Shown here: positions 1-64,000 of the stretch, piece after piece
How the letters are laid out: each line of letters opens with the position of its first letter
Numbering within the stretch: position 1 is the stretch's first letter
DNA from: a virus
Taxonomy: Duplodnaviria > Heunggongvirae > Uroviricota > Caudoviricetes
IMG/VR virus record: IMGVR_UViG_3300012663_000706
Direction: 5' to 3' (one strand)
DNA length: 64,000 nucleotides
Translations under genes and position numbers: made by a program
Notes under the pieces: model-generated
Told to the model about the DNA's origin: nothing
What the model saw: the letters and a program-made list of their open reading frames with translations, nothing else
Database searches by the model: none

Positions 1-1188
1 ATTTTGGCTAAATTGAGTAAAGAAGTCTCCTTCTCCAGTAATATCGACAATTTTTGCTTGTAAAGGCAAATAGTCTTTTTGTAACCTTCTTTTAAGGCCA
101 TATAATTTTACTAAGATTTCTTCTGGTGTAAAGTCAAAAGACTCTTTAACGGTAGGAATATCCCACTCGTCAACTCCGCCGTCTGGTTCATTTAATTTAT
201 AAACTAACGAGAATCTTGAAGTTTTCTTTAAATTAGAATTAGGTAATTCAATTGCATCGTTTTTCTTTACCAAATATCCAGATGCATTAGGATCTGCTAC
301 AGCAACTGCTCTTAATTTACCAAATCCCGCTGATTGCTCATCAATATTTAACCAATATTCCTTAAGTTTGATATTATCATATCCAAAGAATTTGATCGCG
401 TTGATGATAGCCTTATAAGTACCAATAAAAGGTTTTATATTGTGACCTTCTAATAAAAGTTCTTTTCTCTTTTCGTTTAATAGTAAATGATTAACTTTAA
501 GTTCATTAACGTCGCTGGATTTAAAAATCAGGAAATCTTCTTCGTGAAAAGATAGTCCTAAGTTATTTAAAAGAATTGTTAGTCTTTCGTCTTCTCCTTC
601 AGTTTCGCCATATATTTTAATAGTTGCTATTCGATGAGAGTTTTTTCCATCAGCACCAACTTCATAAATATTCAAAAGTTTAATATGGATTTTCTCCTCT
701 TCTGACATCAGTGCGATTCTACAATGTAGAGCTTCTGGTGAAACATTACTAGGAATTACCTTATAAATATTACCAGTATTTGGATTGGCTTCAGTCGTAT
801 TATAGTTTACATAAGTAAAGGTACCAGTGCTAGTAGAATAGGCTTGCATGTTCTCTATCTGAGAAGTTGCCTGATTTATGGTAAAATTACCATTTGAATC
901 TAATGCAGTATTGTATAAGAATATATCGCCTTTGTAACTTTCATTATCTTCAAACTCGAATTTTATCTTTGTAGAAGTTTGATTTTCTGAAATAGGTAAA
1001 ACATATTCAGATCCTCCTAATTGTTTATAAACTTCTTCAAGTATAAAAAGATTAATAGTCTCATACAAACCAACAGAAACTCTTGGAGCATATATGATTC
1101 CGTCCCACGACTCGGATACTGAATCATAATTAAAATTTAATTCATGTGATGCACCATTAAAGAATCTGAGATTCGAATATTTTCCCAT
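1..1188 (-). CDS. Putative baseplate wedge protein (3' end runs off the window)
   Basis: Not in the ORF track. ATG at 1188 (MGKYSNLRFF); the in-frame segment IKPFIGTYKAIINAIKFFGY resembles the GT-containing motif of wedge/tail-I proteins; lies downstream of the gp6-like gene. Confidence 0.55.
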   Translation of the reverse strand, partial: MGKYSNLRFFNGASHELNFNYDSVSESWDGIIYAPRVSVGLYETINLFILEEVYKQLGGSEYVLPISENQTSTKIKFEFEDNESYKGDIFLYNTALDSNGNFTINQATSQIENMQAYSTSTGTFTYVNYNTTEANPNTGNIYKVIPSNVSPEALHCRIALMSEEEKIHIKLLNIYEVGADGKNSHRIATIKIYGETEGEDERLTILLNNLGLSFHEEDFLIFKSSDVNELKVNHLLLNEKRKELLLEGHNIKPFIGTYKAIINAIKFFGYDNIKLKEYWLNIDEQSAGFGKLRAVAVADPNASGYLVKKNDAIELPNSNLKKTSRFSLVYKLNEPDGGVDEWDIPTVKESFDFTPEEILVKLYGLKRRLQKDYLPLQAKIVDITGEGDFFTQFSQN

Positions 1189-1191
1189 TTG

Positions 1192-1476
1192 TTATCTTAT
1201 TTTAGTATAATTTTTACTAACAGTGTAGTTCTTATATACGTGGAGATGCGTTACAGCATCTACATATTTAACAATAACTTCCTGTAGTAATATGATAAAA
1301 TCGCCAACATACTCATTTCTTAATAGAGCATTTGATAGCGATTTTGAAAGTATGCTTGTTCTAAAATCATGACCCAAGTTTTTTCTATCATCAAAGGTAC
1401 TAACTTGAAAATCATAAATGCTTTCGTAACCTGATGAAAATAAACCGTCAAATAAATTTATTTGTTCTTTAGCCAT
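1192..1476 (-). CDS. Small hypothetical protein in the baseplate module
   Basis: 94 aa ORF, translationally coupled to the 606 aa wedge gene. Confidence 0.55.
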   Translation of the reverse strand: MAKEQINLFDGLFSSGYESIYDFQVSTFDDRKNLGHDFRTSILSKSLSNALLRNEYVGDFIILLQEVIVKYVDAVTHLHVYKNYTVSKNYTKIR

Positions 1477-3296
1477 TACATTTTCTTTCTATTTTGAGTT
1501 TGTATCGTAGAGTATATTGTATTCTGCACAGGTGGCTCATCAAAATAAACTGATAGAGCTGCCATTTCTCCGGCTCTTGCATCATCTGGAACCGTAATTC
1601 CACTTTGATCTTTCCAACCGCCTCTAAACATTGCAACTTCCTCTTTGCCAAGAATAATATCTCCAAAGGAATCTAATCCAATTACCGATTCAGGTAAAGG
1701 TGCGCCTTTTTCAAAATTAACATTTGTCGTTGTGGTAGTTCTTTTAAAGAATACAAATTTTTGTTTTCCATTTCCAATAGTTTCTAAAGTTGGAGTAGAA
1801 GGAGTTACTGTAGTAGTTGTTGACGTATAGTATCCGTTTCTTCTAGCTGTCTCTTCAGTTTCTGAAACAAATCTAATGTTTACAGAATCTACACCATCAA
1901 CACCTTCAATAATAGCAATTAAATCCGATTTTGGTAAACGATCTCTTCTGGTAATATTCATTAGATACTCAGAAACTCTTGCTCTAATATCAGTGAATAT
2001 GTTTGTTTTTGAATATCCTTCGAAATATCTAATCTTAATATCCATTCTATAATACTTAGCAACTGGCTCTACGATTTGAACTTCCGTTGTAACCATCTGT
2101 TGACCAGAATTTTCTAGCAAACCAAGTATTCCATTTTTCTCATCAGATGAAAAGAAAAACTCGTTAATATCAAGACTAAAATAATCTTTGTTCTTTGTTA
2201 ATTTCTTTTTAGTGTTTGGTAACATGAATAGGTAGATAATATTATCATCATCTAAAAAACCATCGTCAGTTGTATTGTAGGCATCAAGGTATGAAAATAA
2301 ACCGTATCTTGATAGGAAATATTCATAATTATCAGGGTGAGCCAATACAAAGGATTTAGACGCGAGTGGCGCGATTAATTTAGTTGTCTTGATTGTTTCT
2401 GGATAAGCTCCCATTTTAGGCGCTAGAGTACATTCAAGTTCTAATATTTTATTTAAGTCATATGTTTGACCCGTTGAATCAGTTCCTTCTGATTGAAATT
2501 TAAAAGTAATATCTTTTGCATCAATAAGATTTCCTGCTTCTCCACCATGTACAATATATTCTATTGTAATCGTAGCTCCTGCTGGAGGCATCATTCCAAA
2601 ACTATCATTTCCAAAATACAAATCTAAACCACCACTAATACCAGTTTTTATAAGGTAACCTTTAGTAGTCGGTAACATGTCATATAAAGTTTCATGTCTT
2701 GTCCATAATTCACCATTTACCGAAACTCTAGTAGCGTAATGGTCAGTATATCCTTTAGTGTTAATATTAAATGATTGTAAAGGACCTCCGGTTGCGGTTA
2801 CATTTTGTGATTCATGCGAACCTTGTATAATTGGAATTCTAACATAATTAAAATTAGACTTCTCAATTCTAAATTGATCGTTATTTGTTCTTAAAATATA
2901 TTCTAATCCGTTTCCGTTTGCTTTAATAATTGAATTTGCTGAAATATTAATAGCATCTCCTGCAATTTCAGAATTTGCTGAAGTATTTAATCTAACGCGA
3001 ATTTCTCCAATAGCTGAAGAACCTCTAAATGCATCATGACCAGCTAATCTAGCAAGACCATAAATAGATTCAGGTTGCTGAGCAGTCAATATGTTTTGTT
3101 CAACTGTCGCGTCTTCAATATAAAAGAATATCAATTCTGATAATTCCGTCAATACAGTTATGATTTGGAAAAACGGAGAAGCCGGTGTAAATACCTCATC
3201 TAATCTTGAGTAGAGTCTACCCATATAGGTTTTAGTATCAGCTAGTAATTCAGTAGCTTGGATTCTGGTTTTTTGTAAAAATGTTAGATTTGCCAT
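1476..3296 (-). CDS. Baseplate wedge protein (T4 gp6 / baseplate J-like)
   Basis: Motifs NILTAQQPESIYGLARLAGH, LYFGND-FG-MP and C-terminal IEGVDGVDSV, typical of gp6/J; adjacent to the gp25-like gene. Confidence 0.8.
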   Translation of the reverse strand: MANLTFLQKTRIQATELLADTKTYMGRLYSRLDEVFTPASPFFQIITVLTELSELIFFYIEDATVEQNILTAQQPESIYGLARLAGHDAFRGSSAIGEIRVRLNTSANSEIAGDAINISANSIIKANGNGLEYILRTNNDQFRIEKSNFNYVRIPIIQGSHESQNVTATGGPLQSFNINTKGYTDHYATRVSVNGELWTRHETLYDMLPTTKGYLIKTGISGGLDLYFGNDSFGMMPPAGATITIEYIVHGGEAGNLIDAKDITFKFQSEGTDSTGQTYDLNKILELECTLAPKMGAYPETIKTTKLIAPLASKSFVLAHPDNYEYFLSRYGLFSYLDAYNTTDDGFLDDDNIIYLFMLPNTKKKLTKNKDYFSLDINEFFFSSDEKNGILGLLENSGQQMVTTEVQIVEPVAKYYRMDIKIRYFEGYSKTNIFTDIRARVSEYLMNITRRDRLPKSDLIAIIEGVDGVDSVNIRFVSETEETARRNGYYTSTTTTVTPSTPTLETIGNGKQKFVFFKRTTTTTNVNFEKGAPLPESVIGLDSFGDIILGKEEVAMFRGGWKDQSGITVPDDARAGEMAALSVYFDEPPVQNTIYSTIQTQNRKKM

Positions 3297-3308
3297 CTTA
3301 TACTATGT

Positions 3309-3668
3309 TTATATTACAACTTGAACTGTTTCTTTACCGCCATCAATGTTAATATTGATGAATATTGCATCCCTGTCGTTCGAAGTTGTGTCAAACTCAA
3401 CATCAACTGTCACGTTCATCATCCCGGCTAAAGGTACATATAGTGCAAGCTGTTGTTCAATTTCGTTTTTTATTTGAGAGTCATTATAACTAAGAGTATA
3501 GACTAAATCTTCAAGATTACATCCAAGTCCAGGTTTTCCTAATACTTCTCCTTTCCTTGTAAAAAGAATAACGTCAAGCTGCGCCAACAGAGTCGCAATT
3601 CTGCTATCAGACTGCAATTTTGTTGGGTCATAATTTGGGTCTCCGTTAGTCTTAATATACAATTCCAT
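3309..3668 (-). CDS. Baseplate wedge subunit, gp25/GPW-like
   Basis: ILFTRKGEVLGKPGLGCNLEDLVY...IEQQLALYVP matches the gp25/GPW pattern. Confidence 0.8.
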   Translation of the reverse strand: MELYIKTNGDPNYDPTKLQSDSRIATLLAQLDVILFTRKGEVLGKPGLGCNLEDLVYTLSYNDSQIKNEIEQQLALYVPLAGMMNVTVDVEFDTTSNDRDAIFININIDGGKETVQVVI

Positions 3669-3686
3669 TTAGTATTTATCGTGTTT

Positions 3687-4520
3687 TTATGAGTGCATCA
3701 TCCAGTCAACTCCTTCGTCGCCTTTGATTTCTTCGATTACTGCTTCTAATTCTGATTCTCCTAGATCCTTAATAGCATCTGCATTTATTTGAATATTTCC
3801 TGGTAGATTAAAATTAAAAATACCCATCTTGCTTCCCAATGAGATTTTGATTTTAGCCGCGCAATATCTAAAGAACGCTTCGTCTTCAAATAATGAGCAA
3901 TGTGGTACCGTTTCGTAACACTCGATGATAGTATCTTTTATAGGAACCTCGCCAGTAAATCTAAGTTCATGTGTTAGTTGACTGTACTCAAATCCAGTTG
4001 GATTGTCCAAGATACTTCTAGTTAAATCAAAATAACTTTCGTTAATTACATAGTACTGTAGGTTTTCAGCACCTGAAACAGTTCCACTACCTCCATATAA
4101 ACCTCCATATAACATTTTCTCCATGGCAAAATCACCAGTTGTAAAGGTTACTGATGTTCCAGCTCCGAATCTAGATCCAGTTGGGTATACTCCATAAACT
4201 GAAAATATCTCTCCACCACCTGTGGTAGCGTCAGCTTTTGGAAGAGTAATACTTCTTGTTCTTTTAAAATATTCTGTTTTAAATATAGAAACAGGAATAC
4301 CTATAAAAGTAGTTCTTACAGAATATTCATAATTCTTATAAAACCATTTCTTAGCTCTTTCAACTATATTTTGAACTTCTTTTCTAGGTAAGTTCATTGG
4401 AATCATACAAGACCCAGTAATATCGTCTGCTAACAGATTGATAAAATTATTATAACACGCAGCATCCCATGAAGGTGGTGTAGTAAGTCCTAATTCAGTA
4501 CCTTGATAAATATCACTCAT
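3687..4520 (-). CDS. Putative neck protein (T4 gp13-like)
   Basis: C-terminal YCAAKIKISLG...FNLPGNIQINADAIKDLG resembles gp13-type neck proteins; structural context. Confidence 0.55.
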   Translation of the reverse strand: MSDIYQGTELGLTTPPSWDAACYNNFINLLADDITGSCMIPMNLPRKEVQNIVERAKKWFYKNYEYSVRTTFIGIPVSIFKTEYFKRTRSITLPKADATTGGGEIFSVYGVYPTGSRFGAGTSVTFTTGDFAMEKMLYGGLYGGSGTVSGAENLQYYVINESYFDLTRSILDNPTGFEYSQLTHELRFTGEVPIKDTIIECYETVPHCSLFEDEAFFRYCAAKIKISLGSKMGIFNFNLPGNIQINADAIKDLGESELEAVIEEIKGDEGVDWMMHS

Positions 4521-4529
4521 TTTCTTAAA

Positions 4530-5822
4530 TTATATTTTTGTTGAATCAATAATTTCAGTATCTTTGAAAACAGCTTCTTTAGTGTATTTTCCTTCTCTAA
4601 AGATTCCATCGTTCATTCTACCACTGTATACTCCATCGATTCCATGGACATAACAGTTTGTTGAAACACAGCTCTTGTTAACATAGCATGAGCCTATTTT
4701 AGAACCAGTTACCTGAGTTCCTTGATATAAATTACATGATAATAAATTTGCTGATTTTACATCTGACTGGAATATGTCGCATTGAGTAAGTTCTCCCATT
4801 ATATTACATTTTATAAACTCGTAGTTCATAATATCGAAACAGTAGGGTAGGTTACCTCCTTCAACCTGGATCCTTCCAGTATCGGAATCATAGTTAATAT
4901 GTCCCTTATCTAATTGTCCATTGGTGAACAAGTGGACAACACGGTCTTTAATTTGAGGCCAGTATATGTCGATAATATTTGGATCGTCATTTAAATCAAC
5001 TTGCAAAGTAATATCTTTCCAACCTTTATTGATGTTTCTCCAATCAAGTCTAGAATTAATAATCTTCTTATTGTTAGTTAAGATTCTTTTTAATTCAAGT
5101 TTATTATTACTAGAGAATCCTTCGCTTGTCGAAGTGTTCCATAATTGTAATAAGAATGAATCTAATAAATTTAAGATTTTTGATTGTTTTTTATGCCAAT
5201 CTTCTCCTCCTAAATATCTAAACTCTAAGTAATTCTTTGGTAATTTTTCAAAGTTTACACCGTAATACTTTGATTGAGGGAATATAAAATTCGTTTGGTT
5301 AATATGATTTCCGTCGTAGATATATGTTTCAGTTCTAGGCAAAATAAATTTAATTGATTTCGCGTAAGCTGAATCCTTTCTCATTGGAAAAGCTTTCCAA
5401 ACCTGCTCTTCTTTAAAATCTAAAATAAATTTAAGAGGACTCATTCTGGAAATCTGATACTTGTTTCCAGTTAATTTAGGATCAAAACTTAAATTAAGGT
5501 GAATAGATGAACGGTCAGAAGTATAACCATTCTTATTAATCCAATCGCATACTTTAATTATAATCATTCTACCCTCGGAATAAGGCAAGGCGCCAGTAAC
5601 TAATTCCATTAGTCCGGCGCCTCCACTCATATCGGGTTCTATCTTAAACTCCTTTTGATTCGGAGCAAATTCACTGTGATGTTTCTTCTCAATTCTAATC
5701 TTCTTGCCTAAAACTTCAGCTAATTGCTTAGTTGTTTCTTCTAGACTTACATTTGCATAGAATTCGAATTCTATTCCTACGAGACCTTTTTGGAGAATCT
5801 CTGAATCACTTAAGTTAATCAT
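4530..5822 (-). CDS. Putative amidoligase (COOH-NH2 ligase, Amidoligase_2-like) with C-terminal beta-helix-like repeats
   Basis: Motifs GIEFEF, EPDMS, ELVT, SIHLN, KYYGVN and LEFRY in the expected order. Confidence 0.7.
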   Translation of the reverse strand: MINLSDSEILQKGLVGIEFEFYANVSLEETTKQLAEVLGKKIRIEKKHHSEFAPNQKEFKIEPDMSGGAGLMELVTGALPYSEGRMIIIKVCDWINKNGYTSDRSSIHLNLSFDPKLTGNKYQISRMSPLKFILDFKEEQVWKAFPMRKDSAYAKSIKFILPRTETYIYDGNHINQTNFIFPQSKYYGVNFEKLPKNYLEFRYLGGEDWHKKQSKILNLLDSFLLQLWNTSTSEGFSSNNKLELKRILTNNKKIINSRLDWRNINKGWKDITLQVDLNDDPNIIDIYWPQIKDRVVHLFTNGQLDKGHINYDSDTGRIQVEGGNLPYCFDIMNYEFIKCNIMGELTQCDIFQSDVKSANLLSCNLYQGTQVTGSKIGSCYVNKSCVSTNCYVHGIDGVYSGRMNDGIFREGKYTKEAVFKDTEIIDSTKI

Positions 5823-5869
5823 TTACTGGATTTATATAGTTATGTTCACTATATATATCCTGTTAAGAT

Positions 5870-7087
5870 TTAAACTAACTTTAGAAATACCTTCCTGGTT
5901 TCTTCTTCGATTCTAGTAATCACTACAGTTATAGGATCTCCCTTTTTAATATCTTGAATATTAATTCCTTCTAATTCGCTAGAGTGCAGAAGACCTGTAA
6001 TTCCTTCCTCGATTTCAATAAATAAACCGTAATCTTTAATAGATCGAACAGTCCCTTGAACTTCTTGAGGTACAGCATATCTGCTCGATGCGCCATTCCA
6101 TGGATTAACAGTAGAATCAGTTTTCTGAGTTAAAGTTATTTTCGTAGTTGATATAATATCTTTAACAAAGAATGTAATTGGAGTTCCTGGATTTAAATTA
6201 CCTTTAGCATAAAGTTCTGCTGTTTCGGTAGATAAATCGTTAATGTGAATCATACCAGTTAAGCAACCATTAAATTCAACGAATACTCCGTATTTAGTTG
6301 AACCAGTTACATTACCTTCTTGTTCCTTCTCCATATTTGCTCTAAGTTCTTCAATGTGTTGAGGAATCATTGCTTGTAAATATGCACGATGCGAAACTAC
6401 GATTGTACCTTTTTCTGGTGAGAATGAAACAGGAACAACATACATGTCTGTTCCGATAATAGATTCAAAGTTAGCTAGTTTATTAATACCTGCTAAAGAT
6501 CCTGGCATGAAACATTCAATACCTTGTACTGTTACCATGTAACCTCCACCTGGAATCATTTTATCGATTCTTCCGGCGTATGCAGTACTCTTGGTTTCAG
6601 CGGCAGCCATTAAATCATTAATGATAGCTTGTTTCGTTCCTTCTGTTATAGAACCTAGGCAGAATCCTTTACTTGAACTGTCATCAATAATTTTAACAGT
6701 AAATTCTTTATCTTTTTGGATTAATTCCTTGAAAGCAGGGGATTCACGATCTAAATCAATATAAATTAATTCTCTGTGGCCAACATCAATAGTTGCCCAT
6801 CTTGAATCCATTGAATATATTTTACCAACTAAATGATCGCCGTTCGAAACTTTAGATACAAATTTATCTAATGAATTTTCGTACATTTCGTACATTTGTT
6901 GTGCATTTTTTGCTAAAGAATAAACTTTAACGCCATGCGGTACTTTAACGTGTGGATTTCCTTTTCTCATTCGGCTTGGACAGCCTTCAGTGTACGCATC
7001 CCAATCGAAATCTTCTAATCCTTGGGTTGGCAACTCTTTTGTTGTTTTTTGGATTAGGTCTTGTTTTTTTACTAATTCTTGTAGCAT
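5870..7087 (-). CDS. rpsA: Ribosomal protein bS1 homolog (about four S1 domains)
   Basis: Bacteroidota-like N-terminal EDFDWDAY; S1 repeats YGVFVEFNGCLTGMIHINDLS and YGLFIEIEEGITGLLHSSEL. Confidence 0.85.
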   Translation of the reverse strand: MLQELVKKQDLIQKTTKELPTQGLEDFDWDAYTEGCPSRMRKGNPHVKVPHGVKVYSLAKNAQQMYEMYENSLDKFVSKVSNGDHLVGKIYSMDSRWATIDVGHRELIYIDLDRESPAFKELIQKDKEFTVKIIDDSSSKGFCLGSITEGTKQAIINDLMAAAETKSTAYAGRIDKMIPGGGYMVTVQGIECFMPGSLAGINKLANFESIIGTDMYVVPVSFSPEKGTIVVSHRAYLQAMIPQHIEELRANMEKEQEGNVTGSTKYGVFVEFNGCLTGMIHINDLSTETAELYAKGNLNPGTPITFFVKDIISTTKITLTQKTDSTVNPWNGASSRYAVPQEVQGTVRSIKDYGLFIEIEEGITGLLHSSELEGINIQDIKKGDPITVVITRIEEETRKVFLKLV

Positions 7088-7131
7088 TTGTTTGTTTAAA
7101 TTAAAAGTGAATTATGAGTTATATATCGAAT

Positions 7132-8934
7132 TTAAAAAGCAGTTGGCACGAAACCAATCATCGGAACAGGACCGCCTGGTGTCGGTATCTGGCCCATGTA
7201 TATAAATTTTAATTGTAAAAGGTGTTTTGCGCATGCTGCAGCAACTGCTGCTGCAACTGCTTTGGTGGCTGGTTGTAATAGTGGCTCGAGTTTTGCTAAT
7301 TTACCGGTATTCCATGCTCTTCTAAGATCCTTTGCTAAAGCCTTTTTACTTCCATAATATAGAGGTATATAAGTACCTGGAGTAGGAATCAAACACGGTG
7401 GAACCGGAGGAGCAGATTTAAATGGTGCAACTGCGCAACTCATCCAATAATTAATTATTGCGCTTGCCATAGTATCATAAGGATCATCTTTTCCATCTTC
7501 TGGATCGGCATCCTTCTTTTCGGAAACTGCAAGTTCATCGATCCATTGCTTTTGTAGGGCATTGTGCTTTTCTCGATCTGTCTTACGTAGTTTTCTTTTT
7601 GCTTCAATTCTATCATTCTCATTAGGTGTCGTTGCTTTATCATGCGTAGTTTGAGTAACATCATCGATACCTTTTACATAACATAGTTTACAAATAAGAA
7701 AATCGGTCAGCCAGGTTGGCCATACTTCTTTGTCATCTAAATGTTCGAATTGAATAATCTTTTTATTTAGCGGATTCTTTAAAGTTGTTTTAAGATTTGA
7801 ATTTACGCGAAGATATTCAGCGTCTGCTTCTGACTGTATGATAGCATCTTTTTTTGATAAAAAAGAAACTAACGTAGTTTTAAGAGCATATCTTTCATTA
7901 GCAATTAATAATTCGTATTCTTTATTAATAGAGTACGCCGTCTGTCTAGTAGGTACTTGAGACTTGGTATTATAAATATTAGTATATTTTGTAGTGATCT
8001 GACTTACTATGGTTTTTCTATCAGTAACACCAAGTATTCTAACACATTCATCTCCTACCTTTTTACCATATTCTTTTTCATATCCTAATGAAAATCTAGT
8101 CAAAAACCTTACAAATCTTATATCACCATCATTTTGGTATAAAACTCTTTTTACAATCAATTCAAGTTTTTCTTCTTCTGTTAAAACTAATTTTGGTTTT
8201 ACAGTTCCATTAATAACTTCAGCCGGTTTAGTTGAATCTGTTGGAATATTAATTTCAACGGTTTGATTTAATTTATGCTGAGTATCTGGAAATGCAGAAT
8301 CAACTACATTCGTTAGAGTATATTTTAATTTCCCAGGAGTATCGAATGGCGCATATAGATTTGCAAATCCATTTTCGTCAGACGTAATTTGAATAGGTTC
8401 TCCATCATTTAAAGTGTATGTAAATATGTAAGGTGCTAAACCACTTTTACCTGTAAAAGTTAAGATTGGTTGAGACTGTTCTACCGCTGCTCCGAAAATA
8501 TCAGCGCTAGTTAATTCTGGAGCTGCTCCAATTGGTTTTGTAGGTTCTGGTTTAGGGGGAAAGAATTCATAGAAATTAGTATCTGGCAAGGCATCACCCT
8601 TACTAATAACCCATTTTCTAAATTCAGCAGCCGCGTCGTATTTCTTTGGAATCGGTAAACCTTCTAATAAGTCAGCATAATTCCCGTCTTTAATCTTATC
8701 TTCTAATGTAGGAGCTAAGGATTTAAATAAATCATTGAACGCTTTTTTGAATCCAATTTCTAATATGGTCTTTTGACCAGAACTATGAAGATTTCCAAAT
8801 GGAGTTTGCGCTGTTTTGACTGCATTAAAATATTCGTTTGCCACAAACGCACCAATGTCATCTGCTCCTTTAGAAGATCGACTTGCTAGTTTTGATGATA
8901 CGTTATTTATAAATAGTGGCCACTGTGCAGGCAT
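7132..8934 (-). CDS. Putative virion protein with an internal Ig-like domain
   Basis: 600 aa ORF next to the spike gene; LTFTG-GLAPYIFTYTLN...YTLTNVVD is an Ig-like pattern; late-type motif upstream. Confidence 0.5.
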   Translation of the reverse strand: MPAQWPLFINNVSSKLASRSSKGADDIGAFVANEYFNAVKTAQTPFGNLHSSGQKTILEIGFKKAFNDLFKSLAPTLEDKIKDGNYADLLEGLPIPKKYDAAAEFRKWVISKGDALPDTNFYEFFPPKPEPTKPIGAAPELTSADIFGAAVEQSQPILTFTGKSGLAPYIFTYTLNDGEPIQITSDENGFANLYAPFDTPGKLKYTLTNVVDSAFPDTQHKLNQTVEINIPTDSTKPAEVINGTVKPKLVLTEEEKLELIVKRVLYQNDGDIRFVRFLTRFSLGYEKEYGKKVGDECVRILGVTDRKTIVSQITTKYTNIYNTKSQVPTRQTAYSINKEYELLIANERYALKTTLVSFLSKKDAIIQSEADAEYLRVNSNLKTTLKNPLNKKIIQFEHLDDKEVWPTWLTDFLICKLCYVKGIDDVTQTTHDKATTPNENDRIEAKRKLRKTDREKHNALQKQWIDELAVSEKKDADPEDGKDDPYDTMASAIINYWMSCAVAPFKSAPPVPPCLIPTPGTYIPLYYGSKKALAKDLRRAWNTGKLAKLEPLLQPATKAVAAAVAAACAKHLLQLKFIYMGQIPTPGGPVPMIGFVPTAF

Positions 8935-8965
8935 AATGTTATATTTTATAAGATATTTATCCTAA

Positions 8966-9670
8966 TTATTTACCTTCTTGCTGATATGGCTTATGTTGTG
9001 GAGCCCATGGTTTAACAGGCGGACCACTTGGACCGGTAGGAGTAGGATGAGTATGTGAATTATATTCAGACTTAAATGATTCTAAGAATTTTTCTAATGA
9101 TTTACCTCTAACCGCTGGTTCTTTAGTATCTTCTGATGCCTCTCCAGTATTTGACAAATAAACATTACCAGCATCTAAAAAGATTTTAGTATCTGTACTG
9201 ATTTTAATATTGTTCTTTTCATCGATTTGTATTAGGGGTCTCTCCTTGGCACCCTTACCTTTTGTGATAATTATACCATCTTTAGGAGAATGATAGATTC
9301 TGATGCCACGCACTTCATCGTAGACTAATGAGATAGTCTGTTGTGCTTCATCTTCTGACAAGGCATCTAAAACCTCTGATTTTAAAATTTTACGTTGATT
9401 AACCTGATAGAAATATTCAGGATGGTATAAATTACCGTTATCAAAACGAACAGAAACTACATCGTTTACATTTGGAATAGCATGCGCACCTACAGTGCCT
9501 CTGTTTCCACAAGCAGCCCAAGGAATATCAGCTGGAGGTACATTATCAAATTTACCAAAGACAAGAACTTTGCATCTTCCATTTTTTAATGGGTCTTTGT
9601 TATCAACAACTTTACCGAGCCAGTGGGTATCCCTGATGTTATCATTTCCTATTTCGTCGACTGTTGCCAT
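8966..9670 (-). CDS. Baseplate central spike (gp5 N-terminal OB fold, gpV-like tip)
   Basis: GKVVDNKDPLKNGRCKV...IPWA OB motif; C-terminal HTH(P) metal-binding tip motif. Confidence 0.85.
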   Translation of the reverse strand: MATVDEIGNDNIRDTHWLGKVVDNKDPLKNGRCKVLVFGKFDNVPPADIPWAACGNRGTVGAHAIPNVNDVVSVRFDNGNLYHPEYFYQVNQRKILKSEVLDALSEDEAQQTISLVYDEVRGIRIYHSPKDGIIITKGKGAKERPLIQIDEKNNIKISTDTKIFLDAGNVYLSNTGEASEDTKEPAVRGKSLEKFLESFKSEYNSHTHPTPTGPSGPPVKPWAPQHKPYQQEGK

Positions 9671-9673
9671 GTA

Positions 9674-10978
9674 TTACCTTTTATATACGTTTCCTATATT
9701 AATTAATGCGTCTCGATTTGCTTTATTTAAGACGTCAACCAGAGGAGTTCCATCTAGAAAATGAACGTTTCTACCAGCAGCACTTTCAACAGCAGCGGAT
9801 ATTTTTTTAACATCAGTTGCAGCATCTAATGCCCTCATAGCCTTTCCGTAAATATTCTCTAATGTTGGAATTCTACGATTAACTAATCTTTTACCTTCAA
9901 TTTCAAGTTCTTCAATTTTAGATTTACCCATTCTAGTTAAATCTTCGGTTGCTCTTTTCCCAGTTTCTTTTAATTTGTCTTTAGCTTTATTCTTAAGGTT
10001 TTTCATTCCCTTAGCTAAATTCTGCTTCATCGATAATTTTTGAGCCTGTGCAGGATCAGCTGCATTCATGCCAGCTTCAAGATCAGCTATTTCCTTAGCA
10101 GTATCTGGATCTAATCCAGCCTCTGGATCCATTTGTCTTCTGTCTACGAGATTTGCCTCATTTTCTTTTTCGGTAACTGGAACGATAGTTTGTTTTTCAG
10201 AAACTATATTATCTGTAGGAGTTTTCTTTGAAATATCTGAAGATTGAAAAACTGCACCGTTAAGGGCTCTTGCATCAACTCGATATACTCTATTATAGTT
10301 AATAATTATTTCGTTAGTTGCTGCTTCTGGAGCTGCTGCTGATAAATCGGTAAGAGCTTTATTACCACTAGTCATATCAAATTCGCAAAATCTAAGTTCA
10401 AACATAAAGTAAGGTCTTAAGCTTTCTCCTGTCAATACTCCATCTGCTGAATTATCATATAAACCTCTAACATCCGAAATAAACAAATACATTGTAAATT
10501 TTCTTAAATTAGGAGGTAAAACGTAACACCATCTAGACTCATCCCATACGGCTTTACGATATAATTGCATTAGACCTGCAATATTTAAATTAATAGTTTC
10601 TAAACAACCTATAGTTAATTTAGCATCATCTCCTCCAAAGAATGGATTTTCAGGAGTAAATTGAACCATGCGTTCAACACCACCAAGAGTTTGCCAATGC
10701 CATGGCATTTCAGAATTAATTTTATATAAAGCCTCTTTAAAAGCTAGCAGAGAATCTAATTTATGTTGATATTTTGCTTTATCAGCGGTAACTAAATGTT
10801 TTTTCATGAAACCAGCGGCCTCTCCATTAAATAACGGTGAAGTCAATTGCATATCAAATAATAGCGTAAATGAAAGATATGTAGGATCTTGATACGCTGA
10901 CCAGTTAGTACTTGTTTCTTCTCCTTTTTTAAAGAGACCTGATTTTCTAAATGTTGGTAAATCTATGAATGCTGACAT
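9674..10978 (-). CDS. Putative baseplate/tail-tube-related protein
   Basis: 434 aa ORF between hub and spike genes; QDPTYLSF and CEFD motifs recalled from tube-like proteins of large phages; mainly a context call. Confidence 0.45.
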   Translation of the reverse strand: MSAFIDLPTFRKSGLFKKGEETSTNWSAYQDPTYLSFTLLFDMQLTSPLFNGEAAGFMKKHLVTADKAKYQHKLDSLLAFKEALYKINSEMPWHWQTLGGVERMVQFTPENPFFGGDDAKLTIGCLETINLNIAGLMQLYRKAVWDESRWCYVLPPNLRKFTMYLFISDVRGLYDNSADGVLTGESLRPYFMFELRFCEFDMTSGNKALTDLSAAAPEAATNEIIINYNRVYRVDARALNGAVFQSSDISKKTPTDNIVSEKQTIVPVTEKENEANLVDRRQMDPEAGLDPDTAKEIADLEAGMNAADPAQAQKLSMKQNLAKGMKNLKNKAKDKLKETGKRATEDLTRMGKSKIEELEIEGKRLVNRRIPTLENIYGKAMRALDAATDVKKISAAVESAAGRNVHFLDGTPLVDVLNKANRDALINIGNVYKR

Positions 10979-11004
10979 ACGTTATATATTGTTAATTTAT
11001 TTTA

Positions 11005-13236
11005 TTAGGAATTCATTCCTTCTGCTGTTGCAGCATCTTCTGCTCGTTTCATTACATCCCGAAGATCAGTACCGTCTATTCTACCACTTCTAGGCCCATC
11101 TCCTTTAGTAGCCTCAGCTTTTAAAGTATACTTTCCAATATAAGTTCCTGGCTCTTGACCCGAAATAGTTTCCCAAGTATAGTAATTCTTACCAATTCGT
11201 GTTCCGCCTACTCCAAAATTTTGACCTGCTTTCCATGGACGGAATTCAAATTTAGCTATTTCTTTAACTGTCTGATCTTTGTAAGTTAAAGTTACATCGA
11301 CATCATATTTACCTTCTTTACTAGCAAACGTGCTCTTAGGTACTGTAAAGGTAGCATTGTAAGTTAATCCAGGACGCCTTGATACTTTTGTTTTATCTTC
11401 CATAAAAACTTCAGCCTGTACTTCATAAGTAGAAGGACCATTAAATACTACTTTAATTTTAGGAGTTTCTGTTACTAGAGTTTTATCATCAGCTTTCCAT
11501 TTCAAATTTTCTGTAAATTCAAACCATGAACCAATACCCTGTCTTTCTTTAAGATATTCAAGATCTAATGTAAATACTGGCTCAGGTTTTGGTGGTTCTG
11601 GATCCGGGGTTGGTGCTGGAGCCGGAGCTTCAACTGGAGCCGGTGCTGGAGGAGGTGGAGCTGGTGCTGGAGCAGCTGGTGGACTTTGTGCTGCCATAGA
11701 TTCTCCAGTTATTGTATTTAATTTTGAAGGCCATTCTCTTCTTAAAAGAGTTATTTTCTGTTGAATTCCTTCTCCATTATCTGAATCATAAATATATTTA
11801 ATATCTTCTACGATATAATATCCAGTGTGGAATTCATCCATCGCGATTTTATCTCCAGCTAGAGAATTAGGATCTTCTCCATACTCTTCACCAACTGTCG
11901 CAAAACCTTTTTCTTTTTTAGATTCTTTAAGTGATTTTAATCTAGCAACTTCAGTATCGTTATATGCTACAACAAATACAGGAATCTTCATATATGCGTA
12001 AATACTCGGATTAATTTGATCCAGAGTTACTTCCATTTTAATTTTGGTAGATTCATTATAATTCATTCTATTCTGAATTGCTGCAAAATAATGATTGATG
12101 TTCATATTACCGTGCGTTTTATCCGCATCGATTCTACCTACATATTTCTGTTTAACTTCTTCTTTATACCTAGTTTCCTCTTCTTTTCCACTACCCTCTG
12201 TTCTACGGCCTCTTAAAGGTTCTTCAATATCTGACATTTTCTTGCTAGCCATTGATTCAATATCAAAAGAAACAAGACCCTCATCACTGTCATTTTCAAA
12301 ATATTGCATTTTGATTTTATAACCCATTTGTGCTGTTTTTTCGCCAGATTCGTTAATCACTTTAAATGATTCAAAGAATTGCGGACTATCTTGATATTCT
12401 GGATGGTTTGTAATTAATAAAGGACCCTTGATTTTATTTGCCTTGTCATCATCGCCGGGATTCTTATTAAAATCTTCTTGCATTTTTGAAAAGTAACTTA
12501 ATTCCAGGTCATTTTTAGAATTAAAAACTTTATTTAGATCTACATAGTTTAAATGATAATATGGATCTATTTTACACACAACAAAACTTTCTTCATCAAT
12601 GTAACCATGTTTTACAATATCAGAAATGAATTGAGATTTTGGAATATAAGGACAGAACCTTGACATCTCGTCATCGGTCTTGTCTATATTAGTAGCAAAA
12701 CCTAATTTTAATTCAGTTGCAATTGCTTCTAAATGGTCTAATGAAGTTTTCTTTCCGTAACCTTTAGATTCTTCAGCATAAAGTTTAGGTACCCTTAATC
12801 TTCCAGATATTCGATATTGACCTCCTGGAAGGGATTGAGGATTTTGACCGCCGTCTGGTGCTGCATTAGCACTACATCGAATAATATCAAAATCCATTCT
12901 AATATCTTTAAAGACATCGGATTGTCTAGCAGCTATTCTAACGCTTACAACATCACCGTCTCTTGGTATAGAATCACCCTTAAAAAAGTTATTACTATCC
13001 ATAAACGCAAGAGATAATTCAGGGATAAATCCAGACATACTGATCGAAAGAGTATTAATGTCGTATTGTTGTATATCGATTCCATTAATTCTGACAGCAG
13101 GTGTTAATCCACCGTTTTCTTTAGATATTTTTTTACCATCTGGATCTTCTTCTTTCCCAGAATCATAAACCATCGGATCCAATTTTAAGGTTGGTTCAGT
13201 AATTACGAGTATGTGTCTGTCTAAATCACTTGCCAT
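11005..13236 (-). CDS. Putative baseplate hub protein (gp27-like) with Pro/Ala linker and C-terminal extension
   Basis: Ends its core with TGYYIVEDIKYIY...QKITLLRREW, typical of hub proteins; located between the gp53-like and spike genes. Confidence 0.55.
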   Translation of the reverse strand: MASDLDRHILVITEPTLKLDPMVYDSGKEEDPDGKKISKENGGLTPAVRINGIDIQQYDINTLSISMSGFIPELSLAFMDSNNFFKGDSIPRDGDVVSVRIAARQSDVFKDIRMDFDIIRCSANAAPDGGQNPQSLPGGQYRISGRLRVPKLYAEESKGYGKKTSLDHLEAIATELKLGFATNIDKTDDEMSRFCPYIPKSQFISDIVKHGYIDEESFVVCKIDPYYHLNYVDLNKVFNSKNDLELSYFSKMQEDFNKNPGDDDKANKIKGPLLITNHPEYQDSPQFFESFKVINESGEKTAQMGYKIKMQYFENDSDEGLVSFDIESMASKKMSDIEEPLRGRRTEGSGKEEETRYKEEVKQKYVGRIDADKTHGNMNINHYFAAIQNRMNYNESTKIKMEVTLDQINPSIYAYMKIPVFVVAYNDTEVARLKSLKESKKEKGFATVGEEYGEDPNSLAGDKIAMDEFHTGYYIVEDIKYIYDSDNGEGIQQKITLLRREWPSKLNTITGESMAAQSPPAAPAPAPPPPAPAPVEAPAPAPTPDPEPPKPEPVFTLDLEYLKERQGIGSWFEFTENLKWKADDKTLVTETPKIKVVFNGPSTYEVQAEVFMEDKTKVSRRPGLTYNATFTVPKSTFASKEGKYDVDVTLTYKDQTVKEIAKFEFRPWKAGQNFGVGGTRIGKNYYTWETISGQEPGTYIGKYTLKAEATKGDGPRSGRIDGTDLRDVMKRAEDAATAEGMNS

Positions 13237-13862
13237 TATGCTCCTGTATTATCGTTATTGTTAATTTTTTGAATTTTTTGAATTTCTCCAGGAAATGCTT
13301 TATTAGAAGTTAATAAAGCTGTTGTTCTATTAGCAGAAGAGGGTAGCCCATTACCAGAAGAAGGTAGCGCAGCACCTACGGTTAATTGTCCATTCTCAAT
13401 GATAACGTTCTGTTTGTCTGATGGTAAAACATTAGGTGGCAGTATTTCTTTAGCTCCGTTTGGTTTTAATGCGGCTTTTCTTTTAAGATACTCTAATCTA
13501 TTTTGATCTTTGATAGGAAGTCTTTTTGTTTCAATAAATCTGTCTCTTACAACATTCGAGTCAGTAACTCCAACTCCTGGTTTTTTCCATGTTTTTTGTA
13601 AAACATCCATTGGCGGAATATAGAGAATATCTCCTTCTGCTACTGAAAATGGATTTGAAATTCCATTAAATTTTAAGAGCTGATCAACGTAATCCGCTGA
13701 ATTATAAACACTTAATGAAATAAGATCGATTCTCCCAGCATAGTATGCATCTACAGGAAATACCTGAGATATTGACATATAGTCTGGAAATAATAATGTT
13801 GGTTCAGTCATGATAATCTTATCATCAATCTCTGAAATTTTCTTGTTCTTTAAAGTTTTCAT
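13236..13862 (-). CDS. Baseplate wedge protein, gp53/LysM-like
   Basis: RIDLISLSVYNS...LLKFNGISNPFSVAEGDILYIP. Confidence 0.75.
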   Translation of the reverse strand: MKTLKNKKISEIDDKIIMTEPTLLFPDYMSISQVFPVDAYYAGRIDLISLSVYNSADYVDQLLKFNGISNPFSVAEGDILYIPPMDVLQKTWKKPGVGVTDSNVVRDRFIETKRLPIKDQNRLEYLKRKAALKPNGAKEILPPNVLPSDKQNVIIENGQLTVGAALPSSGNGLPSSANRTTALLTSNKAFPGEIQKIQKINNNDNTGA

Positions 13863-15778
13863 TAGTCAGCTGCAAATTTTCTAAAGTCGTTATCAATTGC
13901 TGATGCTGGTCTTCCTTTCCCGGCAGTAGCAGCTGGTTGAGAAGATTTTTCACCATATTGTGATACGTCTCTTGTTTTATTAATATCAACACCATCATCT
14001 GGTTTAAGATAGAATCTACCTCTTCCAGCATTAAACATGCTTTCAATATCACTTTTATCTCTTGGTCTTCCTGGTTTTAATGTGATTTCAACTTCCATTT
14101 CTTCTGGAAAATCTTGAACACCATTACCACCTTTAAAAGATACTTTGGTTCCAGTACAACATAAGTTACCCATAACCATCATAGGATTCAAAGGATTCCC
14201 AACGGTCATGTGCCATTGTCCAGTTGCATCTCCAGTAAGTAATGCATTTACTACCATAGGTGCTTGAGGTGAATTAAATAAATCCATCAACTGTCCACCT
14301 ATTAAGTTACTTGCAAGTTTAGATCCACCCAAACCGTTTTTCTTAATATCATCAACTATGTTTGTTCCCATTTTTTGTAAATCACCCATAACAGATCCTA
14401 AGAACTCTTTGAAATGCCCTGATTTTAATAGGGCGGCATTACCAAATGGTTTACCAATTGATCCACTTCCAGTATATCGAACTTCTCCACCCCAAAACGG
14501 AGCAGTAGAATAAGTCAATGCTAAAACGTTTGCTAATTGATCCATGAACATAACCTTTGGATTAGCTCCAAATAGTCCTTTCATTTCATATTGAAACTTA
14601 ATAGTAAATTCTTTTTCAAACAATAAACCATCTTTTCCTCTAACCATCATCGAAGTGATCTTATTATAAGGACCAAATACGTGATTTGGATATGTGTTTA
14701 ATAATGGATCAAATCCAGAACCATTAGCTTCAGTACTCTTATAAGAACTATTACCTGATCCAGCTGACATGATAGATTTACCAACAGCGGTACTTAATAA
14801 TCCTTTACCTAACATACCACCAGAAGAATCACTATTGTTAGATGTCACCGTCTGCACATCTGCTTTCTGCTCTTCCCAGTGATATTTGTAATCTAATGAA
14901 AGAATTTCGCTTAACGCATTTCCAGTAACTTCAGACATCCAAGTTACGGCTCTAGCTATATCTGGACTTCCTGCAGGACCCTTGTCACCAGCATCTCTAA
15001 TCGCAATCGGTGTAATAATATCATCTTCTACAGGAAATGGAAATCTCCTAAGAGTAATTAAATAGTTGTTCGGTATTTTACCAAGATATTTACACATAGC
15101 AAAATCAGAATACTGGTATTGATAACCTAATGCACCGTGTTTGGTAGTTTCCATCACAATGTTAGTAATGGTTGGTTCAATTATAGTAGAAGCATCAATT
15201 TGATTATATTCTTCTGCTTTAACACCAGCACCTCGTCGTATTCCAGTTAATGGAGTACCTCGATATTTCATTAATGTATATCTATTGAAAGAAGAGTATG
15301 GCGCCTTACCTTCAGAAACTGCCTCTCCTTTAGGTCCTTTTTCAGTTTTTATAACCTCTCCCTTAGCATTTTTAGTTTCTTTTCCAGGACCAGGTGGATT
15401 AAATTTAAAAGATTCTACAGAGTTGTCAGCTTGATATTGCGAGTTATCTCCTTTAATACCAAAAACACTTTCTTTACCGTCAACTAATTTTTTATCAAAA
15501 TTAAATAGATTCTCTTTATTGTTTGAAAATTGTGAAGTCTTACCAAAGTTGGTAATTTGCTCGATAGGACTAGTCTTGTTTTCTGATGCTAGAACTGCAT
15601 CAGGTAAATCATCTGCGTGATAAACAGTCTTTGTTGGATCGTTACTTGAAACAACCTTGTATTTTCTTTCTACAGGTGATGAAGCCTTTGAAGCCTTTTT
15701 AGGATCTTTTCCAGCATTCCAAGCTTTATCGTACGCATCATTTGCGCCTTTTACCAGTTTATCTACGAATTTAGGCAT
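13862..15778 (-). CDS. Putative tail-tube initiator/baseplate protein (gp48/gp54-like)
   Basis: C-terminal WHMTVGNPLNPMMVMGNLCC...FPEEMEVEITLK tube-like pattern; context. Confidence 0.45.
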   Translation of the reverse strand: MPKFVDKLVKGANDAYDKAWNAGKDPKKASKASSPVERKYKVVSSNDPTKTVYHADDLPDAVLASENKTSPIEQITNFGKTSQFSNNKENLFNFDKKLVDGKESVFGIKGDNSQYQADNSVESFKFNPPGPGKETKNAKGEVIKTEKGPKGEAVSEGKAPYSSFNRYTLMKYRGTPLTGIRRGAGVKAEEYNQIDASTIIEPTITNIVMETTKHGALGYQYQYSDFAMCKYLGKIPNNYLITLRRFPFPVEDDIITPIAIRDAGDKGPAGSPDIARAVTWMSEVTGNALSEILSLDYKYHWEEQKADVQTVTSNNSDSSGGMLGKGLLSTAVGKSIMSAGSGNSSYKSTEANGSGFDPLLNTYPNHVFGPYNKITSMMVRGKDGLLFEKEFTIKFQYEMKGLFGANPKVMFMDQLANVLALTYSTAPFWGGEVRYTGSGSIGKPFGNAALLKSGHFKEFLGSVMGDLQKMGTNIVDDIKKNGLGGSKLASNLIGGQLMDLFNSPQAPMVVNALLTGDATGQWHMTVGNPLNPMMVMGNLCCTGTKVSFKGGNGVQDFPEEMEVEITLKPGRPRDKSDIESMFNAGRGRFYLKPDDGVDINKTRDVSQYGEKSSQPAATAGKGRPASAIDNDFRKFAAD

Positions 15779-15852
15779 TAAATTCCATCTTTTTTTAATA
15801 GGCAGTATCTACCTATCTTATATATTCATAATACCCGAACATGCCCTTTATT

Positions 15853-16590
15853 CTAGTAATCCCAGAGCTCAGAATAATGACATCTAATATATGATGGTAT
15901 ATTTATCTGAATTCCAACTTTATACTTTTTTCTGAATCTAGTATTGAAATCAACGTCTTCGCTGGTTTCTGTGGTATCTCTCCATTGAATATCATCAACC
16001 TTTTTATGAATGAATAACCATGGGGCCATAGTCAACATTCCAGGTTTCATTGAACTGATAACCCATTCGCTATCAAGTCCTTTTATGTTATAAGATTCTT
16101 GTTGATTTGTCGCATACATCGAAGGAGTATCAGGCCAGCATGCAACTATATTATCGTACCAAGATCCGTTTGTATAAAAATCTAGATTTGGAGTTTTGTT
16201 AAATTCTCTTACGATTAATTCACAATGATTTGAAAGTAGGAAATCATCAGAGTCCATGTAAGTTATTAAGTCTCCATTAGCTAAAGTAACTCCAACCTGT
16301 CTAGGAACTCCGCGATAGTATTTTTTACCATCAACAAGTTCATACATATTTGGAATTCCTTTTTTATCGACGAATGCATATTTAATTTTAGGATCTGATT
16401 TAAATAGTTCTATATAAGTTGTATGAACTATTTCACAACCGTCGCTGACAATAATCAATTCAGTATTTTGATAGGTTTGATTCTTGAAACTAGAAACTGC
16501 TCTTATGAATTTATCAACTGAATTTATTCGTGATCCAGGATAGTCTCCTAGATATGCCTGCATAATAATAGAAATCTTTGGTTGTAACAT
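15853..16590 (-). CDS. Glycosyltransferase family 2
   Basis: ISIIMQAY, ELIIVSDGC, YMDSDD (DxD) and SEDVDF. Confidence 0.85.
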   Translation of the reverse strand: MLQPKISIIMQAYLGDYPGSRINSVDKFIRAVSSFKNQTYQNTELIIVSDGCEIVHTTYIELFKSDPKIKYAFVDKKGIPNMYELVDGKKYYRGVPRQVGVTLANGDLITYMDSDDFLLSNHCELIVREFNKTPNLDFYTNGSWYDNIVACWPDTPSMYATNQQESYNIKGLDSEWVISSMKPGMLTMAPWLFIHKKVDDIQWRDTTETSEDVDFNTRFRKKYKVGIQINIPSYIRCHYSELWDY

Positions 16591-17183
16591 TATCCCTTGT
16601 CTATTTTGTCTAGTTCGACCGAGTCCGGTCTATATAGTAATTTATCAAAATAATTCTTTTGATCGGGTAGACGTTCGCCTAAGAACTTCTTTAGTGCTAT
16701 CGTGAACTCGTCCTTGACATGATAGTAATATTGTCCCTTGGAATACGATGACCTGTTGGTCATCTCGTATAACTCCTTTAAATGTTTCTCAATAAAGAAG
16801 TCATGTAAATTTATAAACAGCTCGTTTAATTCTATTTTAGTTCTCACACAAAATATCGAGTCCACGACAAACATGTAACTCTCCCATTTTTCAGAAAATA
16901 ACCTCTCCAGATCTTCAATCTTAGAGTATTCTTTTCTACTTAAATTAATTTTGGTTTGTTTGCCTTCAAAGCTACCATCGAAAGTTAGGCCAAAGAAATA
17001 TCGTTTTAGAAAATCGATATCATCGTACATCTTTTCAATCTTAAGCATGTATCGAGGCATGTTCTCATCGAACTTGACATCGTATATAACTGCTCTTACT
17101 GGAAATAGAATATTTGGAAATCTCTTATTAGAAAGTAGAGCATGTATCTTATCACCTTTGGTAAATAATTTATGCTTTATCAT
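16590..17183 (-). CDS. Hypothetical protein
   Basis: 197 aa ORF in a tightly packed operon. Confidence 0.65.
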   Translation of the reverse strand: MIKHKLFTKGDKIHALLSNKRFPNILFPVRAVIYDVKFDENMPRYMLKIEKMYDDIDFLKRYFFGLTFDGSFEGKQTKINLSRKEYSKIEDLERLFSEKWESYMFVVDSIFCVRTKIELNELFINLHDFFIEKHLKELYEMTNRSSYSKGQYYYHVKDEFTIALKKFLGERLPDQKNYFDKLLYRPDSVELDKIDKG

Positions 17184-17574
17184 TTATTAAGTATTCAACG
17201 TTATTAAATTGAGTTAATATTTCGTCGTCGATTTCTTTAGTTTCTGATAGGACTATTAAATTAAATTCAAAGTCTCTATAGTAGAAATCAGTAACAATCT
17301 CCTTTAGATTGGAGACTGTTACAGGTTCTAAGTTTTTAAATAGGTATAATATTCTCTGATCCGTGTGAAAAATTAATGCAGCTTCTAAAGTTTTAAAAAT
17401 ATGAAGACCAACGACTGACGGGTTCGGCTCCTCTCCATACGGACAAGATTTTGCTAATTTGTTTGAAATAGCATAGTGGTCAATTACAGTATTATATTCG
17501 ATTTCTATTCCTTTTGTAAAACGAACATAATCTCTTCGTTGATCTGACCAAACGCAGTCGATTATTAAACTCAT
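17170..17574 (-). CDS. Hypothetical protein
   Basis: 134 aa ORF overlapping both neighbours by a few bases. Confidence 0.6.
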   Translation of the reverse strand: MSLIIDCVWSDQRRDYVRFTKGIEIEYNTVIDHYAISNKLAKSCPYGEEPNPSVVGLHIFKTLEAALIFHTDQRILYLFKNLEPVTVSNLKEIVTDFYYRDFEFNLIVLSETKEIDDEILTQFNNVEYLINDKA

Positions 17575-17897
17575 GATTTTTTAAGAAGGGATTCGAGCAT
17601 TTTAATTCTTTTCTGAAAAGAACTAATTTTGGCTTCGATTTCAGCTAATGTAGGCTGATAATGGTCTCCCCAATCCTTTATTATTTTTATTTGATCTGAA
17701 TCCTTGGTACTTCCAAATTCTAAACCGCAATCTTCAGAAATCTCATAAAGAAATTTAATCTTATTTTCGCTAGCATTATCGGATTCAAAATCATAAACAA
17801 CAACTGAACTATATCCTTCACCAGCAGCGTTTGCATTATCCTCTTCCACGCTTTTTATAACGCCGTTATCGGCTAATTGTACGGTGATGACTTGCAT
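17571..17897 (-). CDS. Hypothetical protein
   Basis: 108 aa ORF with C-terminal coiled coil; ATGA overlap. Confidence 0.6.
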   Translation of the reverse strand: MQVITVQLADNGVIKSVEEDNANAAGEGYSSVVVYDFESDNASENKIKFLYEISEDCGLEFGSTKDSDQIKIIKDWGDHYQPTLAEIEAKISSFQKRIKMLESLLKKS

Positions 17898-17906
17898 AAA
17901 TGGTTG

Positions 17907-18290
17907 TTATTTGTTTCTAGCCAATCTTAATTGATTAGCCTTTGCACTAAGTTCTCTTGATTTTTTCTTATCTTCACGGTAAGATTCTTTGTTCTTTACT
18001 GCCATTAATGACCAAGATTCTTCTAATAAAAGAATTTCTTCAGCATTATAGCCAAGTTCAGTCCATAATTCTTTTTGGCGATCGAGAATAACTTGAAGTT
18101 GATTCTCCATTTGATCCATTGCATTTTTAGTGTTTTGCTCATGGATCATTTCACCATCTTTAGCACATTTGTCGTACCATGCTCTAGCTTGAGCTGATCC
18201 GAATCCAAACATGTTTTTTACTTTTAAATAACCGGCACGTTTATACATGTCGCGTCGTTGTCTCCTGTTAGGTGTTGTGTTATCAGTCAT
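17907..18290 (-). CDS. Hypothetical protein (NRRQRR motif)
   Basis: 127 aa ORF in the same operon. Confidence 0.6.
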   Translation of the reverse strand: MTDNTTPNRRQRRDMYKRAGYLKVKNMFGFGSAQARAWYDKCAKDGEMIHEQNTKNAMDQMENQLQVILDRQKELWTELGYNAEEILLLEESWSLMAVKNKESYREDKKKSRELSAKANQLRLARNK

Positions 18291-18843
18291 TATAATAATT
18301 GTTTAAAAATTTTAGTACTTCTTGATTAATATAGTTTTGAAGTTTATCTATCTGTATTTGAGAGGTCACTACCGTAGAAATAGTGTTCAGCATCTCTTCT
18401 TTAGTTTCATCTCCATTTTCTAGTAACATTGAAAAAACTTCATGTTTTGGTAAGTTAATATTTAACTTAATATCTACAGTTTCGATATTCTTAGAAGATA
18501 ACTTAATGATTAATTTTTCTAGTGGAGAAGTTTCAACCTGCTGTACGATTGGTTGCACAATTTGTTGAAATGGACCTTTAGGGGCAGGTGCACTGATCCC
18601 TATAGGATTAGTCCCAATCATCATGTCATTTGCTGGAGGAAATGGAAGATCGTCAATATTGTTTACAACTTCCAGAAATTCATTTCTAAGATTTTTAAAT
18701 ATTCTAGAGCCGTCTTTAAAAATAAAAAAGTCGCTGTCTTCTGATTCGACTTCTACAACCTTACCAAAATCTTCGCCTTTTTTCCATTGAAATCTTTTAA
18801 CTTCTGGAATCTTAGTTTCTTTTTCTATAACTTCTGTATTCAT
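18283..18843 (-). CDS. Hypothetical protein
   Basis: Track start 18912 overlaps the upstream gene; ATG at 18843 (MNTEVIEKE) follows an A-rich leader. Confidence 0.6.
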   Translation of the reverse strand: MNTEVIEKETKIPEVKRFQWKKGEDFGKVVEVESEDSDFFIFKDGSRIFKNLRNEFLEVVNNIDDLPFPPANDMMIGTNPIGISAPAPKGPFQQIVQPIVQQVETSPLEKLIIKLSSKNIETVDIKLNINLPKHEVFSMLLENGDETKEEMLNTISTVVTSQIQIDKLQNYINQEVLKFLNNYYND

Positions 18844-18874
18844 TTCTTTTTTAGGATTAATGTTTATTAATTTA

Positions 18875-19087
18875 CTAATCTTTGATAGTATTGAATTCTT
18901 TATCGGATTCATTATATTTTTTCATGAATTTTTCTATAAATCTTTCGGACTGTTTTCCTTTTTCTGACCCCATCCAGCAATCAACTCTCTTAATATACAT
19001 ATTGTAAAAATAATGAGAACCCTCGTTCTTTAATTTATCTTCTAATATTGTCACATCCTCTGGATAGTGTCTAATGTTAAATCCCAT
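18875..19087 (-). CDS. Hypothetical protein
   Basis: 70 aa ORF filling the gap downstream of the dCMP deaminase. Confidence 0.55.
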   Translation of the reverse strand: MGFNIRHYPEDVTILEDKLKNEGSHYFYNMYIKRVDCWMGSEKGKQSERFIEKFMKKYNESDKEFNTIKD

Positions 19088-19102
19088 AATACTATAATAT
19101 AT

Positions 19103-19618
19103 TTATTCGTTATTCCAAACTATGTCCTGATGGACGGTAATTCCAGCCTTTGTCAATAAATCAACACCACTAGTATCTCTATAATCTTCGCAATAGTGTA
19201 CTTCGACTATTCCTGCCTGTATGATTAATTTAGAACAATCAAAGCACGGCATTGTTGTAGTATAAAGAGTAGTTCCTACCGAGCTAATAGTCGATTTTGC
19301 TAATTTGCTAATCGCATTAGATTCCGCATGTAGAACTTCTCTTTTTGTAATTGTTCGATGAGCGCAACATGAATCATCAGTTGATATCGTCCAACCTTCT
19401 TGCTCTAAAAGTTCAGCATGCTCTGGAAAATCCCAGCCGGTTTTTTCAACTTCTTCACATTCATTTTCAAATCCATGCGGAGTACCGTTGTACCCAACAC
19501 TGATGATCTGACCGTCTTTTACGATAATACATCCGACCTTTCTGCGTTCAGCGTAACTAAGCTTCGCAATTTGGTACGCAATCTGCATGTATATCTTATC
19601 TATAGGAATTCTAGGCAT
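19103..19618 (-). CDS. dCMP deaminase
   Basis: HAESNAI and PCFDC zinc motifs; VGCIIV...SVGYNG. Confidence 0.92.
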   Translation of the reverse strand: MPRIPIDKIYMQIAYQIAKLSYAERRKVGCIIVKDGQIISVGYNGTPHGFENECEEVEKTGWDFPEHAELLEQEGWTISTDDSCCAHRTITKREVLHAESNAISKLAKSTISSVGTTLYTTTMPCFDCSKLIIQAGIVEVHYCEDYRDTSGVDLLTKAGITVHQDIVWNNE

Positions 19619-19625
19619 ATTAAAT

Positions 19626-19659
19626 AAAAATGGATCTGAATAATTATATTCAGATCCAT
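19626..19659 (-). terminator. Hairpin/intrinsic terminator overlapping a class-2 promoter
   Basis: 13-bp stem ATGGATCTGAATA/TATTCAGATCCAT followed by a T-run on the minus strand. Confidence 0.6.
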
Positions 19660-19687
19660 GATTTAGTTTATTTTAGGTAGATTTGTG

Positions 19688-20182
19688 TTAGTCAGCTGAC
19701 TTCTCTTCTGCGTCTGCCGGAGCTTCTCCGTTCAATTCTACTTTAATCTCTTCGATTTTATTAGAGAACGCTTCTTTAATCATATTAAGAGCAGCTTCGT
19801 AAGCTTCTTCTCCATACTCTTCTTTGCACTCTTTACAAGCCTTAGCAGCTAAACCAGCAACTAGTGCTGCGTTTTCGCACATATAACTTTCAATCGTGTG
19901 ATCGTCATGTGCATCTGTTTCCCAAGTCTTCGCTTCAGCAATTACGCTTTCGTAGCATCTTTCTAATTGTTTAGAAACTTCTTCAGCTTTTTCTTCTTCT
20001 TTAGTTTCTTCAGCTTCAGGGGCCGGAGTTTCTTCAGCTTCGTTAGTTTGTACTTTGTCAGCTTCGACTTCAGTTTCTTCAACATCTTTTTGTTCAGGTT
20101 CGCTTACAGCCTGAACATCTTTTTCGATTTCTTCAGAACGGTCCATTTCGGAAACAAACTGATCAAATGATTTATATCTCAT
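19688..20182 (-). CDS. Acidic putative internal head protein
   Basis: Leader MRYKSFDQFVSE resembles the T4 capsid-targeting sequence; Glu-rich. Confidence 0.6.
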   Translation of the reverse strand: MRYKSFDQFVSEMDRSEEIEKDVQAVSEPEQKDVEETEVEADKVQTNEAEETPAPEAEETKEEEKAEEVSKQLERCYESVIAEAKTWETDAHDDHTIESYMCENAALVAGLAAKACKECKEEYGEEAYEAALNMIKEAFSNKIEEIKVELNGEAPADAEEKSAD

Positions 20183-20215
20183 TTCTTTTAATTTTTTTTG
20201 ATTATTAAGTATATA

Positions 20216-20677
20216 TTACAAATTTCCGTCTTTTTCTGGAGTTTTGCCAATAGTGTAGCCTTCAGGGCAATGGCCCCATATTAATAAAGACTTAAGCCAT
20301 CTGGTCATTTCACCATCTCTGAAGAAATAAGGTGCTTTCATATTCTTTTTCATTCCAATCATTCGACTGTTAAATGAAACTTGTTTACCGCACCAAAACC
20401 ACATCGTAGGAGTCCAATTCTTTTCGGCATCAGAGTAAGATTTTCCGGTTGGAATCATCTTAATTAGCATTTCAGCAGATTCTTTTCCACTGTCAATGTC
20501 ATTTGCTTCAGCTTCTTTGCTTGTTAAACCAGCATCTTTGCCATCATCTTCTCTAAAGTTCTTAATCTGAGCAGGAGACATATTAATTAATTTGTTCCAC
20601 TCAGTCCAAGTTTCTTTAGAAGGTTCGGCAGAACGGTCTTCAGCTTCGAATAAGAATTGTTTAAATGATTTAATCAT
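20216..20677 (-). CDS. DUF3140-like protein with capsid-targeting-like leader
   Basis: INMSPAQIKNF...RWLKSLLIWGH pattern; leader MIKSFKQFLFEA. Confidence 0.6.
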   Translation of the reverse strand: MIKSFKQFLFEAEDRSAEPSKETWTEWNKLINMSPAQIKNFREDDGKDAGLTSKEAEANDIDSGKESAEMLIKMIPTGKSYSDAEKNWTPTMWFWCGKQVSFNSRMIGMKKNMKAPYFFRDGEMTRWLKSLLIWGHCPEGYTIGKTPEKDGNL

Positions 20678-20928
20678 TACGCTTTAGGCTGCTTCTTTTT
20701 GTATTTTCTTTTAGGCTTAACTGGTGCCGCATCGGCTTTAATAACTTTTTCTTTTACTTCTTTCGGTAAAACATCCATTTTAGGAGTAGGAATTTCAGTT
20801 TCTTTGTATTTCGAGTTAAGCTCGTCTAAAAAGATTTCAGTACTGTTTCTCTTGTCAGTAAATTTGCCAGCAATTCTATATGCAATATAGAGCAAAGCTG
20901 CTAGAATAGTGATTGTAAATAGATTCAT
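20677..20928 (-). CDS. Small membrane-anchored protein
   Basis: N-terminal hydrophobic helix and basic tail. Confidence 0.6.
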   Translation of the reverse strand: MNLFTITILAALLYIAYRIAGKFTDKRNSTEIFLDELNSKYKETEIPTPKMDVLPKEVKEKVIKADAAPVKPKRKYKKKQPKA

Positions 20929-20965
20929 AATTTAAATTTTAGTTCTTTTTATATATCATTAAAAC

Positions 20966-20993
20966 AAAAAGAGCCCTTTCGAAAAAGGGCTCT
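20966..20993 (-). terminator. Intrinsic terminator
   Basis: Stem AGAGCCCTTT/AAAGGGCTCT with flanking A-run (T-run on the minus strand). Confidence 0.75.
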
Positions 20994-21015
20994 AACCAAC
21001 ATAAGAAGGTTGTTA

Positions 21016-21261
21016 CTATGGCTGGGGTGTTTGACTTGGTTCGCCAGTAGGAGTAGTATTTTGTTTAAACAATACTTCTAATGTCGCAATTAGGCCGTTT
21101 GCTTCGTCTACCTTTCTGACTAGTTTATCCATCTCATCAATGATTTGAGGATGCTCGCCAATACCGACTGAATTACCAAAGTAAACTTCCATAGTAGCTA
21201 GTGCTTCTTTCTTTTGAGCTTCGTATCTTGCGAATAAAGCTTCTACTTTTAATGATGACAT
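21016..21261 (-). CDS. Small conserved-type phage protein (GIGEH motif)
   Basis: VGIGEHPQIIDEMDK coiled-coil motif; class-2 promoter upstream. Confidence 0.65.
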   Translation of the reverse strand: MSSLKVEALFARYEAQKKEALATMEVYFGNSVGIGEHPQIIDEMDKLVRKVDEANGLIATLEVLFKQNTTPTGEPSQTPQP

Positions 21262-21287
21262 AATTTAATTTTGTTTTGTTATGATAA

Positions 21288-22229
21288 TTATATTTGTTCG
21301 ACTAGGATTGTTTCATATTTTTTTAGATAATTTATGAGCGCATGGTCTTTTGCTTTAGCTTCTAAGTCAACATCGATCGATAATCCGTAAGAATTAACCT
21401 TTTCGTAGATGTAGTCGGCATGGGCACGATTAACAACTGACGAATCCTCGTGAATTTTCTTACATGAACTATAATGAACTAGCTGACGAATCCCTTCTGG
21501 CCAAGTAGTAGCTGCCAAATATAAGGCATCTTTTTCTGGCATTGGGTTGTCATAACACCAGTGGTGGTGATAGTCAAATACGATTGGAATTCCGGTAGCT
21601 GGAGATAGAATATTACACAAATCTTCGATAGAATATTGCGCTTTTTTATCGTCATTCTCGACAGTAAGGCGGGTTTTTACCGACTCGTCTAGAGTATCGA
21701 ATGCTTTGATAAAACGCTGAATAGAATCTTCTTTGCCGTTGGCCGTAGTATTGATATGGATATTGATTGCAGCTTCTTGAGTTCTAGGTAGACCCATAAG
21801 ATCCATGAATTCACCATGTTGATTAAGTTCTTTAATAGAACGGGTAACCACGGCTGGATTCATACTTGCAATTACACAAAAATGGCCAGGATGGAAGGTT
21901 AATCTTTGGCCAGCGTCCATTGCAATTTTACCAGCACCTTTAAGAAGATTAGAAATTTTAGAATAGTCTGGTAAGTCTTTAAGCTCATATTCAGACATCC
22001 ATGGCATCATATCAGAAGACATTCGGTACAACTTGACACCGTGTTGATTATTCCATTTAATGATTTCGATGAGGTCTCTGACGTTGTTAAGAGCAAGCTC
22101 GCTAGCATAATTGATACCCTTCTGTTCGAAAGTTCTTTTAATCATACCGCGACCGATTGTAATACCTTTTTCTTGCTGAAGGGTTAGATTTATACAGCAA
22201 TACCCGAATCTATTCTTCATATTCTCCAA
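21288..22229 (-). CDS. uvsE: UV-damage endonuclease UvsE/UvdE
   Basis: GYCCIN, YRMSSD, RLTFHPG, TVENDD, DYHHH, RAHADY and LEAKAK. The start may be 22220. Confidence 0.92.
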   Translation of the reverse strand: MENMKNRFGYCCINLTLQQEKGITIGRGMIKRTFEQKGINYASELALNNVRDLIEIIKWNNQHGVKLYRMSSDMMPWMSEYELKDLPDYSKISNLLKGAGKIAMDAGQRLTFHPGHFCVIASMNPAVVTRSIKELNQHGEFMDLMGLPRTQEAAINIHINTTANGKEDSIQRFIKAFDTLDESVKTRLTVENDDKKAQYSIEDLCNILSPATGIPIVFDYHHHWCYDNPMPEKDALYLAATTWPEGIRQLVHYSSCKKIHEDSSVVNRAHADYIYEKVNSYGLSIDVDLEAKAKDHALINYLKKYETILVEQI

Positions 22230-22353
22230 TTACGTTGTTTCTCCACCAGTTTTTAAATTTAGAATCGTCAGACATTTTAGCAATTCTAGCGTCTAAGACA
22301 AAAGGACCTATTACGATAATAAGTCCAGTTATTATATAGAGAATTAGTCCCAT
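22210..22353 (-). CDS. Small membrane protein (47 aa), below the ORF-track cutoff
   Basis: Translated by hand: MGLILYIITGLIIVIGPFVLDARIAKMSDDSKFKNWWRNNVIGEYEE; fills the gap. Confidence 0.5.
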   Translation of the reverse strand: MGLILYIITGLIIVIGPFVLDARIAKMSDDSKFKNWWRNNVIGEYEE

Positions 22354-22748
22354 TGTTTCTCATATTTGTACCAATGGTCAGCTCCTGCACAATCCATTAA
22401 AGAATCTAGGATAATAATATCCATGTCTTTGCCGTTGATGTTGTTAATAAAATCGTAAATTAATTGATGAGCTTCTTCGACATCTTCTGTCAATTGGAAT
22501 GCAGCTTCATTGAGAGCAGATATGGCTCGAGTTACAACAGTTTCATTGTTAGAATATCTGGTTCCTGGATAGAAATCTCCATGTGGAGCAATTTCGTTGA
22601 TTGATTTGAATATATCTTCATTAGTATTCCTTAATCGATAGACGCTGATTGCAGTTTCTATGATTGGTTTAATTTTACTAACGTCTGGCCATGGATTACG
22701 ACCTGATATTCCATTTGCTTTTACGTTTGATGCTTCGATTTTTTTCAT
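22344..22748 (-). CDS. Hypothetical early protein
   Basis: 134 aa ORF directly after a class-1 promoter. Confidence 0.65.
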   Translation of the reverse strand: MKKIEASNVKANGISGRNPWPDVSKIKPIIETAISVYRLRNTNEDIFKSINEIAPHGDFYPGTRYSNNETVVTRAISALNEAAFQLTEDVEEAHQLIYDFINNINGKDMDIIILDSLMDCAGADHWYKYEKQWD

Positions 22749-22758
22749 TTTGTTTATT

Positions 22759-22800
22759 TGTTATATGTAAATATAAACATTTTTCTTGACATAGAAAAAC
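22759..22800 (-). promoter_or_regulatory. Class-1 (early-type) promoter
   Basis: TTTATATTTACATATAAC core shared by 10 intergenic sites. Confidence 0.7.
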
Positions 22801-22810
22801 TTTTATTCAA

Positions 22811-22990
22811 TTATTTTTTAAATTTATTACCTCGTACAGTTGTATGAATATGGATTGCCCATGTATTGAAATCAGGTTTCTTAGAAGATTCGAATGTTTT
22901 CATTACCCTTGGTTGACCAGGAATTGGGTAATCTACAGGTTCTCCAGGAATTTCTCTTTTAAATAGAAGATCGTTGATTAGTTTTTTCAT
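22811..22990 (-). CDS. Small hypothetical protein (59 aa)
   Basis: Translated by hand: MKKLINDLLFKREIPGEP...; fills the gap. Confidence 0.5.
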   Translation of the reverse strand: MKKLINDLLFKREIPGEPVDYPIPGQPRVMKTFESSKKPDFNTWAIHIHTTVRGNKFKK

Positions 22991-22993
22991 AGT

Positions 22994-23230
22994 TTAGTTT
23001 TTTCTTACAAAAATCATTTCCTCTTCCCATGAACCAGATTCTAATTCTAGGTTGACACGACTAAGAGCATTTGTATATTTCTTTGGGTTACATGCCATAT
23101 CTACGGCAATGGTGGTAAATTCTCCAGAATCAGAAGGATCGACGTTTAAGAATCCACAATATTCAGGATGGTTTTTATCTAACTGATAGTCTCCGCTAAT
23201 CATGCTTAGATACTGTTCTAATTGAGTCAT
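22994..23230 (-). CDS. Hypothetical protein
   Basis: Start moved to ATG 23230 (MTQLEQY) to avoid overlap with the upstream gene. Confidence 0.55.
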   Translation of the reverse strand: MTQLEQYLSMISGDYQLDKNHPEYCGFLNVDPSDSGEFTTIAVDMACNPKKYTNALSRVNLELESGSWEEEMIFVRKN

Positions 23231-23231
23231 A

Positions 23232-23519
23232 TTATTTAGTTTTATAAAGATCAGTTGATGAGAATGCAAATCCAACGGTGTATTTACCATTAGTACCTTT
23301 GACTAAATATCTGCGACATCTGCGTCTAGTCGATGGATTTGTTAAGTTTACTAAATGGTGATTGAATGAACTACTTCTAGTGTATTCAGGTTTTCCTTGG
23401 CAGATTGTCTGGTAATGAGTGTCCATTTCTTTATAAGAAACTTCACCATTAAAGTATACGTAATCTAAGATTTCCTGAGTGATCCAACCGTGTTGTCCTT
23501 TTTTTAATCGAGTATTCAT
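23232..23519 (-). CDS. Hypothetical early protein (possible winged helix)
   Basis: 95 aa ORF directly after a class-1 promoter. Confidence 0.6.
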   Translation of the reverse strand: MNTRLKKGQHGWITQEILDYVYFNGEVSYKEMDTHYQTICQGKPEYTRSSSFNHHLVNLTNPSTRRRCRRYLVKGTNGKYTVGFAFSSTDLYKTK

Positions 23520-23536
23520 TGTGTTATTGTTAATTT

Positions 23537-23600
23537 GTTATATGTAAATATAAACATTATTTTTCAATCGGTAAAACTTTTATTCAAAAAGTTATTAACA
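23537..23600 (-). promoter_or_regulatory. Class-1 promoter with upstream TGTTAATAAC box
   Basis: Core motif plus box at 23591-23600. Confidence 0.75.
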
Positions 23601-23603
23601 ATT

Positions 23604-23852
23604 TTAAAATAAATCTTCTATGTTGGTTACGTCTTCGATGGCAACCTTGTAGATGTCTCCAATTTTGGTCATGACCTGACAATTAACTACAAACTTTTTA
23701 ATTACCGTACCGTAAACTGCTCCTCGGTTAGACCAACCTGAGTAATTATCGTGGTATCCTCCAGGAAGATTACCGATAAATGTTACTTTAGATCCAATTT
23801 TGATTGGAGTTTTAACTTCTGCTTGTTTCGCTGTTTTAATAAGAGTTGCCAT
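23604..23852 (-). CDS. Hypothetical early protein (SH3/KOW-like pattern)
   Basis: IKIGSKVTF...YGTVIKK; follows a class-1 promoter. Confidence 0.6.
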   Translation of the reverse strand: MATLIKTAKQAEVKTPIKIGSKVTFIGNLPGGYHDNYSGWSNRGAVYGTVIKKFVVNCQVMTKIGDIYKVAIEDVTNIEDLF

Positions 23853-23868
23853 TGTGTTATTGTTAATT

Positions 23869-23943
23869 TGTTATATGTAAATATAAACAAAAAACTCGAC
23901 ATAAAAAAATGCCGAGTGAATTATTTTCAAAAAGTTATTAACA
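23869..23943 (-). promoter_or_regulatory. Class-1 promoter with upstream TGTTAATAAC box
   Basis: Core motif plus box at 23934-23943. Confidence 0.75.
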
Positions 23944-24288
23944 TTATTTCCAGAAGATTTGGACGCAGATTATGATGAAAGAGAGTATTAAACAGATTAG
24001 GGTCTTGGCGTTGATCGCTTCATCCATCATAAGATAGGTTAGGATCGAAAACGAAATCATACCCATGGTAAATCCAATAAATCTGCCAGGCCATAGTTGG
24101 CCATCATAATGTTCTGCAATTAATCGAGTAGCCTCTATAAAAATATAGGATATTGTCGAACCACCGAGTACAGCAATCAATAATGGATTTCTTCTACACC
24201 ACGGCCAAAGGAATTGTCCATTTGTCTGAAACCAAATAAGGGATTGGCCGATTAAGAATAAGAAAATCCCATAAATTAATGCTCTCAA
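23944..24288 (-). CDS. Small multi-pass membrane protein
   Basis: About four hydrophobic segments; TTG start overlapping the rnhB stop. Confidence 0.7.
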   Translation of the reverse strand: MRALIYGIFLFLIGQSLIWFQTNGQFLWPWCRRNPLLIAVLGGSTISYIFIEATRLIAEHYDGQLWPGRFIGFTMGMISFSILTYLMMDEAINAKTLICLILSFIIICVQIFWK

Positions 24289-24917
24289 AATAGAGATTCG
24301 GTTTTTGTAGTCAGATGGGATATAAAACTTGGTCTATGCTCTATAGAAGGACCAACCTCTTGGATAGCTGTAATATGTTGCTTGGTTCCATATCCTTTAT
24401 TCGAACCCCATCCATATACTTTATTCTCTTCGGTTTCGTTTAAAGATTTCATTAAGTTATCTCTAGAAACCTTAGCAAGAATCGAAGCCGCTGCAATAGA
24501 TGTATATTTGTTATCTCCACCTACGATAGTAACGTAACTTTTATCTTTATAACCGTGGAATTGGTCTCCGTCGATTAAGACAAAATCGAAATCAACTTCA
24601 GCCTGAACATTTTCAAGAGCTTGGTTCATTCCAAATAAAGTAGCCTTTAGGATATTCATAGTTTCAATATGGTTAATATCGATATGAACTACTGAATATG
24701 CTATTGCATTTTCTAAAATAATTTCGTGTGCAGTTTTCTTTTGAGCTTCTGAAAGTAGTTTAGAATCTTTAACAAGTGGATGTGAGAAATCTGAAGGCAT
24801 AATACAGGCTGCAACCGTAACCGGTCCAGCTAATGCTCCTCTTCCTGCTTCGTCGACGCCAACTTCAATTAAGTTAGATTCGGTATTGTACTTTGATTTT
24901 AATTGGATTAATCCCAT
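24285..24917 (-). CDS. rnhB: Ribonuclease HII
   Basis: GVDEAGRGALAGPV, DSKLLS, IAAASILAKV, NKGYGT and HRPSF. Confidence 0.95.
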   Translation of the reverse strand: MGLIQLKSKYNTESNLIEVGVDEAGRGALAGPVTVAACIMPSDFSHPLVKDSKLLSEAQKKTAHEIILENAIAYSVVHIDINHIETMNILKATLFGMNQALENVQAEVDFDFVLIDGDQFHGYKDKSYVTIVGGDNKYTSIAAASILAKVSRDNLMKSLNETEENKVYGWGSNKGYGTKQHITAIQEVGPSIEHRPSFISHLTTKTESLF

Positions 24918-24919
24918 AA

Positions 24920-25330
24920 TTAGTCGATTGACGCTTTTAAATTTTCGTAAATGTTTTTGTACAAGGCATGCTGATTTTGGAATATTTCATTCTCCATTTC
25001 TTTTCTAATGTTTTCAATATGATGTCTAACGTAACTAACCATTTTATCGCCATCGGAAGTATTTACTGATTTTGATGCGTAGAACTTATGATTAGTAATT
25101 CTAACACTTTCGAGATCTAGCACTATAAAATAGTCTAGCTTCTTGTTCTCAAGATAATAAGTCTGACTTATTGGTGCAGTTAAGAATTTCGTACCAGGGT
25201 GTTTAACCATTGCTCTAACAATGGCATAAATGAATTTAGTATCTTCGGACATTCTAGAACGACCTCCACTAATTTTAATAAATCGAATCTTCGCTCGAGT
25301 TAATGCCCTTTTAAAAGAATGAAAGCTCAT
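24920..25330 (-). CDS. Hypothetical protein
   Basis: Track ORF overlaps PhoH; a class-2 promoter at 25362-25388 places the start at 25354 or 25330. Confidence 0.55.
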   Translation of the reverse strand: MSFHSFKRALTRAKIRFIKISGGRSRMSEDTKFIYAIVRAMVKHPGTKFLTAPISQTYYLENKKLDYFIVLDLESVRITNHKFYASKSVNTSDGDKMVSYVRHHIENIRKEMENEIFQNQHALYKNIYENLKASID

Positions 25331-25397
25331 ATAAAATTTGTCTATGTTAAACATGTACATTTTATATGAGCTTTTTTTAAAAAGTTTATTAGGAATA

Positions 25398-26093
25398 TTA
25401 CTTATGATTGTCGTACTTCCACTTCTCATATCGGCGTACAACCTCTTGTAAGATTTCTGCACGAACGATATCACTTTCACCAAACTGATGAACTCCAACC
25501 CCTTTAACGCCAGTCATTAGCTCGATAAATTGAGGTAGGGAAACTTTGCTTCTTTCGATATCATATTGACTAACGTCTCCTGCAATTACAACTTTACTGT
25601 CTTCTCCCATACGAGTAATGAATAACATTAGTTGTTTATAATCAGCGTTTTGAGCCTCGTCTAGAATCATGATAGCATCATCAAATGTATCTCCTCTCAT
25701 ATATGCTAAAGGCTGAAATTCTACCGCTCCACTGCCTAATAATTTATGAGCTTCGCTGAAACCGATAATCTTTTCGATGTTTGATGTAAATGACTTGATG
25801 TAAGGTGCAATCTTTTCATCGATTGTACCTGGTAAAAAACCTAGTTTTTCTCCAGCTTCCTGGATCGGCTTTGTTAAGATAATTCTTTTAATCTTTTTTT
25901 CTCTAAGTAGTTTAATTGCAGCGTAACATGCTGAAAAAGTTTTAGATGTACCAGCTGGTCCGTAACAAAATGTGATCTGATTTTTAAGAATAGTATCAAC
26001 GTATCCTTGTTGTGATTCTTTTAAATAAATTCTGTTTAGAGAATTTTCAGTGTTAGTTGTACTAACCTTTGCATTACTAGCTTTTCTTGTCAT
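25398..26093 (-). CDS. phoH: PhoH-family ATPase
   Basis: GPAGTSKT, LGFLPG, YMRGDTF, ILDEAQN and GDVSQYD. Confidence 0.93.
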   Translation of the reverse strand: MTRKASNAKVSTTNTENSLNRIYLKESQQGYVDTILKNQITFCYGPAGTSKTFSACYAAIKLLREKKIKRIILTKPIQEAGEKLGFLPGTIDEKIAPYIKSFTSNIEKIIGFSEAHKLLGSGAVEFQPLAYMRGDTFDDAIMILDEAQNADYKQLMLFITRMGEDSKVVIAGDVSQYDIERSKVSLPQFIELMTGVKGVGVHQFGESDIVRAEILQEVVRRYEKWKYDNHK

Positions 26094-26108
26094 TCTTGTT
26101 TGTTGTGT

Positions 26109-26369
26109 TTAATCTCCTGCCATTATGACAAGAGCTTTTAGTTTCATTAATGTGTCGCACTTCTCATACTCTTCTAAGTTTTCGAAGTATTCAATTAGTA
26201 ATTCTATAAATTTGGAGCGTTCTCCCATGCTGTGTGGAATTTCAATAAGATCCTTCCCTTCTTGAAACACAACAAAACGATTCACGGTTTTCGTGAAGTT
26301 ACGGGTGAGAGTATAATAACTCGCTCTCATTACGTTGTCTTTTTCTCGGCTTGAAATATTATTACTCAT
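26109..26369 (-). CDS. Small protein with C-terminal UVR-like motif
   Basis: YFENLEEYEKCDTLMKL. Confidence 0.65.
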   Translation of the reverse strand: MSNNISSREKDNVMRASYYTLTRNFTKTVNRFVVFQEGKDLIEIPHSMGERSKFIELLIEYFENLEEYEKCDTLMKLKALVIMAGD

Positions 26370-26441
26370 TCGCAGGTAAAAATCTTTTTATACATTATAT
26401 ATTTACCGGATAATCCGGAATGTTAACTATATTAACGTAAT

Positions 26442-26639
26442 CTATGATTCTTTTTCTGCATTTGTCCGTAGGTTTTGGACATATGATGCTTTACGAAACT
26501 CATCTCGTCTTTCTACCGATTTCTTAGTAAATTGCTGACGATCTCGTAAGTTCTTTATTTGTTTTGTTTTAATAACCTTGCGTTTGTATTGTTTTAACGC
26601 CTGTTCTATATTTCCGTTTTTAACTTCTATTATTAGCAT
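26442..26639 (-). CDS. rpsU: Ribosomal protein bS21
   Basis: [21 protein letters not shown]...LRDRQQFTKKSVERR...KASY, a Bacteroidota-type bS21. Confidence 0.9.
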   Translation of the reverse strand: MLIIEVKNGNIEQALKQYKRKVIKTKQIKNLRDRQQFTKKSVERRDEFRKASYVQNLRTNAEKES

Positions 26640-26890
26640 GATTCTAGTTCTTTTATTATTTTTTTAAGTTCTAAACACTTCTCATATTCTTCCTTGGCCT
26701 CAAACCAGTTTATAATAAAAGTTATTGCTTCAATTTTTTGTTCAATTGTCGAAGAGCTTTTAAGGGCATCTTGTGTTTTATTAACGATGGCATCATAAAC
26801 CATGTCCATCATTTTTTCTCGCGATGCTTTTTTAATGCTATTAAAAAAACTAAAACCATCGTCGTCTAAAGGTAAATCATCTTCTGTCAT
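26633..26890 (-). CDS. Small protein with C-terminal UVR-like motif
   Basis: [18 protein letters not shown]. Confidence 0.65.
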
Positions 26891-27693
26891 TCCAATTCTT
26901 TAATTTTTTTAACTAAGTCTAACTGCGCTTCTGTTAGACCATGAAAATTCGCATGTACTTTAACCATTAGGTTCCCATACTCATTGTTCTTACTGTTATA
27001 TATTGGCATTCCTTTTCCTGGAATTCTCAATATTCTACCAGATGCGGTTTTAGCTGGAACGTCTATTTTATATTTGCCAAATGGGATTTCTACTTCAATG
27101 TTGGCACCTAAAATCAGGTCATAAAAATGAAGGTAAGCATCTACCCATATATCGCTTCCTTGTAGAATTAATGAATCGTCTGGATTGATATTAATATTAA
27201 TAATCAGATCTCCTCTTTGAGCGTTACTATTAAACCTATTGTAATCTCCTCGGCCATAGACTTTTAATACCATTCCATTGTGTAAACCTTTTCCAAAATC
27301 TACTCTAACTGAATCGTGTCCAAAATCAAAAGTTTTACTACATCCATTATAGGCTTCTGCTATAGTGAATGTCGCTCTAACGGTAACATCAGCTCCTTTA
27401 GAATTTTGTCTACTACTAAAGTTTTTGTCAAAGTCTCCAGACCAATTACCATATTGGTTAAATATGTCCTGAAAATTAAACTCTTTAAAGGTAGATTTTC
27501 CATCATACTGATCGCGTTTAACTTGATCAGATAATACCTCATACGCCTCTTGGATCTGCTGAAATTTATCAGTAGCGTCTGGTTTGTCTAGATTCCGGTC
27601 TGGATGGTGAAGTTTTGCAAGATTTCGGTAAGCCGATTTAATCTCGTCCTGTGTTGCTGCCTTTTGAACCCCTAATATTTGATAATAATTCAT
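26887..27693 (-). CDS. dnaJ: DnaJ-family co-chaperone (class B/CbpA-like, no Zn finger)
   Basis: NYYQILGV...HHPDRN J-domain plus DnaJ C-terminal domain; start set at 27693. Confidence 0.9.
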
Positions 27694-27829
27694 TTTTGTC
27701 TCTATTAAGCTGTTCTTTTCGCATTTCAATTATACTTTTCTTCTGATCACGTTCTATAACGTCAGCAATTCGCTTTAATTGGGCTGTGAGTGCAGCCATT
27801 GCTTCTAATAATTTTGGTTCTGTTGCCAT
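27638..27829 (-). CDS. Small hypothetical coiled-coil protein
   Basis: 63 aa; overlaps the DnaJ start by about 56 nt. Confidence 0.45.
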
Positions 27830-27873
27830 AATTTTCTTATTTAAAATATATGTATCTCATAAAAAAAGGAAGC

Positions 27874-28185
27874 TTATGCCTCCTTTAATTCTTCAAGATA
27901 CGACTGTATAGTTTTACATTTCTCGTATTCTTCAGTTTCAACAAACCAGTTCAACATAAAGTCTAGTGTGTCTTTTAATTGATTAGAGCTTAAGTTAGTT
28001 AATTTCATCTGCTGAACGTCAATTCCTCGTTGTTCAATTGATTTAAAATTAGCTCTAACCAGCTGATCGACCACATCGTAGTAAGTTGCCTTTACTTCAT
28101 TTGCTTTCATAATCTGCGTTATTTCGTCTTGTTCAGTTTCTTCGTTAAAATTATCATCGAAGTCGTTATAATCATTTTCGTACAT
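27874..28185 (-). CDS. Small early protein with C-terminal UVR-like motif
   Basis: WFVETEEYEKCKTIQSYL; follows a class-1 promoter. Confidence 0.65.
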   Translation of the reverse strand: MYENDYNDFDDNFNEETEQDEITQIMKANEVKATYYDVVDQLVRANFKSIEQRGIDVQQMKLTNLSSNQLKDTLDFMLNWFVETEEYEKCKTIQSYLEELKEA

Positions 28186-28202
28186 AGTATTTATTTTGAT
28201 TT

Positions 28203-28265
28203 TATAATGTAAATATAAACAATATTTTTCAAACGGTAAAACTTATTTTCAAAAAGTTATTAACA
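28203..28265 (-). promoter_or_regulatory. Class-1 promoter with upstream TGTTAATAAC box
   Basis: TTTATATTTACAT core plus box at 28256-28265. Confidence 0.72.
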
Positions 28266-28267
28266 AT

Positions 28268-28999
28268 TTAGGCTGACCTAATCGGTTGCATATTGGCAAA
28301 CTTTAAGACTAGACTGCCGGCTGCTTCAATATCTTCTTCACAATAGTTTTTAATCTCTTCAATTTTACCAGAATAGAATGCGGCTCCTACTTCTCCAGCC
28401 TGCATATCGTCTTTAGGGTTCTTAATTCCTAGTAGTAAACAAATATGAGCTAGTGCAGCGCTTGACCAGCCTCCAGCCTTCCATACTTCGTAAGTGTCGA
28501 CTAGACAATTTTCCCAAGGTTTCATCTTGTGCAAGTGTAATTGTCTAGGTAATTCAATCCCATGAAGGATTGATTTCTTAATAATGTACGGTAAATCAAA
28601 TCCTTTAATATTGTGTCCGACTATTTTAATACCTGGGGCTTTAAAGAATACTTGACTCATAAAGTTTGCGAAGCTGCTTAGTATGTCTCTCTCGTCTTCG
28701 CCGTAGAAAGATTTCTTTTGCATGTATGGATCTTCAGTTACCTCGTCAAATTTAACCTGACCAACTGAGATACAAACTATTCTACCCCATTCTGGAGATA
28801 AAGCAGCTTTTTGAAAATAGATTTCTTCGTCAGAAGATTCTCTAAGTTCAACATCTTCAGCCTTAATAAATTTAGCCTTACGATCCCAGAAGCTCATGAG
28901 TTCAGGATGCGTTTCTTTTAATTCTCCAAATGTTTTAAAACCTGAAGTAGTTTCAATGTCGATGAATAGCATCGACTTAATTTCTTCTTTAGTGTACAT
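28268..28999 (-). CDS. DEDD-type 3'-5' exonuclease (PolB-exo-like, standalone)
   Basis: FIDIET, GHNIKGFDLP and YCEED; start set at 28999. Confidence 0.85.
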   Translation of the reverse strand: MYTKEEIKSMLFIDIETTSGFKTFGELKETHPELMSFWDRKAKFIKAEDVELRESSDEEIYFQKAALSPEWGRIVCISVGQVKFDEVTEDPYMQKKSFYGEDERDILSSFANFMSQVFFKAPGIKIVGHNIKGFDLPYIIKKSILHGIELPRQLHLHKMKPWENCLVDTYEVWKAGGWSSAALAHICLLLGIKNPKDDMQAGEVGAAFYSGKIEEIKNYCEEDIEAAGSLVLKFANMQPIRSA

Positions 29000-29000
29000 A

Positions 29001-29282
29001 TTAATTGTATTTGCTTTTAGTGATTTCCGGAATTTCTTTGATAATATCAAAAATAGAACAAGGATAAATCCAGTATGAACGTCCTAATTTAGCAGCATCT
29101 GCTGGAGAAGCTGGAACAGAAAATGAATACCATTTAACACCATATGCCCTGGTTAGGTTTTCGTTTTCTTTGATTAATGTACCTTGATAGATGGACATTT
29201 TAGCCCACATAAATTCATACATTTTACCTATTTTAGGATTTTTAACGTTAAGTACTGGTACTTCTTTCGGTTTCTTAGCCAT
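29001..29282 (-). CDS. Hypothetical early protein
   Basis: 93 aa ORF directly after a class-1 promoter. Confidence 0.6.
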   Translation of the reverse strand: MAKKPKEVPVLNVKNPKIGKMYEFMWAKMSIYQGTLIKENENLTRAYGVKWYSFSVPASPADAAKLGRSYWIYPCSIFDIIKEIPEITKSKYN

Positions 29283-29291
29283 ATATCTAAT

Positions 29292-29352
29292 TTGTTATAT
29301 GTAAATATAAACAAAATAATTGACATAAAAAAATATTTATGCAATTACTTTC
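29292..29352 (-). promoter_or_regulatory. Class-1 promoter
   Basis: ATGTC-N10-TTTATATTTACATATAAC. Confidence 0.7.
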
Positions 29353-29379
29353 AAATTATATGAAAAAAAAGAAGATTGT

Positions 29380-29619
29380 TTAATCGTTGGACTCGAAGGG
29401 ATCGGCCCATGTTTTAACCGAACGGACCTTTGTATATTGGTCGTAAGTTAAATGTATACCAATGTAACCGCCTGAAATAGAATAAGGCGCGTCAGATTCG
29501 GAAAACCAGTAAGGTGGCGGAGTATCAATTCTATCATTCAAGAAATCAAATAACTCATCGACTAGCATGTGATGGATATAAATTGTAAGAACCATGCATT
29601 TGTTATTTGGATAGCCCAT
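29380..29619 (-). CDS. Hypothetical protein
   Basis: 79 aa; weakly similar to 46058-46264. Confidence 0.55.
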   Translation of the reverse strand: MGYPNNKCMVLTIYIHHMLVDELFDFLNDRIDTPPPYWFSESDAPYSISGGYIGIHLTYDQYTKVRSVKTWADPFESND

Positions 29620-30564
29620 TTACTTCTCTAATTTCCAGATAGGATTTTGTTTCGTATTTTGAGCAGAATCTTCTGCTTTAAATTTCTTTAATAGTTCTAT
29701 TGACTCTTGACTTAATTCTGTTTCGTAAAAGTCTTCGTAGATTCTTTTGTACAATTCAGTCATGATGCCAAACAGGGCTCCAGGTTCTGAATTCATTTCA
29801 AAGACGTAGATTTTACCATCTTCGGTTTCAGCCATATCGATTGCATAAAAATCTAGATCAGAATGCATATCTGAAAAATATCGACAAGCCTTAACATGAG
29901 AATCTTTTATCTTCTTAATATCCTTACAGATATAAGAGAAATTAGTTTCTTTTTCTGGATCTTTTTTAGCAATATCGGCTGTTTCTTCGTCCATTGGGAT
30001 TCTCTGCGCCCATTGAATAAGTTCTCCTCTCCATAACCAGTATCTGTGCTCTTCTTTAATTGAAATCTTTTCAGAGAATGAGGTAAATTTACTAAGGTCT
30101 GCATTTTCGAATTCTTTTGCATCCTTGAATACTGTTATCCCAAGGCCACTGTGCTCATTGTCAGGTTTTGCAACAATTGGGAATGTAAGTTTATCAACAT
30201 CCTCTGGCGCAGTTACAGTAGGGATAATATATTCACTATCAACGTGTAATTTGTAGAATTCTGATTTTGAAGAGATACTCGTACGAGCATCTGGATGGTT
30301 GTATATTTGATATTCTTGAATTGCACCAGCTTCCATGAACTTCTCAAGAGTTTCTCTATCGTAGTTTAATACTGGCATGCTTTTAGGATAATCAACAGGA
30401 TCCATGTCTTTTGTGATTATTACCCAATATTCAGAAGTATGATATGCCGGTCCGGTAATGAAAGAATCGTCGAGATCCTTTCTTCGAGTGATACACACTT
30501 TCTTGAAATCATCTGCGACGACTGCTTCGTTTATAAATTGTTCAAATGTTAATAGAGATTTCAT
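29620..30564 (-). CDS. ATP-grasp (RimK-like) ligase with capsid-targeting-like leader
   Basis: FPIVAKPDNEHSGLGI, EHR, FYAIDM and FEMNSEPG; leader MKSLLTFEQFINEA. Confidence 0.75.
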   Translation of the reverse strand: MKSLLTFEQFINEAVVADDFKKVCITRRKDLDDSFITGPAYHTSEYWVIITKDMDPVDYPKSMPVLNYDRETLEKFMEAGAIQEYQIYNHPDARTSISSKSEFYKLHVDSEYIIPTVTAPEDVDKLTFPIVAKPDNEHSGLGITVFKDAKEFENADLSKFTSFSEKISIKEEHRYWLWRGELIQWAQRIPMDEETADIAKKDPEKETNFSYICKDIKKIKDSHVKACRYFSDMHSDLDFYAIDMAETEDGKIYVFEMNSEPGALFGIMTELYKRIYEDFYETELSQESIELLKKFKAEDSAQNTKQNPIWKLEK

Positions 30565-30581
30565 ACTCTATATATTATATT

Positions 30582-31181
30582 TTATTTGTAGTGTTGACCA
30601 CCTACCCAAAGAACGAAAGATTTTCTTGTTCCTTTAGTTACAGGTTTAACCCTATGCATTAAATATGAAGGGAACACGACAACATTACCTTTTCCACGAG
30701 GAGCTTGACGAATCCATTCTCCACCTCCCCATAATTCTAAGTCTCCACCTTCGTATTCGTTATCGTCAGATAATTGAACAGTGATTGATACTTTTCTACG
30801 AGAAGCCATTCCATTTCCAATATCCTGGTGCCATGCATAATGACCACCTTCGGCTGCATAATATTCAGTGTATTGAATAGATTCTGGAGCAGAATACAAA
30901 TCAAAACCCCATAGAGCAGCATTTGCTTCAGTAGTCATTGCTGTTAATTTGTCGTACAGCCAACTCCATTCTTGAGATTGAGGAATCCATTTAATATTAG
31001 AGCTTCTAACCTTTTTATCGGTTTCTATACTGTCTGCGCCGATAATAGTTGCTTTTTCAAAAGGAAGATTTCCAACTTCTCTAGATATTTTATCTAATTC
31101 TTCTGAGGTAAATCCTTTATCAAACCAATAGTAGTTCTGAGGATCGTTTTCCGGTTGTACGAAAATGTTTTGAAAGTTCAT
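30582..31181 (-). CDS. 2OG-Fe(II) oxygenase (prolyl-4-hydroxylase-like)
   Basis: WHQD, RKVSITVQLS, YEGGDL, FPSY-HRV-PV--GTRKSFV-W. Confidence 0.9.
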   Translation of the reverse strand: MNFQNIFVQPENDPQNYYWFDKGFTSEELDKISREVGNLPFEKATIIGADSIETDKKVRSSNIKWIPQSQEWSWLYDKLTAMTTEANAALWGFDLYSAPESIQYTEYYAAEGGHYAWHQDIGNGMASRRKVSITVQLSDDNEYEGGDLELWGGGEWIRQAPRGKGNVVVFPSYLMHRVKPVTKGTRKSFVLWVGGQHYK

Positions 31182-31184
31182 ATG

Positions 31185-31847
31185 TTATTTATTTTTATTT
31201 ATTAATGCGTTAATCTCTTGATCCCAGAATGCGTATTCTTGTTGCATGTGCGTTGAATCAAAATCCTTACTCGTAACTGATATTTCTCCAGGTGTTTTTA
31301 ATCCTTCGATCCAGTATATTTTTCGATGATTTATATCCTTATTAAAGAAATATAAATAGTCATCGCCAAAAAAGACTTTAAAAATATCTGGTATCGTGAC
31401 ATAATTTTCTTTTTTAAGAATCATCATGCAACCAAATCCAAACGGTCTATTATCTAATTCAACTAATTGTAATTTGTCAGAATCAGAGTTATAATCATCT
31501 ACATTAAAATTACGTTTATACAATCCAATCATTCCAAAATTAGGATCGACTTCTACCATTTTTTCAAAATTATTCAGTAAACAATTTATGTTTAAAGAAA
31601 TGTCGTCATTGAGAAGACATATATAATTATTCTTGGTTAGAGTAGCTCCAATATTCCATGCTGGATTCACAAAGATATTCTTTTTTACCTTAATAACCGT
31701 AATTCTAGAATCTCTGTCTTTAAAATCCGAGTTAGTATTATCGATAATAATCAACTCAATATCCTTTCTATCGGATAATTTAAACGATTCAATAGTATCT
31801 TTAATCCTTTCAGATTTCCAAAGGGTCGGAATTACAAATGTTATCAT
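31185..31847 (-). CDS. Glycosyltransferase family 2
   Basis: FVIPT, IIIDN, VNPAWN, LNDD and GDD. Confidence 0.85.
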   Translation of the reverse strand: MITFVIPTLWKSERIKDTIESFKLSDRKDIELIIIDNTNSDFKDRDSRITVIKVKKNIFVNPAWNIGATLTKNNYICLLNDDISLNINCLLNNFEKMVEVDPNFGMIGLYKRNFNVDDYNSDSDKLQLVELDNRPFGFGCMMILKKENYVTIPDIFKVFFGDDYLYFFNKDINHRKIYWIEGLKTPGEISVTSKDFDSTHMQQEYAFWDQEINALINKNK

Positions 31848-33688
31848 AGTTGATAAATTTCATTTACATATCCTTCATCTTCTCCAAACTTGCTAGGAGT
31901 TCCAATCGGATCATTTGGATTCTCTTCATATGCCCAATCCTTCTGGCCTAATTCCTCAAATCTAGATTTGATTTGCTCGTTGTAGTGCCACATTATAGTT
32001 TTAACTCGACGCTGAATATCTGCTCTTGCCAAGTTATGAGAGTTTGTAGTATTACCATTATCATATATGAATTGAAGGTAGCCTAAACGTGGTATTCTCA
32101 TCATCTTGGTTTTCAAAAACGTTCTAACAATTAATTCATAATCATCTGCGATTGCAAGGTCTCTACAGTGTCCGCCTATTTCGAAATAGGTTTCTCTTCT
32201 CCAAGCTCTAACATGATTAGGAACTCCAACAATATGTCTAATTGTTTTTGGATTAATATTAGAAGATACTGCAACCTCGAAATCTTTACCCATTACATTT
32301 TCTGTAACGTAATGTCCGTAACTGAATGCAAATCCTTCTCCATATTTTAATGAATTCCAGTTTTGATCGATTTCAGCCGAGTCAGTATAAAAGAATCCAA
32401 CATCTTCATGTTTCTGAGAAGCATTAAATAAATCTTCAGTACAAGTAGGTACTAAATAATCATCATGGTCTAATTCTGCTAGAATATAACCTCTGCACAT
32501 GGTAGCGGCTCTCCATTTAACTTCTCCAATTATACCACCGCTTTTTGGCGTAAAATCGAATAGTTTAACACGTGGATCTCTTTTTGCAATTTCTTGTGCA
32601 ACCTTTAGAGTAACTCCACCGTCAGTCGAATCGTTTACAAGAACCCATTCCCAATTAGAATAAGTTTGTCTAGTAAGAGATTCATAAGTCATCCATAATT
32701 TATCTCCAGTATTATAAATTGGGGTAAAATAGGAAATAAGCTTACTAATATCATTAGTCAACATTGCGATCATTGCGCATTGATAACCTTTTTCGCCAGC
32801 ATCTACATCGCCTTCGGTTAAATTAATCCATATTTTACGGAATTCGCTAGGTGCGTTCCATAAATTCTGTAGTTGCGATGGATCTTCATATGTACTAACA
32901 ATTGCAATTGGTTTTACCCTTGCAATATCTGCATAAATATTAGAATCATCCTCGATATATTCAACTTCAAGTTCTTTAGATTCCCAATTTACAAAATTAT
33001 TTGTCTTTAGATCAGGTCGATCTTTACCAATATAGAGTATTTTCGGGAATTTAGCCTTTGAAGGTTTCTGTAAGGCATTGTAATGAGCTAGAATTTTATC
33101 TATAAATAAGAATCCATCAGGGTTCTTTTGATAAACCACTTCAATAAATTTACCATCAGCATCGTAACCTCCTTTAAAATCAAAGTCATTAAATACTGAT
33201 CGATTAAGAATAAACTGGGCTAAGTCAATTGACCTAACTTTCATATTCTCAGGTTTAGCATATCGAACATCGCATCCAGTAAAATCTTTACCGTCTACTT
33301 TTTGGTTGAATACTATTCCAATTGATTTTTCTGCTTCAGCAAATCCTACAAGAGCTTCGAAATTTTCGAATAATTTTTCATGTAGAATATTATCGTCGTC
33401 TAGAGAATAAATCCAGCCATCTGAAATATTATCAATGATAACTTTATTCATTTGAGGATATAAGTAATCTCCACCTTGCGAGAATTCAAAATAAATCTTG
33501 GCTCCAAATTGCTGTAATTTACCAAGAATCTCGGCATCAATATCTTTTAATCTAGTCGAATCAAAGATTACATGCCATTCAACTTGCAATTTACCATTTT
33601 TTATCGGTAGAGATTCTCCAACCGTAAGGATGTTATTTAATCTGCTACATCTTGTTATAATGTGCAGTTTTCGGGAATTGTTTATCAT
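31844..33688 (-). CDS. Two-domain GT2 glycosyltransferase
   Basis: N-terminal LDDDN domain; C-terminal FTPIYN...VNDSTD...ELDHDD...DDYEL domain. Confidence 0.85.
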   Translation of the reverse strand: MINNSRKLHIITRCSRLNNILTVGESLPIKNGKLQVEWHVIFDSTRLKDIDAEILGKLQQFGAKIYFEFSQGGDYLYPQMNKVIIDNISDGWIYSLDDDNILHEKLFENFEALVGFAEAEKSIGIVFNQKVDGKDFTGCDVRYAKPENMKVRSIDLAQFILNRSVFNDFDFKGGYDADGKFIEVVYQKNPDGFLFIDKILAHYNALQKPSKAKFPKILYIGKDRPDLKTNNFVNWESKELEVEYIEDDSNIYADIARVKPIAIVSTYEDPSQLQNLWNAPSEFRKIWINLTEGDVDAGEKGYQCAMIAMLTNDISKLISYFTPIYNTGDKLWMTYESLTRQTYSNWEWVLVNDSTDGGVTLKVAQEIAKRDPRVKLFDFTPKSGGIIGEVKWRAATMCRGYILAELDHDDYLVPTCTEDLFNASQKHEDVGFFYTDSAEIDQNWNSLKYGEGFAFSYGHYVTENVMGKDFEVAVSSNINPKTIRHIVGVPNHVRAWRRETYFEIGGHCRDLAIADDYELIVRTFLKTKMMRIPRLGYLQFIYDNGNTTNSHNLARADIQRRVKTIMWHYNEQIKSRFEELGQKDWAYEENPNDPIGTPSKFGEDEGYVNEIYQL

Positions 33689-33692
33689 ATTA

Positions 33693-34616
33693 TTATATTA
33701 CGTCAAAGAAAAACATGTGAAAGAATCTAGCATTTTCAATTGCATCTCCAAAGTATTTACTAGGAGCATGAATTTGTTTCGCATCAAATAGGACTAAACG
33801 ATTATATACGTTTCCAACCTCGTCGATTTTTTCAAATTGCGTCGAGTCATAGAAATTCATTGCAGCATTCTTGCCTTTAAATGTAGTTTCATATGCCTCT
33901 TGATCTTCGAAATTATCGAATCTTTTTCTACCAGTATTTTTACTAGAATAGAATGAAGTACCTGTTTCGAATGGAGCGTCTTTAGTTAAGAATACCATTC
34001 CTGCATACATTTGACTGTCGACATGAAATACTAAAGGATCGTTTGCTACGCAATATTGGAATACACCATTCGCATAACTTTCATAATTCCAGTTTGTAAT
34101 TTCACGACCGATTATTTTTTCTAATTTCTCTTTAGTACCATCTAGTATAAATCTAGTTTTGCTTCTTTTGCCTTTATGATAATCAGAAGGATTGTATTCT
34201 AGATTATTCATTGCGAAATCTCTAACAAAATCAGGATCCCCGTAGAAGTCATCAACTACAATTAAACCCTTGTCTTGATTACAGAATCCAGAATAGTATG
34301 CGATAAAATTATCGATATTACCAGGATTATAAATAAGTTCTCCAAATTTAACTTGGATCTTTGCACCTTTAGAGATATTAAAAGAAACTCCAACATTGTT
34401 GTTTTTACCAGGATAACTTTCGGTAACATCTGGTCTACTAATAACTTCTAATGGTATTTCTATATCATTGATTATCAATGAACTAACTGGTTTAAAGGTA
34501 TCACCATCCTTGACAGCTATCCAACCTACTACATTGTAATTAGTATCTGATACTTTTGTAATTGAATCAAAATGCCAGAATATGTTCTGATCGTTTGTGA
34601 AATGGTTGTAAATCAT
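33693..34616 (-). CDS. 2OG-Fe(II) oxygenase-like protein (DUF6445-like C-terminal domain)
   Basis: VVDDFYGDPDFVR, FHVD, GTSFY, YNRLVLFD---IH and RFF. Confidence 0.7.
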   Translation of the reverse strand: MIYNHFTNDQNIFWHFDSITKVSDTNYNVVGWIAVKDGDTFKPVSSLIINDIEIPLEVISRPDVTESYPGKNNNVGVSFNISKGAKIQVKFGELIYNPGNIDNFIAYYSGFCNQDKGLIVVDDFYGDPDFVRDFAMNNLEYNPSDYHKGKRSKTRFILDGTKEKLEKIIGREITNWNYESYANGVFQYCVANDPLVFHVDSQMYAGMVFLTKDAPFETGTSFYSSKNTGRKRFDNFEDQEAYETTFKGKNAAMNFYDSTQFEKIDEVGNVYNRLVLFDAKQIHAPSKYFGDAIENARFFHMFFFDVI

Positions 34617-34654
34617 AATTGTGTTTGTTATTATATCGTATGAATTGATTAAGT

Positions 34655-35680
34655 TTATCTTCTCTTTTTATCGAAGTTTATATATGTATCAGGATTTACT
34701 ATGAGCCCATCGGCAATATCCTGCATTCCTTTAATTATCTCCTCTTTCGAAGCATTCTTGTCGACAAGTTCTACAATTACCCTTTCGTAATATTGGTTAT
34801 GTTTTTCAAGATCAGTAAACTTCCAATTCTTAGGACAGCATCCACAGAAATATTGTTCTAGCTTGATATAGCCATATTTACAACTGAATTCCGGACCTTT
34901 AATTCCACACGGTTTTAGAGTATCATAATAGGAATCCCAGTCCAGTTTAAATGGCCAATGTTCGTCGTGAACAAAGGTACCCCATTTCATAAATGCTGAT
35001 TTAAGTTGAAATCCTTCAGCCTCTTTTTCAATTTCAGCTCGACCCCAATTAGGGTTTCCTTTGACTTCAACAGCATCTCCGTTATCATCAAAGAATTCAG
35101 AAAGTGGAAGGATTCCAGTTTCATAAAACCTTTTATTTCGACGAATAACTGGATTGTTGGTATATTCTTTTTTAGACAGAATCCAATACGTAATTGATTT
35201 GTAGTTTTTCTCTTCTAGTAGAATATCTTCTTTAAGCCAGTACGAATATCCAAATTGTCGATCGTCGATATCGTTTAAGTATCTTCGAAGAACCATCTGG
35301 TCGAGATCAGAATCTTCCATACATTCAATAAGTTCATTGATCCAGTTTGGTGAGAGTCCGCTGATTTTCTGAGGTAAACATGTCCAGTCTCCTTCTAAGA
35401 ATAAAACATATTCGTAGTTCTCGACCATCTTGTTAAGTCGATTGATTCCAGCACCGACTCCTAAATTCTTTTCAGAAAGTTCAAGATGCCATGTGATATT
35501 AGAATACTTATTAAAAAGCAGTTCAGTCGCATCTAGTAAATCTTGATTGTATGAATTAAGGAATATGTACCAATCTCCTTCGAAATCTGGATTGGCATCC
35601 AAGAAAGAGACTATTGTTCTCTCTAGGTATTCTGCTCGATACTGAGCATCGTGTGAAAGGGTTGCGATACAGAATTTCAT
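34655..35680 (-). CDS. GT-A fold glycosyltransferase-like protein
   Basis: NLGVGAGIN and LFLEGDW. Confidence 0.65.
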   Translation of the reverse strand: MKFCIATLSHDAQYRAEYLERTIVSFLDANPDFEGDWYIFLNSYNQDLLDATELLFNKYSNITWHLELSEKNLGVGAGINRLNKMVENYEYVLFLEGDWTCLPQKISGLSPNWINELIECMEDSDLDQMVLRRYLNDIDDRQFGYSYWLKEDILLEEKNYKSITYWILSKKEYTNNPVIRRNKRFYETGILPLSEFFDDNGDAVEVKGNPNWGRAEIEKEAEGFQLKSAFMKWGTFVHDEHWPFKLDWDSYYDTLKPCGIKGPEFSCKYGYIKLEQYFCGCCPKNWKFTDLEKHNQYYERVIVELVDKNASKEEIIKGMQDIADGLIVNPDTYINFDKKRR

Positions 35681-35800
35681 AATCTTATATTATTATACTA
35701 CATTCTATATATAAAGAAAAACCGGCAATTGCCGGTTGAAATATGACCCGAGAGCAGTTCTAATGGTATGCTACTCGGGTACTGTTAAATTATTTAAATC

Positions 35801-36901
35801 TTATTCAATTGGTTTTAGCAACTGGTTGTGTGTGATTAAACCATTTGCAATATACGTATCGGTATTTTCAACGTCCATTGAATATACAATCTTTCTATCT
35901 TCGCCTTGTGAAACATTAATTGATGTTATTTCAATACTATTTCCTTCCTTGTCAACTAGGAAATCTCCAACTTGAATATTCCTTGCTTGCTCAAAAAACC
36001 AATCATTTCCTCTTTTAATAAAATGGGCATGTGATTCAGAAGTTTCAATTAAGCCATTATTAAAGTTATGAATTCTTTGTGAAGCATATGGACGTATACC
36101 CATAACAACAACTTCAGTTTCTATTAAATTTAAAGTATCAGTTGACCATCCGATAATAGTATCGTCTTCAGGAGCATCAGAAATTTTCATGCCTTTTAAA
36201 AGATCACCAACTCTAATTTTTTCAATTAACTTTGTAGTTCCATCGGCCATTTCAATACTAGTTCCTTTGACGGTGCACGTGTTGTCGCAACTTTCGCCGG
36301 CCTGCCAACCTCCATAATCTACGCTCTGCATACATATATATTCTCCCCATGAGAAACCAGATTGATAGTTGCCGTCACAGTCTATACCCCAGTAGTCGTA
36401 ATCAACGTAAAAATAATAACATTCACTAGGTGGCGGTGGCGGGTTATAATTAAATACGGCTCCTACATAGTAAATGTTCTCCAGACCAGGAGTTGCAAGA
36501 GGAACAGCAGTTGTTTGACCATATGACCAAACTTCATACGGATCCATTCTCAACCAATATCCAAATGTCCAATTCGGAACCTCCTCCACAGTAAGATATA
36601 TATTCTCATTAGGGTGACTGGTGGTGGTGTGATGGGCATAGGGTTGCTCTCCTAGATACTGTTGCGGACCAGTATCGTATGGAGATACCATCATCACATA
36701 CCCTGAACCAGCATCGACAGCAAGCGTCCAACATCTGCTCATAATCCAACTATTCGCTGCAAACGACATGTTTCCAGTACCGGCATATCCAAAAAATTGA
36801 CCTCTCATACTAGATGCCGTATTAAATCCACTACCGTCACACGCTAAATAACTTCTTAGTGTAGATAGCGCATAACCGCCTGATTGATAACTTAATCTCA
36901 T
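35801..36901 (-). CDS. Protein with C-terminal Hint domain
   Basis: C209-TVKGTSIEMADG, H-x-H block B region, YSMDVE-DTYIANGLITHN ending at N359, then QLLKPIE. Confidence 0.85.
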   Translation of the reverse strand: MRLSYQSGGYALSTLRSYLACDGSGFNTASSMRGQFFGYAGTGNMSFAANSWIMSRCWTLAVDAGSGYVMMVSPYDTGPQQYLGEQPYAHHTTTSHPNENIYLTVEEVPNWTFGYWLRMDPYEVWSYGQTTAVPLATPGLENIYYVGAVFNYNPPPPPSECYYFYVDYDYWGIDCDGNYQSGFSWGEYICMQSVDYGGWQAGESCDNTCTVKGTSIEMADGTTKLIEKIRVGDLLKGMKISDAPEDDTIIGWSTDTLNLIETEVVVMGIRPYASQRIHNFNNGLIETSESHAHFIKRGNDWFFEQARNIQVGDFLVDKEGNSIEITSINVSQGEDRKIVYSMDVENTDTYIANGLITHNQLLKPIE

Positions 36902-37665
36902 TACGTGTTAATATTATTTTTTATCCATCTTTGCTGATATTTATAACCATTTAAATACTTACCTTTATTAAAAATATAAAATGGTGGCGCATCATAAGTT
37001 TCTGGAATTACTTGTGGATCGATATCAATAACGTCTGATTGAAAGGAAAAACCGTGATCTTCTAAGATTAATTTAATAGAACAATTAACCTCATCATCTT
37101 CATTAACAATTATCTTATTAACCATTTTAGCATTATTACATTCAAACCAGGTAAAAACTCCGTCTTGATTCAGGAATTTGCTAACATTATTAGCAAAACC
37201 AAAAATACCGTTGTAATCTTCAGGGAATGCGTCAAATCCGACATTATAGTATATAAAATCAAAATCATCAGGGAATCCTTCAACTCTAGTTGAATCTTCC
37301 CAACGATCTTCGATAATATGTGTTGTTCCTTCGTTAATAAATCCAGCAGTAGTCATTCGATCTCGCTGATCCCGACTAGATTCAATAATCCAATGTTCAG
37401 CTGGTTCTAAATCCCTAATTAAAGAGTTTAGTATACCAATAGAATGTCCAATTACTAATACCTTCTTACCAATAATATTATCAGAAAATCTAGTTACAGT
37501 ATCTTGAATTACTGGAGTATCGAAAGGATTCATTGACCACATGAAATAATTCTGTTGTGTAAATAGAATATTTAGATTTGGGTCAAAGATATAGCATTTT
37601 GATTGCTTCACCTTGTCGAGGGGAGCAACATTATATTGGGTTAAATAGTCAATTCTTGCTTGCAT
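36901..37665 (-). CDS. SAM-dependent methyltransferase-like protein (GAMT/Rmt2-like, degenerate motif I)
   Basis: KVLVIGHSIGIL, HWIIES, RWED and FDFIYY. Confidence 0.6.
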   Translation of the reverse strand: MQARIDYLTQYNVAPLDKVKQSKCYIFDPNLNILFTQQNYFMWSMNPFDTPVIQDTVTRFSDNIIGKKVLVIGHSIGILNSLIRDLEPAEHWIIESSRDQRDRMTTAGFINEGTTHIIEDRWEDSTRVEGFPDDFDFIYYNVGFDAFPEDYNGIFGFANNVSKFLNQDGVFTWFECNNAKMVNKIIVNEDDEVNCSIKLILEDHGFSFQSDVIDIDPQVIPETYDAPPFYIFNKGKYLNGYKYQQRWIKNNINT

Positions 37666-37666
37666 A

Positions 37667-40429
37667 TTATTTGTTCTCTAAGTTTTTAACTTTTTGTGAA
37701 AGTTCTTTAATAGCTTCAATAAGAACACCAGTTAAATCGGTATAACTTACTGTCTTATATCCATCTGGATTATTAACCACTGCATCTGGTAGGATTAATT
37801 CTACTTCTTGAGCGATCAAACCAGTTCTTTTACGACCGAATGTATCAGTGTTTAATGTATATTCAACTCCTCTAAGAGATTCAACCAGTGAGAGCGCGTT
37901 GTCTACAGTTTTAATATTAGACTTAAGATTAACATCTGAAGTAATAGTTACATCGACGAATGATGGAGAATCTACAGTTCTAACATGTTGGTTCATTGCG
38001 TTTGCATAACCATTGAAAGTAATGTAAGAAGTCCAGTTTGCACTAGTTAAAACAGCTCTCCAATTATAGAATGTACCATTAGTTACTCTACGTACTCCAA
38101 AAACATCATCATGAAAACCATGTGAAAGTTGGAATCCATAGTTACTTGCCCATGAATTACCCATGGAGTTAATCATGTTTTGCCAATCGCCAGTATATGC
38201 TCCATTTGTACTCGGCGGCATAAAAAAGAAACCTGATGATTGGTTATATGCATTTGAATCTCCAGTATTTGTGCTCTTTCTGTCACCATCACCGTATACA
38301 ATTCGACCAATACCTACACCACTAATAGAACTAGCGTCGTATGATGCTGGTCCTGGAGGGCCTGGAGGGCCTCCACCACCTGGTGTTCCATTAGTTCCGT
38401 TAGTTCCGTTTGTTCCTGGAGATCCTGTAAATCCTTGTGGACCAGGACCTCCTGGTGTTCCGTTTGTTCCATTACCTCCTGGAGATCCTGTAAATCCTTG
38501 TGGACCAGGACCTCCTGGTGTTCCGTTTGTTCCATTACCTCCTGGAGATCCTGTAAATCCTTGTGGACCAGGACCTCCTGGTGTTCCGTTTGTTCCATTA
38601 CCTCCTGGAGATCCTGTAAATCCTTGTGGACCAGCAACCGATGAAGGTGATCCATTGGTTCCATTAGTTCCAGCAGTTCCTTGAGGACCAGTTGGTCCTT
38701 GATTTCCTTGAGGACCCGATGCTCCATTACTTCCGTTTGTTCCAGCAGCTCCTTGAATACCATTTGATCCTGCTATTCCATCAACTCCAGAAGGACCTTG
38801 TCTACCTTGAGCTCCTTGTGGTCCTGCTACAGAAGATGGAGTTCCAGCGGTTCCAGCAGTTCCTTGAATACCTTGAGGACCCGCAACCGATGAAGGAGTT
38901 CCACCTGGACCTGTTGGTCCTTGACTTCCTTGTGGACCGGGACCTCCATTTGTTCCATTAGTTCCAGCAGTTCCTTGTGGTCCTGTTGGTCCTTGTGAAC
39001 CTTGCGCTCCATTAGAACCATTAGTTCCATTTGTTCCAGCAGTTCCTTGAAGACCAGTTGGGCCTTGGTTTCCTTGAGCACCAAAAGTACCTTGAATACC
39101 GGTTGGACCTTGATTACCTTGAGCACCAAAAGTTCCTTGAATACCAGTAGGACCCTGATTACCTTGGAATCCGGTAAATCCTTGGAATCCAGTAGGACCT
39201 TGGTTTCCTTGAGCACCTGTAGTTCCTACAGTACCTTGAATACCAGTTGGACCTTGATTACCCTGGAATCCAGTTGTTCCAACAGTACCTTGAATACCAG
39301 TTGGACCTTGATTACCTTGTTGACCGAATGTTCCTTGAATACCAGTTGGGCCTTGATTTCCTTGAGCTCCGGTATTACCTTGAGCTCCTGTGTTTCCTTG
39401 AATACCTTGAACGGACATGTCGACATTAAATGTCCATGCTCCTCCGCTTCTTAAATATAATTTACCATAATCAGGATCTGACTGTGGTAAAGTTCCTCCA
39501 ACTAAACCAAATTGTCCATTTGGACAAGATGCATCAGCTAGAAGTAATGCTAAACTATTATATGTTTGATAGATTACAAATCCTTGTCCTACAGTTCCTT
39601 GAATACCTGTTGGACCTTGGTTACCTTGAGCACCTGTTGTTCCTACTGTTCCTTGAATACCAGTCGGTCCTTGATTACCTTGAGCGCCAAAGGTTCCTTG
39701 AATACCGGTTGGACCTTGATTACCTTGAGCACCTGTTGTTCCTACAGTACCTTGAATACCAGTAGGACCTTGGTTTCCTTGAGCACCAAATGTTCCTTGA
39801 ATACCAGTAGGACCTTGGTTTCCTTGAGCACCGGTAACACCAATTACACCCTGGAATCCAGTAGGACCTTGATTACCTTGGAATCCAGTAGGACCTTGGT
39901 TTCCTTGTGCTCCTGTTGGACCAGTTGGGCCTTGTCGACCTTGAAAACCTTGATCTCCTGTTGGTCCTTGTCTGCCTTGAGCTCCTTGAGTACCAACAGT
40001 TCCCTGAATACCGGTTGGTCCTTGATTACCTTGAGCTCCTACAGTTCCCTGAATACCAGTTGGACCTTGACTACCTTGTTGTCCTACAGTACCTTGAATA
40101 CCGGTTGGTCCTTGATTACCTTGAGCTCCTACAGTTCCTTGAATACCGGTTGGTCCTTGATTACCTTGAGCTCCTACGGTACCTTGAATACCAATAGGAC
40201 CTTGGTTACCTTGAAATCCAGTTGGACCTTGATTACCTTGAGCTCCTACAGTTCCTTGAATACCAGTCGGACCTTGACGACCTTGAGCGCCAGTAGCGCC
40301 AATTACACCTTGTGGTCCAGTTGGACCTTGAGAACCTTGTGGACCGTTAGGACCAGTAGTGATTCTATTTTCAAGCGATGTTATTGATGTTTGTAGGTTC
40401 TGGACCTGCTTAATTTTTATTACTGACAC
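37667..40429 (-). CDS. Collagen-like fibre protein with C-terminal S74 intramolecular chaperone
   Basis: Long Gly-X-Y runs; SDVNLKSNI...GLIAQEVE...VLIEAIKEL; GTG start. Confidence 0.9.
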   Translation of the reverse strand: MSVIKIKQVQNLQTSITSLENRITTGPNGPQGSQGPTGPQGVIGATGAQGRQGPTGIQGTVGAQGNQGPTGFQGNQGPIGIQGTVGAQGNQGPTGIQGTVGAQGNQGPTGIQGTVGQQGSQGPTGIQGTVGAQGNQGPTGIQGTVGTQGAQGRQGPTGDQGFQGRQGPTGPTGAQGNQGPTGFQGNQGPTGFQGVIGVTGAQGNQGPTGIQGTFGAQGNQGPTGIQGTVGTTGAQGNQGPTGIQGTFGAQGNQGPTGIQGTVGTTGAQGNQGPTGIQGTVGQGFVIYQTYNSLALLLADASCPNGQFGLVGGTLPQSDPDYGKLYLRSGGAWTFNVDMSVQGIQGNTGAQGNTGAQGNQGPTGIQGTFGQQGNQGPTGIQGTVGTTGFQGNQGPTGIQGTVGTTGAQGNQGPTGFQGFTGFQGNQGPTGIQGTFGAQGNQGPTGIQGTFGAQGNQGPTGLQGTAGTNGTNGSNGAQGSQGPTGPQGTAGTNGTNGGPGPQGSQGPTGPGGTPSSVAGPQGIQGTAGTAGTPSSVAGPQGAQGRQGPSGVDGIAGSNGIQGAAGTNGSNGASGPQGNQGPTGPQGTAGTNGTNGSPSSVAGPQGFTGSPGGNGTNGTPGGPGPQGFTGSPGGNGTNGTPGGPGPQGFTGSPGGNGTNGTPGGPGPQGFTGSPGTNGTNGTNGTPGGGGPPGPPGPASYDASSISGVGIGRIVYGDGDRKSTNTGDSNAYNQSSGFFFMPPSTNGAYTGDWQNMINSMGNSWASNYGFQLSHGFHDDVFGVRRVTNGTFYNWRAVLTSANWTSYITFNGYANAMNQHVRTVDSPSFVDVTITSDVNLKSNIKTVDNALSLVESLRGVEYTLNTDTFGRKRTGLIAQEVELILPDAVVNNPDGYKTVSYTDLTGVLIEAIKELSQKVKNLENK
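38414..38634. repeat. Exact 63-bp tandem repeat (about 3.5 copies) inside the collagen gene
   Basis: Units start at 38414, 38477, 38540 and 38603; encodes GSPGGNGTNGTPGGPGPQGFT. Confidence 0.9.
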
Positions 40430-40503
40430 TTTTTCTAAATATGATTAGTTTGTAAGATAATGGATCTATTCTATATATTAGAGTTAGAAAACATAAATCT
40501 GAA

Positions 40504-41682
40504 TTATTCAGAAATATTTGTTTTCCAATCGTATTTCCAATCTAATTTTCTGTTTTTCTTATATAAATTCTTAATTAATTTATCGTATGTCTCAACGAGC
40601 TTATCATTTTCAACGGTATAACGCTTGATAATCTCTTGATTCTTTTTATTATATTCCTCTAAATTCTCATCATGGTGACGAAGAACCCAATTTAATAAAT
40701 TAGATCCAACTTCGATATTAAAATCAGGATAGTAATATCCAGCATCTTGTATCATATCAGCATTATGGATTAACGGGAAGTTATAGTAGAGAACATCTAG
40801 ATACGCGTAGTTTAATGGATTTTCCCATTGATGTGATATTACAACATCAGTCGCTTCAGCTAGGTAGTGACAGACTGGGTATCTAGGTGTAAATTTAATT
40901 TTTGGTGGTTTGGCTTCGCTTACAATATCTAATTGCTTAATCATAGTTTTATAGTAACCATTCTTTAGTAGTTTCTCGCCACTTGCGATTTGTATGCTTT
41001 CAAATTTTGCGCCAGCTCGGTAAGATTCTTCAGCGATCATAATAGGAATCATTGAGTATTTAACCGTATTTAAATTAGGTTCGAATACTGAAATCTTCTT
41101 CTCTTCTGCTGGACGAGGTACGTAAGTTGGTAAGTTTTTACTAAGATTTTGTCTAACTTTATAATCTAAGTCCAGGAACATTGGATCCCATACAAAAGGT
41201 ACAGGAATCGCATTGCACCTAAAAATAGTTTTATAGTAATAATGGTTTTGATAACCCTGTTGAGGTACATACCATACTTCGTCGGCTCCTAAATCCCATG
41301 TTGCAACCATATCTTTACCTTCTGTAAAAATTGCTCGCTCCATATCAATTACATAGTTGTTTCCACACATGTACTTGATAACTTTTTTATTCTTTCCAGA
41401 TGCCTTGAACTGGTCCATATTTTCTTTTGGAAAACTGGTTCCTAGTGTAATTAAAATATCTACATCTTTCCAAACATCCCAATATCTTTTAACTGGAAAT
41501 TCAATAGGATCCCAATTAACTTTTGTCAGATCCTTTACTTTGTCACTCGTATCAAGTATGATAACTTCGTGCTTGCCTATCTTCTTTAGACACTTTGCTA
41601 AGAAGATAGCATTTAATTTAATTCCATTAACCCAAACGCTTTCATGTTCAGACTGCAAACCAAGAGTGATTCCAATAACCAT
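40504..41682 (-). CDS. DUF2827-like protein (probable glycosyltransferase fold)
   Basis: WVNGIKLNAIFL, FEPNLN and SHQWENPLNYAYLD...YPDF. Confidence 0.7.
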   Translation of the reverse strand: MVIGITLGLQSEHESVWVNGIKLNAIFLAKCLKKIGKHEVIILDTSDKVKDLTKVNWDPIEFPVKRYWDVWKDVDILITLGTSFPKENMDQFKASGKNKKVIKYMCGNNYVIDMERAIFTEGKDMVATWDLGADEVWYVPQQGYQNHYYYKTIFRCNAIPVPFVWDPMFLDLDYKVRQNLSKNLPTYVPRPAEEKKISVFEPNLNTVKYSMIPIMIAEESYRAGAKFESIQIASGEKLLKNGYYKTMIKQLDIVSEAKPPKIKFTPRYPVCHYLAEATDVVISHQWENPLNYAYLDVLYYNFPLIHNADMIQDAGYYYPDFNIEVGSNLLNWVLRHHDENLEEYNKKNQEIIKRYTVENDKLVETYDKLIKNLYKKNRKLDWKYDWKTNISE

Positions 41683-41716
41683 TAATATTTCCTATTATTT
41701 AGTTTTATTTATTCAT

Positions 41717-41743
41717 AAAAAAAGAGAGCCTTTCGGCTCTCTT
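41717..41743 (-). terminator. Intrinsic terminator
   Basis: Stem AAAGAGAGCC/GGCTCTCTTT with A-run, downstream of the 540 aa gene. Confidence 0.75.
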
Positions 41744-41768
41744 TAGTTTAAAGGTATTATAATTCTAA

Positions 41769-43391
41769 TTATGCTTTAACGTAAGTAATTATTAATGCGT
41801 CAGAAGAATCAATTTGGTAAGCAATACCAGCCCATGTAACTTCAACACCAGTCATTGACGTAGGTGCAGGAATTCTAACTCCATTTACGAATAAGTGAAC
41901 GCTTCCTAAAGCTACAGGAGCGTTTGCTAACGTTAATGTAAATGGTGCAGATGGTGGTTTAGTAACAAATCCGGCCATTGTGTAGTTCTCACTAACTAGA
42001 TCAGCATCAGCTACATAGTTAGTATCGATAGAAGCGATGGTTGCTTCAACGTTCGTTACTCTAAGAGCTATTGAAGTATCAGCAGTTCCTCTAGTTGTAA
42101 TTTCAGAACCTAATGCAGTTTCTAATGAATCAACAGATCCGTCAGCACGTAAAACGAAAGAAGCAAAAGCAGTATCGTTAGTTGTATCTACGGCGTTAAT
42201 TAATGAAACGATCTCAGCGAACGTGTCAGTACTTGCGCCAGCGGATAATAAGATAGCATCAATTCTGTTTTTCTCAGTAGTGATAGAAGTTGCTAATGAA
42301 GTATCACCTGAACCTCTAGCAGTAATTTCGCCAGATAATGCAGTTTCTAATGAATCAACAGAAGCATTTACAGCAGTTACAGCAGTTCCTCTAGTTGTTT
42401 CTTCAGTAGAAATTCTAGTAGTTAATGAAGTATCAGCAGTTGCTCTAGATGCTTCTTCAGAAGAAATTCTAGTAGTTGCTGAAGTATCACCTGAACCTCT
42501 AGCAGTAATTTCGCCAGATAAAGCAGTTTCTAAAGAATCAATAGAAGCGGTTTGCGCAGTATTGATGGTTTCTAAAGAAGTAATTGCAGTACCTTGGTTA
42601 GTGTTTACTAATTCAATTGCAGTAGCTCTAGTATCAACAGAAGTTTTAGTTGCTAAAGTTCCAGCTAAAGTTTCTAAAGAATCAACAGAAGCATTTTGTG
42701 CAGTGTTAATAGTCTCTAAAGAAGTTACAGCAGTACCTAAAGAAGTAATTGATGTACCTTGAACCGTGTTTACAGATTCTACAGTAGATACTCTTGTGTC
42801 AACTGAAGTTTTAGTTGCTAAAGTTCCAGCTAAAGTTTCTAATGAATCAACAGAAGAGTTAATTGAAGAATCAACAGTGTTGATTGCAGTAACTACAGCT
42901 TCTAATGAATCAACAGATGCTTGAATTAATGTATCAGCAGAACCTCTTGCAGTTATCTCTCCAGATAATGCAGTTTCTAATGAATCAACAGAAGATACTA
43001 ATGAAGAGTCAACTGTTGCTAAAGAAGTTACAGCAGTACCTAAAGAAGTAATTGAAGTACCTTGTGTAGTATTTACTGATTCTACAGTAGATACTCTCGT
43101 ATCAACCGATGTTTTTGTTGCTAGCGTTCCAGCTAACGTCTCTAAAGAGTCTATTGAAGCTCCGTCTGCGGCAGCAGCAGTTTCAAGAGAATCTACTGAA
43201 TTTTGCAAAGCGGTTAAACTGCTACCGGTTGCTACACCAGCTAATACAGTTTCAATAGAGTCAACAGATGCTTCAGCTGCAGTAAATCTGGTATTTACCG
43301 CTGATGCATTTGGAATCTGAGCACTAGTTACCGTACCCCAGTTTACGGTGGCTAAGAAATCAGAAATTTGTTTTGACCTTAATTGCGACAT
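41769..43391 (-). CDS. Ser/Thr/Ala-rich coiled-coil fibre protein
   Basis: About 10 S[VI]DSLET repeats, a DTFAEI motif and a C-terminal VNG...ITY beta domain. Confidence 0.7.
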   Translation of the reverse strand: MSQLRSKQISDFLATVNWGTVTSAQIPNASAVNTRFTAAEASVDSIETVLAGVATGSSLTALQNSVDSLETAAAADGASIDSLETLAGTLATKTSVDTRVSTVESVNTTQGTSITSLGTAVTSLATVDSSLVSSVDSLETALSGEITARGSADTLIQASVDSLEAVVTAINTVDSSINSSVDSLETLAGTLATKTSVDTRVSTVESVNTVQGTSITSLGTAVTSLETINTAQNASVDSLETLAGTLATKTSVDTRATAIELVNTNQGTAITSLETINTAQTASIDSLETALSGEITARGSGDTSATTRISSEEASRATADTSLTTRISTEETTRGTAVTAVNASVDSLETALSGEITARGSGDTSLATSITTEKNRIDAILLSAGASTDTFAEIVSLINAVDTTNDTAFASFVLRADGSVDSLETALGSEITTRGTADTSIALRVTNVEATIASIDTNYVADADLVSENYTMAGFVTKPPSAPFTLTLANAPVALGSVHLFVNGVRIPAPTSMTGVEVTWAGIAYQIDSSDALIITYVKA

Positions 43392-43523
43392 ATGTTTATA
43401 AATTGTTTTTGGTCCCAGTTCATTATTGCCCTGGTATGATTTATATATTATTGAAGATCCTATATATTAGAAGATCTATCAATATTATAGTATTCTTTTG
43501 ATGAGAATTATATTATTATTTTA

Positions 43524-44969
43524 TTACGATTCGATCTGATACGTGATGTCTATTCTGTCATCACTATCTAAATTATAACCTGCTAAAATACCGTTCCAAT
43601 ATAGAGTATCTCCAATAGATAGCTGTGAATAATTTTTAGGTGTTGCACCTCCATCTACAGAGAAATAGCATGCTTGGTTAGTTCCTGCGCCGTCTTTGAC
43701 ATCTATAATCGATCCATTTACATTAATTTCGATAAATGTTGCTGATGTAGGTTGTCTAGATAGAGTTATTCCAGTAGAAGAATTATTTCCAGAAGTTGTA
43801 TCAGGAATTCTATTTCTTTCAGTGAATGATATTGGATGTGATATGGCTGCGAGATTACCAATGCTTGTAAATATTGATAGCAATTGGGAAGACAACTGAG
43901 ATTCTAAAGAATCAATTGAAGATGTTAATGAAGCACCTCCACCGGTGGCAGAAATTTCAAGAGAATCAATTGAAGAAAGAACATGCACTAGAGAAGATAG
44001 TTGAGATTCTAAAGAATCAACTGAAGAAGGTAACGTGTTTCCACTAATCGTAGTTTCTAAAGAATCGATTGAGGAAAGAACATAAGATAAAGAAGTTTCG
44101 ATATCGGCTACATCGGCATATGCCTCTAATTGGTAAGATATTCTTGAACCGACTTTCCATTCTAGATTAGCATAAACTTGGCTACTCGTCGCTGCTTCAA
44201 ATTCTAATACTAGTCTTATAGCATCAGCGAATTCGTCATTAGTACCTCCATTTAAATTAATTCTACTCCATGACAAAATCTTATAAACCGCGTATTGTGT
44301 AGGTGCCAGAGTATTTATTAATGTTATAACTCCGTTGCAATCAACCAGTCTTTTCGTTAAGAAATTTTCTAATGAAGATAATCTAATATTATTTTCATTT
44401 AAATTATTGAACGTAATTGAAGTAACACTTGATGGAGTACCACTATTAACGGATGCTGTACCAGATGCAGTTGGGTTTTGATTGGTGATAGAACTAATAT
44501 TGAATGTAGAAACTAATGAATCTCCAGCAACAGCTTCCTGTAATGCCGGAATACCAGTAGCTGCAACAGTACCTAATTCAAATTGATCGAATGCGTAAGT
44601 TTTCGTGGACGGATAATAGTTCTTAGTATCTACAAAAACTACTTCGGCATATATAGCTCCAACTTCTAGTTTGCTAGAATAGAATTGAGAGATTGTAAAT
44701 TCAATTTCTCCTTTAGTTGCAGGATTTGTTGAAACTCCAATAGGTTCTCCACCAAACGCACTTAGATCATCCGGATATCTGAATGTTAATAATCTTTTTC
44801 CAGCAGCGTTAAACAAAGATATTCTAAGAGATCCTGAATTTCTTACATCTAATTGTTGTCCTATGAAATCTTTAAAGAAAGTTAATTTTACGTTAGTTGA
44901 TACTCCTTGTCCAATACCAACTGTTTGCTCTAAATATATTAGAATGTCATCTTTTGCAACGTACGCCAT
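43524..44969 (-). CDS. Putative virion protein with SIDSLE repeats
   Basis: Four S[VI]DSLE repeats and a C-terminal VNG...IDITY domain shared with its neighbour. Confidence 0.6.
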   Translation of the reverse strand: MAYVAKDDILIYLEQTVGIGQGVSTNVKLTFFKDFIGQQLDVRNSGSLRISLFNAAGKRLLTFRYPDDLSAFGGEPIGVSTNPATKGEIEFTISQFYSSKLEVGAIYAEVVFVDTKNYYPSTKTYAFDQFELGTVAATGIPALQEAVAGDSLVSTFNISSITNQNPTASGTASVNSGTPSSVTSITFNNLNENNIRLSSLENFLTKRLVDCNGVITLINTLAPTQYAVYKILSWSRINLNGGTNDEFADAIRLVLEFEAATSSQVYANLEWKVGSRISYQLEAYADVADIETSLSYVLSSIDSLETTISGNTLPSSVDSLESQLSSLVHVLSSIDSLEISATGGGASLTSSIDSLESQLSSQLLSIFTSIGNLAAISHPISFTERNRIPDTTSGNNSSTGITLSRQPTSATFIEINVNGSIIDVKDGAGTNQACYFSVDGGATPKNYSQLSIGDTLYWNGILAGYNLDSDDRIDITYQIES

Positions 44970-45020
44970 TTTATCTGTTTATTGTTTTTATCTTGTTTAT
45001 ATATTTGGAATACTCATCGA

Positions 45021-45716
45021 TCAAGTGTTAGTTTTAAGATAATTAAATAATTTATACCTTGTAATAGGCAGGAGACAGGTTTCTAAAGGAAAAGCTTTTT
45101 TAACGTCTGCTCTTATGCATATCCTACCATGCTCATTTAGGCCGACGAGTGTTACAAAATCAGATATTTTTTCAATAGAATAATCTTCAACATCGGCTAT
45201 CGTTTCAAATTTAAAATCTTTCCAACCTGATAATACAGAACTTGGCTTAATAAAACTGTAAATTCTATATTTTTTATCGACAGTACATAGGATTAGGTAC
45301 CCATTAACATAGACTCTTTTATGTTCGGGTATTTGTGTAAAATTAATAAACTTTTCAGTATCTCTCCATTTAGCCCTAATATCTTTGTATATTTTCTCAA
45401 AGAATAAAGTAGCGTCTTCAGAAATACTTATTATAGTATTAATTTCTTCGGAGTTGTCGTGGTTGTATTCGTATTGAAGAGACATTGTATCAATATCAAT
45501 GCCCTTGAGAGTTCTTAATCTAGAAGTAATTTCGTCGATTTTGTATTTGAACTTGTAGAGATAATCTAGATGGAGTTCAACCTCGTCTAGTACTGGAAAA
45601 ATGTCACCATCCTTTATTAACGACTGATATTTATTAGCCGCTGAAAGAAGCTTATACTTCTTAAATTCGTAATCTATAGGTTGGGAAGTAAGCCAATCAT
45701 TATCCAATATCTCCAT
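45021..45716 (-). CDS. Hypothetical protein
   Basis: 231 aa; N-terminal DWLT...IDYEFKKYKLL; late-type motif upstream. Confidence 0.65.
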   Translation of the reverse strand: MEILDNDWLTSQPIDYEFKKYKLLSAANKYQSLIKDGDIFPVLDEVELHLDYLYKFKYKIDEITSRLRTLKGIDIDTMSLQYEYNHDNSEEINTIISISEDATLFFEKIYKDIRAKWRDTEKFINFTQIPEHKRVYVNGYLILCTVDKKYRIYSFIKPSSVLSGWKDFKFETIADVEDYSIEKISDFVTLVGLNEHGRICIRADVKKAFPLETCLLPITRYKLFNYLKTNT

Positions 45717-45746
45717 GATGTATTTATCACGGAGATATTGCCAATG

Positions 45747-46061
45747 TTAATTCTTTTTCTTAATTTTAACTGGCCCAGAATTATTTTTCGAAGGTGAAAT
45801 ATATTCTGTTGAGGATGTAGTCAATCCCCATTGTAGAATAAACCAACTAGCTTCCATTTCTGCCAGCTTTTTAGTTAATCCTAATTCTTTGCTAATTCTA
45901 GAAACACAATACTCGGTAAATTTCTTTTGCTCTTCTTGTGTTGTCTGGAAATTCATATACCAATTCGGCATATCTACAACCTCTTCGTAAGTTTTTCCGA
46001 ATGGTTCGAGTTGCTTGTTAATTAATTCAATAAACAGCTTTCTTTGTCTATCTCTGCTCAT
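45747..46061 (-). CDS. Hypothetical protein
   Basis: 104 aa ORF in the clpP operon. Confidence 0.6.
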   Translation of the reverse strand: MSRDRQRKLFIELINKQLEPFGKTYEEVVDMPNWYMNFQTTQEEQKKFTEYCVSRISKELGLTKKLAEMEASWFILQWGLTTSSTEYISPSKNNSGPVKIKKKN

Positions 46062-46264
46062 AATTCAATAAGTTCATTTAATAATCCTCGATCAGTCAAA
46101 GCAATAAATTCATTTGAAGACATAGATACTTGAACGTATCCTTTAGCAGGAATGTTTTGATATGTTATATCATCTTGTTCGTCAGGATCAAGAGACCATA
46201 CAATATCGAGAATTCTTTTTAAGTATTCTACTTTACCTGATTCGATGTAAATATGTACATTCAT
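46058..46264 (-). CDS. Hypothetical protein
   Basis: 68 aa ORF with ATGA overlap. Confidence 0.55.
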   Translation of the reverse strand: MNVHIYIESGKVEYLKRILDIVWSLDPDEQDDITYQNIPAKGYVQVSMSSNEFIALTDRGLLNELIEL

Positions 46265-46268
46265 TTTA

Positions 46269-46949
46269 TTATTTATTCTTTTTTACAATAGAGTCTATAA
46301 TACCATATTCTAAAGCTTGGTTAGCGTCTAACCATAAATCTCTTTCGGCATCTTTTTTAACTATTTCTGGATCCTTGTCGCAATATTCTCCTAAAAGAGT
46401 AAATAGAGTATCGTTAATTTTGATCCATTCCTTCCAGTCAATAGCAGCATCTTGAATATTTCCGCTAAAACCTCCAGAAGATTGGTGTAACATTGTCGTA
46501 CTGAATCTTAATGAAGACCTTTTACCTTTAGTTCCGGCTCCTAACAAGATCGATCCCATTGATGCGGCCATACCGGTATTTACGGTCTTAATATCACTCT
46601 TAATGTAATCCATAACATCCACCATTGATAATCCGGATTTACAGCTTCCGCCACCAGAATCAATATGCATTGTAATATCGTCGTTGTTTACTGAATCCAG
46701 AAACATCAACTGAGCCTGTACAATGGTTGACATATTATCGTTAACTTCTCCAGCTACCCATAATAATCGATCCATCATTAATCTAGAGAAAATGTCCATT
46801 TGACTAACTCTTAATTCTCTCTCTTCTAAAATATACGGTGTTAAAGATCCTTGGACCTGTTTACCATAATAGTCTAATTTTAAAGATGAGATATTATGCT
46901 CAGATTTGGCATATCTATTAAATTCTTTGTCTTTGCTGTAGTAGTTCAT
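46269..46949 (-). CDS. clpP: ATP-dependent Clp protease proteolytic subunit
   Basis: LTPYILEER...MDIFSRLMMDR (Bacteroidota type); catalytic AASMG, MLHQ and ERD intact. Confidence 0.95.
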   Translation of the reverse strand: MNYYSKDKEFNRYAKSEHNISSLKLDYYGKQVQGSLTPYILEERELRVSQMDIFSRLMMDRLLWVAGEVNDNMSTIVQAQLMFLDSVNNDDITMHIDSGGGSCKSGLSMVDVMDYIKSDIKTVNTGMAASMGSILLGAGTKGKRSSLRFSTTMLHQSSGGFSGNIQDAAIDWKEWIKINDTLFTLLGEYCDKDPEIVKKDAERDLWLDANQALEYGIIDSIVKKNK

Positions 46950-47257
46950 AATTGTTCTAGTATTTCTTTAATAATTTTACAAGTTTCGTATTCCTCTATT
47001 TCTAAAAAATAGGTGTGTGCTTTGTTTAATGATTTTTTCCAGTTTTCTTTTTCTAAACTAATATCGTATTTGCTTCCGTTGTCATCTTCGAACTGGCATA
47101 ATATATTATGCTTGATTGTACCATCTAATGTGTTTAAAACATGCGAAACTATTTGTCTATTTAACGTGTCTTCTCCTTCTCTTTCAAGATAATTACTAAG
47201 TAACTTATTGGAATGATTCCGCCCTAGCATTATCTTTATTATTGGTACTTTTTTCAT
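46946..47257 (-). CDS. Small protein with C-terminal UVR-like motif
   Basis: YFLEIEEYETCKIIKEIL; coupled to the clpP start. Confidence 0.65.
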   Translation of the reverse strand: MKKVPIIKIMLGRNHSNKLLSNYLEREGEDTLNRQIVSHVLNTLDGTIKHNILCQFEDDNGSKYDISLEKENWKKSLNKAHTYFLEIEEYETCKIIKEILEQL

Positions 47258-48113
47258 TAATGGTTACGTTTAAGTATTTAGATAAAACGGCTAGATATTC
47301 TACATTTTTAGAATTTTCATTAGTAGAGATTGTGTCGATTTCGTCAATGTAATCTTTACCAATTTCGGTTAAGGCAAAATTATTAAAATCATCAACATAG
47401 AATAATGGTTTTGTAAGCTCCATAGAATATTGATTATCTGATTTTCCGTTTTCTAGAATGTTTTCAGATAATTCAAAATGTCTTTCGTAATAATGGATAT
47501 TATCGGCAAAATGAGCATACTCTCCAATTTCTAAAGTTGGATATGTTTCTTTTAACCAAAGGTACATGTGTTGGTGGACCACTGCGAAAAAAGGAGCGTC
47601 AAATGTAAGACCATAGAAAATATCATTAGATCTCATTTGAACTTTCATATTCAATTTATTATCTCTAATAAAGAAGTTAAGGTACATTGTACAAACAAAA
47701 TCTTTATTGCCTGCAAATTGATACTTTGGCTGATTCAAGAATGCGATTGCTTGACGAGTATTTACATCAGCTTTTAAACTATCTAAACACCATTTTAACT
47801 GGGGTCCAAATAGTAATGCACCATAGTTTGAATTAATTTCGTTTGTACCAGGATTTGTAATACCTTTCCAGAAATTAGAGAACTTATTAATGTAATCGAT
47901 ATCACAGTCTTTTTTAAGATACCATGCTACTTCTCCAGCGAAATATTTCCAGTTAAACGCTCTATCTTTAAATGATGCAAAAGGCTGAGTAGAATCTACT
48001 GAGTATTGACCATATATTAATTCACGAACTTTTAAACTTCTTGGCTGAGATTCAGAACCGTTTTTATTAATGTCTTCGATTATATCGATAAACGTGTTTG
48101 AGAAATTGCTCAT
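47205..48113 (-). CDS. Thymidylate-synthase-superfamily enzyme, probable dCMP hydroxymethylase (T4 gp42-like)
   Basis: INSNYG, DFVCT and MRSNDIFYGLTFD, with Asp at the position where ThyA has Asn. Confidence 0.75.
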   Translation of the reverse strand: MSNFSNTFIDIIEDINKNGSESQPRSLKVRELIYGQYSVDSTQPFASFKDRAFNWKYFAGEVAWYLKKDCDIDYINKFSNFWKGITNPGTNEINSNYGALLFGPQLKWCLDSLKADVNTRQAIAFLNQPKYQFAGNKDFVCTMYLNFFIRDNKLNMKVQMRSNDIFYGLTFDAPFFAVVHQHMYLWLKETYPTLEIGEYAHFADNIHYYERHFELSENILENGKSDNQYSMELTKPLFYVDDFNNFALTEIGKDYIDEIDTISTNENSKNVEYLAVLSKYLNVTINEKSTNNKDNARAESFQ

Positions 48114-48139
48114 TGTTTTTAATTATAAAGGTTATACAC

Positions 48140-50158
48140 TTATTTTAAGGAAAGTTTACTCGCATCTTTCTCATGAGTGATCGTATAGAAAAACTCAGTC
48201 GATGGAGTAATTGCCTTGTCGATAATCGAATCTGCTAATAAATCTTCTACAAAATGCTGGATCGCTCTTTTAATAGGTCTTGCACCATAGGCAATATCAT
48301 AACCTTCTTTAACTAAAAACAATTTAGCTGATTTTGTAAATTTAATCGTGATTCCCTGATCTAATAATCTTTCAGAAACTTCTGCTAATTCAAGTTCTAC
48401 AATCTTAAGAATAGATTCTTCAGATAATTGCTCGAATAGAATCATGTCGTCTAATCTATTTAGGAATTCTGGTGGGAATTTATTCTTTAATTCTTTTCTG
48501 ATCACCGACTCCATTTTAGCCTTTTGGCTAGATATTGAACCATCTGTAAAACCAATACCTACTCCAAATTCAGAGAATTTACGGGCACCGATATTAGAAG
48601 TCATAATGATAATAGTATTTGTAAAATCAATTGTTCTACCTAAAGAATCAGTTAATCTACCGTCATCTAGAACCTGCAATAAAGTATTGAAAATATCTGG
48701 ATGTGCTTTTTCAATCTCATCAAATAATACTACTGAATAAGGTTTTCTACGAACTTGCTCGGTTAATTGACCGCCTTCTTCGTATCCAACATATCCTGGA
48801 GGAGCACCAACTAGACGAGAAACTGTAAATTTCTCAGAGTACTCGCTCATATCGATTCTAATTAAATTATCTTCTGAACCGAAATAATATTCTGTAAGTG
48901 CCTTTACTGTTTCTGTTTTACCAACTCCAGTTGGACCAATAAACATGAATGAACCAATTGGCTTTTTAGCTGAAGATACTCCAGTTCTAGAACGCTTAAT
49001 AACTCTACATAAAGAATCTACCGCTTCGTTCTGGCCAATTATAATTTTATTCAATTCTTTATTCATTCCTATAATCATCTTACTCTCATCTCCGTTTAGA
49101 CGAGTAACTGGAATTCCAGTAATTTCAGCGATTGTAGCAGCAACATCTTGGTCGGTAACATGTCTACGTTTATCTCGTAAACTCTTTTCCCAATCTTTTA
49201 ATTTAGCCTCGATTTCTTTTCTTTTACCAAGTTCAGAATCTCTAAAGTTTGCAGCAGCTTCGTAATCTTGTTTAGATACCGCCTCGTGTTTTTGTTTTCC
49301 AAACTCTTCGGCATCATCTTCCATTTTTTTAACGTAAGGAGGAACCTTAATTTCTAGTAAATGTATCTTAGCACCAACTTCGTCCATTATATCGATAGCC
49401 TTGTCCGGCAATTCTCGTTGGGTGATATATCTTTCAGATAACTTTACACAAGCTTCAATGGCTTCAGGAGTATAAGTTACCGAGTGGTGGTCTTCGTATT
49501 TCTCTTTAATTTTATTTAAGATTTCGATAGCTTCATCAGTTGAAGGTGGATCTACGAAAACTTCTTGAAAACGGCGAGTTAGGGCTCCATCCTCTTCAAT
49601 ATGTTCTCTATATTCGTCGGTTGTTGTAGCACCAATACAATGAACTTGTCCTCTTGCAAGGGCAGGTTTTAGAATATTAGAAGCATCTAAAGATCCAGAA
49701 GAACCTCCAGCGCCGATCAAAGTATGAATCTCATCAATGAATACTATAACGTCCTGATTTGACTTAAGTTCGTCAACAATCATTTTCATTCTCTCTTCAA
49801 ATTCTCCACGGTATTTTGTACCAGCTACGATTGTAGTTAAGTTAAGAGAGATAATTTTCTTATTTAATAGAGTACGTGCAACTTTCTTTTCGACTATGCG
49901 CTGAGCAATTGCTTCGACGATTGCAGTTTTACCAACTCCTGGATCTCCCAAGATAATTGGATTATTTTTCTTTCGACGAGAAAGAATTTGGCAAACACGA
50001 TGAACTTCTTTTTCTCTACCGATAATTGGATCTAATTTACCTTCAGCGGCTAGCTGTGTTAAATCTTCTCCAAACTGATCTAGAAACGGAGTTCTACCTT
50101 TTCCACCTTTTTTGGGACTAGTTCCCGTGTTATTTATATCGTCTATGTTATCCATCAT
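48140..50158 (-). CDS. clpC: ClpC-like AAA+ unfoldase lacking the N-terminal Clp-repeat domain
   Basis: Two Walker A motifs ([16 protein letters not shown]), UVR M-domain [11 protein letters not shown] and ClpP-docking IGF loop. Confidence 0.9.
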
Positions 50159-50188
50159 ATATTGTTATATTATTCAGTATGTATTTGA

Positions 50189-50842
50189 TTAAAAATTCGT
50201 ATTCGAGTCAGGACGATATTTTGCATTATGCTCGATAATCTTTTGTACTGCTTCTTCTCCAGTGTCGACGATTCTGAATAGTTCAAAATCATCATTAGAC
50301 ATTTTACCATTTATAAACACAGTATCTATTAGCCATTTATATAGACCTCCCCAATAATCTTTTCCTACTAATATAATAGGAAACTTAGGAGAGTGTCCAG
50401 TTTGGGCCAGTGTAAGAGCTTCAAATAACTCATCAAGTGTTCCTAAACCTCCAGGAAAAACGATAAATCCTTGTGAGTATTTTATAAGTGAAACTTTTCG
50501 AGTGAAGAAGTATCTACATGTTATACCCTTATTGACATGCGGATTCATGCTTGCCTCAAATGGTAATTCGATTCCTAATCCAATCGATAAACCGTCTTTA
50601 GCTCCTTCATTTACGGCTTCCATTACTCCTGGTCCGCCGCCAGTTATTACTCCAAACCCAGCATCGACTAGTTGTTTTCCAACGACTAGGCCTTCTTGAT
50701 AGAATTTATCATCTTTAGGAGTTCTTGCTGAACCGAAAACGGCAATACAAGGACGGTCCAAATCGGATAACTCATCGAATGCTCGAGTAAATTCGCCTTG
50801 AATTCTGAGAATTTGCCAGGCGTCAATAGACTTATTAGACAT
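50189..50842 (-). CDS. LOG-family nucleotide phosphoribohydrolase (TIGR00730-like)
   Basis: VFGSAR, TGGGPGVMEA, YFFTRK and PGGLGTLDE; start set at 50842. Confidence 0.9.
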   Translation of the reverse strand: MSNKSIDAWQILRIQGEFTRAFDELSDLDRPCIAVFGSARTPKDDKFYQEGLVVGKQLVDAGFGVITGGGPGVMEAVNEGAKDGLSIGLGIELPFEASMNPHVNKGITCRYFFTRKVSLIKYSQGFIVFPGGLGTLDELFEALTLAQTGHSPKFPIILVGKDYWGGLYKWLIDTVFINGKMSNDDFELFRIVDTGEEAVQKIIEHNAKYRPDSNTNF

Positions 50843-50843
50843 A

Positions 50844-51113
50844 TTAATCTTCTTTTTGGATTGAACCTCGATTAGGTCCAAACGACATTAAACGTTGAAC
50901 ACAATTACTACATAGAACGCCGGTCGAATCAGGACTAGAAAAAACCCATTGGTCGCAAACACCATCTTCTGGAGCCGCTTGAGAATATTTACTTAATTCA
51001 GGTTTGGAGTTCATGCAAATCATTGCGTGACCCATCTTTCCAGTTTTAGATCCTAAGATTGTTGTTTCCATTATCCTAGTCTTCCAACCAACTACTTCTT
51101 TTTTACTCGCCAT
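50844..51113 (-). CDS. Small Cys-containing hypothetical protein
   Basis: C...C...CSNC, a possible zinc ribbon. Confidence 0.55.
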   Translation of the reverse strand: MASKKEVVGWKTRIMETTILGSKTGKMGHAMICMNSKPELSKYSQAAPEDGVCDQWVFSSPDSTGVLCSNCVQRLMSFGPNRGSIQKED

Positions 51114-51336
51114 CTTGTTCGATTTTTGTGAATTCGTATTTACTCTTAATAAAATGATTTAGCGCCTGTCCAGCACTAGTAGAGTTTGCAAACTTGTGGT
51201 AGTCATCGGCTTCGACACCATGATAGGAATAGACAGCGCCACTTTTAAAAGTTACTATGAACTCTTTGGTGTCTGCATAGTAGCTAGTCATTTCGATTGT
51301 TGAAGACTCTAATTGCGTGTGTTGAACTTTAATCAT
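51103..51336 (-). CDS. KTSC-domain protein
   Basis: ESSTI...Y...VTFKSGAVYSYHGV...SAGQ...IK. Confidence 0.85.
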   Translation of the reverse strand: MIKVQHTQLESSTIEMTSYYADTKEFIVTFKSGAVYSYHGVEADDYHKFANSTSAGQALNHFIKSKYEFTKIEQDGE

Positions 51337-51379
51337 ATTTCTTTAATTTTAGTTATGTGGGGGATTTTCTTTACCTATC

Positions 51380-51407
51380 TTATATGGGAAATTTTTGAGT
51401 TGTTTCA
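51380..51407 (-). promoter_or_regulatory. Class-2 promoter (TGAAAC-N16-ATATAA)
   Basis: One of 9 sites with this bipartite motif. Confidence 0.6.
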
Positions 51408-51449
51408 TGTAATCTATGTCCCTAAGAATTTTTATACACACTATATTAT

Positions 51450-52767
51450 AATACCAAGGGCCTCTCACCCTCGCCGATTGGACAACTTCAACGACCTTCA
51501 ACGCCCTTTCAGACTACAACACCCCTGATAGTAACGCCAGTATACCATCGGAAGAATAGGAGGTCCCCAAACCGTACTTATGAGTATTCATATAACCAAG
51601 AGGATAGGGACCACTCTACTGAAGGGTGACAATACCGAGTCGTCTTAATTCTATGTCCCCTCCGAATTGCCTACTGCCGATCCTATTAGATCTACGAGTC
51701 TTTTATTGTTTACAGTTTATAGTTAATAGTAAACAATCTATTTGGAGTCTAGTACCATTTGGTGGTGTTGCACTAGACTAGAAGCGACGCCCCATCACCG
51801 AGACTGACCTTGGCCCTTTGAGACCTTGGAGTACTTCGGTCCTCGATGAGGGTCGGGTAGCAGGGTACCTGCATCCAGACGACAGTCTGGTAGTAGATTC
51901 CCGGAGCTGGAAAAAACGGGCCTACAGGGAACGTTCAACCCTATGAGGGCCCTCTGACATCTCCTAGTCGCGAATGGGACGGGCCCATTTCGATCGGGAA
52001 CTGGATTCTCCGTATCTTTATAACGGTTCTTATTGGTTTCTTTTAGGTCTTTCTGGTACTTATTGTATTTTATGGCCACCGGATTTCCCGGGAAATAATA
52101 GGGCCCTTGGAGAACTCAAAGTATCTGAAACGGGCCGGTTAGGTAGAAAAGGGGGCCTGCACGGACCGAGATAATGTGTGCACTTCTGGTAAAGTGTTTC
52201 GCTAAAAGACTTATTATTAATTTAAAGTCATGACCCTTCACTCCTGGAGCAGAGCATGTACGTCTAATCGGGCCATTTCCTTATCTGGCTAATCGGGCCC
52301 ACCGATTTCTGGTACCGGTAACAGGTGATGCTCTCGTTGAGTAGGAAGCTTGGAGTCCCGTTAATCGCGCTTTAAGCCACCAAGGCTCGTAGGACTCCGA
52401 TCACTAGCAGGACTGGGAGTCGCGGAACGTGGAGTCGCTATCTTCTAGTTCTCCTATACCTATCTAGTCCTTTATGCTCTTATAGCTCTAAGTGCCTATA
52501 ACGAGCACTCTTGGTGCTTATAGCCTTTAGGTGCCTACTATGTCCTCCTTATAGGCATTTTAATAGGTTATTGGTTTATTGGGCCCGAAGGGACTGATGT
52601 CCCTTGAGCAGTGGAGCACTAGTGGCACTGATCAGTGCTAGTGGCATAGTGACTCACCAGTGCACTAGGTGGCATATAGTGCTCCTGGAGTGTCACCTGG
52701 AGTGACTTCTGGAAGTGTCCTGGGAGTGCACTCCGGTAAGTGTTACCGGTAAGTGCTCCTGGAGTGA
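51450..52767. other. GC-rich, hairpin/palindrome-dense non-coding block (terminus, origin or structured RNA candidate)
   Basis: No credible ORF, a sharp compositional shift and many short inverted repeats. Confidence 0.6.
52679..52767. repeat. Degenerate tandem array of about seven 11-14 nt quasi-palindromic units
   Basis: TG-n2-4-(C/T)C(T/C)GG(A/TA)AG-like units. Confidence 0.7.
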
Positions 52768-53226
52768 TTATGCTACTACTTCCATACGGTTAAAAACATC
52801 CTCTGGAGTGTTATTAACGAAAGCTTTATCGGCCCAAGTTTTAGCGTTACATAACCTGTAGTTAGTTTGGCTATATAAGTTACTATTAGACCAGTTTTGG
52901 TTAATATCTCCTACTTCCATATCTAAGAATAACTGTGTGTCCATAAGAACGATTTTGTTTCCTTTACGGGCAAAAACAGTTAACCAAGTATCTGTACCTT
53001 CTGCTTTAAACTGAATCGTTTGTAGGGCACCTTTTTTAAAGTTTCTAAATACGTTAATAGCTCTTTTCCATTGTGGACCAGATTCCCATTTACATTTAAT
53101 ACCTAAGTCATCTACTGTGGTCATAAAACCAGCTTGAACTTTAACGATTGCTTGGTACTCTCCTTTACGATCTTGGATAAAATCTGTTTGGTTAATTCTT
53201 TCTGAGTTGATAATTTGCTTTGTCAT
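52768..53226 (-). CDS. Hypothetical early protein
   Basis: 152 aa ORF after a class-1 promoter. Confidence 0.7.
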   Translation of the reverse strand: MTKQIINSERINQTDFIQDRKGEYQAIVKVQAGFMTTVDDLGIKCKWESGPQWKRAINVFRNFKKGALQTIQFKAEGTDTWLTVFARKGNKIVLMDTQLFLDMEVGDINQNWSNSNLYSQTNYRLCNAKTWADKAFVNNTPEDVFNRMEVVA

Positions 53227-53258
53227 AATGTGGATGTTTTAAAGTGTTATTGTTAATT

Positions 53259-53334
53259 TGTTATATGTAAATATAAACAATTTATTTCAAACCCGAAACG
53301 ATTTAGTGAATTATTTTCAAAAAAGTTATTAACA
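53259..53334 (-). promoter_or_regulatory. Class-1 promoter with TGTTAATAAC box
   Basis: Core motif plus box at 53325-53334. Confidence 0.75.
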
Positions 53335-53348
53335 TTCTGGACACACGG

Positions 53349-53374
53349 AAAAGGGCCCTTTTGAGGCCCTTTTC
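53349..53374 (-). terminator. Intrinsic terminator (possibly bidirectional)
   Basis: Stem AAAAGGGCC/GGCCCTTTT downstream of the HTH gene. Confidence 0.7.
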
Positions 53375-53396
53375 TTCTGGATACTGGAAAGGCTAC

Positions 53397-53642
53397 TTAC
53401 GCGTTAACGTAGGTAGAGTTCGCTTTGCGCTTACGAAGTAAATCGTATGCTGCATTCATGATTTGGTCGTTAAACTCTTTACCGTTAAGTACATCACTTA
53501 CATGTGTAGTACTATAGTCCGTGCGGTATGCAATTTCTGCAACATCTCCTCTACGTTGGCGACTATTAACGATAGCTAACTTCTGTGTGTAGCTCAACTT
53601 CTTGTAAGAGCTAGGTCTGTTGGTGTTAAACGTGTAATTCAT
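53397..53642 (-). CDS. Small helix-turn-helix DNA-binding protein
   Basis: GDVAEIAYRTDYSTTHVSDVLNGK; start set at 53642, downstream of the class-2 promoter at 53666-53692. Confidence 0.7.
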   Translation of the reverse strand: MNYTFNTNRPSSYKKLSYTQKLAIVNSRQRRGDVAEIAYRTDYSTTHVSDVLNGKEFNDQIMNAAYDLLRKRKANSTYVNA

Positions 53643-53699
53643 TTGTATGTTGTTTGATGTATATCTTATATGGGCCCTGCCCGTTTGTTTCAAAAAATA

Positions 53700-53760
53700 A
53701 TTTGAAAATAATTGCATAAAAGTTTTTTTATGTCGTGGATTATGTTTATATTTACATATG
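53700..53760 (+). promoter_or_regulatory. Class-1 promoter with no substantial downstream ORF
   Basis: ATGTC-N10-TTTATATTTACATAT at 53730-53759. Confidence 0.65.
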
Positions 53761-53775
53761 AAAAATAACAAAATG

Positions 53776-53888
53776 ACATAACGGGCCCATGGCCACCAGG
53801 GTTAACCACCCGACAAGGGTTCGCTTTTTCCACCGGAGCGCAGAGGGTAGACTCCGACCTGTTTTATATACAGGAGTTCCCCGTATGT
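53776..53888 (+). ncRNA. Candidate small structured RNA
   Basis: GC-rich island downstream of a promoter; 5' ACATAACGGG can pair with 3' CCCGTATGT; internal stems. Confidence 0.35.
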
Positions 53889-53949
53889 AGTGCGTCAATA
53901 TAAAAGTAATCAATTTCCACGACATGGTAAAATAAAGTTTTGAACAGTA

Positions 53950-54025
53950 TGTTAATAACTTTTTTGAAAATAAATCACTAAATCGTTTCCGGTTTGAAAA
54001 ATTATGTTTATATTTACATATAACA
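53950..54025 (+). promoter_or_regulatory. Class-1 promoter with TGTTAATAAC box
   Basis: Box at 53950-53959; TTTGAAAA...TTTATATTTACATATAAC. Confidence 0.78.
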
Positions 54026-54043
54026 AATTAACAAAGATACATT

Positions 54044-54397
54044 ATGAACATATCACTTTCCCCTTCCGAAATCCAAGTTGTTAAAAACGCTTTAGTTGAC
54101 TACAAAGCTAACCTAGTAGGTGCTGGTACTCAGTATTCTATTGCAACCGCTCTCCTACATACGATCGTAGAAAAAGAGGCTAAGGAAGCTAATAGAACTC
54201 CAAAGGTTATTCCTAATAAGCAATGGATGTTTAACTTTACTACTGGAGGTTGGAACACTGTATATGCTAAAACTAAACGTGGAGCTATCGCTCAGGCTGC
54301 TAGGGAATATAAGACCTCAAACTTGATTCCTAATCCTAAAACTTTCGCAGTAGCTACTGATGCTGCTATGAAAAACGCTTTAAGTTTATTCTATTAA
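54044..54397 (+). CDS. Hypothetical early protein
   Basis: 117 aa ORF after a class-1 promoter; WMFNF-GGWNTVYA motif. Confidence 0.7.
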   Translation: MNISLSPSEIQVVKNALVDYKANLVGAGTQYSIATALLHTIVEKEAKEANRTPKVIPNKQWMFNFTTGGWNTVYAKTKRGAIAQAAREYKTSNLIPNPKTFAVATDAAMKNALSLFY

Positions 54398-54400
54398 TCC

Positions 54401-54431
54401 TGAAACAAAATCACAATAATCTATATAAATA
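54401..54431 (+). promoter_or_regulatory. Class-2 promoter overlapping a TATAAATA late-type box
   Basis: TGAAAC-N16-ATATAA; TATAAATA at 54424-54431. Confidence 0.6.
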
Positions 54432-54463
54432 TAACAGTTTAACAAATCAAACACCAAAAAAAC

Positions 54464-55612
54464 ATGGGAACAATCACAACACTTTCAAACAACGTCATCT
54501 CTAAACGTAAACAAGAGACCTTACAAGCACAAGCTATCCGTAAAACAGTAGCATTCAGAGACGTAAAATTAATCGATGACAAAACCATCGAATATAACGG
54601 ATCTCGTATTGGAATTACCAATGGATGTTTTAAGTCTTTACTTAAACTAATCGGAATGTCTAATCAGTTTGCTGCAAATTTCGAAAACTTATTTAATGCT
54701 GAAGCCAAAGCAACTTTCATTAACCGTATTAAAGACGCTATGTCTTCTAATGCTGGTAAATTAAGCGAAGTTACATTGGTCCTTTCACCTTATAATAAGA
54801 CCGTTATCGGAATCACAAAGAAACCAACCGATCTTATTTCTAACGAGCAATTCTTAGGAGTAGCTGAAAGAATTATCGATCAACAAGGATTCGATGTTAC
54901 TAACTGGTCAGTCGATCCAACTAGTGGAATTATCCAAATCAATGCATTTAATCCAAAAGCAATGTTTGGTGTTGAAGGTCTTAGCGATGAGGTTTTCACT
55001 GGAGGAGTTACTTTTAAGAACTCACCACTACAAGGTTTCCAAGTTCTACCTTATGTTAACCGTTTATGGTGTACAAATGGTATGACAACTGCCTTAGCTG
55101 AAGAAGCTTACACTCTTAATTCATTAGACTCTACCACTATGGAGAAGTTCTTTGAACAAATGCAAGAATTACGTAATAACAATTACGCTCCGAAAGCATT
55201 TGCTGACAAAGTTAGAATGGCTGTTAACACTCCCGCATCTCTTAAAGAAATGAAAGGAGCTTATAACATCATCTCTAGTCATGCTGGAGAAAATGCAGAT
55301 CGTTGGATCCCACTAGCTGAAAACTTATCTAAGTATAAAGCTGCTGGTTATGAGGATCTTACAGCCGACCAAATGTCAGCTGCTAAATCAAACCAATCTG
55401 TTTGGTCAGTTATTAATGGTCTTACACACTTTGCTACTCACGCTCCTGATTTAATCACTAGCAACATGCAAGAATCAGATTCTACTAAGATGATGGTTCA
55501 AGCCGGTAACATCTTCGGTAAGACACGCTTCGATCACCAAAACGACATGCCAAATCCATTTGGTAACAATGTCCTTCAGAACACTACTCAGATCGGTTCA
55601 TTATTGAACTAA
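54464..55612 (+). CDS. DUF932-like protein
   Basis: RLWCTNG motif and C-terminal WSVINGLTHFATH. Confidence 0.7.
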   Translation: MGTITTLSNNVISKRKQETLQAQAIRKTVAFRDVKLIDDKTIEYNGSRIGITNGCFKSLLKLIGMSNQFAANFENLFNAEAKATFINRIKDAMSSNAGKLSEVTLVLSPYNKTVIGITKKPTDLISNEQFLGVAERIIDQQGFDVTNWSVDPTSGIIQINAFNPKAMFGVEGLSDEVFTGGVTFKNSPLQGFQVLPYVNRLWCTNGMTTALAEEAYTLNSLDSTTMEKFFEQMQELRNNNYAPKAFADKVRMAVNTPASLKEMKGAYNIISSHAGENADRWIPLAENLSKYKAAGYEDLTADQMSAAKSNQSVWSVINGLTHFATHAPDLITSNMQESDSTKMMVQAGNIFGKTRFDHQNDMPNPFGNNVLQNTTQIGSLLN

Positions 55613-55630
55613 TCTTTGTTTAATTTGTTA

Positions 55631-55657
55631 AAGGGAGTCTTCGGACTCCCTTTTTTT
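55631..55657 (+). terminator. Intrinsic terminator
   Basis: Stem GGGAGTC/GACTCCC with a TTCG loop, followed by T7. Confidence 0.9.
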
Positions 55658-55665
55658 GTGCAAAA

Positions 55666-55742
55666 TGTTAATAACTTTTTTGAAAATAAAGTGAAAAAAG
55701 TTATACCGATTGAAAAATTATGTTTATATTTACATATAACAA
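55666..55742 (+). promoter_or_regulatory. Class-1 promoter with TGTTAATAAC box
   Basis: Box at 55666-55675 plus core. Confidence 0.78.
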
Positions 55743-55759
55743 ATTAAAACTTACACATT

Positions 55760-55978
55760 ATGCAAAAGTATTCACCGATTTACCACACCATTTACTGTTT
55801 AGTAGCGTTTAAAGTAGCTTTCATGACTATGCAAGGTACCCTACAGAACTACGTTAAATTCGCGGATCCATTAAACGAAATGTTTTTCTGTGTTGGAGCC
55901 CTAATGATTGGTTTCTTGTACCTATATGCTGCTAGTACCGACATCTACGAAGTTATCAAAGGTACTAAGAACAAGTAA
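55760..55978 (+). CDS. Small early membrane protein
   Basis: Two hydrophobic segments; has its own class-1 promoter. Confidence 0.65.
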   Translation: MQKYSPIYHTIYCLVAFKVAFMTMQGTLQNYVKFADPLNEMFFCVGALMIGFLYLYAASTDIYEVIKGTKNK

Positions 55979-55981
55979 AAT

Positions 55982-56045
55982 TGTTAATAACTTTTTGAAC
56001 AAAAGTTATACCGATTGAAAAATTTTATTTATATTTACATATAAC
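55982..56045 (+). promoter_or_regulatory. Class-1 promoter with TGTTAATAAC box
   Basis: Box at 55982-55991 plus core. Confidence 0.75.
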
Positions 56046-56064
56046 ATTTAAACATCCACAAAAA

Positions 56065-57177
56065 ATGACAAGAAAGCAATTCACAGTCCACCAAACAGAA
56101 GAGAACAACTTCTTCTTAGAAAACATCGAAAACTCTAATGACACGGTCCTAGTTAATAAAGACCATGCTAAGTATAACTGGACGACACAGAACCAAGGTC
56201 GTATAATAAACATCACCGATGCCGGTCGTTGGAATAGCCAAAAAGATTACGATAACGTCTATGGTAACCAGACAGTATCCAACAGGAAACAACCAGTAAC
56301 CATCAGTCAACCATCAGTTGAGGTTAAGTTGACAATGTTAGACGATTTAGATATTAACCCAGACTTATTCGTACCACTCCCTACTGGAACCATCTTCGAC
56401 AAATTCGTTTCCGAAGAAGGCGGTTTCCTACCTGGTTCTAACATCATGGCAGCTGGAGCTCCCGGTATCGGTAAAACAACCGTTCTCCTAGATCTATTAT
56501 CTAACCTGAACCAAGCCGGTAAGAAAGTTCTTTTTATCTCGGCTGAGATGAACCGAATCGACATGGCCAGATACCTAAAGAGATTCCCGAAATGGGGTAA
56601 TTTGCCGATCCTGTTCCTATCCGATTACGAAGAATGTCCGAAAGAGGCCGTTGAGAAAATCTTAAACCAAGGTTGGGACGTAGTCTTAACTGACTCCTAC
56701 ACCGAAGTAAATGACACGGTAAAAGAAGAATGCGGTTTAACGCGAGGTAAAGTCGAAAAATGGTTCTTAAACCTGATGTCGAGCCATAACGACGCGAATA
56801 ACGAGGCGAAGAAACACACCTGCTTTATTACGATCCTGCAGCTATCTAAAGGCGGTAACTTCGTCGGGTCGAATAAACTAAAACACATGACCACGTCGAT
56901 GATGAGCCTACAGTGGGACGGATCCGAAAACTCAGGAGCTCGCTACATGGAGTTCTCTAAGAACCGCGTCGGCCAAGTAAATAAGAAACTCTATTTTAAC
57001 CTAACGAACGGAGTAGGATTCGACGAGGCAAGATACGCAAGAGACCTGTATAACGACGAGATAGTAGCTTCCGAAGTCGCGCAGATCGGTAAGGAATCAG
57101 ACGCTTGGGATCGGATCTTCGGTTTAGCAACCCTAGCTACCGAAGCCGAAATAACAGAGGACTCAGTAGAGATCTAA
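56065..57177 (+). CDS. RecA-superfamily ATPase, RadA/Sms-like
   Basis: GAPGIGKTT, FISAEM, LTDS, GSNKLKH and SKNRVG (KNRFG-like); no Zn finger or Lon-like domain. Confidence 0.8.
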   Translation: MTRKQFTVHQTEENNFFLENIENSNDTVLVNKDHAKYNWTTQNQGRIINITDAGRWNSQKDYDNVYGNQTVSNRKQPVTISQPSVEVKLTMLDDLDINPDLFVPLPTGTIFDKFVSEEGGFLPGSNIMAAGAPGIGKTTVLLDLLSNLNQAGKKVLFISAEMNRIDMARYLKRFPKWGNLPILFLSDYEECPKEAVEKILNQGWDVVLTDSYTEVNDTVKEECGLTRGKVEKWFLNLMSSHNDANNEAKKHTCFITILQLSKGGNFVGSNKLKHMTTSMMSLQWDGSENSGARYMEFSKNRVGQVNKKLYFNLTNGVGFDEARYARDLYNDEIVASEVAQIGKESDAWDRIFGLATLATEAEITEDSVEI

Positions 57178-57179
57178 GA

Positions 57180-57740
57180 TATAGCCGTCCGGTATTCCGG
57201 TAAAGAAAGGACCTGTTCGTGGATGTTCGGGTCCTTTTGGCATGTCCGGGGCTCGTTAGCTAATCCGACCGGTAGTAAATTCGCGGTTACTCCCCCCCCC
57301 CCAGTACTTAGAGATTTTTCGGTGTGTAGCGGCAAAAAGTGCATAACCGAGTGTCCGGTGGTCCAGATGCTCAGAAATCACCTTCGGCAGTGTAGGGTAG
57401 GCGCTAGAGTCCCGGAGTGTGTATGTGTGAGTTGAGGTTTAAGGGACCCTGAGGGTCCTACATGGAGGCTTGAACACTATATATCTTGTTCTCTACGTAC
57501 ACGCGCGCGTAGGGTAGATTATACTTAGGACCAGGGTAGGCCTTGGAGTACCTGGATACATGGAGGGAGTAGAGGAGGGGTTACGAGCCTAGGAGAGACG
57601 GGTACTATATCTTTATTGTCTTCTTATTGCTGATCTTCTTTATCCTTATCTATGTTTAGATCGTATTGACTCTTATAAAGATTTTTTATTTTATTGGTTA
57701 TTGGGTGGGCCGAGAAGTTCTGGCTGTCCGGTCCCTAGGC
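57180..57740. other. Second GC-rich non-coding block at the strand convergence
   Basis: Terminator-like stem at about 57207-57238, C11 run at 57292-57302, palindromes, and motifs shared with 51450-52767. Confidence 0.55.
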
Positions 57741-57742
57741 AT

Positions 57743-57771
57743 AAAAAAAGAGGACTGTTTAGGTCCTCTTT
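57743..57771 (-). terminator. Intrinsic terminator
   Basis: Stem AAAGAGGAC/GTCCTCTTT with A-run. Confidence 0.8.
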
Positions 57772-57794
57772 GGTAGATTAGTTTTTGGTTTGGA

Positions 57795-58259
57795 TTAGAA
57801 TCCTGCTAATTTAACTTCTTTCGTGTTTGCTTTCGCATTGCTTAGAGTTTCGGCTGCGAAGTCATACTCTTCTTGAGAATAGAAATCAGCCTCTCTTGTT
57901 AAAAGATCTAGGAATACTAGGTCATCAAATTTGCACTTTAAGAACTTTGTTACTGGTTCCCATTTTGCTTCCATTGCGTCAGTCTCAGCATCAGCTTCAG
58001 AGGCAACATCAGCTAATAGAGTAGATGCGTCTTCTATCTTAGAAAGATCGCCATCGAAACCTGCTAATAAGAATTTTACTAGGTCTTCTTTATCGCCTTC
58101 TGCGCAAATATAACCAGAATATCCTTTATCATCGTTGTGTGATACTAGTTTCAGTCCACCTTGTCTAAAGGCGATTAGGCCTGCTTCAACTGTACCGTGT
58201 GGATCGTTTTCGTTTAATTTTGACGCTACAAAGGCTTCAAATAATTTAATGTGTTTCAT
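57795..58259 (-). CDS. Putative internal head protein
   Basis: Leader MKHIKLFEAFVASKLNE; GATATATA upstream; start set at 58259. Confidence 0.65.
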   Translation of the reverse strand: MKHIKLFEAFVASKLNENDPHGTVEAGLIAFRQGGLKLVSHNDDKGYSGYICAEGDKEDLVKFLLAGFDGDLSKIEDASTLLADVASEADAETDAMEAKWEPVTKFLKCKFDDLVFLDLLTREADFYSQEEYDFAAETLSNAKANTKEVKLAGF

Positions 58260-58295
58260 CGTGTTATTATTTTTGTATTGTTTATATATCTGCAT

Positions 58296-58325
58296 AAAAA
58301 AAGAGGACGGTTTAGGTCCTCTTTT
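58296..58325 (-). terminator. Intrinsic terminator (near-copy of 57743-57771)
   Basis: Same stem with one mismatch in the loop. Confidence 0.8.
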
Positions 58326-58349
58326 AACGGGGTAGTTGTCGCGTTCGGG

Positions 58350-58601
58350 CTATTGTGGTATACAAATTGCAACGATTGGATCGACTGGCGTCCATTCAGT
58401 TGGGTATACCGGTTCGGTAATAATTGGTTCTTCACCCTCAACTAGGATTGGAGCGGTGATGATTGGTGGTTCGTATAGGTAGATGTTGTGATTTGGATGC
58501 TGGGCTTCTAGTCTTTCTAGAGTTGTTCCAGGCCAATGGTTAACATGATATACTGAATCGTTAATTTCTAGTATTCTTTCGTAAATTAGTGTTGTTGCCA
58601 T
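58350..58601 (-). CDS. Small Pro/Glu-rich hypothetical protein
   Basis: 83 aa ORF between a late-type motif and a terminator. Confidence 0.55.
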   Translation of the reverse strand: MATTLIYERILEINDSVYHVNHWPGTTLERLEAQHPNHNIYLYEPPIITAPILVEGEEPIITEPVYPTEWTPVDPIVAICIPQ

Positions 58602-58622
58602 AATTATATCTTTTAGTATATA

Positions 58623-58955
58623 TTAAAATTCGAATGGTGGAGTTCCGTAGTCAGCGTGTTTAACTGCATACCATGTGCTCTTTGGTCCTTGAATATACCA
58701 CCAACCTCGGTCTGAATCGACTAGTTGGTACTCTCCTTTTAGGGATACGTCTTGAAATTTAGAGAAGTACTTAGTTACTGGAGTTCCGTCTGGCCAGGTT
58801 TTATTAGTTGACTGTGCTTTAAATGTTGTACCATCGAATTGGCCTAAGAACACCTTAGCATCATGTCCGTCTTGGATTTCGTCTTTTGCAAATTGATTAA
58901 CTGCGGTTTCGACTGCCTCCATAAAAAATTGTTCGAATATTTTAACTTGTTTCAT
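58623..58955 (-). CDS. Putative internal head protein
   Basis: Leader MKQVKIFEQFFMEA. Confidence 0.65.
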   Translation of the reverse strand: MKQVKIFEQFFMEAVETAVNQFAKDEIQDGHDAKVFLGQFDGTTFKAQSTNKTWPDGTPVTKYFSKFQDVSLKGEYQLVDSDRGWWYIQGPKSTWYAVKHADYGTPPFEF

Positions 58956-58958
58956 GAT

Positions 58959-59369
58959 TTATAATTTATTTTCGATTCCTAATTCCTCTTCGAATTGTAG
59001 AATATCTTCGTATGTTGTATCTAATAGTTCTGCTTCGACTTTGGCGCGGTTTGATTTCTTGCCAGTTACGATTATCTCGACTTGGTGTTTGCCTGTTGCG
59101 GTTGCCTGGTCGTAGTGTGCCATAATATTCTTATAATGAACATCGGAACTGGCCATCTCCTTGATTTCGATTACTTCCTTACGGATTTCGTGTGGTAATT
59201 CTGACCAAGGTAATTTTACTAGGTCTTCGGTTGGTTGGTCGACCCCGAGTCTGCGTTGAATTAGTTTCTTACGTTCAACTTGGTCGGCTCTGTTCCATAA
59301 CTCATTACCCCATCGCTTCATCTCTTTCGACTCGGTTAGGAATTCTTCATATAGTTTAATATGTTTCAT
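58959..59369 (-). CDS. Putative internal head protein
   Basis: Leader MKHIKLYEEFLTES. Confidence 0.65.
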   Translation of the reverse strand: MKHIKLYEEFLTESKEMKRWGNELWNRADQVERKKLIQRRLGVDQPTEDLVKLPWSELPHEIRKEVIEIKEMASSDVHYKNIMAHYDQATATGKHQVEIIVTGKKSNRAKVEAELLDTTYEDILQFEEELGIENKL

Positions 59370-59370
59370 C

Positions 59371-60069
59371 TTACTTAAGTTCTTTGATAAATCTTTTTAC
59401 AAAACTCTTGTTGGCTCCTACGCCTGTTCCAGCAATAATGTCTCTAACATCGTATTTCTCTTTAGAATCCTTATACTGTTTAACATAATCGGCTAACTTT
59501 CTACCATCTATTTTATTATCATCAATGAAATTTTGTGCTGCATCTTGGCCGCATCCAGTAACAATATGAACATAATGAGCGTCTTGTGATACTGCTTCGT
59601 CAATCGAACCTGAAATCAGTTTGTATTTCCATGATTTTAGTTTCTTTTCTAGCTCTGCTTTGTCCTTTGCTTCAAAATCAAACTCATCATTATATCCATA
59701 ATATCCATTGCCGCGTTTTTCAATATGGGTTAATCCATCTTCACCGTCATATACTGCAATTTCTCTATCGTTATTATAAGTACCTTCGTCTAAAGATTCG
59801 CCAATTTGCTTTACTGGCATGCGCTTGTACTTATTGTAGAGATTATTAGATAGGATATAGTCCTTCATGAATCTTTCTAATTCTACAACACTTCCAAATA
59901 CATGACCACCCGCATCAATATCATAGCCTCTGTAGTATTGGTTATATTTAACACGATCGCCGCTTTGAGAAACTTTCTTAAAGATGATTCCATCATTTCC
60001 CTCTATTTGATCAGGAAACTTTTCCTTTGCTTCACTTATGAAATCTTCAAATAATTTAATCTTCTTCAT
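59371..60069 (-). CDS. Putative internal head protein (multi-module)
   Basis: Leader MKKIKLFEDFISEA; internal SLDE and SIDE. Confidence 0.65.
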   Translation of the reverse strand: MKKIKLFEDFISEAKEKFPDQIEGNDGIIFKKVSQSGDRVKYNQYYRGYDIDAGGHVFGSVVELERFMKDYILSNNLYNKYKRMPVKQIGESLDEGTYNNDREIAVYDGEDGLTHIEKRGNGYYGYNDEFDFEAKDKAELEKKLKSWKYKLISGSIDEAVSQDAHYVHIVTGCGQDAAQNFIDDNKIDGRKLADYVKQYKDSKEKYDVRDIIAGTGVGANKSFVKRFIKELK

Positions 60070-60096
60070 TTGCTTAATTATATTTTATTATCTATC

Positions 60097-60654
60097 TTAC
60101 GAGTGCTTGGCTAAATGCGTCTTAATCGATACATTGTCAAGTTCTCTTCCGAGTTGATTAATTAAGTCTATATTGTTAACATCGTCATCAAAGAACGTAA
60201 TGTCAGTATAGCCTTTTTCAACAAACCATTTCATCGCTTCTTTTTTCTTTTCTGCGATTGAACCTGATAATTTCATTTTTGGGTCATTAATTGCCCATAT
60301 AAATTCGCGTTTAACATCAAATCCAACATGGTCTTTTAACCAAGTATAAATCATGTCTTGATCGTCTCTCGCTGTAATTACTCCAATCGCATTTCCTCTC
60401 TTGTAATTCTTTTCTAAAATATCTAAGTATTTTTGAATTAATTTTCCAGCTTTCATGATGTCTAAGCTCTTAAAATCATCAAAATTTAAGATATGTTTCT
60501 TGCTACTTTGATAACTATTGAACTCCTCTGGAGATAATTCGAAGCAAGTTCCATTCTTCGAATCACAAACTTTAATCTTCGCTTGTGTGATAACTAATGT
60601 GTCGTCCAAGTCGAAAATTAGAATTTTTGTCTTTGAATATGCTTCTTTTATCAT
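60097..60654 (-). CDS. HAD-superfamily hydrolase
   Basis: FDLDDTL, ITAR, K and FFDDD; start set at 60654 (MIKEA). Confidence 0.8.
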   Translation of the reverse strand: MIKEAYSKTKILIFDLDDTLVITQAKIKVCDSKNGTCFELSPEEFNSYQSSKKHILNFDDFKSLDIMKAGKLIQKYLDILEKNYKRGNAIGVITARDDQDMIYTWLKDHVGFDVKREFIWAINDPKMKLSGSIAEKKKEAMKWFVEKGYTDITFFDDDVNNIDLINQLGRELDNVSIKTHLAKHS

Positions 60655-60771
60655 TTTTATAGTAAATATGTGATTTTTATAGAAAAGGTGGTCACAGAGA
60701 ACCACTTGGCTTAATTATCTTTATCTTTATGATTGATTATATAGTCAAAAATATCAATCAACCAGTGTCAT

Positions 60772-61362
60772 CTAATCATTGATGTCTTGCTTGATTTGTT
60801 TGTCTAATGCATCAATTTTCTTCTTATCTTGTTGTACCATTTTACGTAAAGTACTCTTAATATCTGAATCGGCAAACCTCATAAGAGCTTCGGTCGATTT
60901 AAATCTTGCTTCTAATTTTATCTTAGAAACATATTTTGTAAGTGTCTCGTTTTCTTCTCCAATTGCATCCATCATTGTAATAATATCCTCTTCTTGAGCT
61001 TCTAGTAATTGAATTTTTACATCATGTGTACTTTCCATTTTATAGGAACTTGGCGCAGTAGGAGCATTATAATCATATTCATCATATTTGCTTCCTAGCT
61101 CCGTTTCAAAATGTGCAACCTCATCGCCTTCAATTTGCAACTTGCCAATTTCAATTCTAACTGAAACTAGTCGGTCTGCTAATTTATTTAATTGGCGTTT
61201 TTTAAGAGGATTCATAACTAATCCTTTGATAAAATCAAAGAATCCTTCTCCAACAAATTCTTCAATCTCTTCACGAGTCTGATAATCCTTTAAAGATTCA
61301 TAAATATTGTCAACCAATTCTTTACGGTCAAAATGTTCTTCAAATTGTTTAACTCTTTTCAT
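60772..61362 (-). CDS. Putative internal head/coiled-coil protein
   Basis: Leader MKRVKQFEEHF. Confidence 0.6.
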   Translation of the reverse strand: MKRVKQFEEHFDRKELVDNIYESLKDYQTREEIEEFVGEGFFDFIKGLVMNPLKKRQLNKLADRLVSVRIEIGKLQIEGDEVAHFETELGSKYDEYDYNAPTAPSSYKMESTHDVKIQLLEAQEEDIITMMDAIGEENETLTKYVSKIKLEARFKSTEALMRFADSDIKSTLRKMVQQDKKKIDALDKQIKQDIND

Positions 61363-62043
61363 TTAGAATGTTGGGATTCCTCCTATTTTTTTGGATCTTT
61401 GTCTCCATACATCCAGCACATCTTCTCGTTCATCCTGTGACAAGCCTTGGGTATCTAAGTATCGATCTATAGTATTTATCATAGATTCTTTGCGTTTCCT
61501 GCTTTCAAAGCGAAGACCTTGGATATTAGCATCAACTTCTTTAGGTAAAATCAAATATTGCGCTCTTCCAAGTACTCCGCTATTAATCAATAGTCTAAGT
61601 GCTGAATCGTCTTCGATCGGTTTTCCAGGTTTGTAGTTTCCAATTGAAATTCCGTCTTGTGTGATATGCTCCATCTCGTGACGAACAACATCACATAAAT
61701 GATAATAAATCTCTTCCCAGTAGTCTGGAAGCCATGTTGGATTAACCGCAAAACTTATTTGAATAAATGGAGTCATTGAATCGTCTTCGTCGTCGAAATC
61801 TCGAGCATCGCTACCAGTAGAATCTAGTACGGAAAAACCATCTCCTTCAAATATAATATCACAATGTATGTCAAATTCTAAGAAATCTTCAATCTGATCA
61901 AAATACTGCGATACTTTCTTTCCATTATCAAAATCCTTTTTCCATAAAGAAAGCGCAGAAGCTACGATATCTGACGATAATTTGTCATATCGGCTTCTGC
62001 GCCTGTTTTTCTTGTACATAGATTTAACTTTTACATTATTCAT
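61363..62043 (-). CDS. HExxH zincin-like protein
   Basis: VRHEMEH plus downstream EVDA; class-2 promoter at 62050-62076. Confidence 0.6.
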   Translation of the reverse strand: MNNVKVKSMYKKNRRRSRYDKLSSDIVASALSLWKKDFDNGKKVSQYFDQIEDFLEFDIHCDIIFEGDGFSVLDSTGSDARDFDDEDDSMTPFIQISFAVNPTWLPDYWEEIYYHLCDVVRHEMEHITQDGISIGNYKPGKPIEDDSALRLLINSGVLGRAQYLILPKEVDANIQGLRFESRKRKESMINTIDRYLDTQGLSQDEREDVLDVWRQRSKKIGGIPTF

Positions 62044-62054
62044 CTATACTTATA

Positions 62055-64000
62055 TTAAGAATTCTTCTTTAGTTTCTCTATTTCTAAATATAATTCTTTA
62101 ATTGCTTGTAATAATACTGGAATCAATCCATCGTATTGAATTGACTTATAATCTCCACCTTTTACTAAGTGCGGTAAAACTTTTTCAAGTTCTTGTGCAA
62201 TGAATCCATAACCAGTCTGTCCTGATTTACTAGGAGACATCCTTAGCATTTCTTCACTCCAGTTATAAGTAACACCATTAATTTGCATGATTGTCGCTAG
62301 TGCATTGGTAATCACTTCGATGTTGGTTTTTAATTTAGCATCAGAACTAATAGTTACGTCAACAAATGTAGGAGAATCAACAGTTCTGGTATACTGATTC
62401 ATTGCATTTGCATAAACATTTGATGTACCAGTAGCACCCTGTGGTCCAGGACCTCCTGGTGTTCCATTAGTTCCAGCAGTTCCTTGAATACCTTGTGGTC
62501 CAGGACCTCCGTTTGTTCCGTTAGTTCCAGCAGTTCCTTGAATACCTTGTGGACCAGGACCTCCATTAGTTCCTGTAAATCCTTGTGGACCAGGACCTCC
62601 ATTAGTTCCAGCAGCTCCTTGAACACCGTTTGATCCTGCTATACCATCAACTCCACTAGGTCCTTGACGACCTTGAGCACCAACAGTTCCTTGTGCACCA
62701 GTAGTTCCTTGTGTACCAGTAGTTCCTTGAATACCAGTAAATCCTTGAGGACCAGCAACTGACGATGGAGTTCCACCTATACCAGTTGGTCCTTGATTTC
62801 CTTGTGGACCAGGACCTCCGTTTGTTCCGTTTGTTCCGGCAGTTCCTTGTAAACCAGTTGGTCCTTGTCTACCTTGTGCTCCTGTAGTTCCTTGAGGACC
62901 CGTAGTTCCTTGAGGACCCGTTAGATCATACTGTTGGGCCCATAATTCGTTATTATCCCAGTACCATATAATACCGTTTGCTGAATAGAATTGTTGACCG
63001 AAATACTCTCCATTAAAGAATCCATTAGGATTCTCTATATTAGGATCTGATTGTATTCCTTGTCCAGGTGTTCCGTAAAATCCAGTTGGACCTTGTCGAC
63101 CTTGAGCACCTGTGGTTCCAACAGTACCTTGAATACCAGTTGGACCTTGATTACCCTGTTGTCCTACAGTTCCTTGTATACCAGTTGGACCTTGATTACC
63201 TTGAGCCCCTACAGTTCCTTGAATACCGGTTGGACCTTGATTACCTTGATTACCATTGGTTCCATTAGTTCCAGCAGTTCCTTGAATACCGGTCGGTCCT
63301 TGGTTTCCTTGAGCTCCAAAAGTACCTTGAATACCAGTTGGACCTTGTCTACCTTGTGTACCTTGTGCTCCTACAGTTCCCTGAATACCCTGTTCTCCAT
63401 TATTTGTATATCCTATAGTAACTAATGATTCGTCACCACTATTATTAAGATTACCGTAACTTGAAATTACTGTTAAATCACAAATCCTAACAATTTTTCC
63501 GCTTCCTGTTGGTACCTCTGCATCGTAAGCATTGCTAACAGTATAAAGACCATAACCCCCAATGTCATGAACATTTGAGATTCTTAAAATTGTTCCAGGA
63601 ACAATTTCATTAACCCAACTAGTTGCATTGCCTATTGTTTGGTTTGTTATAGTATATGGAACTTTTGATGTTCTAGAAATTCCAATATTTGATAATGTAG
63701 CATATTCAGCAGAATTTGTTGCTAAATTTCCATCTCCAAATGTATTGTAACTATAAACTAATGCATTTCCAGCTGGATTGCTCATTGCTCCAGTAGCACC
63801 TTGAATTCCTGTTGGTCCTTGACGACCCTGTGCTCCCTGTGTACCAACTGTTCCTTGAACACCAGTTGGACCTTGATTACCTTGAGCACCTGTTGTTCCT
63901 ACAGTTCCTTGAATACCAGTAGGTCCTTGATTTCCTTGTTGACCAACAGTTCCTTGAATACCAGTAGGTCCTTGATTTCCTTGTTGGCCAACAGTTCCTT
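62055..64000 (-). CDS. Second collagen-like fibre with C-terminal S74 chaperone (5' end beyond the window)
   Basis: Gly-X-Y runs continue in frame upstream of the track Met at 63785 to the window edge; SDAKLKTNI...GFIAQELE...LLQAIKEL. Confidence 0.88.
   Translation of the reverse strand, partial: GTVGQQGNQGPTGIQGTVGQQGNQGPTGIQGTVGTTGAQGNQGPTGVQGTVGTQGAQGRQGPTGIQGATGAMSNPAGNALVYSYNTFGDGNLATNSAEYATLSNIGISRTSKVPYTITNQTIGNATSWVNEIVPGTILRISNVHDIGGYGLYTVSNAYDAEVPTGSGKIVRICDLTVISSYGNLNNSGDESLVTIGYTNNGEQGIQGTVGAQGTQGRQGPTGIQGTFGAQGNQGPTGIQGTAGTNGTNGNQGNQGPTGIQGTVGAQGNQGPTGIQGTVGQQGNQGPTGIQGTVGTTGAQGRQGPTGFYGTPGQGIQSDPNIENPNGFFNGEYFGQQFYSANGIIWYWDNNELWAQQYDLTGPQGTTGPQGTTGAQGRQGPTGLQGTAGTNGTNGGPGPQGNQGPTGIGGTPSSVAGPQGFTGIQGTTGTQGTTGAQGTVGAQGRQGPSGVDGIAGSNGVQGAAGTNGGPGPQGFTGTNGGPGPQGIQGTAGTNGTNGGPGPQGIQGTAGTNGTPGGPGPQGATGTSNVYANAMNQYTRTVDSPTFVDVTISSDAKLKTNIEVITNALATIMQINGVTYNWSEEMLRMSPSKSGQTGYGFIAQELEKVLPHLVKGGDYKSIQYDGLIPVLLQAIKELYLEIEKLKKNS

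Follow-up and report, generated by a model that had tools for sequence, protein, structure and literature searches.

A T4-like N-terminal leader on eight unrelated proteins of an uncultured giant phage suggests capsid targeting of modular cargos

Eight minus-strand genes in a 64,000-nucleotide stretch of phage DNA (IMG/VR record IMGVR_UViG_3300012663_000706; hereafter the window) encode proteins that begin with a near-identical leader of 12–17 residues, approximately MKxIKLFEQF[ILV]xE. The window is a fragment of an uncultured giant T4-like phage whose head module lies outside it. With some reservation, we favor reading this common start as a T4-type capsid-targeting propeptide that would be cleaved off, and the eight tagged proteins are probably packed into the virus particle. 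The tag is confined to N-termini and modular, and in relatives it is linked in the genome to the head module and its protease. By analogy with T4, the aromatic and hydrophobic core of the leader would dock the new protein onto the scaffolding core during prohead assembly, a head protease of the gp21 family would recognize an [ILVF]-x-E site and cleave behind the leader Glu, and the mature protein would remain alongside the DNA in the capsid, probably to be released into the host infected next.

All eight N-termini listed in the first-pass annotation were found, at minus-strand ATGs 20182, 20677, 30564, 58259, 58955, 59369, 60069 and 61362. The leader-profile scan that it had proposed was carried out with a position matrix derived from these eight N-terminal sequences, which was run over 61,294 positions in 229 proteins from the window and one collinear relative. 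Scores were cleanly bimodal, with 13 matches at or above 19.6 bits and a next best score of 12.1. Twelve of the 13 matches start at residues 2–4, three are proteins present only in the collinear relative, and the matrix scan found no ninth leader-bearing gene in the window. The bodies behind the leaders are unrelated, as had been claimed: every E-value in an all-against-all BLASTP comparison of the mature parts exceeds 0.1. It is the protein sequence that is conserved: of the pairs of identical leader residues, 37 are encoded by different codons and 86 by the same one.

The leaders also match the T4 sequence at the positions that have been mapped in it by mutation. T4 IPII and IPIII begin with MKTYQEFIAE; according to a review of Black's work, residues 4 and 7 serve targeting and residues 8 and 10 processing, and gp21 cuts after L/I-x-E. 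After a three-residue insert, the leaders described here keep an aromatic residue, a second aromatic, I/L/V and Glu at the T4 spacing. Six of the eight match all four mapped positions, which upholds the original description of the leader as T4-like, and the Glu site is displaced in the other two. In the protein starting at 58259, the first [LI]xE falls at residue 17; in that starting at 61362, the usual end is missing and the first I-x-E falls at residue 22. The open frame at 58259 extends upstream to an ATG at 58295, but this extension overlaps a promoter-like motif (58282–58290) and follows a hairpin and T-run, so 58259 is the likelier start. Together, these comparisons support the view that the leader is modular and akin to the capsid targeting sequence of T4.

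Six of the eight cargos could not be assigned to a family by searches of Pfam and PHROGs. One of the eight genes (19688–20182) encodes a 164-residue protein with a very acidic, Glu-rich body and a predicted cut after residue 12, and its orthologue in the relative G005 carries the same leader. Four others lie close together: a 154-residue acidic protein (57795–58259) missing from the close relative L001; a 110-residue protein (58623–58955; predicted cut after residue 13) whose L001 orthologue has the same leader; a 136-residue protein (58959–59369) whose core, Y-E-E-F-L-x-E, is the nearest of the eight to that of T4 IPII and IPIII; and a 232-residue protein (59371–60069) with three cargo sub-domains. 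The 196-residue product of 60772–61362, predicted from sequence, has the atypical leader end described above, and its gene is preceded in its transcription unit by that of a 226-residue protein with an H-E-x-x-H motif. In the gap at 57.2–57.8 kb, RNA searches found neither a tRNA nor an Rfam match, and no fold was significant. The small, basic, DNA-associated character that is typical, but not strictly defining, of IPII and IPIII is absent from this set: the mature parts are acidic, with pI values of 4.2–5.9.

The gene at 29620–30564 (314 residues; predicted cut after residue 13) encodes a predicted ATP-grasp ligase of the R2K clade, resembling RimK, LysX and Ddl, a placement supported by both its Pfam score and its modeled fold. 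It scores 37.6 bits against PF14243 (ATP-grasp, R2K clade family 3; cut-off of 26.3). A Foldseek search with its AF2 model (pLDDT of 90.8) retrieved Ddl, PsnB, LysX/ArgX and RimK with E-values of about 1e-11 and a probability of 1.00. The leader is retained in 52 of 55 homologues of this protein; among those down to 28% identity, the leader Glu never varies and the second aromatic hardly does, and the homologue in LR756500.1 lacks the leader Glu.

The 153-residue product of 20216–20677 (predicted cut after residue 11) is an all-α protein that appears related to DUF3140. An Atlas lead pointed to this family with a score of 0.87, and most homologues with 47–61% identity carry PF11338 (DUF3140), although the window protein itself has no PF11338 match in a Pfam search. 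These homologues mostly begin with a short leader of the type MKSFxE[FY]. No PDB match was found in a fold search with the AF2 model (pLDDT of 83.6), and a profile search of PDB sequences returned nothing. In the models of both this protein and the ATP-grasp cargo, the leader stands apart from the fold as a short helix of low confidence.

Homologues of the 232-residue cargo point to the tag being a unit in its own right. Its three sub-domains are separately tagged in other phages, each beginning directly after a leader Glu, and they occur under at least two leader types. Cargo arrays in G006, which belongs to a different T4-like lineage, carry two other leader types; the protein encoded just after the G006 protease bears one of them, and the N-terminus of the G006 scaffold resembles the other. 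Across other lineages, the leader sequences are quite different and end in the same [LI]xE. The cargo set also turns over between near relatives, as seen when the window is compared with L001. These patterns suggest that the tag is attached to exchangeable cargo domains, the putative ATP-grasp ligase included.

The head module could be studied in collinear relatives, whose baseplate wedge is 66–83% identical to that of the window. In four of them (G001, G002, G005 and G009), a Peptidase_S77 domain scores above the Pfam cut-off and belongs to the T4 gp21 family. Its fusion partner in these relatives is a coiled-coil scaffold with 6.7 [LI]xE sites per 100 residues, versus 1.16 proteome-wide, recurring with a 14-residue period; T4 gp22 has 16 [LI]xE sites. 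In G005, the fused gene occupies 114741–116735. One or two small leader-bearing proteins with acidic tails lie between portal and protease in all four relatives with a head module, an interval that corresponds to the one occupied in T4 by the core proteins gp67 and gp68. Two more distant relatives depart from this pattern and count against the propeptide reading: LR756500.1 and the cultured Tenacibaculum phage PTm1 have no tagged protein in the head module and between portal and protease, respectively. A megablast search of the 57.7–62.1-kb cluster against phages returned nothing, as did tblastn searches of 50,697 phage records with the 232-residue and 153-residue cargos; with the ATP-grasp cargo, tblastn of the same records matched LR756500.1 only, which is uncultured. 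These searches thus tie the cargos to no cultured phage whose virion proteome is available.

The transcriptional context of the leader genes is partly shared with that of baseplate genes. The motif [AGT]ATATATA[AGC] occurs 18 times in the window, and 13 copies lie within 70 nt upstream of a start on the same strand; copies are found ahead of baseplate genes and upstream of four of the six leader transcription units. On the minus strand, these promoter-like motifs are found 31 nt before ATG 58259 (58282–58290), 12 nt before the ATP-grasp gene (30568–30576), 35 nt before ATG 20182 (20209–20217) and 29 nt before a gene without a leader (20949–20957). The last of these genes (20677–20928, minus strand) encodes a predicted membrane protein of 83 residues and heads the unit that runs on into 20216–20677. 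The first-pass annotation had placed a late-type motif before most leader genes, directly or within an operon, which is accurate for these four units; the units starting at 60069 and 62043 have imperfect copies only. Another recurrent upstream motif, which precedes small non-structural genes, is absent from all leader genes. We call the promoter-like motif putatively late only on the ground that virion genes carry the same motif upstream.

Several other roles for the shared N-terminus were weighed against a capsid-targeting propeptide. The tag might target the prohead core, and the tagged proteins might nonetheless be assembly helpers or core fillers like gp67 and gp68, degraded and expelled at maturation. 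The acidity of the cargos, which T4 gp67 and gp68 share, fits such a role, as do the acidic tails of the tagged head-module proteins in relatives. We nevertheless consider it unlikely, given that one cargo is modeled as an ATP-grasp enzyme that is well folded and conserves residues of catalytic type, and that the turnover of cargos between near relatives would be unusual for assembly parts. Somewhat less likely still is that the leader addresses a different partner, as a degradation signal for a phage ClpP and a Clp-type AAA+ unfoldase, a chaperone handle or the site of a modifying enzyme. The window does encode ClpP (46269–46949), a two-ring Clp-type ATPase (48140–50158) and a DnaJ-like protein; it has no radical-SAM signature, however, and in G005 the sole CxxxCxxC match, within a 648-residue protein, has no other support. 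Such a partner would also not account for why the leaders agree with the mapped T4 positions and end in [ILV]xE, why tagged proteins lie between portal and protease, or why a G006 leader type resembles the N-terminus of the G006 scaffold.

We give very little weight to the idea that the common start is a DNA-level by-product and the peptide has no role, whether it stems from a recombination or regulatory cassette or from a favored translation-start context in a host without Shine–Dalgarno sites. The leader genes do lack Shine–Dalgarno sequences and have A-rich upstream regions, and cassette shuffling is documented for T4-type phages (PMC2839356). A DNA-level origin is hard to reconcile with the frequent synonymous codon differences inside the leaders, with the persistence of the leader Glu and aromatics in homologues that are only 28–40% identical, with the presence of the leader on only about one gene in ten, and with the quite different leaders of other lineages that keep the same [LI]xE end.

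A capsid-targeting propeptide agrees with part of what had been proposed for these genes. The first-pass annotation read them as a tag-plus-cargo delivery system; the modular T4-like tag, and the gp21-family protease and tagged head-module proteins in relatives, lend that reading indirect support, and the acidity of the cargos counts against it. Its suggestion of a link to modified-cytosine DNA found no support: no cargo resembles IPI, and the relevant genes in the window are limited to a dCMP deaminase and one that is divergent and thymidylate-synthase-like. If the tag works as in T4, particle-borne proteins of uncultured jumbo phages, which are beyond the reach of virion proteomics, would become predictable from sequence, and enzymes, beyond small inhibitors, would be delivered with the DNA. 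The leader–cargo junction after Glu would then be a natural point at which to join foreign proteins for packing into such capsids, an approach already used with T4. A broader and more speculative possibility, to which we do not lean, is that giant T4-like phages of this uncultured group use a capsid-cargo code readable from sequence, in which lineage-specific leaders mimic the N-termini of each phage's own scaffold or core and any tagged domain is packed and delivered. Under such a code, these phages would carry pre-made proteins into the host, an ATP-grasp protein ligase among them; the genome by itself would suffice to list the delivered set, whose turnover would come from domain shuffling.

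The closest known system is that of T4, in which, in the account of Mullaney and Black (1996) relayed by PMC9026906 and PMC3012670, a capsid targeting sequence on IPI, IPII, IPIII and Alt is removed by gp21. The system described here, known from sequence alone, resembles it in having a short N-terminal tag with an L/I-x-E end on otherwise unrelated proteins, in the dispersal and fast change of the tagged genes, and in the gp21-family protease and the portal–core–protease–capsid gene order, both of which are seen in relatives rather than in the window. It differs in its leader, which has three more residues, in the fusion of protease and scaffold in relatives of this phage, and in tags on individual domains that one relative may carry fused and another split. 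T4 internal proteins are basic, whereas the cargos here are acidic and have no sequence homology to any of them.

The hypervariable ip loci of T-even phages, where at least ten Ip families have been identified by their signal sequence and Ip1–3 inhibit GmrSD type IV restriction enzymes (PMC12373910), likewise combine one conserved leader with diverse bodies and rapid turnover among close relatives. Unlike in those loci, nothing here points to GmrSD inhibition or to hydroxymethyl-cytosine DNA, and a cargo predicted to be an ATP-grasp enzyme is closer in spirit to T4 Alt than to the Ip inhibitors. In phiKZ, 201phi2-1 and SPN3US, propeptides of ejection proteins are cut at S/A/G-x-E or A-x-E by a gp21-related protease (PMC5694885). 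These are also giant phages with a homologous Glu-cutting protease and N-terminal propeptides thought to target proheads; their propeptides, however, are mostly longer than 100 residues and share no common short tag, whereas the present leaders have the T4-like predicted site [ILVF]-x-E. The targeting principle is thus textbook T4 biology, and what our analysis would add is breadth, a known T4 trick in a new phage group, rather than a new mechanism.

The first-pass annotation had placed a shared leader at eight minus-strand start codons (20182, 20677, 30564, 58259, 58955, 59369, 60069 and 61362), and all eight N-termini were found there. A position matrix derived from these leaders was scored along the full length of 229 proteins encoded by the window or by G005 (IMGVR_UViG_3300021963_000037), a collinear relative of 139 kb. 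The matrix separates tagged from untagged proteins, near-exclusively at N-termini. Scores are bimodal (13 matches of at least 19.6 bits, with the next best at 12.1), and 12 of the 13 high-scoring matches begin at residues 2-4; three matches are in proteins present in G005 only. The single internal high score and the 12.1-bit score come from leader-like sequences (85620-85668 and 89150-89191, loci L094 and L095) at the extreme C-termini of G005 reading frames, directly ahead of untagged genes. These have the look of leaders that have decayed or become detached, which suggests that tags are gained and lost through small mutations. All-against-all BLASTP of the cargo bodies bore out that they are unrelated.

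Two recurrent upstream motifs were found. In G005, the motif [AGT]ATATATA[AGC] lies upstream of the genes for portal, protease, sheath, tube and baseplate; in the window it precedes baseplate genes, and 13 of its 18 copies there have a same-strand start no more than 70 nt downstream. Given the genes in its company, we infer that it is a late motif. The earlier proposal that such a motif precedes the leader genes stands for four transcription units with leader genes (those beginning at 20182, 30564 and 58259 and the one that 20928 heads) and not for two others (60069 and 62043), which have imperfect copies only. The second motif, about 24 nt long and highly conserved, contains TTTACATATAAC and precedes small non-structural genes. 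The starts that it precedes, by 21-45 nt, are 22748, 23519, 23852, 29282 and 53226 on the minus strand and 54044, 55760 and 56065 on the plus strand. It was found ahead of none of the window's leader genes, and it probably marks another class of promoter, early or middle, separate from the ATATATA motif of virion genes.

The mature parts of all eight cargos are acidic. The 29620-30564 gene encodes an R2K-clade ATP-grasp ligase (Pfam, above threshold; AF2 pLDDT 90.8), whose model matches Ddl, PsnB, LysX/ArgX and RimK in Foldseek. DUF3140 is present in most members of the phage family that includes the 20216-20677 protein, whose confident, all-alpha model had no match in the PDB. Both models show the leader as a short helix of low confidence, apart from the fold. 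Pfam and PHROGs searches assigned no family to the six other cargos. Directly preceding the eighth leader gene, in a pairing kept in the close relative L001, is a 226-aa protein (61363-62043) with a basic N-terminus, an H-E-x-x-H metalloprotease-like motif and no family match.

Leaders and bodies are paired differently across phages. Homologues of the 232-aa cargo (59371-60069) occur under different leaders in other phage contigs; by pattern match, 71 of 120 carry the window type and 13 a very different type, and each of the three sub-domains is seen starting straight after the leader Glu. L001 has two separately tagged genes in place of this protein, a changed gene order and no 58259 gene. 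The ATP-grasp cargo retains its leader in 52 of 55 homologues, and in an alignment of 23 sequences (identity down to 28%) the leader Glu never varies and the second aromatic hardly does. In G006, a T4-size phage of a different T4-like lineage, at least 17 tandem genes begin with a leader that belongs to either of two further types, each terminating in L-x-E; one type is borne by the protein directly after the head-module protease, and the scaffold protein N-terminus resembles the other. In a 322-aa protein (L002 8579-9547), the N-terminal leader is followed mid-protein by another full copy; two tagged genes appear to have fused here.

The 64-kb window is AT-rich and one-sided, the minus strand carrying almost every gene. 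Among its products are T4-type baseplate proteins, of which the wedge protein (1476-3296) shares 41% identity with that of LR756500.1, an uncultured phage of 462 kb, and about 30% with those of Lak phages, with weaker matches in Tenacibaculum, Chryseobacterium and Flavobacterium phages. The window's genes have no Shine-Dalgarno sequences, which makes a Bacteroidota host likely. At least 80 related contigs are present in IMG/VR (wedge identity 60-98%); because the largest, at 139-175 kb, are rated 47-67% complete, the genome probably exceeds 200 kb by a wide margin. The window also encodes a pair of very long fibre proteins of collagen-like type (G-x-x repeat) and a neighbour protein with a weak C-terminal Hint/intein-type match (62055-64000, 37667-40429 and 35801-36901). 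Between convergent genes, about 600 bp (57180-57790) lack a credible reading frame; G+C exceeds that of the surroundings, a C11 run is present, tRNA and Rfam searches gave no match, and both strands have a fold z-score of only about -1.4.

Peptidase_S77, the family of T4 gp21, scores above the Pfam cut-off in four collinear relatives (G001, G002, G005 and G009), and the G005 protease region matched 1,774 phage records by tblastn, T-even phages and cyanophages included. The G005 head genes run portal, a 113-aa acidic leader-bearing protein, protease fused to a long coiled-coil region and major capsid protein, compared with portal, gp67, gp68, gp21, gp22 and gp23 in T4. One or two small leader-bearing proteins lie between portal and protease in all four relatives having that region; the more distant relatives examined do not follow the pattern. 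The coiled-coil part contains 6.7 [LI]xE sites per 100 residues, against 1.16 proteome-wide, spaced on a 14-residue period; T4 scaffold gp22, which gp21 chops, has a similar density.

We consider it reasonably probable that the leader is a T4-type capsid-targeting sequence, behind which the cargos would be packaged, cleaved and ejected, a reading that accounts for more observations than any of three rivals. One rival is that the shared start is a DNA-level artefact; 86 pairs of identical leader residues use the same codon and 37 use different codons, a frequent divergence that shows selection to act on the peptide rather than on a DNA repeat. Tagged proteins might instead fill the core and be degraded, without delivery. 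The tag might also address a different partner; candidates are the ClpP (46269-46949) and two-ring Clp-type AAA+ ATPase (48140-50158) that the phage itself encodes, which with a DnaJ-like protein (26887-27693) possibly form a phage-run proteolysis and chaperone system. Against another partner, no radical-SAM enzyme was found in the window, and G005 gave a single bare CxxxCxxC match. Analysis of the cargos turned up no tie to host defence. The suggested link to modified-cytosine DNA fared poorly, as only a dCMP deaminase (19103-19618) and a thymidylate-synthase-fold protein (47205-48113) bear on it; the latter scores far below all thymidylate-synthase cut-offs and may be a pyrimidine-modifying enzyme.

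The capsid-targeting reading draws on the N-terminus of T4 IPII and IPIII, MKTYQEFIAE in the T4 record. According to a review of Black's work, the first ten residues suffice for packaging, residues 4 and 7 chiefly govern targeting, residues 8 and 10 govern processing, and gp21 cuts after L/I-x-E. The window leaders differ by a three-residue insert behind the initial Met-Lys, after which they run as in T4: aromatic, two acidic or amide residues, aromatic, I/L/V, any residue and Glu, usually followed by Ala or Ser. The proposed T4 likeness was upheld at all four mapped positions in six of the eight leaders; the first [LI]xE falls at residue 17 in the 58259 leader and at residue 22 in the 61362 leader. 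The ATP-grasp homologue of LR756500.1 (L105 2728-3717) keeps the first half of the leader and ends in I-N-D, as opposed to I/L-x-E elsewhere; in T4, Asp in place of the leader Glu blocks cutting and leaves targeting unaffected (PMC9026906). The N-terminus of T4 gp22 ends in I-A-E-A, the same as the T4 targeting sequence.

Follow-up and report, generated by a model that had tools for sequence, protein, structure and literature searches.

A clpP-adjacent small protein as candidate accessory factor of a naturally N-domain-less phage ClpC

The small protein encoded next to clpP in the genome of an uncultured phage may be a dedicated accessory factor, a candidate regulator or adaptor, of the phage's own ClpCP protease, whose ClpC has no N-domain. 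We offer this reading tentatively; docking is proposed to involve the D1/M-domain region of ClpC and capping of the M-domain tip. The protein shares a C-terminal module with three further small proteins encoded in the window (the whole stretch of 64,000 nucleotides that was analyzed). As judged from sequence and gene order, the clpP-adjacent paralog is the only one of the four that is linked to the phage protease. The source of the window is an uncultured marine myovirus with a strongly syntenic, T4-like genome, for which bS1 points weakly to a host in the Bacteroidota. Among the neighboring genes are a ThyA-like and a PolB-exo-like gene as well as PhoH, bS21 and DnaJ. The features discussed here are as follows.

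48140-50158, minus strand: ClpC-type Hsp100 unfoldase without Clp_N, 672 aa (Pfam and PHROG matches, alignment to B. subtilis ClpC)
47205-48113, minus strand: thymidylate-synthase-family (thyA-like) gene (Pfam PF00303, ORF coordinates)
46946-47257, minus strand: clpP-adjacent EEYE[KT]C paralog, with EEYETC, 103 aa (translation, AF2 model, cassette conservation)
46269-46949, minus strand: ClpP peptidase with intact Ser-His-Asp triad (Pfam, alignment to solved ClpP)
27874-28185, minus strand: EEYEKC family member, 103 aa, acidic N-terminus (orthologs at the same position in relatives)
26887-27729, minus strand: DnaJ homolog, J domain and DnaJ_C (domain matches)
26633-26890, minus strand: EEYEKC family member, 85 aa (translationally coupled, dnaJ upstream and bS21 downstream)
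26442-26639, minus strand: ribosomal protein bS21 homolog (Pfam PF01165, E=5e-12)
26109-26369, minus strand: EEYEKC family member, 86 aa (viral orthologs, AF2 model with pLDDT 69.5)
25398-26093, minus strand: PhoH-like ATPase, conserved right-hand neighbor of the cluster (Pfam PF02562, synteny in relatives)

The phage ClpC contains two AAA+ modules (D1 and D2) and a D2-small domain (Pfam AAA, E=2e-26; AAA_lid_9, 1e-30; AAA_2, 3e-71; ClpB_D2-small, 4e-24), and it is matched by ClpC in the PDB at E=4e-220. Residues 145–782 of B. subtilis ClpC align with it without gaps, and a PHROG search places it at positions 167–743 of the 764-position phrog_4871. The Clp_N domain is absent, both alignments starting only at these points (residue 145 and position 167), and a separate Clp_N gene (PF02861) was not matched in five related genomes, one of them complete at 256 kb. 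By these comparisons, the phage ClpC is truly and naturally without an N-domain. Such N-less ClpCs are apparently common in viral contigs (∼46 of the 80 best loci). A UVR motif (PF02151) is present at residues 288–309, with a Pfam score of 22.3 bits against a cut-off of 21.5. Its QDYEAAA lies opposite QEFEKAA of B. subtilis ClpC, in an 11-residue stretch that aligns with QEFEKAASLRD. Tyr299 is the M-domain tip aromatic, equivalent to F436 in B. subtilis and S. aureus ClpC; neither the tip aromatic nor the UVR signature varies across 36 viral N-less ClpCs. The ClpP loop is also kept (GVGIGF opposite NKYVGF, with VGF, of B. subtilis ClpC), and its G536 and F537 are invariant among the viral homologs aligned. 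The first-pass annotation, which had described a ClpC without N-domain that retains the UVR M-domain and the ClpP loop, was thus borne out.

ClpP belongs to peptidase family S14 (Pfam CLP_protease PF00574, E=1e-52). In an alignment with solved ClpP, the catalytic residues Ser, His and Asp fall on GMAASMG, MLHQS and ERD of the phage protein, in agreement with the intact triad noted earlier. The clpP ATG overlaps the stop codon of the 46946-47257 paralog (ATGA), in keeping with the translational coupling claimed for this pair. At its other end, the start of the paralog is overlapped by the 3′ end of the thyA-like gene. A similar ATGA joins the dnaJ stop to the start of the 85-aa paralog, which in turn overlaps the start of bS21, and a terminator-like hairpin (27886-27865) is located behind the 103-aa paralog of that cluster (27874-28185). 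As to the early promoter ascribed to one paralog in the first-pass annotation, sigma-70-like matches were no more frequent than expected by chance.

The gene order clpC, thyA-like gene, paralog, clpP is found in all 29 distinct related contigs with a ClpC of at least 67% identity, which comprise 21 loci, 9 further records and the relatives G002-G004, with overlaps counted once. Each of the 21 viral loci (ClpC at least 67% identical) encodes an N-less ClpC of 667–691 aa, a ClpP 1.2–2 kb downstream and a family member immediately ahead of clpP. In each of the 9 further ClpC-positive records, a fourth family member is located ∼1 kb from clpC, besides those in the DnaJ/bS21/PhoH cluster, and G002-G004 are arranged in the same way. 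All relatives within the lineage have the thyA-like gene between clpC and the small paralog; in one subgroup a GT25 gene is located between the paralog and clpP, so that the coupling is not universal.

Other settings were also encountered. At locus L103, a family member follows genes for an RNA ligase and a kinase rather than a Clp gene. Two distant records (G026 and G027) carry N-less clpC and clpP side by side, with a ClpC ∼53% identical, and encode three family members each, none of them beside clpCP. In two others with N-less ClpC (G024 and G025), no family member was found. A 170-kb contig (G001) contains the DnaJ/bS21/PhoH cluster in mid-contig, complete with the paralog trio, and has no ClpC or ClpP anywhere in the contig. 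Since the thyA-like gene and a LOG gene are also absent from it, this co-absence does not single out ClpCP. The cassette linkage effectively represents one evolutionary event in one lineage, and G001 is the single clearly informative Clp-less relative. The co-occurrence of the motif family with N-less ClpC, proposed at the outset, is seen for the clpP-adjacent paralog in 29 contigs, and the trio in G001 occurs without it.

A six-frame search of the window for EEYE[KT]C gave exactly four matches (26157-26174, 26675-26692, 27916-27933 and 46979-46996), compared to none in any of 100 shuffles. All four are located 10–15 residues ahead of the stop codon of small minus-strand ORFs. When the window ORFs were searched with a profile of the module, the four paralogs scored 55–65 bits and the next best ORF 5.8 bits. 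The paralog subfamilies can be aligned with hhalign over the module only (Prob 94%, E=1e-7, 29 columns), with no homology between their N-terminal parts, and the original description of four small proteins with a common C-terminal motif and differing N-termini is accurate.

The C-terminal module spans 30–40 residues, with the pattern hydrophobic-x-[YWF][FY]-x3-E-E-Y-E-[KT]-C-x2-[LI]. AF2 models predict a helix-turn-helix hairpin, with the conserved motif opening helix 2 (H50-64 and H68-83 in the 86-aa paralog, pLDDT 69.5; H70-86 and H90-102 in the clpP-adjacent paralog, pLDDT 85.5). The predicted order in the clpP-adjacent paralog is strand, helix, β-hairpin, helix, turn, helix. A profile search (E≤1e-3) matched at least 1205 representative clusters at 50% identity. 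Most members have 43–140 aa and carry the module C-terminally, and 112 of the 147 top representatives contain EEYEKC exactly. Fusions of the module to DUF3846 and an HU fragment also occur, as does a protein with two modules. The 86-aa subfamily is the most conserved, with orthologs 62–99% identical across viral contigs. We were unable to find a Pfam, PHROG or literature name for the module. Neighboring clusters in the ESM Atlas are all viral among the matches listed, and the neighbors in the ESM Atlas and BFVD are uncharacterized viral proteins. Thus, as far as sequence searches tell, the module marks a very large, uncharacterized viral protein family.

The module had initially been labeled UVR-like. 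It resembles the UVR domain (PF02151), which is found in UvrB, UvrC, McsA and the ClpC M-domain, in its predicted helix-turn-helix and in the [YF]-E-x-small that opens helix 2, but has C-x-x-[LI]-[KQ] where UVR has its A-A-x-L-R-D signature. The Pfam UVR model did not match the four window proteins at E≤1 or 24 relatives at E≤10, and in related genomes it matched ClpC and none of the small paralogs. Only 2 of 147 distant family representatives match it at E<0.01, while some neighboring Atlas clusters have UVR on 13–32% of their members. Comparison of the module profile with the whole ClpC profile by hhalign gave a single, insignificant match (E=0.52), in which EEYEKCxxLK falls on ClpC 296–306 (QDYEAAAxFR) and the invariant module Tyr on Tyr299. 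A faint likeness to UVR thus recurs across several tests; the label is weak, with a resemblance in predicted hairpin shape and motif but no match of the window proteins to the domain model.

Known Clp adaptors (MecA, ClpS, McsA/McsB and SPO1 Gp53) gave no Pfam, PHROG or PDB sequence match. The McsA rows obtained with Foldseek for the small-protein model have E>2, and the best VIA score (Z 5.6) is to unrelated helical proteins. TPR proteins appear at Z 4.6–4.8 amid many helical rows, and the Pfam TPR models matched none of the family members searched.

The predicted complex of ClpC(1–350), comprising D1 and the M-domain, with the 46946-47257 paralog scored 0.47 (0.47, 0.48 and 0.45 in the individual runs), compared to 0.00 for the best of three controls; without a good prior, a pass in this score band is wrong more often than it is right. 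Of 80 solved complexes, 58 pass the mark for this score, as do 2 of 110 mismatched pairs; passes at 0.60 or below include only 7 of the 80 solved complexes but both of the mismatches. At least 43% of contacts are shared between runs, with a partner pLDDT of at least 77, and no interface was reported. The prediction weakly supports a complex for this paralog with phage ClpC(1–350), the part of the earlier proposal, binding of the small proteins to the ClpC M-domain, to which it applies.

An engineered ΔN ClpC forms head-to-head ring dimers mediated by the M-domain (Jenne et al. 2025, PMC12583610). Together with ClpP, it assembles into rods without proteolytic activity, whereas a ΔN ClpC with F436A is fully active, with relaxed specificity, and toxic (PMC12583610). 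By analogy, a tip-capping activator is a plausible mechanism for the phage system, since the engineered N-less ClpC forms inactive ring dimers via its M-domain tips. The phage ClpC, N-less with an intact M-domain, would likewise pair head-to-head through the aromatic tip and would be proteolytically inactive until these contacts are broken. The small paralog, presumably co-transcribed and translationally coupled with clpP inside the conserved cassette, would bind the D1/M-domain region of ClpC through its hairpin. With the invariant Tyr of the hairpin aligned with the ClpC tip aromatic, such binding could cap the tip and free active hexamers for ClpP, while the α/β N-terminal part possibly presents substrates. 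The other three paralogs belong to a separate, more widespread DnaJ/bS21/PhoH cluster, with or without Hsp20, and do not depend on phage ClpCP.

Alternatively, the module could be a generic structural or self-association hairpin of many unrelated small phage proteins, the function of the clpP-adjacent member being unrelated to its neighbors and its position being inherited gene order in a syntenic T4-like genome rather than the result of physical contact with ClpC or ClpP. The size of the family and its highly diverse N-terminal parts (including the DUF3846 and HU-fragment fusions and the two-module protein) fit this explanation, as do the RNA ligase and kinase neighbors in L103 in place of a Clp gene and the lack of significant matches to known binding domains. 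The conserved EEYE-x-C could be purely structural, through helix N-capping and hairpin core packing; judging from the models, folding alone may account for the E-x-x-E at the N-cap and for F, Y and C in the core. However, six consecutive residues are invariant in subfamilies that are otherwise unrelated, which is more than folding usually demands, and the cassette is strictly kept in 29 distinct contigs. The complex prediction, with its margin over the controls, also argues weakly against it. We consider a generic hairpin rather unlikely, though a serious competitor to an accessory factor of ClpCP.

The first-pass annotation viewed all four paralogs as interchangeable UVR-tagged adaptors that bring different host proteins to phage ClpCP. 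All four do share the module and differ in their N-terminal parts, the module resembles the ClpC tip at the motif level, and the phage ClpC lacks the N-domain on which adaptors usually dock. However, ∼20 kb separate the trio from clpCP, and it is embedded in a conserved cluster of its own. It also persists in the Clp-less G001, and the 86-aa subfamily occurs far more widely than the cassette does. Together with the size of the family and the distant N-less clpC/clpP lineage with no adjoining member, these observations make the interchangeable set very improbable. The cluster paralogs, and perhaps the whole family, could instead dock on host machinery (ClpB/ClpC M-domains, other UVR proteins, or DnaK/DnaJ as TPR-like co-chaperones), so that host proteostasis is re-programmed in infection. 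Their genes are embedded with dnaJ through ATGA coupling, and with Hsp20 in relatives, and they occur without phage Clp. Three-helix and TPR-like rows are among the best structural matches (Z 4.6–5.6), and the UVR signal is recurrent, if faint. Since none of these structural and UVR signals reaches significance, and bS1 points only weakly to Bacteroidota, host docking seems improbable. An equally long shot, in our estimate, is virus-specific mimicry of the Hsp100 M-domain tip by the EEYEKC hairpin. As a portable plug, the hairpin would dock hundreds of different small phage proteins on the regulatory coiled coils of AAA+ unfoldases, either the N-less ClpC encoded by the phage or ClpB/ClpC of the host, and would switch these unfoldases on, off or to new substrates. 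In this case, the viral ClpCP would be naturally deregulated, with the clpP-coupled paralog as its activating subunit.

The proposed accessory factor of N-less ClpCP can be compared with known systems. ClpL works on its own as a disaggregase and lacks a ClpP loop, whereas the phage ClpC has this loop and an adjacent clpP. In both ClpL and ΔN ClpC, which are N-less or short-N Hsp100s, ring-ring contacts are made via the M-domain tip aromatic (PMC12583610), a residue that the phage ClpC keeps (Tyr299). The phage ClpC shares with the MecA-controlled ClpC-ClpP of B. subtilis and S. aureus the two-ring Hsp100 architecture, the M-domain UVR, the tip aromatic and the ClpP-binding loop, and it corresponds closely to the laboratory ΔN construct, including a short retained linker (PMC12583610). 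Unlike in either, its N-domain is naturally absent and is not encoded elsewhere. The phage also has no MecA, McsB or ClpS homolog, and the candidate partner shows no detectable homology to known adaptors. Gp53 of SPO1 (PMC6873191), an adaptor-like phage product for host ClpC, is also small and has likewise been proposed to modulate ClpCP. However, Gp53 targets the ClpC of the host, whereas the partner considered here is the phage's own N-less ClpC with ClpP, on which N-domain docking is impossible. No sequence relationship between Gp53 and the candidate paralog was found.

How the N-domain and M-domain control ClpC is under active study and bears on drug targets. Here, a natural ΔN ClpC is conserved with ClpP and a small uncharacterized protein; this is the very construct that shows no activity in vitro as long as its M-domain contacts are kept (PMC12583610). 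The work also defines a large unnamed module (at least 1205 clusters), which in this phage group is located beside phage chaperone and ribosomal-protein genes. Relief of the block on ClpC by the small protein, if it does occur, would establish a new type of Hsp100 regulator and would show how phages run an unrestrained protease.

Nearly all genes lie on the minus strand of the window, which has a G+C content of ∼34% and in which no tRNA genes were found. Genes for a T4-like baseplate wedge protein and for tail fibres are present and, therefore, the source is an uncultured myovirus. A phage homolog of bS1 (5870–7087) has its nearest matches in Bacteroidales bS1, at about 26–30% identity in a search biased by its retrieval pattern, and a Bacteroidota host is weakly hinted at by sequence.

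A six-frame search for EEYE[KT]C returned exactly four matches in the window and none in 100 shuffles, bearing out the first-pass annotation, which had listed four small proteins with this ending. Each match is located 10–15 residues before the stop of a small ORF:

26109–26369, minus strand, paralog ORF with an EEYE[KT]C match near its stop
26633–26890, minus strand, paralog ORF (85 aa) with an EEYE[KT]C match near its stop
27874–28185, minus strand, paralog ORF (103 aa) with an EEYE[KT]C match near its stop
46946–47257, minus strand, clpP-coupled paralog ORF with an EEYE[KT]C match near its stop

With a profile built from the region in common, the four paralogs score 55–65 bits and the rest of the window 6 bits or less. 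The neighbourhoods are as first described: three paralogs (the trio) are surrounded by genes for PhoH, bS21 and DnaJ and a PolB-exo-like gene, and the fourth is flanked by a thymidylate-synthase-family gene and clpP. The start of clpP overlaps the stop of the fourth paralog (ATGA), in agreement with the translational coupling proposed earlier. An ATGA overlap also joins dnaJ and the 85-aa paralog, which overlaps the start of bS21. A terminator-like hairpin with a T-run (27886–27865, minus strand) lies directly 3′ of the 103-aa paralog at 27874–28185, which suggests that this gene is transcribed apart from dnaJ. The first-pass annotation assigned an early promoter to one paralog; in a scan for sigma-70 promoters, matches were at chance level.

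None of the four paralogs scores above 15 bits with any Pfam family or matches an annotated family in PHROGs, where the only matches (E≥0.003) are of unknown function. No relative of three of them was found by tblastn in 50,697 phage records and, thus, no cultured phage of that set carries one. In metagenomes, close relatives number more than 1000. A profile of the C-terminal module alone retrieved 1205 clusters (50% identity) at E≤1e-3, most of them 43–140 aa long and ending in the module; the exact string EEYEKC occurs in 112 of the 147 best representatives. Homology between subfamilies is confined to ∼29 residues (hhalign Prob 94%, E=1e-7). Among longer module proteins (P0127, P0172, P0236, P0129 and P0186), three have a DUF3846-like N-terminal region, one carries two modules in tandem and one is fused to an HU (Bac_DNA_binding) fragment. 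A search for fused forms had only three matches; one of them, DUF3846 plus module, offers no clue to function. At two viral loci with ClpC relatives, small ORFs 3–4.5 kb upstream of clpC (L036:1281–1529 and L042:3079–3447) end in degenerate modules, EELYDHC..LKK and EEFELC..LQK, below the profile threshold (E about 1–5) and, hence, proteins without the strict motif may also belong to the family.

In AF2 models (pLDDT 69.5 and 85.5), the motif lies where a tight turn links two helices, with a preceding helix and a β-hairpin insert in two subfamilies. A profile search of PDB sequences gave chance-level matches only, and Foldseek found no PDB match to either model at E≤0.001. The best Z-score of a wide VIA-align search, 5.6, is inside the range expected of helical models; the only good structural neighbours are uncharacterised viral proteins.

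The label “UVR-like”, given to the paralogs at the outset, is weakly supported. The Pfam UVR model matches neither the four proteins nor 24 relatives, and its only match in the related genomes is the M-domain of ClpC. However, it matches 2 of the 147 module representatives at E<0.01, and UVR is carried by 13–32% of the members of two neighbouring ESM Atlas clusters. When the module profile was aligned to the whole ClpC profile with hhalign, the single match fell exactly on ClpC residues 296–306, the M-domain tip, although it is insignificant alone (E=0.52). The module–UVR signal is faint but recurrent, and we read the module as resembling UVR at the level of a sequence motif, short of demonstrated membership.

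The phage ClpC (672 aa) contains both AAA+ modules, the lid and the D2-small domain detectable with Pfam, and a UVR match barely over the Pfam cut-off. It aligns essentially without gaps to residues 145–782 of B. subtilis ClpC; the first 144 residues, the Clp_N domain, are absent, and a search of five related viral genomes, including a complete one (256 kb, direct terminal repeats), returned no Clp_N. GIGF of the phage protein is opposite the VGF ClpP loop. The segment [11 protein letters not shown] faces the M-domain tip QEFEKAASLRD of B. subtilis ClpC and, therefore, Tyr299 is the counterpart of F436. The phage ClpP is full-length, belongs to peptidase family S14 and has Ser, His and Asp all in position. 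The initial description of a ClpC that lacks its N-domain and keeps the UVR M-domain and ClpP loop, alongside a ClpP with an intact triad, is thus confirmed. Directly upstream of clpC are a LOG/SLOG (lysine-decarboxylase-like) gene (50189–50881) and a KTSC-domain gene (51103–51336). N-less ClpC proteins (about 667–722 aa) are common in IMG/VR contigs, occurring at ∼46 of the best 80 loci (L046–L105 included); ∼25 of these loci belong to lineages only 51–57% identical to the window ClpC and mostly lack an adjacent clpP. In a 212-kb relative (IMGVR_UViG_3300046170_000378; G014:C1:10881–12846), two overlapping ORFs (525 and 169 aa) take the place of a single ClpC, a sign of a frameshift or of faulty assembly.

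Linkage to the Clp genes was surveyed in the best 80 viral loci with ClpC relatives. Where ClpC identity is at least 67%, the order at all 21 loci is N-less clpC, thyA-like gene, family member, clpP, with a GT25 gene inserted ahead of clpP in one subgroup. This glycosyltransferase family 25 insert (L028–L034, about 9190–10035) lies between the paralog and clpP and breaks their translational coupling. A fourth family member adjoins clpC in 9/9 further ClpC-positive records with the DnaJ/bS21/PhoH cluster, and the cassette arrangement agrees in three related genomes (G002–G004). Around the trio, the order in relatives is exo, (Hsp20), paralog, 65-aa ORF, DnaJ, paralog, bS21, paralog, PhoH. Hsp20 is variably present: in L001–L003 it sits between the exo-like gene and a 102-aa paralog, whereas in the window the gap at 28185–28268 is too short for it.

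Co-occurrence of the family with N-less ClpC, put forward originally as a check, stands for these close relatives but not for distant N-less lineages (∼25 of 59 loci), in most of which no nearby family member occurs. In two distant records that encode N-less ClpC and ClpP, three family members are located elsewhere in the contig. In another distant locus (L103) with N-less ClpC, a member lies 2.5 kb from clpC; because this member is coupled to a gene for an RNA ligase, L103 was not counted as an independent co-occurrence. A related 170-kb contig (G001) has the DnaJ/bS21/PhoH cluster and neither ClpC nor ClpP; the thyA-like and LOG genes are missing from it too and, therefore, the co-absence concerns the block as a unit. 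Clp-less relatives were discarded as a test of co-absence, as 8 of 9 further ClpC-negative contigs break too near the cluster and G001 lacks the whole block. From this distribution, the paralog–Clp linkage is real, yet it amounts to a single conserved cassette of one lineage.

The proposal that the four paralogs all serve the phage ClpCP as swappable adaptors is unsupported because their distribution does not fit it, the trio cluster being present in the Clp-less G001. For the trio, gene context suggests the coiled coils of host Hsp100 proteins or the DnaK/DnaJ system as candidate partners; these three proteins may also be without any partner, if the hairpin is a mere folding unit.

When its N-domain is deleted, S. 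aureus ClpC loses the normal resting state, forms head-to-head ring dimers via the M-domain tips and, with ClpP, assembles into rods with zero degradation; the additional F436A mutation makes it fully active, less selective and also toxic (Jenne et al. 2025, PMC12583610). The phage ClpC is a natural counterpart of the ΔN construct and retains the aromatic residue of the tip. To be useful, the N-less protein would need a factor that occupies the tip, or such a factor would at least make it so; the clpP-coupled paralog is the obvious candidate. Complex prediction, also suggested earlier, gave a score of 0.47 for this paralog with ClpC(1–350), compared to 0.00 for the best of three controls, which supports the pairing weakly; at least 43% of contacts agree between runs and the partner pLDDT is at least 77, but the output named no interface. 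Of 80 solved complexes, 58 passed the prediction mark, as did 2 of 110 mismatched pairs; among scores of 0.60 or less, just 7 of the 80 and both mismatches did so. With a moderate prior from the cassette, we consider the chances that the paralog binds phage ClpC to be roughly balanced; the specific tip-capping mechanism is less probable than binding itself.

Phages are already known to encode ClpP and adaptor-like proteins (PMC7824862; PMC6873191). In the literature searched, we found neither the string EEYEKC nor a description of a natural N-less ClpC–ClpP cassette with a conserved small partner. The reading of ClpC, ClpP and the paralog proposed here could be put to a direct test with three recombinant proteins.

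What the first reader, a model, noticed from the sequence alone, without database searches (positions are those of the whole stretch)
51450..52690. 1.3 kb GC-rich non-coding block packed with hairpins
Seen: stems ATTGTTTAC/GTAAACAAT (51705/51729), AGTCTAGT/ACTAGACT (51746/51772), CCAGAC/GTCTGG (51875/51885), GGAGTCC/GGACTCC (52352/52392), TGCCTATAA/TTATAGGCA (52493/52549), AAGGGAC/GTCCCTT (52588/52599) and GGAGCACTA/TAGTGCTCC (52613/52677). Also perfect 14-bp palindromes at 52083-52096 and 52625-52638, and the direct repeat CTAATCGGGCC (52264, 52289). It is the largest gene-free stretch in a densely coding window. Inference: a large structured RNA, a replication origin, or a packaging/injection-control signal. 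The zero-loop palindromes favour a DNA-level role.
Basis: partly seen in the sequence, partly recalled or inferred. Interest (0 to 1): 0.7.

Follow-up and report, generated by a model that had tools for sequence, protein, structure and literature searches.

The report
GC-rich DNA wall beside early genes
A 1.4 kb gene-free, unusually GC-rich stretch in an uncultured freshwater jumbo phage is real and conserved, but it behaves like a silent stretch of DNA carrying protein-binding-type boxes at the edge of the early-gene island, not like a large folded RNA.

Summary
The block is real: 51337-52767 is ORF-free and 46.6% GC, while four-fold sites of neighbouring genes are 10-13% GC.

"Packed with hairpins" holds only for the right 320 nt (52450-52767). 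The other 1.1 kb has chance-level inverted repeats and folding energy.

The block is kept ORF-free and GC-rich in four lineages of uncultured freshwater phages and, in outline, in a distant 233 kb relative. It is a mosaic of conserved parts:
- an array of CACT units with a ~12-nt period, starting at the stop codon of the last leftward early gene;
- about a dozen short conserved boxes, including a 26-nt core;
- a terminator-like hairpin;
- spacer that changes about as fast as silent sites.

There is no tRNA, no Rfam family, no consensus RNA structure, no coding signal and no stop-codon recoding. Three metatranscriptomes give RNA contigs on both flanks but none inside the block.

Best reading: a silent, DNA-level boundary and protein-binding platform. 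It walls the only opposite-strand early island off from a one-directional gene array. Whether it also serves as an origin or a terminal-repeat/injection boundary is open. A large structured RNA is unlikely.

The parts
51337..52767 (.). Whole ORF-free GC-rich block between the KTSC-domain gene (51103-51336, minus) and ORF152 (52768-53226, minus)
   Evidence: ORF lists. GC 46.6%. No coding signal by tblastx. No open frame under recoded stops. No Pfam hit for its short ORFs.
52600..52767 (-). Array of 14 CACT-headed units (CACTYCCRGNNN type) spaced 11-14 nt, starting right after the ORF152 stop codon
   Evidence: 14 CACT in 160 nt against 1.8 per kb in the window. The same phased array is in all relatives; L037 has three extra CACTCCCAGGA units. 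The distant L010 lineage has CAATG units with 12-14 nt spacing. RNA contigs of ORF152 stop at 52717 and 52625.
52450..52767 (.). The only part with a real excess of inverted repeats and of folding energy
   Evidence: 0 of 300 shuffles reach the observed counts. (z -2.7 to -3.8). (z -2.9 and -3.1 for two sub-segments).
52566..52605 (-). Short hairpin (AAGGGAC/GTCCCTT) followed by the conserved box CGGSCCAATAANCCAATAACC
   Evidence: The box is conserved in four lineages. The hairpin has z -3.06. A similar CCAATAACCAATAA word lies in block 2 at about 57691-57705.
52227..52234 (.). Invariant palindrome GTCATGAC inside the conserved box AAGGGTCATGACTTT
   Evidence: Alignments.
52162..52187 (-). Unique 26-nt core box AGAAGTGCACACATTATCTCGGTCCG, preceded at a fixed 24-26 nt by a TAATAAT/TATAAT-like hexamer
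   Evidence: One copy in the window, 0 expected. Invariant in four lineages. 22 of 26 positions are kept in the distant L010 lineage (that pattern was written after seeing L010).
51997..52130 (.). Hypervariable, locally AT-rich segment holding the box ACCAATAAGAACCGTTA (52021-52037, minus) and the lineage-specific 14-bp palindrome. Several metagenome contigs break here.
   Evidence: Contigs end 39-108 nt past the core (L001, L036, L018, L039, L024). L013 starts at the equivalent of 52089.
51971..51995 (-). Conserved hairpin box GATCGAA(A)TGGG(G)CCCGTCCC(C)ATTCG
   Evidence: Conserved in all lineages. Some pairs are kept through changes on both sides (pairs 297/316, 300/314, 301/313). Its folding energy is not exceptional (z -0.24).
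51911..51952 (-). Terminator-like hairpin GGGCC...GGCCC followed by a T6-7 run, then the palindromic TTCCNGGTCCGGRAA
   Evidence: Sequence conserved in all lineages. Fold -20.8 kcal/mol, z -0.72. The simple terminator scan missed it because its loop exceeds 8 nt.
51812..51822 (-). Copy of the strand-specific repeated box CTCNARGGGCC; the second exact copy is at 52102-52112
   Evidence: There are 1-3 copies, always on the gene strand and inside the block, in the relatives, and one copy in the block-2 equivalent of L010.
51337..51450 (-). AT-rich conserved upstream region (promoter and leader) of the KTSC-domain gene operon
   Evidence: Conserved in all lineages. GC 25-30%.
57178..57794 (.). Second GC-rich (47.3%) ORF-free block, at the other edge of the early island
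   Evidence: Inverted-repeat excess for arms of 7-8 nt. An equivalent 690-nt gap of 47% GC exists in the 233 kb relative.

Best explanation
The block is a stretch of DNA that works as DNA, not as an RNA gene. It is the left wall of the phage's early-gene island.

The island (52768-57177) carries repeated AT-rich early promoters that fire in both directions. In a fully assembled relative, it holds the only genes that point the other way in an otherwise one-directional genome of about 233 kb.

The leftward early messenger (ORF57, ORF124, ORF152) runs into the hairpin-rich CACT-unit array and ends there. About 1.1 kb of GC-rich, promoter-free, essentially untranscribed spacer follows. It carries about a dozen short conserved boxes:
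- a unique 26-nt core;
- the repeated boxes CTCNARGGGCC and CCAATAA;
- a conserved hairpin;
- a terminator-like hairpin.
The block ends with the AT-rich promoter and leader of the next operon.

Inferred mechanism:
- The array and boxes are binding sites for phage or host proteins. These stop early transcription and mark or organise the island boundary.
- The high GC is kept by selection. In a genome whose silent sites are about 10% GC, it keeps the spacer free of accidental promoters and hard to melt.

Shown here: anatomy, conservation, composition, lack of RNA-type signals, and position.
Inferred: protein binding and the insulating function.

The same platform may also be an origin or a terminal-repeat boundary; these are listed as rivals. 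My split is about 0.25 plain boundary/insulator, 0.2 origin and 0.2-0.25 terminal-repeat/packaging/injection boundary. Together, a DNA-level role gets about 0.65-0.7.
For: Not an RNA or coding feature:
- ORF-free in every lineage, with no coding signal.
- No tRNA and no Rfam family.
- No consensus RNA structure.
- Hairpin and folding excess only at the right end.
- RNA contigs of three metatranscriptomes from three studies cover 26, 25 and 21 of 30 bins of the 13 kb laid. All three leave 51340-52624 empty, while a DNA run covers it. ORF152 RNA contigs stop at 52717 and 52625.

Conserved DNA features:
- Conserved boxes alternate with spacer.
- The core and CCAATAAG boxes recur in the same order in a lineage whose adjacent protein is only 39-40% identical.
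- A phased unit array is present in every lineage. Its word changes from CACT to CAATG, as expected if a binding protein co-evolves with its sites.

Composition and rate:
- Block identity (81%, 55%, 57%) is close to four-fold-site identity in the ClpB-like gene (80%, 61%, 55%). Yet GC is 43-49% against GC4 of 10-13%.

Position:
- In the 233 kb relative, all genes except the island lie on one strand.
- Its cumulative GC skew has its minimum at the block-1 equivalent and its maximum at the block-2 equivalent.
- Every other GC-rich gap in that genome is a tRNA cluster.
Against: - No binding protein is identified. ORF152 gave a poor model (pLDDT 38) and no family hit.
- A plain insulator does not need 1.4 kb or a 26-nt box conserved across distant lineages.
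- The silence in RNA data rests on assembled contigs at low depth. The tool itself rates this as a weak hint.
- A -10-like hexamer at a fixed distance from the core, plus a conserved 3' hairpin and a T-run, could instead define a small-RNA gene.
- GC maintenance could have another cause. The RadA-like gene nearby also has GC4 of 40%.
Confidence: 0.55

Rival explanations
1. Iteron-type replication origin, as proposed for T4 oriE. An early-expressed initiator binds the 12-nt-period array. Early transcription running into the array helps open or prime the DNA at the nearby AT-rich patches. Replication then proceeds in the same direction as the long one-directional gene array.
For: - Evenly spaced units of about 12 nt lie at the end of an early operon. 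[quoted passage not shown]
- The block sits at the only strand-switch region of the relative's genome, where cumulative GC skew is extreme.
- A RecA/DnaB-fold ATPase gene lies in the island.
- AT-rich patches (27-38% GC) sit inside the GC-rich block.
- Contigs of the island have 2-3 times the depth of flank contigs in one DNA run.
Against: - There is no cluster of DnaA boxes: one TTWTNCACA in the block, and 6 in the window against 9 expected.
- No initiator is identified.
- Origins are usually AT-rich, not 47% GC.
- The skew extreme follows trivially from gene orientation.
- The depth change looks like a step rather than a gradient, and the tool says it is no copy number.
- Even for T4, the role of the iterons in oriE is unproven.
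Confidence: 0.2
2. Inner boundary of a terminally repeated, first-entering early cassette, like T5 and its injection stop signal, or a packaging recognition region. Under this reading, the roughly 5 kb island is a collapsed direct terminal repeat. The two GC-rich blocks hold the physical ends and the sites where terminase, or an entry-arrest factor, acts.
For: [quoted passage not shown] - Here an early island is bracketed by two such blocks.
- In DNA run X1, near-identical contigs have depth 17-19 (left flank) and 10 (right flank) but 36-55 inside the island. The change falls within the two blocks.
- Five contigs from four lineages end 39-108 nt past the core box, and one starts at the centre of the CCCGGG palindrome.
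- A unique conserved core flanked by repeated boxes resembles a cos/pac layout (from general knowledge of lambda cos and SPP1 pac).
Against: - Depth comes from one run of assembled contigs, exceeds 2-fold, and a second strain sharing only the island would explain it.
- The contig ends are equally explained by assembly-graph branching where a conserved core meets a hypervariable segment. They do not coincide to the base.
- The relative's genome assembles as a circle with arbitrary break points, and IMG/VR found no end repeats.
- There are no DnaA boxes as in T5 iss.
- The block evolves fast, whereas T5 iss is highly conserved.
- No terminase gene was found nearby.
Confidence: 0.22
3. One or more RNA genes. 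Either the whole block is a large structured RNA, or, more plausibly, a small RNA of about 285 nt is made on the minus strand. That small RNA would start just after the TAATAAT-like hexamer (about 52195), carry the conserved core as a 5' seed, and end at the conserved hairpin plus T-run (about 51911).
For: - GC-rich intergenic DNA in an AT-rich genome is the classic signature of structured RNA.
- The -10-like hexamer keeps a fixed 24-26 nt distance to the core in all five lineages.
- The pattern of conserved 5' part, variable middle and conserved 3' hairpins plus U-run is typical of small RNAs.
- A few pairs in the 51971-51995 hairpin are kept through changes on both sides.
Against: - No Rfam family even at E<=10; the only hits are 19.7 and 16.8 bits, far below gathering scores.
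- RNAalifold covariation terms are -0.8, +0.1 and -1.0 kcal/mol.
- Folding z-scores are near zero over 51900-52450.
- No RNA contig lies in 51340-52624 in three metatranscriptomes in which contigs identical to the window cover neighbouring genes.
- Overall, the block changes as fast as silent sites.
- The hairpin next to the core is not kept in L010.
Confidence: 0.13
4. Functionless DNA: a decaying remnant of foreign, GC-richer DNA, or a by-product of slippage-driven expansion of GC-rich repeat units, tolerated between two operons.
For: - The substitution rate equals that of four-fold sites, and indels are frequent.
- Unit copy number varies between close relatives.
- Related phages, including the isolate Flavobacterium phage immuto, have small genes at this place instead.
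Against: - The block is kept ORF-free, of similar length (1.1-1.7 kb) and at 43-49% GC in five lineages, although silent sites are 10-13% GC.
- About a dozen boxes are invariant across lineages whose silent sites are saturated at 49-61% identity.
- No matching DNA was found in isolate phage genomes. The core has no match in 185,579 prokaryotic species genomes beyond chance 19-mers.
Confidence: 0.1

Closest known systems
Phage T5 injection stop signal (iss) region / Repeat Region 3 in the left terminal repeat
   Same: [quoted passage not shown] It lies next to the first-expressed (pre-early) genes and is conserved among relatives (10.1101/866236).
   Different: T5 iss carries eight ordered DnaA boxes and is highly conserved. 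This block has no DnaA-box cluster, evolves at the silent-site rate apart from its short boxes, and is strikingly GC-rich. A terminal repeat is not shown here.
Phage T4 oriE iteron cluster
   Same: [quoted passage not shown]
   Different: Units here are degenerate (a CACT head plus CCRG), often dyad-symmetric, and spaced 11-14 nt. They are only the first 170 nt of a 1.4 kb block. No RepEA/RepEB homologue was found. The function of the T4 iterons is itself unproven.
Plasmid/phage centromere-like or initiator iteron arrays (R1 parC, pBtoxis tubC, P4 ori/crr)
   Same: Arrays of 11-12 bp units bound cooperatively by a small DNA-binding protein. The word differs between related elements. This comparison rests on general knowledge and was not tested here.
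   Different: No ParR/TubR/ParM/TubZ or P4 alpha-type gene was identified in the window. Block 2 does not carry the same array.
Large GC-rich structured RNAs of AT-rich genomes and phages (GOLLD, ROOL, OLE, HEARO, group I/II introns)
   Same: A long, ORF-free, GC-rich intergenic region in an AT-rich genome.
   Different: No match to any Rfam model, no consensus structure or covariation, no folding excess over most of its length, and no RNA contigs.

Membership tests
Any Rfam RNA family (including GOLLD, ROOL, group I/II introns, tmRNA, CRISPR repeats) | Score at or above the family's gathering threshold | tested here: not met
   0 matches at gathering scores in the whole window. At E<=10 there were only CRISPR-DR20 at 19.7 bits (threshold 42) and mir-2686 at 16.8 bits (threshold 90).
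tRNA gene cluster | Cloverleaf genes detectable by ARAGORN | tested here: not met
   0 tRNA or tmRNA genes in the window. In the 233 kb relative, tRNA clusters fill the other GC-rich gaps but not the block equivalents.
Large structured non-coding RNA (generic) | Conserved secondary structure supported by compensatory changes | tested here: not met
   RNAalifold on 7-9 sequences per sub-block gave -23.1, -11.6 and -10.1 kcal/mol, with covariation terms of -0.81, +0.09 and -1.04. Power is limited by having only four to five lineages.
Large structured non-coding RNA (generic) | Folding energy below dinucleotide shuffles along its length | tested here: not met
   z below -2.5 only for 52475-52775 and one window at 51725-51874; the rest lies between -1.6 and +1.6.
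Large structured non-coding RNA (generic) | Transcribed as a discrete, usually abundant RNA | tested here: inconclusive
   No RNA contig in 51340-52624 in three metatranscriptomes that cover the flanks. These are contigs, not raw reads, at low depth.
Iteron-type replication origin (plasmid type / T4 oriE type) | Array of evenly spaced direct repeats | tested here: met
   14 CACT units with 11-14 nt spacing, conserved in architecture across lineages.
Iteron-type replication origin (plasmid type / T4 oriE type) | Cognate initiator protein and host-factor sites (such as DnaA boxes) next to an AT-rich unwinding element | tested here: inconclusive
   No DnaA-box cluster and no initiator recognised. 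AT-rich patches exist at about 51700, 52030 and 52190.
Iteron-type replication origin (plasmid type / T4 oriE type) | Origin activity | not testable with these tools
   Needs marker-frequency or 2D-gel data from infected cells.
T5-type iss / long-terminal-repeat boundary | Lies at the inner edge of a direct terminal repeat (twofold coverage, fixed read ends) | tested here: inconclusive
   Island contigs have depth 36-55 against 10-19 on the flanks in one DNA run, but this is contig depth from a mixed community. There are no read-end data. The relative's genome assembles as a circle without recognised end repeats.
T5-type iss / long-terminal-repeat boundary | Ordered pairs of DnaA boxes within inverted repeats | tested here: not met
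   A single TTWTNCACA match in the block, at 51432.
Intrinsic terminator | GC-rich hairpin followed by a T-run on the transcribed strand | tested here: met
   51911-51952 on the minus strand: a GGGCC/GGCCC stem plus inner stem, then T6. The sequence is conserved in all lineages. Termination itself was not shown.
Protein-coding gene (standard or recoded, or pseudogene) | Open frame, conserved frame in relatives, or family match | tested here: not met
   Stops of all three kinds in all six frames. The longest frame is 106 codons under the standard code and 180-209 with one stop recoded. tblastx hits occur in all frames with frame shifts. No Pfam hit.

The most novel reading that the evidence does not exclude
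The two GC-rich blocks may be the physical walls of a roughly 5 kb early cassette that is present in extra copies. Either it is a collapsed terminal repeat that enters the cell first, in the T5 manner, with block 1 as an entry- or transcription-arrest signal. Or it is a locally over-replicated segment bounded by GC-rich fork or transcription barriers. If so, this would be a new type of injection-stop or amplification-boundary element, in freshwater jumbo phages, probably of Bacteroidota. It would be defined by base composition and short boxes rather than by DnaA boxes.
Probability: 0.2. Interest if true: 0.7.

Novelty: new variant of a known kind. Interest (0 to 1): 0.45.

Why it matters
Large virulent phages often hold one or two long gene-free regions whose roles are still poorly understood, such as the T5 iss region and the T4 oriE iterons. 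This block gives a well-delimited case.

It changes as fast as silent sites yet holds 43-49% GC where silent sites are about 10% GC, so base composition itself appears to be under selection. It also carries a co-evolving phased repeat array and a 26-nt box conserved across distant lineages.

If the block proves to be an origin, a genome terminus or an entry-arrest site, it would anchor the replication/packaging map of a widespread group of uncultured freshwater jumbo phages. It would also give a compositional signature for finding such sites elsewhere.

The result is a caution too: a GC-rich intergenic region in an AT-rich genome is not enough to call a structured RNA.

Tried and rejected
- tRNA cluster: none.
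- Known RNA family: none.
- DNA similarity to isolate phages: none.
- Recoded or interrupted gene: rejected.
- Pseudogene of the neighbours' extra ORFs in relatives: no tblastn match.
- DnaA-box cluster: absent.
- Host-derived DNA: the core pattern hits three bacterial contigs, but they share no further similarity. These are chance 19-mers. The same holds for L017, L020, L021, L026, L030 and L035.
- ORF152 as the array-binding protein: the AlphaFold model was too poor to use (pLDDT 38), and the ESM Atlas gave nothing.
- Contig end of G005 inside the RadA-like gene as a genome terminus: rejected. Its ends overlap at 93% identity, and G003, G004 and G005 are circular permutations of one genome.
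- Sharing of boxes between block 1 and block 2: only the CCAATAA-type word and one imperfect CTCCAAGGCC, which is weak.
- A sigma-70 promoter formed by GTCATGAC plus TAATAAT: the spacing varies from 6 to 18 nt between lineages, so the two are not a fixed pair.
- Absence of RNA cover in the block is used only as a weak hint, as the tool prescribes.
Full report
**What is there**

The window is a low-GC (35%) phage genome. Baseplate and tail-fibre genes, a ClpB-like ATPase, a ClpP-like protease and a thymidylate-synthase-like gene lie around the finding. No whole genome is held for it.

Between the KTSC-domain gene (51103-51336, minus strand) and ORF152 (52768-53226, minus strand) lie 1431 nt without any credible ORF. 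GC is 46.6% there, 34.8% elsewhere, and only 10-13% at four-fold degenerate sites of neighbouring genes.

**Is it more than chance?**

Only in part.
- Perfect inverted repeats exceed dinucleotide-preserving shuffles in 52450-52767 (0 of 300 shuffles reach the observed counts).
- In 51337-52450 they do not (P = 0.13-0.44).
- Sliding 150-nt folds give z of -2.7 to -3.8 only for 52475-52775 and one window at 51725-51874.
- Two perfect 14-bp palindromes in 1.4 kb is more than expected (about 0.09 by my arithmetic). However, one is specific to this genome and the other to one lineage.

**What it is not**

- No tRNA and no Rfam family, even at E<=10.
- No DNA match in 50,697 isolate phage records.
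- No open frame under recoded stops.
- tblastx similarity to relatives appears in all frames, with frame shifts. That means conservation at the nucleotide level, not the coding level.
- No Pfam hit for its short ORFs.

**Relatives**

ORF152 and a 20-nt core pattern brought in contigs of uncultured freshwater phages. CheckV estimates of 42-50% completeness for contigs of 110-139 kb imply genomes of about 260-280 kb.

Four lineages carry the block in the same place: A (the window, L025, L034, L037, L039, L001), B (L002, L033, L024), C (L016, L038, L018, L027) and D (L036). In all of them it is ORF-free, 1.1-1.4 kb long and 46-49% GC. A distant lineage (L010-L012; neighbouring protein 39-40% identical) has a 1.4-1.7 kb equivalent at 43% GC.

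More distant phages have small genes there instead. These include the nearest isolate, Flavobacterium phage immuto (49.6% identity in ORF152).

**Anatomy from the alignments, read on the gene (minus) strand**

1. Directly after the stop codon comes an array of units headed by CACT. There are 14 in 160 nt, spaced 11-14 nt, against a background of 1.8 CACT per kb.
   - The array is phased in the same way in all lineages.
   - It gains units by duplication: L037 has three extra CACTCCCAGGA.
   - In the distant lineage it is replaced by CAATG units with 12-14 nt spacing.
   - Many units are half-palindromes (CACT...AGTG). This produces the local hairpin excess and explains why individual stems are not conserved.
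2. A short hairpin and the box CGGSCCAATAANCCAATAACC.
3. Boxes CGTTATAGG, ACCGGTACC, GCCCGATT and AAGGGTCATGACTTT.
4. A TAATAAT/TATAAT-like hexamer, at a fixed 24-26 nt before a unique 26-nt core (52162-52187).
5. A hypervariable, locally AT-rich segment with the box ACCAATAAGAACCGTTA.
6. A conserved hairpin box (51971-51995).
7. A terminator-like hairpin with a T-run (51911-51952).
8. Strand-specific copies of CTCNARGGGCC.
9. The AT-rich upstream region of the next operon (51337-51450).

**Rate and composition**

The block as a whole is 81%, 55% and 57% identical in three pairs of genomes. Four-fold sites of the ClpB-like gene in comparable pairs are 80%, 61% and 55% identical. Outside the boxes it therefore drifts at about the silent-site rate, with many indels.

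It nevertheless stays at 43-49% GC, where silent sites sit at 10-13%. Composition thus seems to be maintained in its own right.

**RNA tests**

- RNAalifold on three sub-blocks found only scattered short helices, with covariation terms near zero.
- A few pairs of the 51971-51995 hairpin are kept through double changes.
- The hairpin beside the core is compensated in one lineage but broken in L010.
- Twenty public runs hold part of the 9 kb around the block, six of them metatranscriptomes.
- Contigs of three metatranscriptomes from three studies were laid on 47-60 kb. They cover most bins, some with zero mismatches, so the same strain is present. None lies in 51340-52624, while a DNA run covers it.
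- ORF152 RNA contigs stop at 52717 and 52625, inside the array.
- The tool rates such absence as a weak hint, and I use it as such.

**Genome context**

- Repeated AT-rich early promoter cassettes lie at 53240-53340, 53938-54046, 55654-55762 and 56001-56067. They drive genes in both directions.
- The rightward genes (DUF932-like, RadA/DnaB-fold ATPase) end at a second GC-rich gap, 57178-57794.
- The contigs G003, G004 and G005 of the distant lineage are circular permutations of one genome of about 233 kb.
- In that genome every gene outside this island lies on one strand. Cumulative GC skew is minimal at the block-1 equivalent and maximal at the block-2 equivalent.
- All other GC-rich gaps in that genome are tRNA clusters.

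The two blocks are therefore the walls of the only opposite-strand island, which carries the early promoters.

**Two observations I cannot settle**

- In DNA run X1, contigs near-identical to the window have depth 17-19 left of the block and 10 to the right of block 2, but 36-55 within the island. This could mean a collapsed terminal repeat, local over-replication, or a second strain that shares only the island. The tool warns that contig depth is no copy number.
- Five contigs of four lineages end 39-108 nt past the core, and one starts at the centre of the CCCGGG palindrome. This is far from random given contig lengths. It is, however, also what de Bruijn assemblers do where a sequence shared by strains meets a hypervariable one.

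**Interpretation**

The evidence favours a DNA-level cis-acting region. Early transcription ends in the array. A GC-rich, promoter-free, silent spacer follows, studded with protein-binding-type boxes, and then the next operon's promoter.

I put about 0.65-0.7 on a DNA-level role:
- plain boundary/insulator, 0.25;
- origin of the T4 oriE type, 0.2 (PMC3016281);
- terminal-repeat, packaging or injection boundary of the T5 iss type, 0.2-0.25 (10.1101/866236).

I put 0.13 on an RNA gene, mainly the small-RNA reading of about 285 nt, and 0.1 on functionless DNA.

**Earlier notes of this scan**

The notes on the same genome had flagged the iteron-like array, the GGGCCC clustering (confirmed: 5 of 9 GGGCCC and 10 of 23 GGGCC lie in the block) and the bracketed early island. 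I tested these and found them correct as observations. The scan has not seen this block on other DNA.

Noticed in passing
window 52208-56981 against the flanks: In one freshwater DNA run, contigs nearly identical to the window have 2-3 times the depth inside the early island (36-55) compared with the left (17-19) and right (10) flanks. The change falls within the two GC-rich blocks. Possible causes are a collapsed terminal repeat, over-replication or strain mosaicism.
   Followed up: partly
window 56065-57177: The RadA/DnaB-fold ATPase gene has 40% GC at four-fold sites, against 10-13% in ClpB-like, ORF152 and DUF932-like genes. Its homologues in relatives are GC-rich too. A coding gene thus shares the odd composition of the two blocks.
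   Followed up: no
window 53240-53340, 53938-54046, 55654-55762, 56001-56067: Four to five copies of a 70-110 nt AT-rich promoter cassette (TTGAAAAATTATGTTTATATTTACATATAAC...) in both orientations, up to 89% alike. They probably also cause contig breaks in relatives (L002 and L009 start there).
   Followed up: partly
L001 about 6690-6790; also L002, L025, L038: A micro-ORF of about 35 codons with two CxxC pairs (...CRICGRNC...NGMCERCYENGGDDE) sits between ORF152 and the CACT array in some relatives, but not in the window. It is a candidate small DNA-binding protein.
   Followed up: no
G005 (L050-L061), whole 234 kb contig: A relative's genome of about 233 kb has essentially all genes on one strand except the DUF932/RadA island. 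It carries 29 tRNA genes in clusters at about 44-48 kb and 79-83 kb, one of them with a four-base anticodon call (ttga).
   Followed up: partly
window 57739-57771 and 58292-58324: Two 97%-identical copies of a hairpin flanked by an A-run and a T-run (GCATAAAAAAAGAGGACNGTTTAGGTCCTCTTT). It looks like a bidirectional terminator. A DNA contig variant skips the 553 nt between the copies.
   Followed up: no
window 51826-51897: The window has an extra hairpin-bearing insertion of about 35 nt (CCAGAC...GTCTGG) that all relatives lack. One DNA contig replaces 51827-51884 with 24 other letters.
   Followed up: no
window 57290-57302: A run of eleven C in block 2.
   Followed up: no
window 54464-55612: The DUF932-like gene is by far the best covered stretch in all three metatranscriptomes (contig depths 48-104, against 2-10 for most neighbours).
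   Followed up: no
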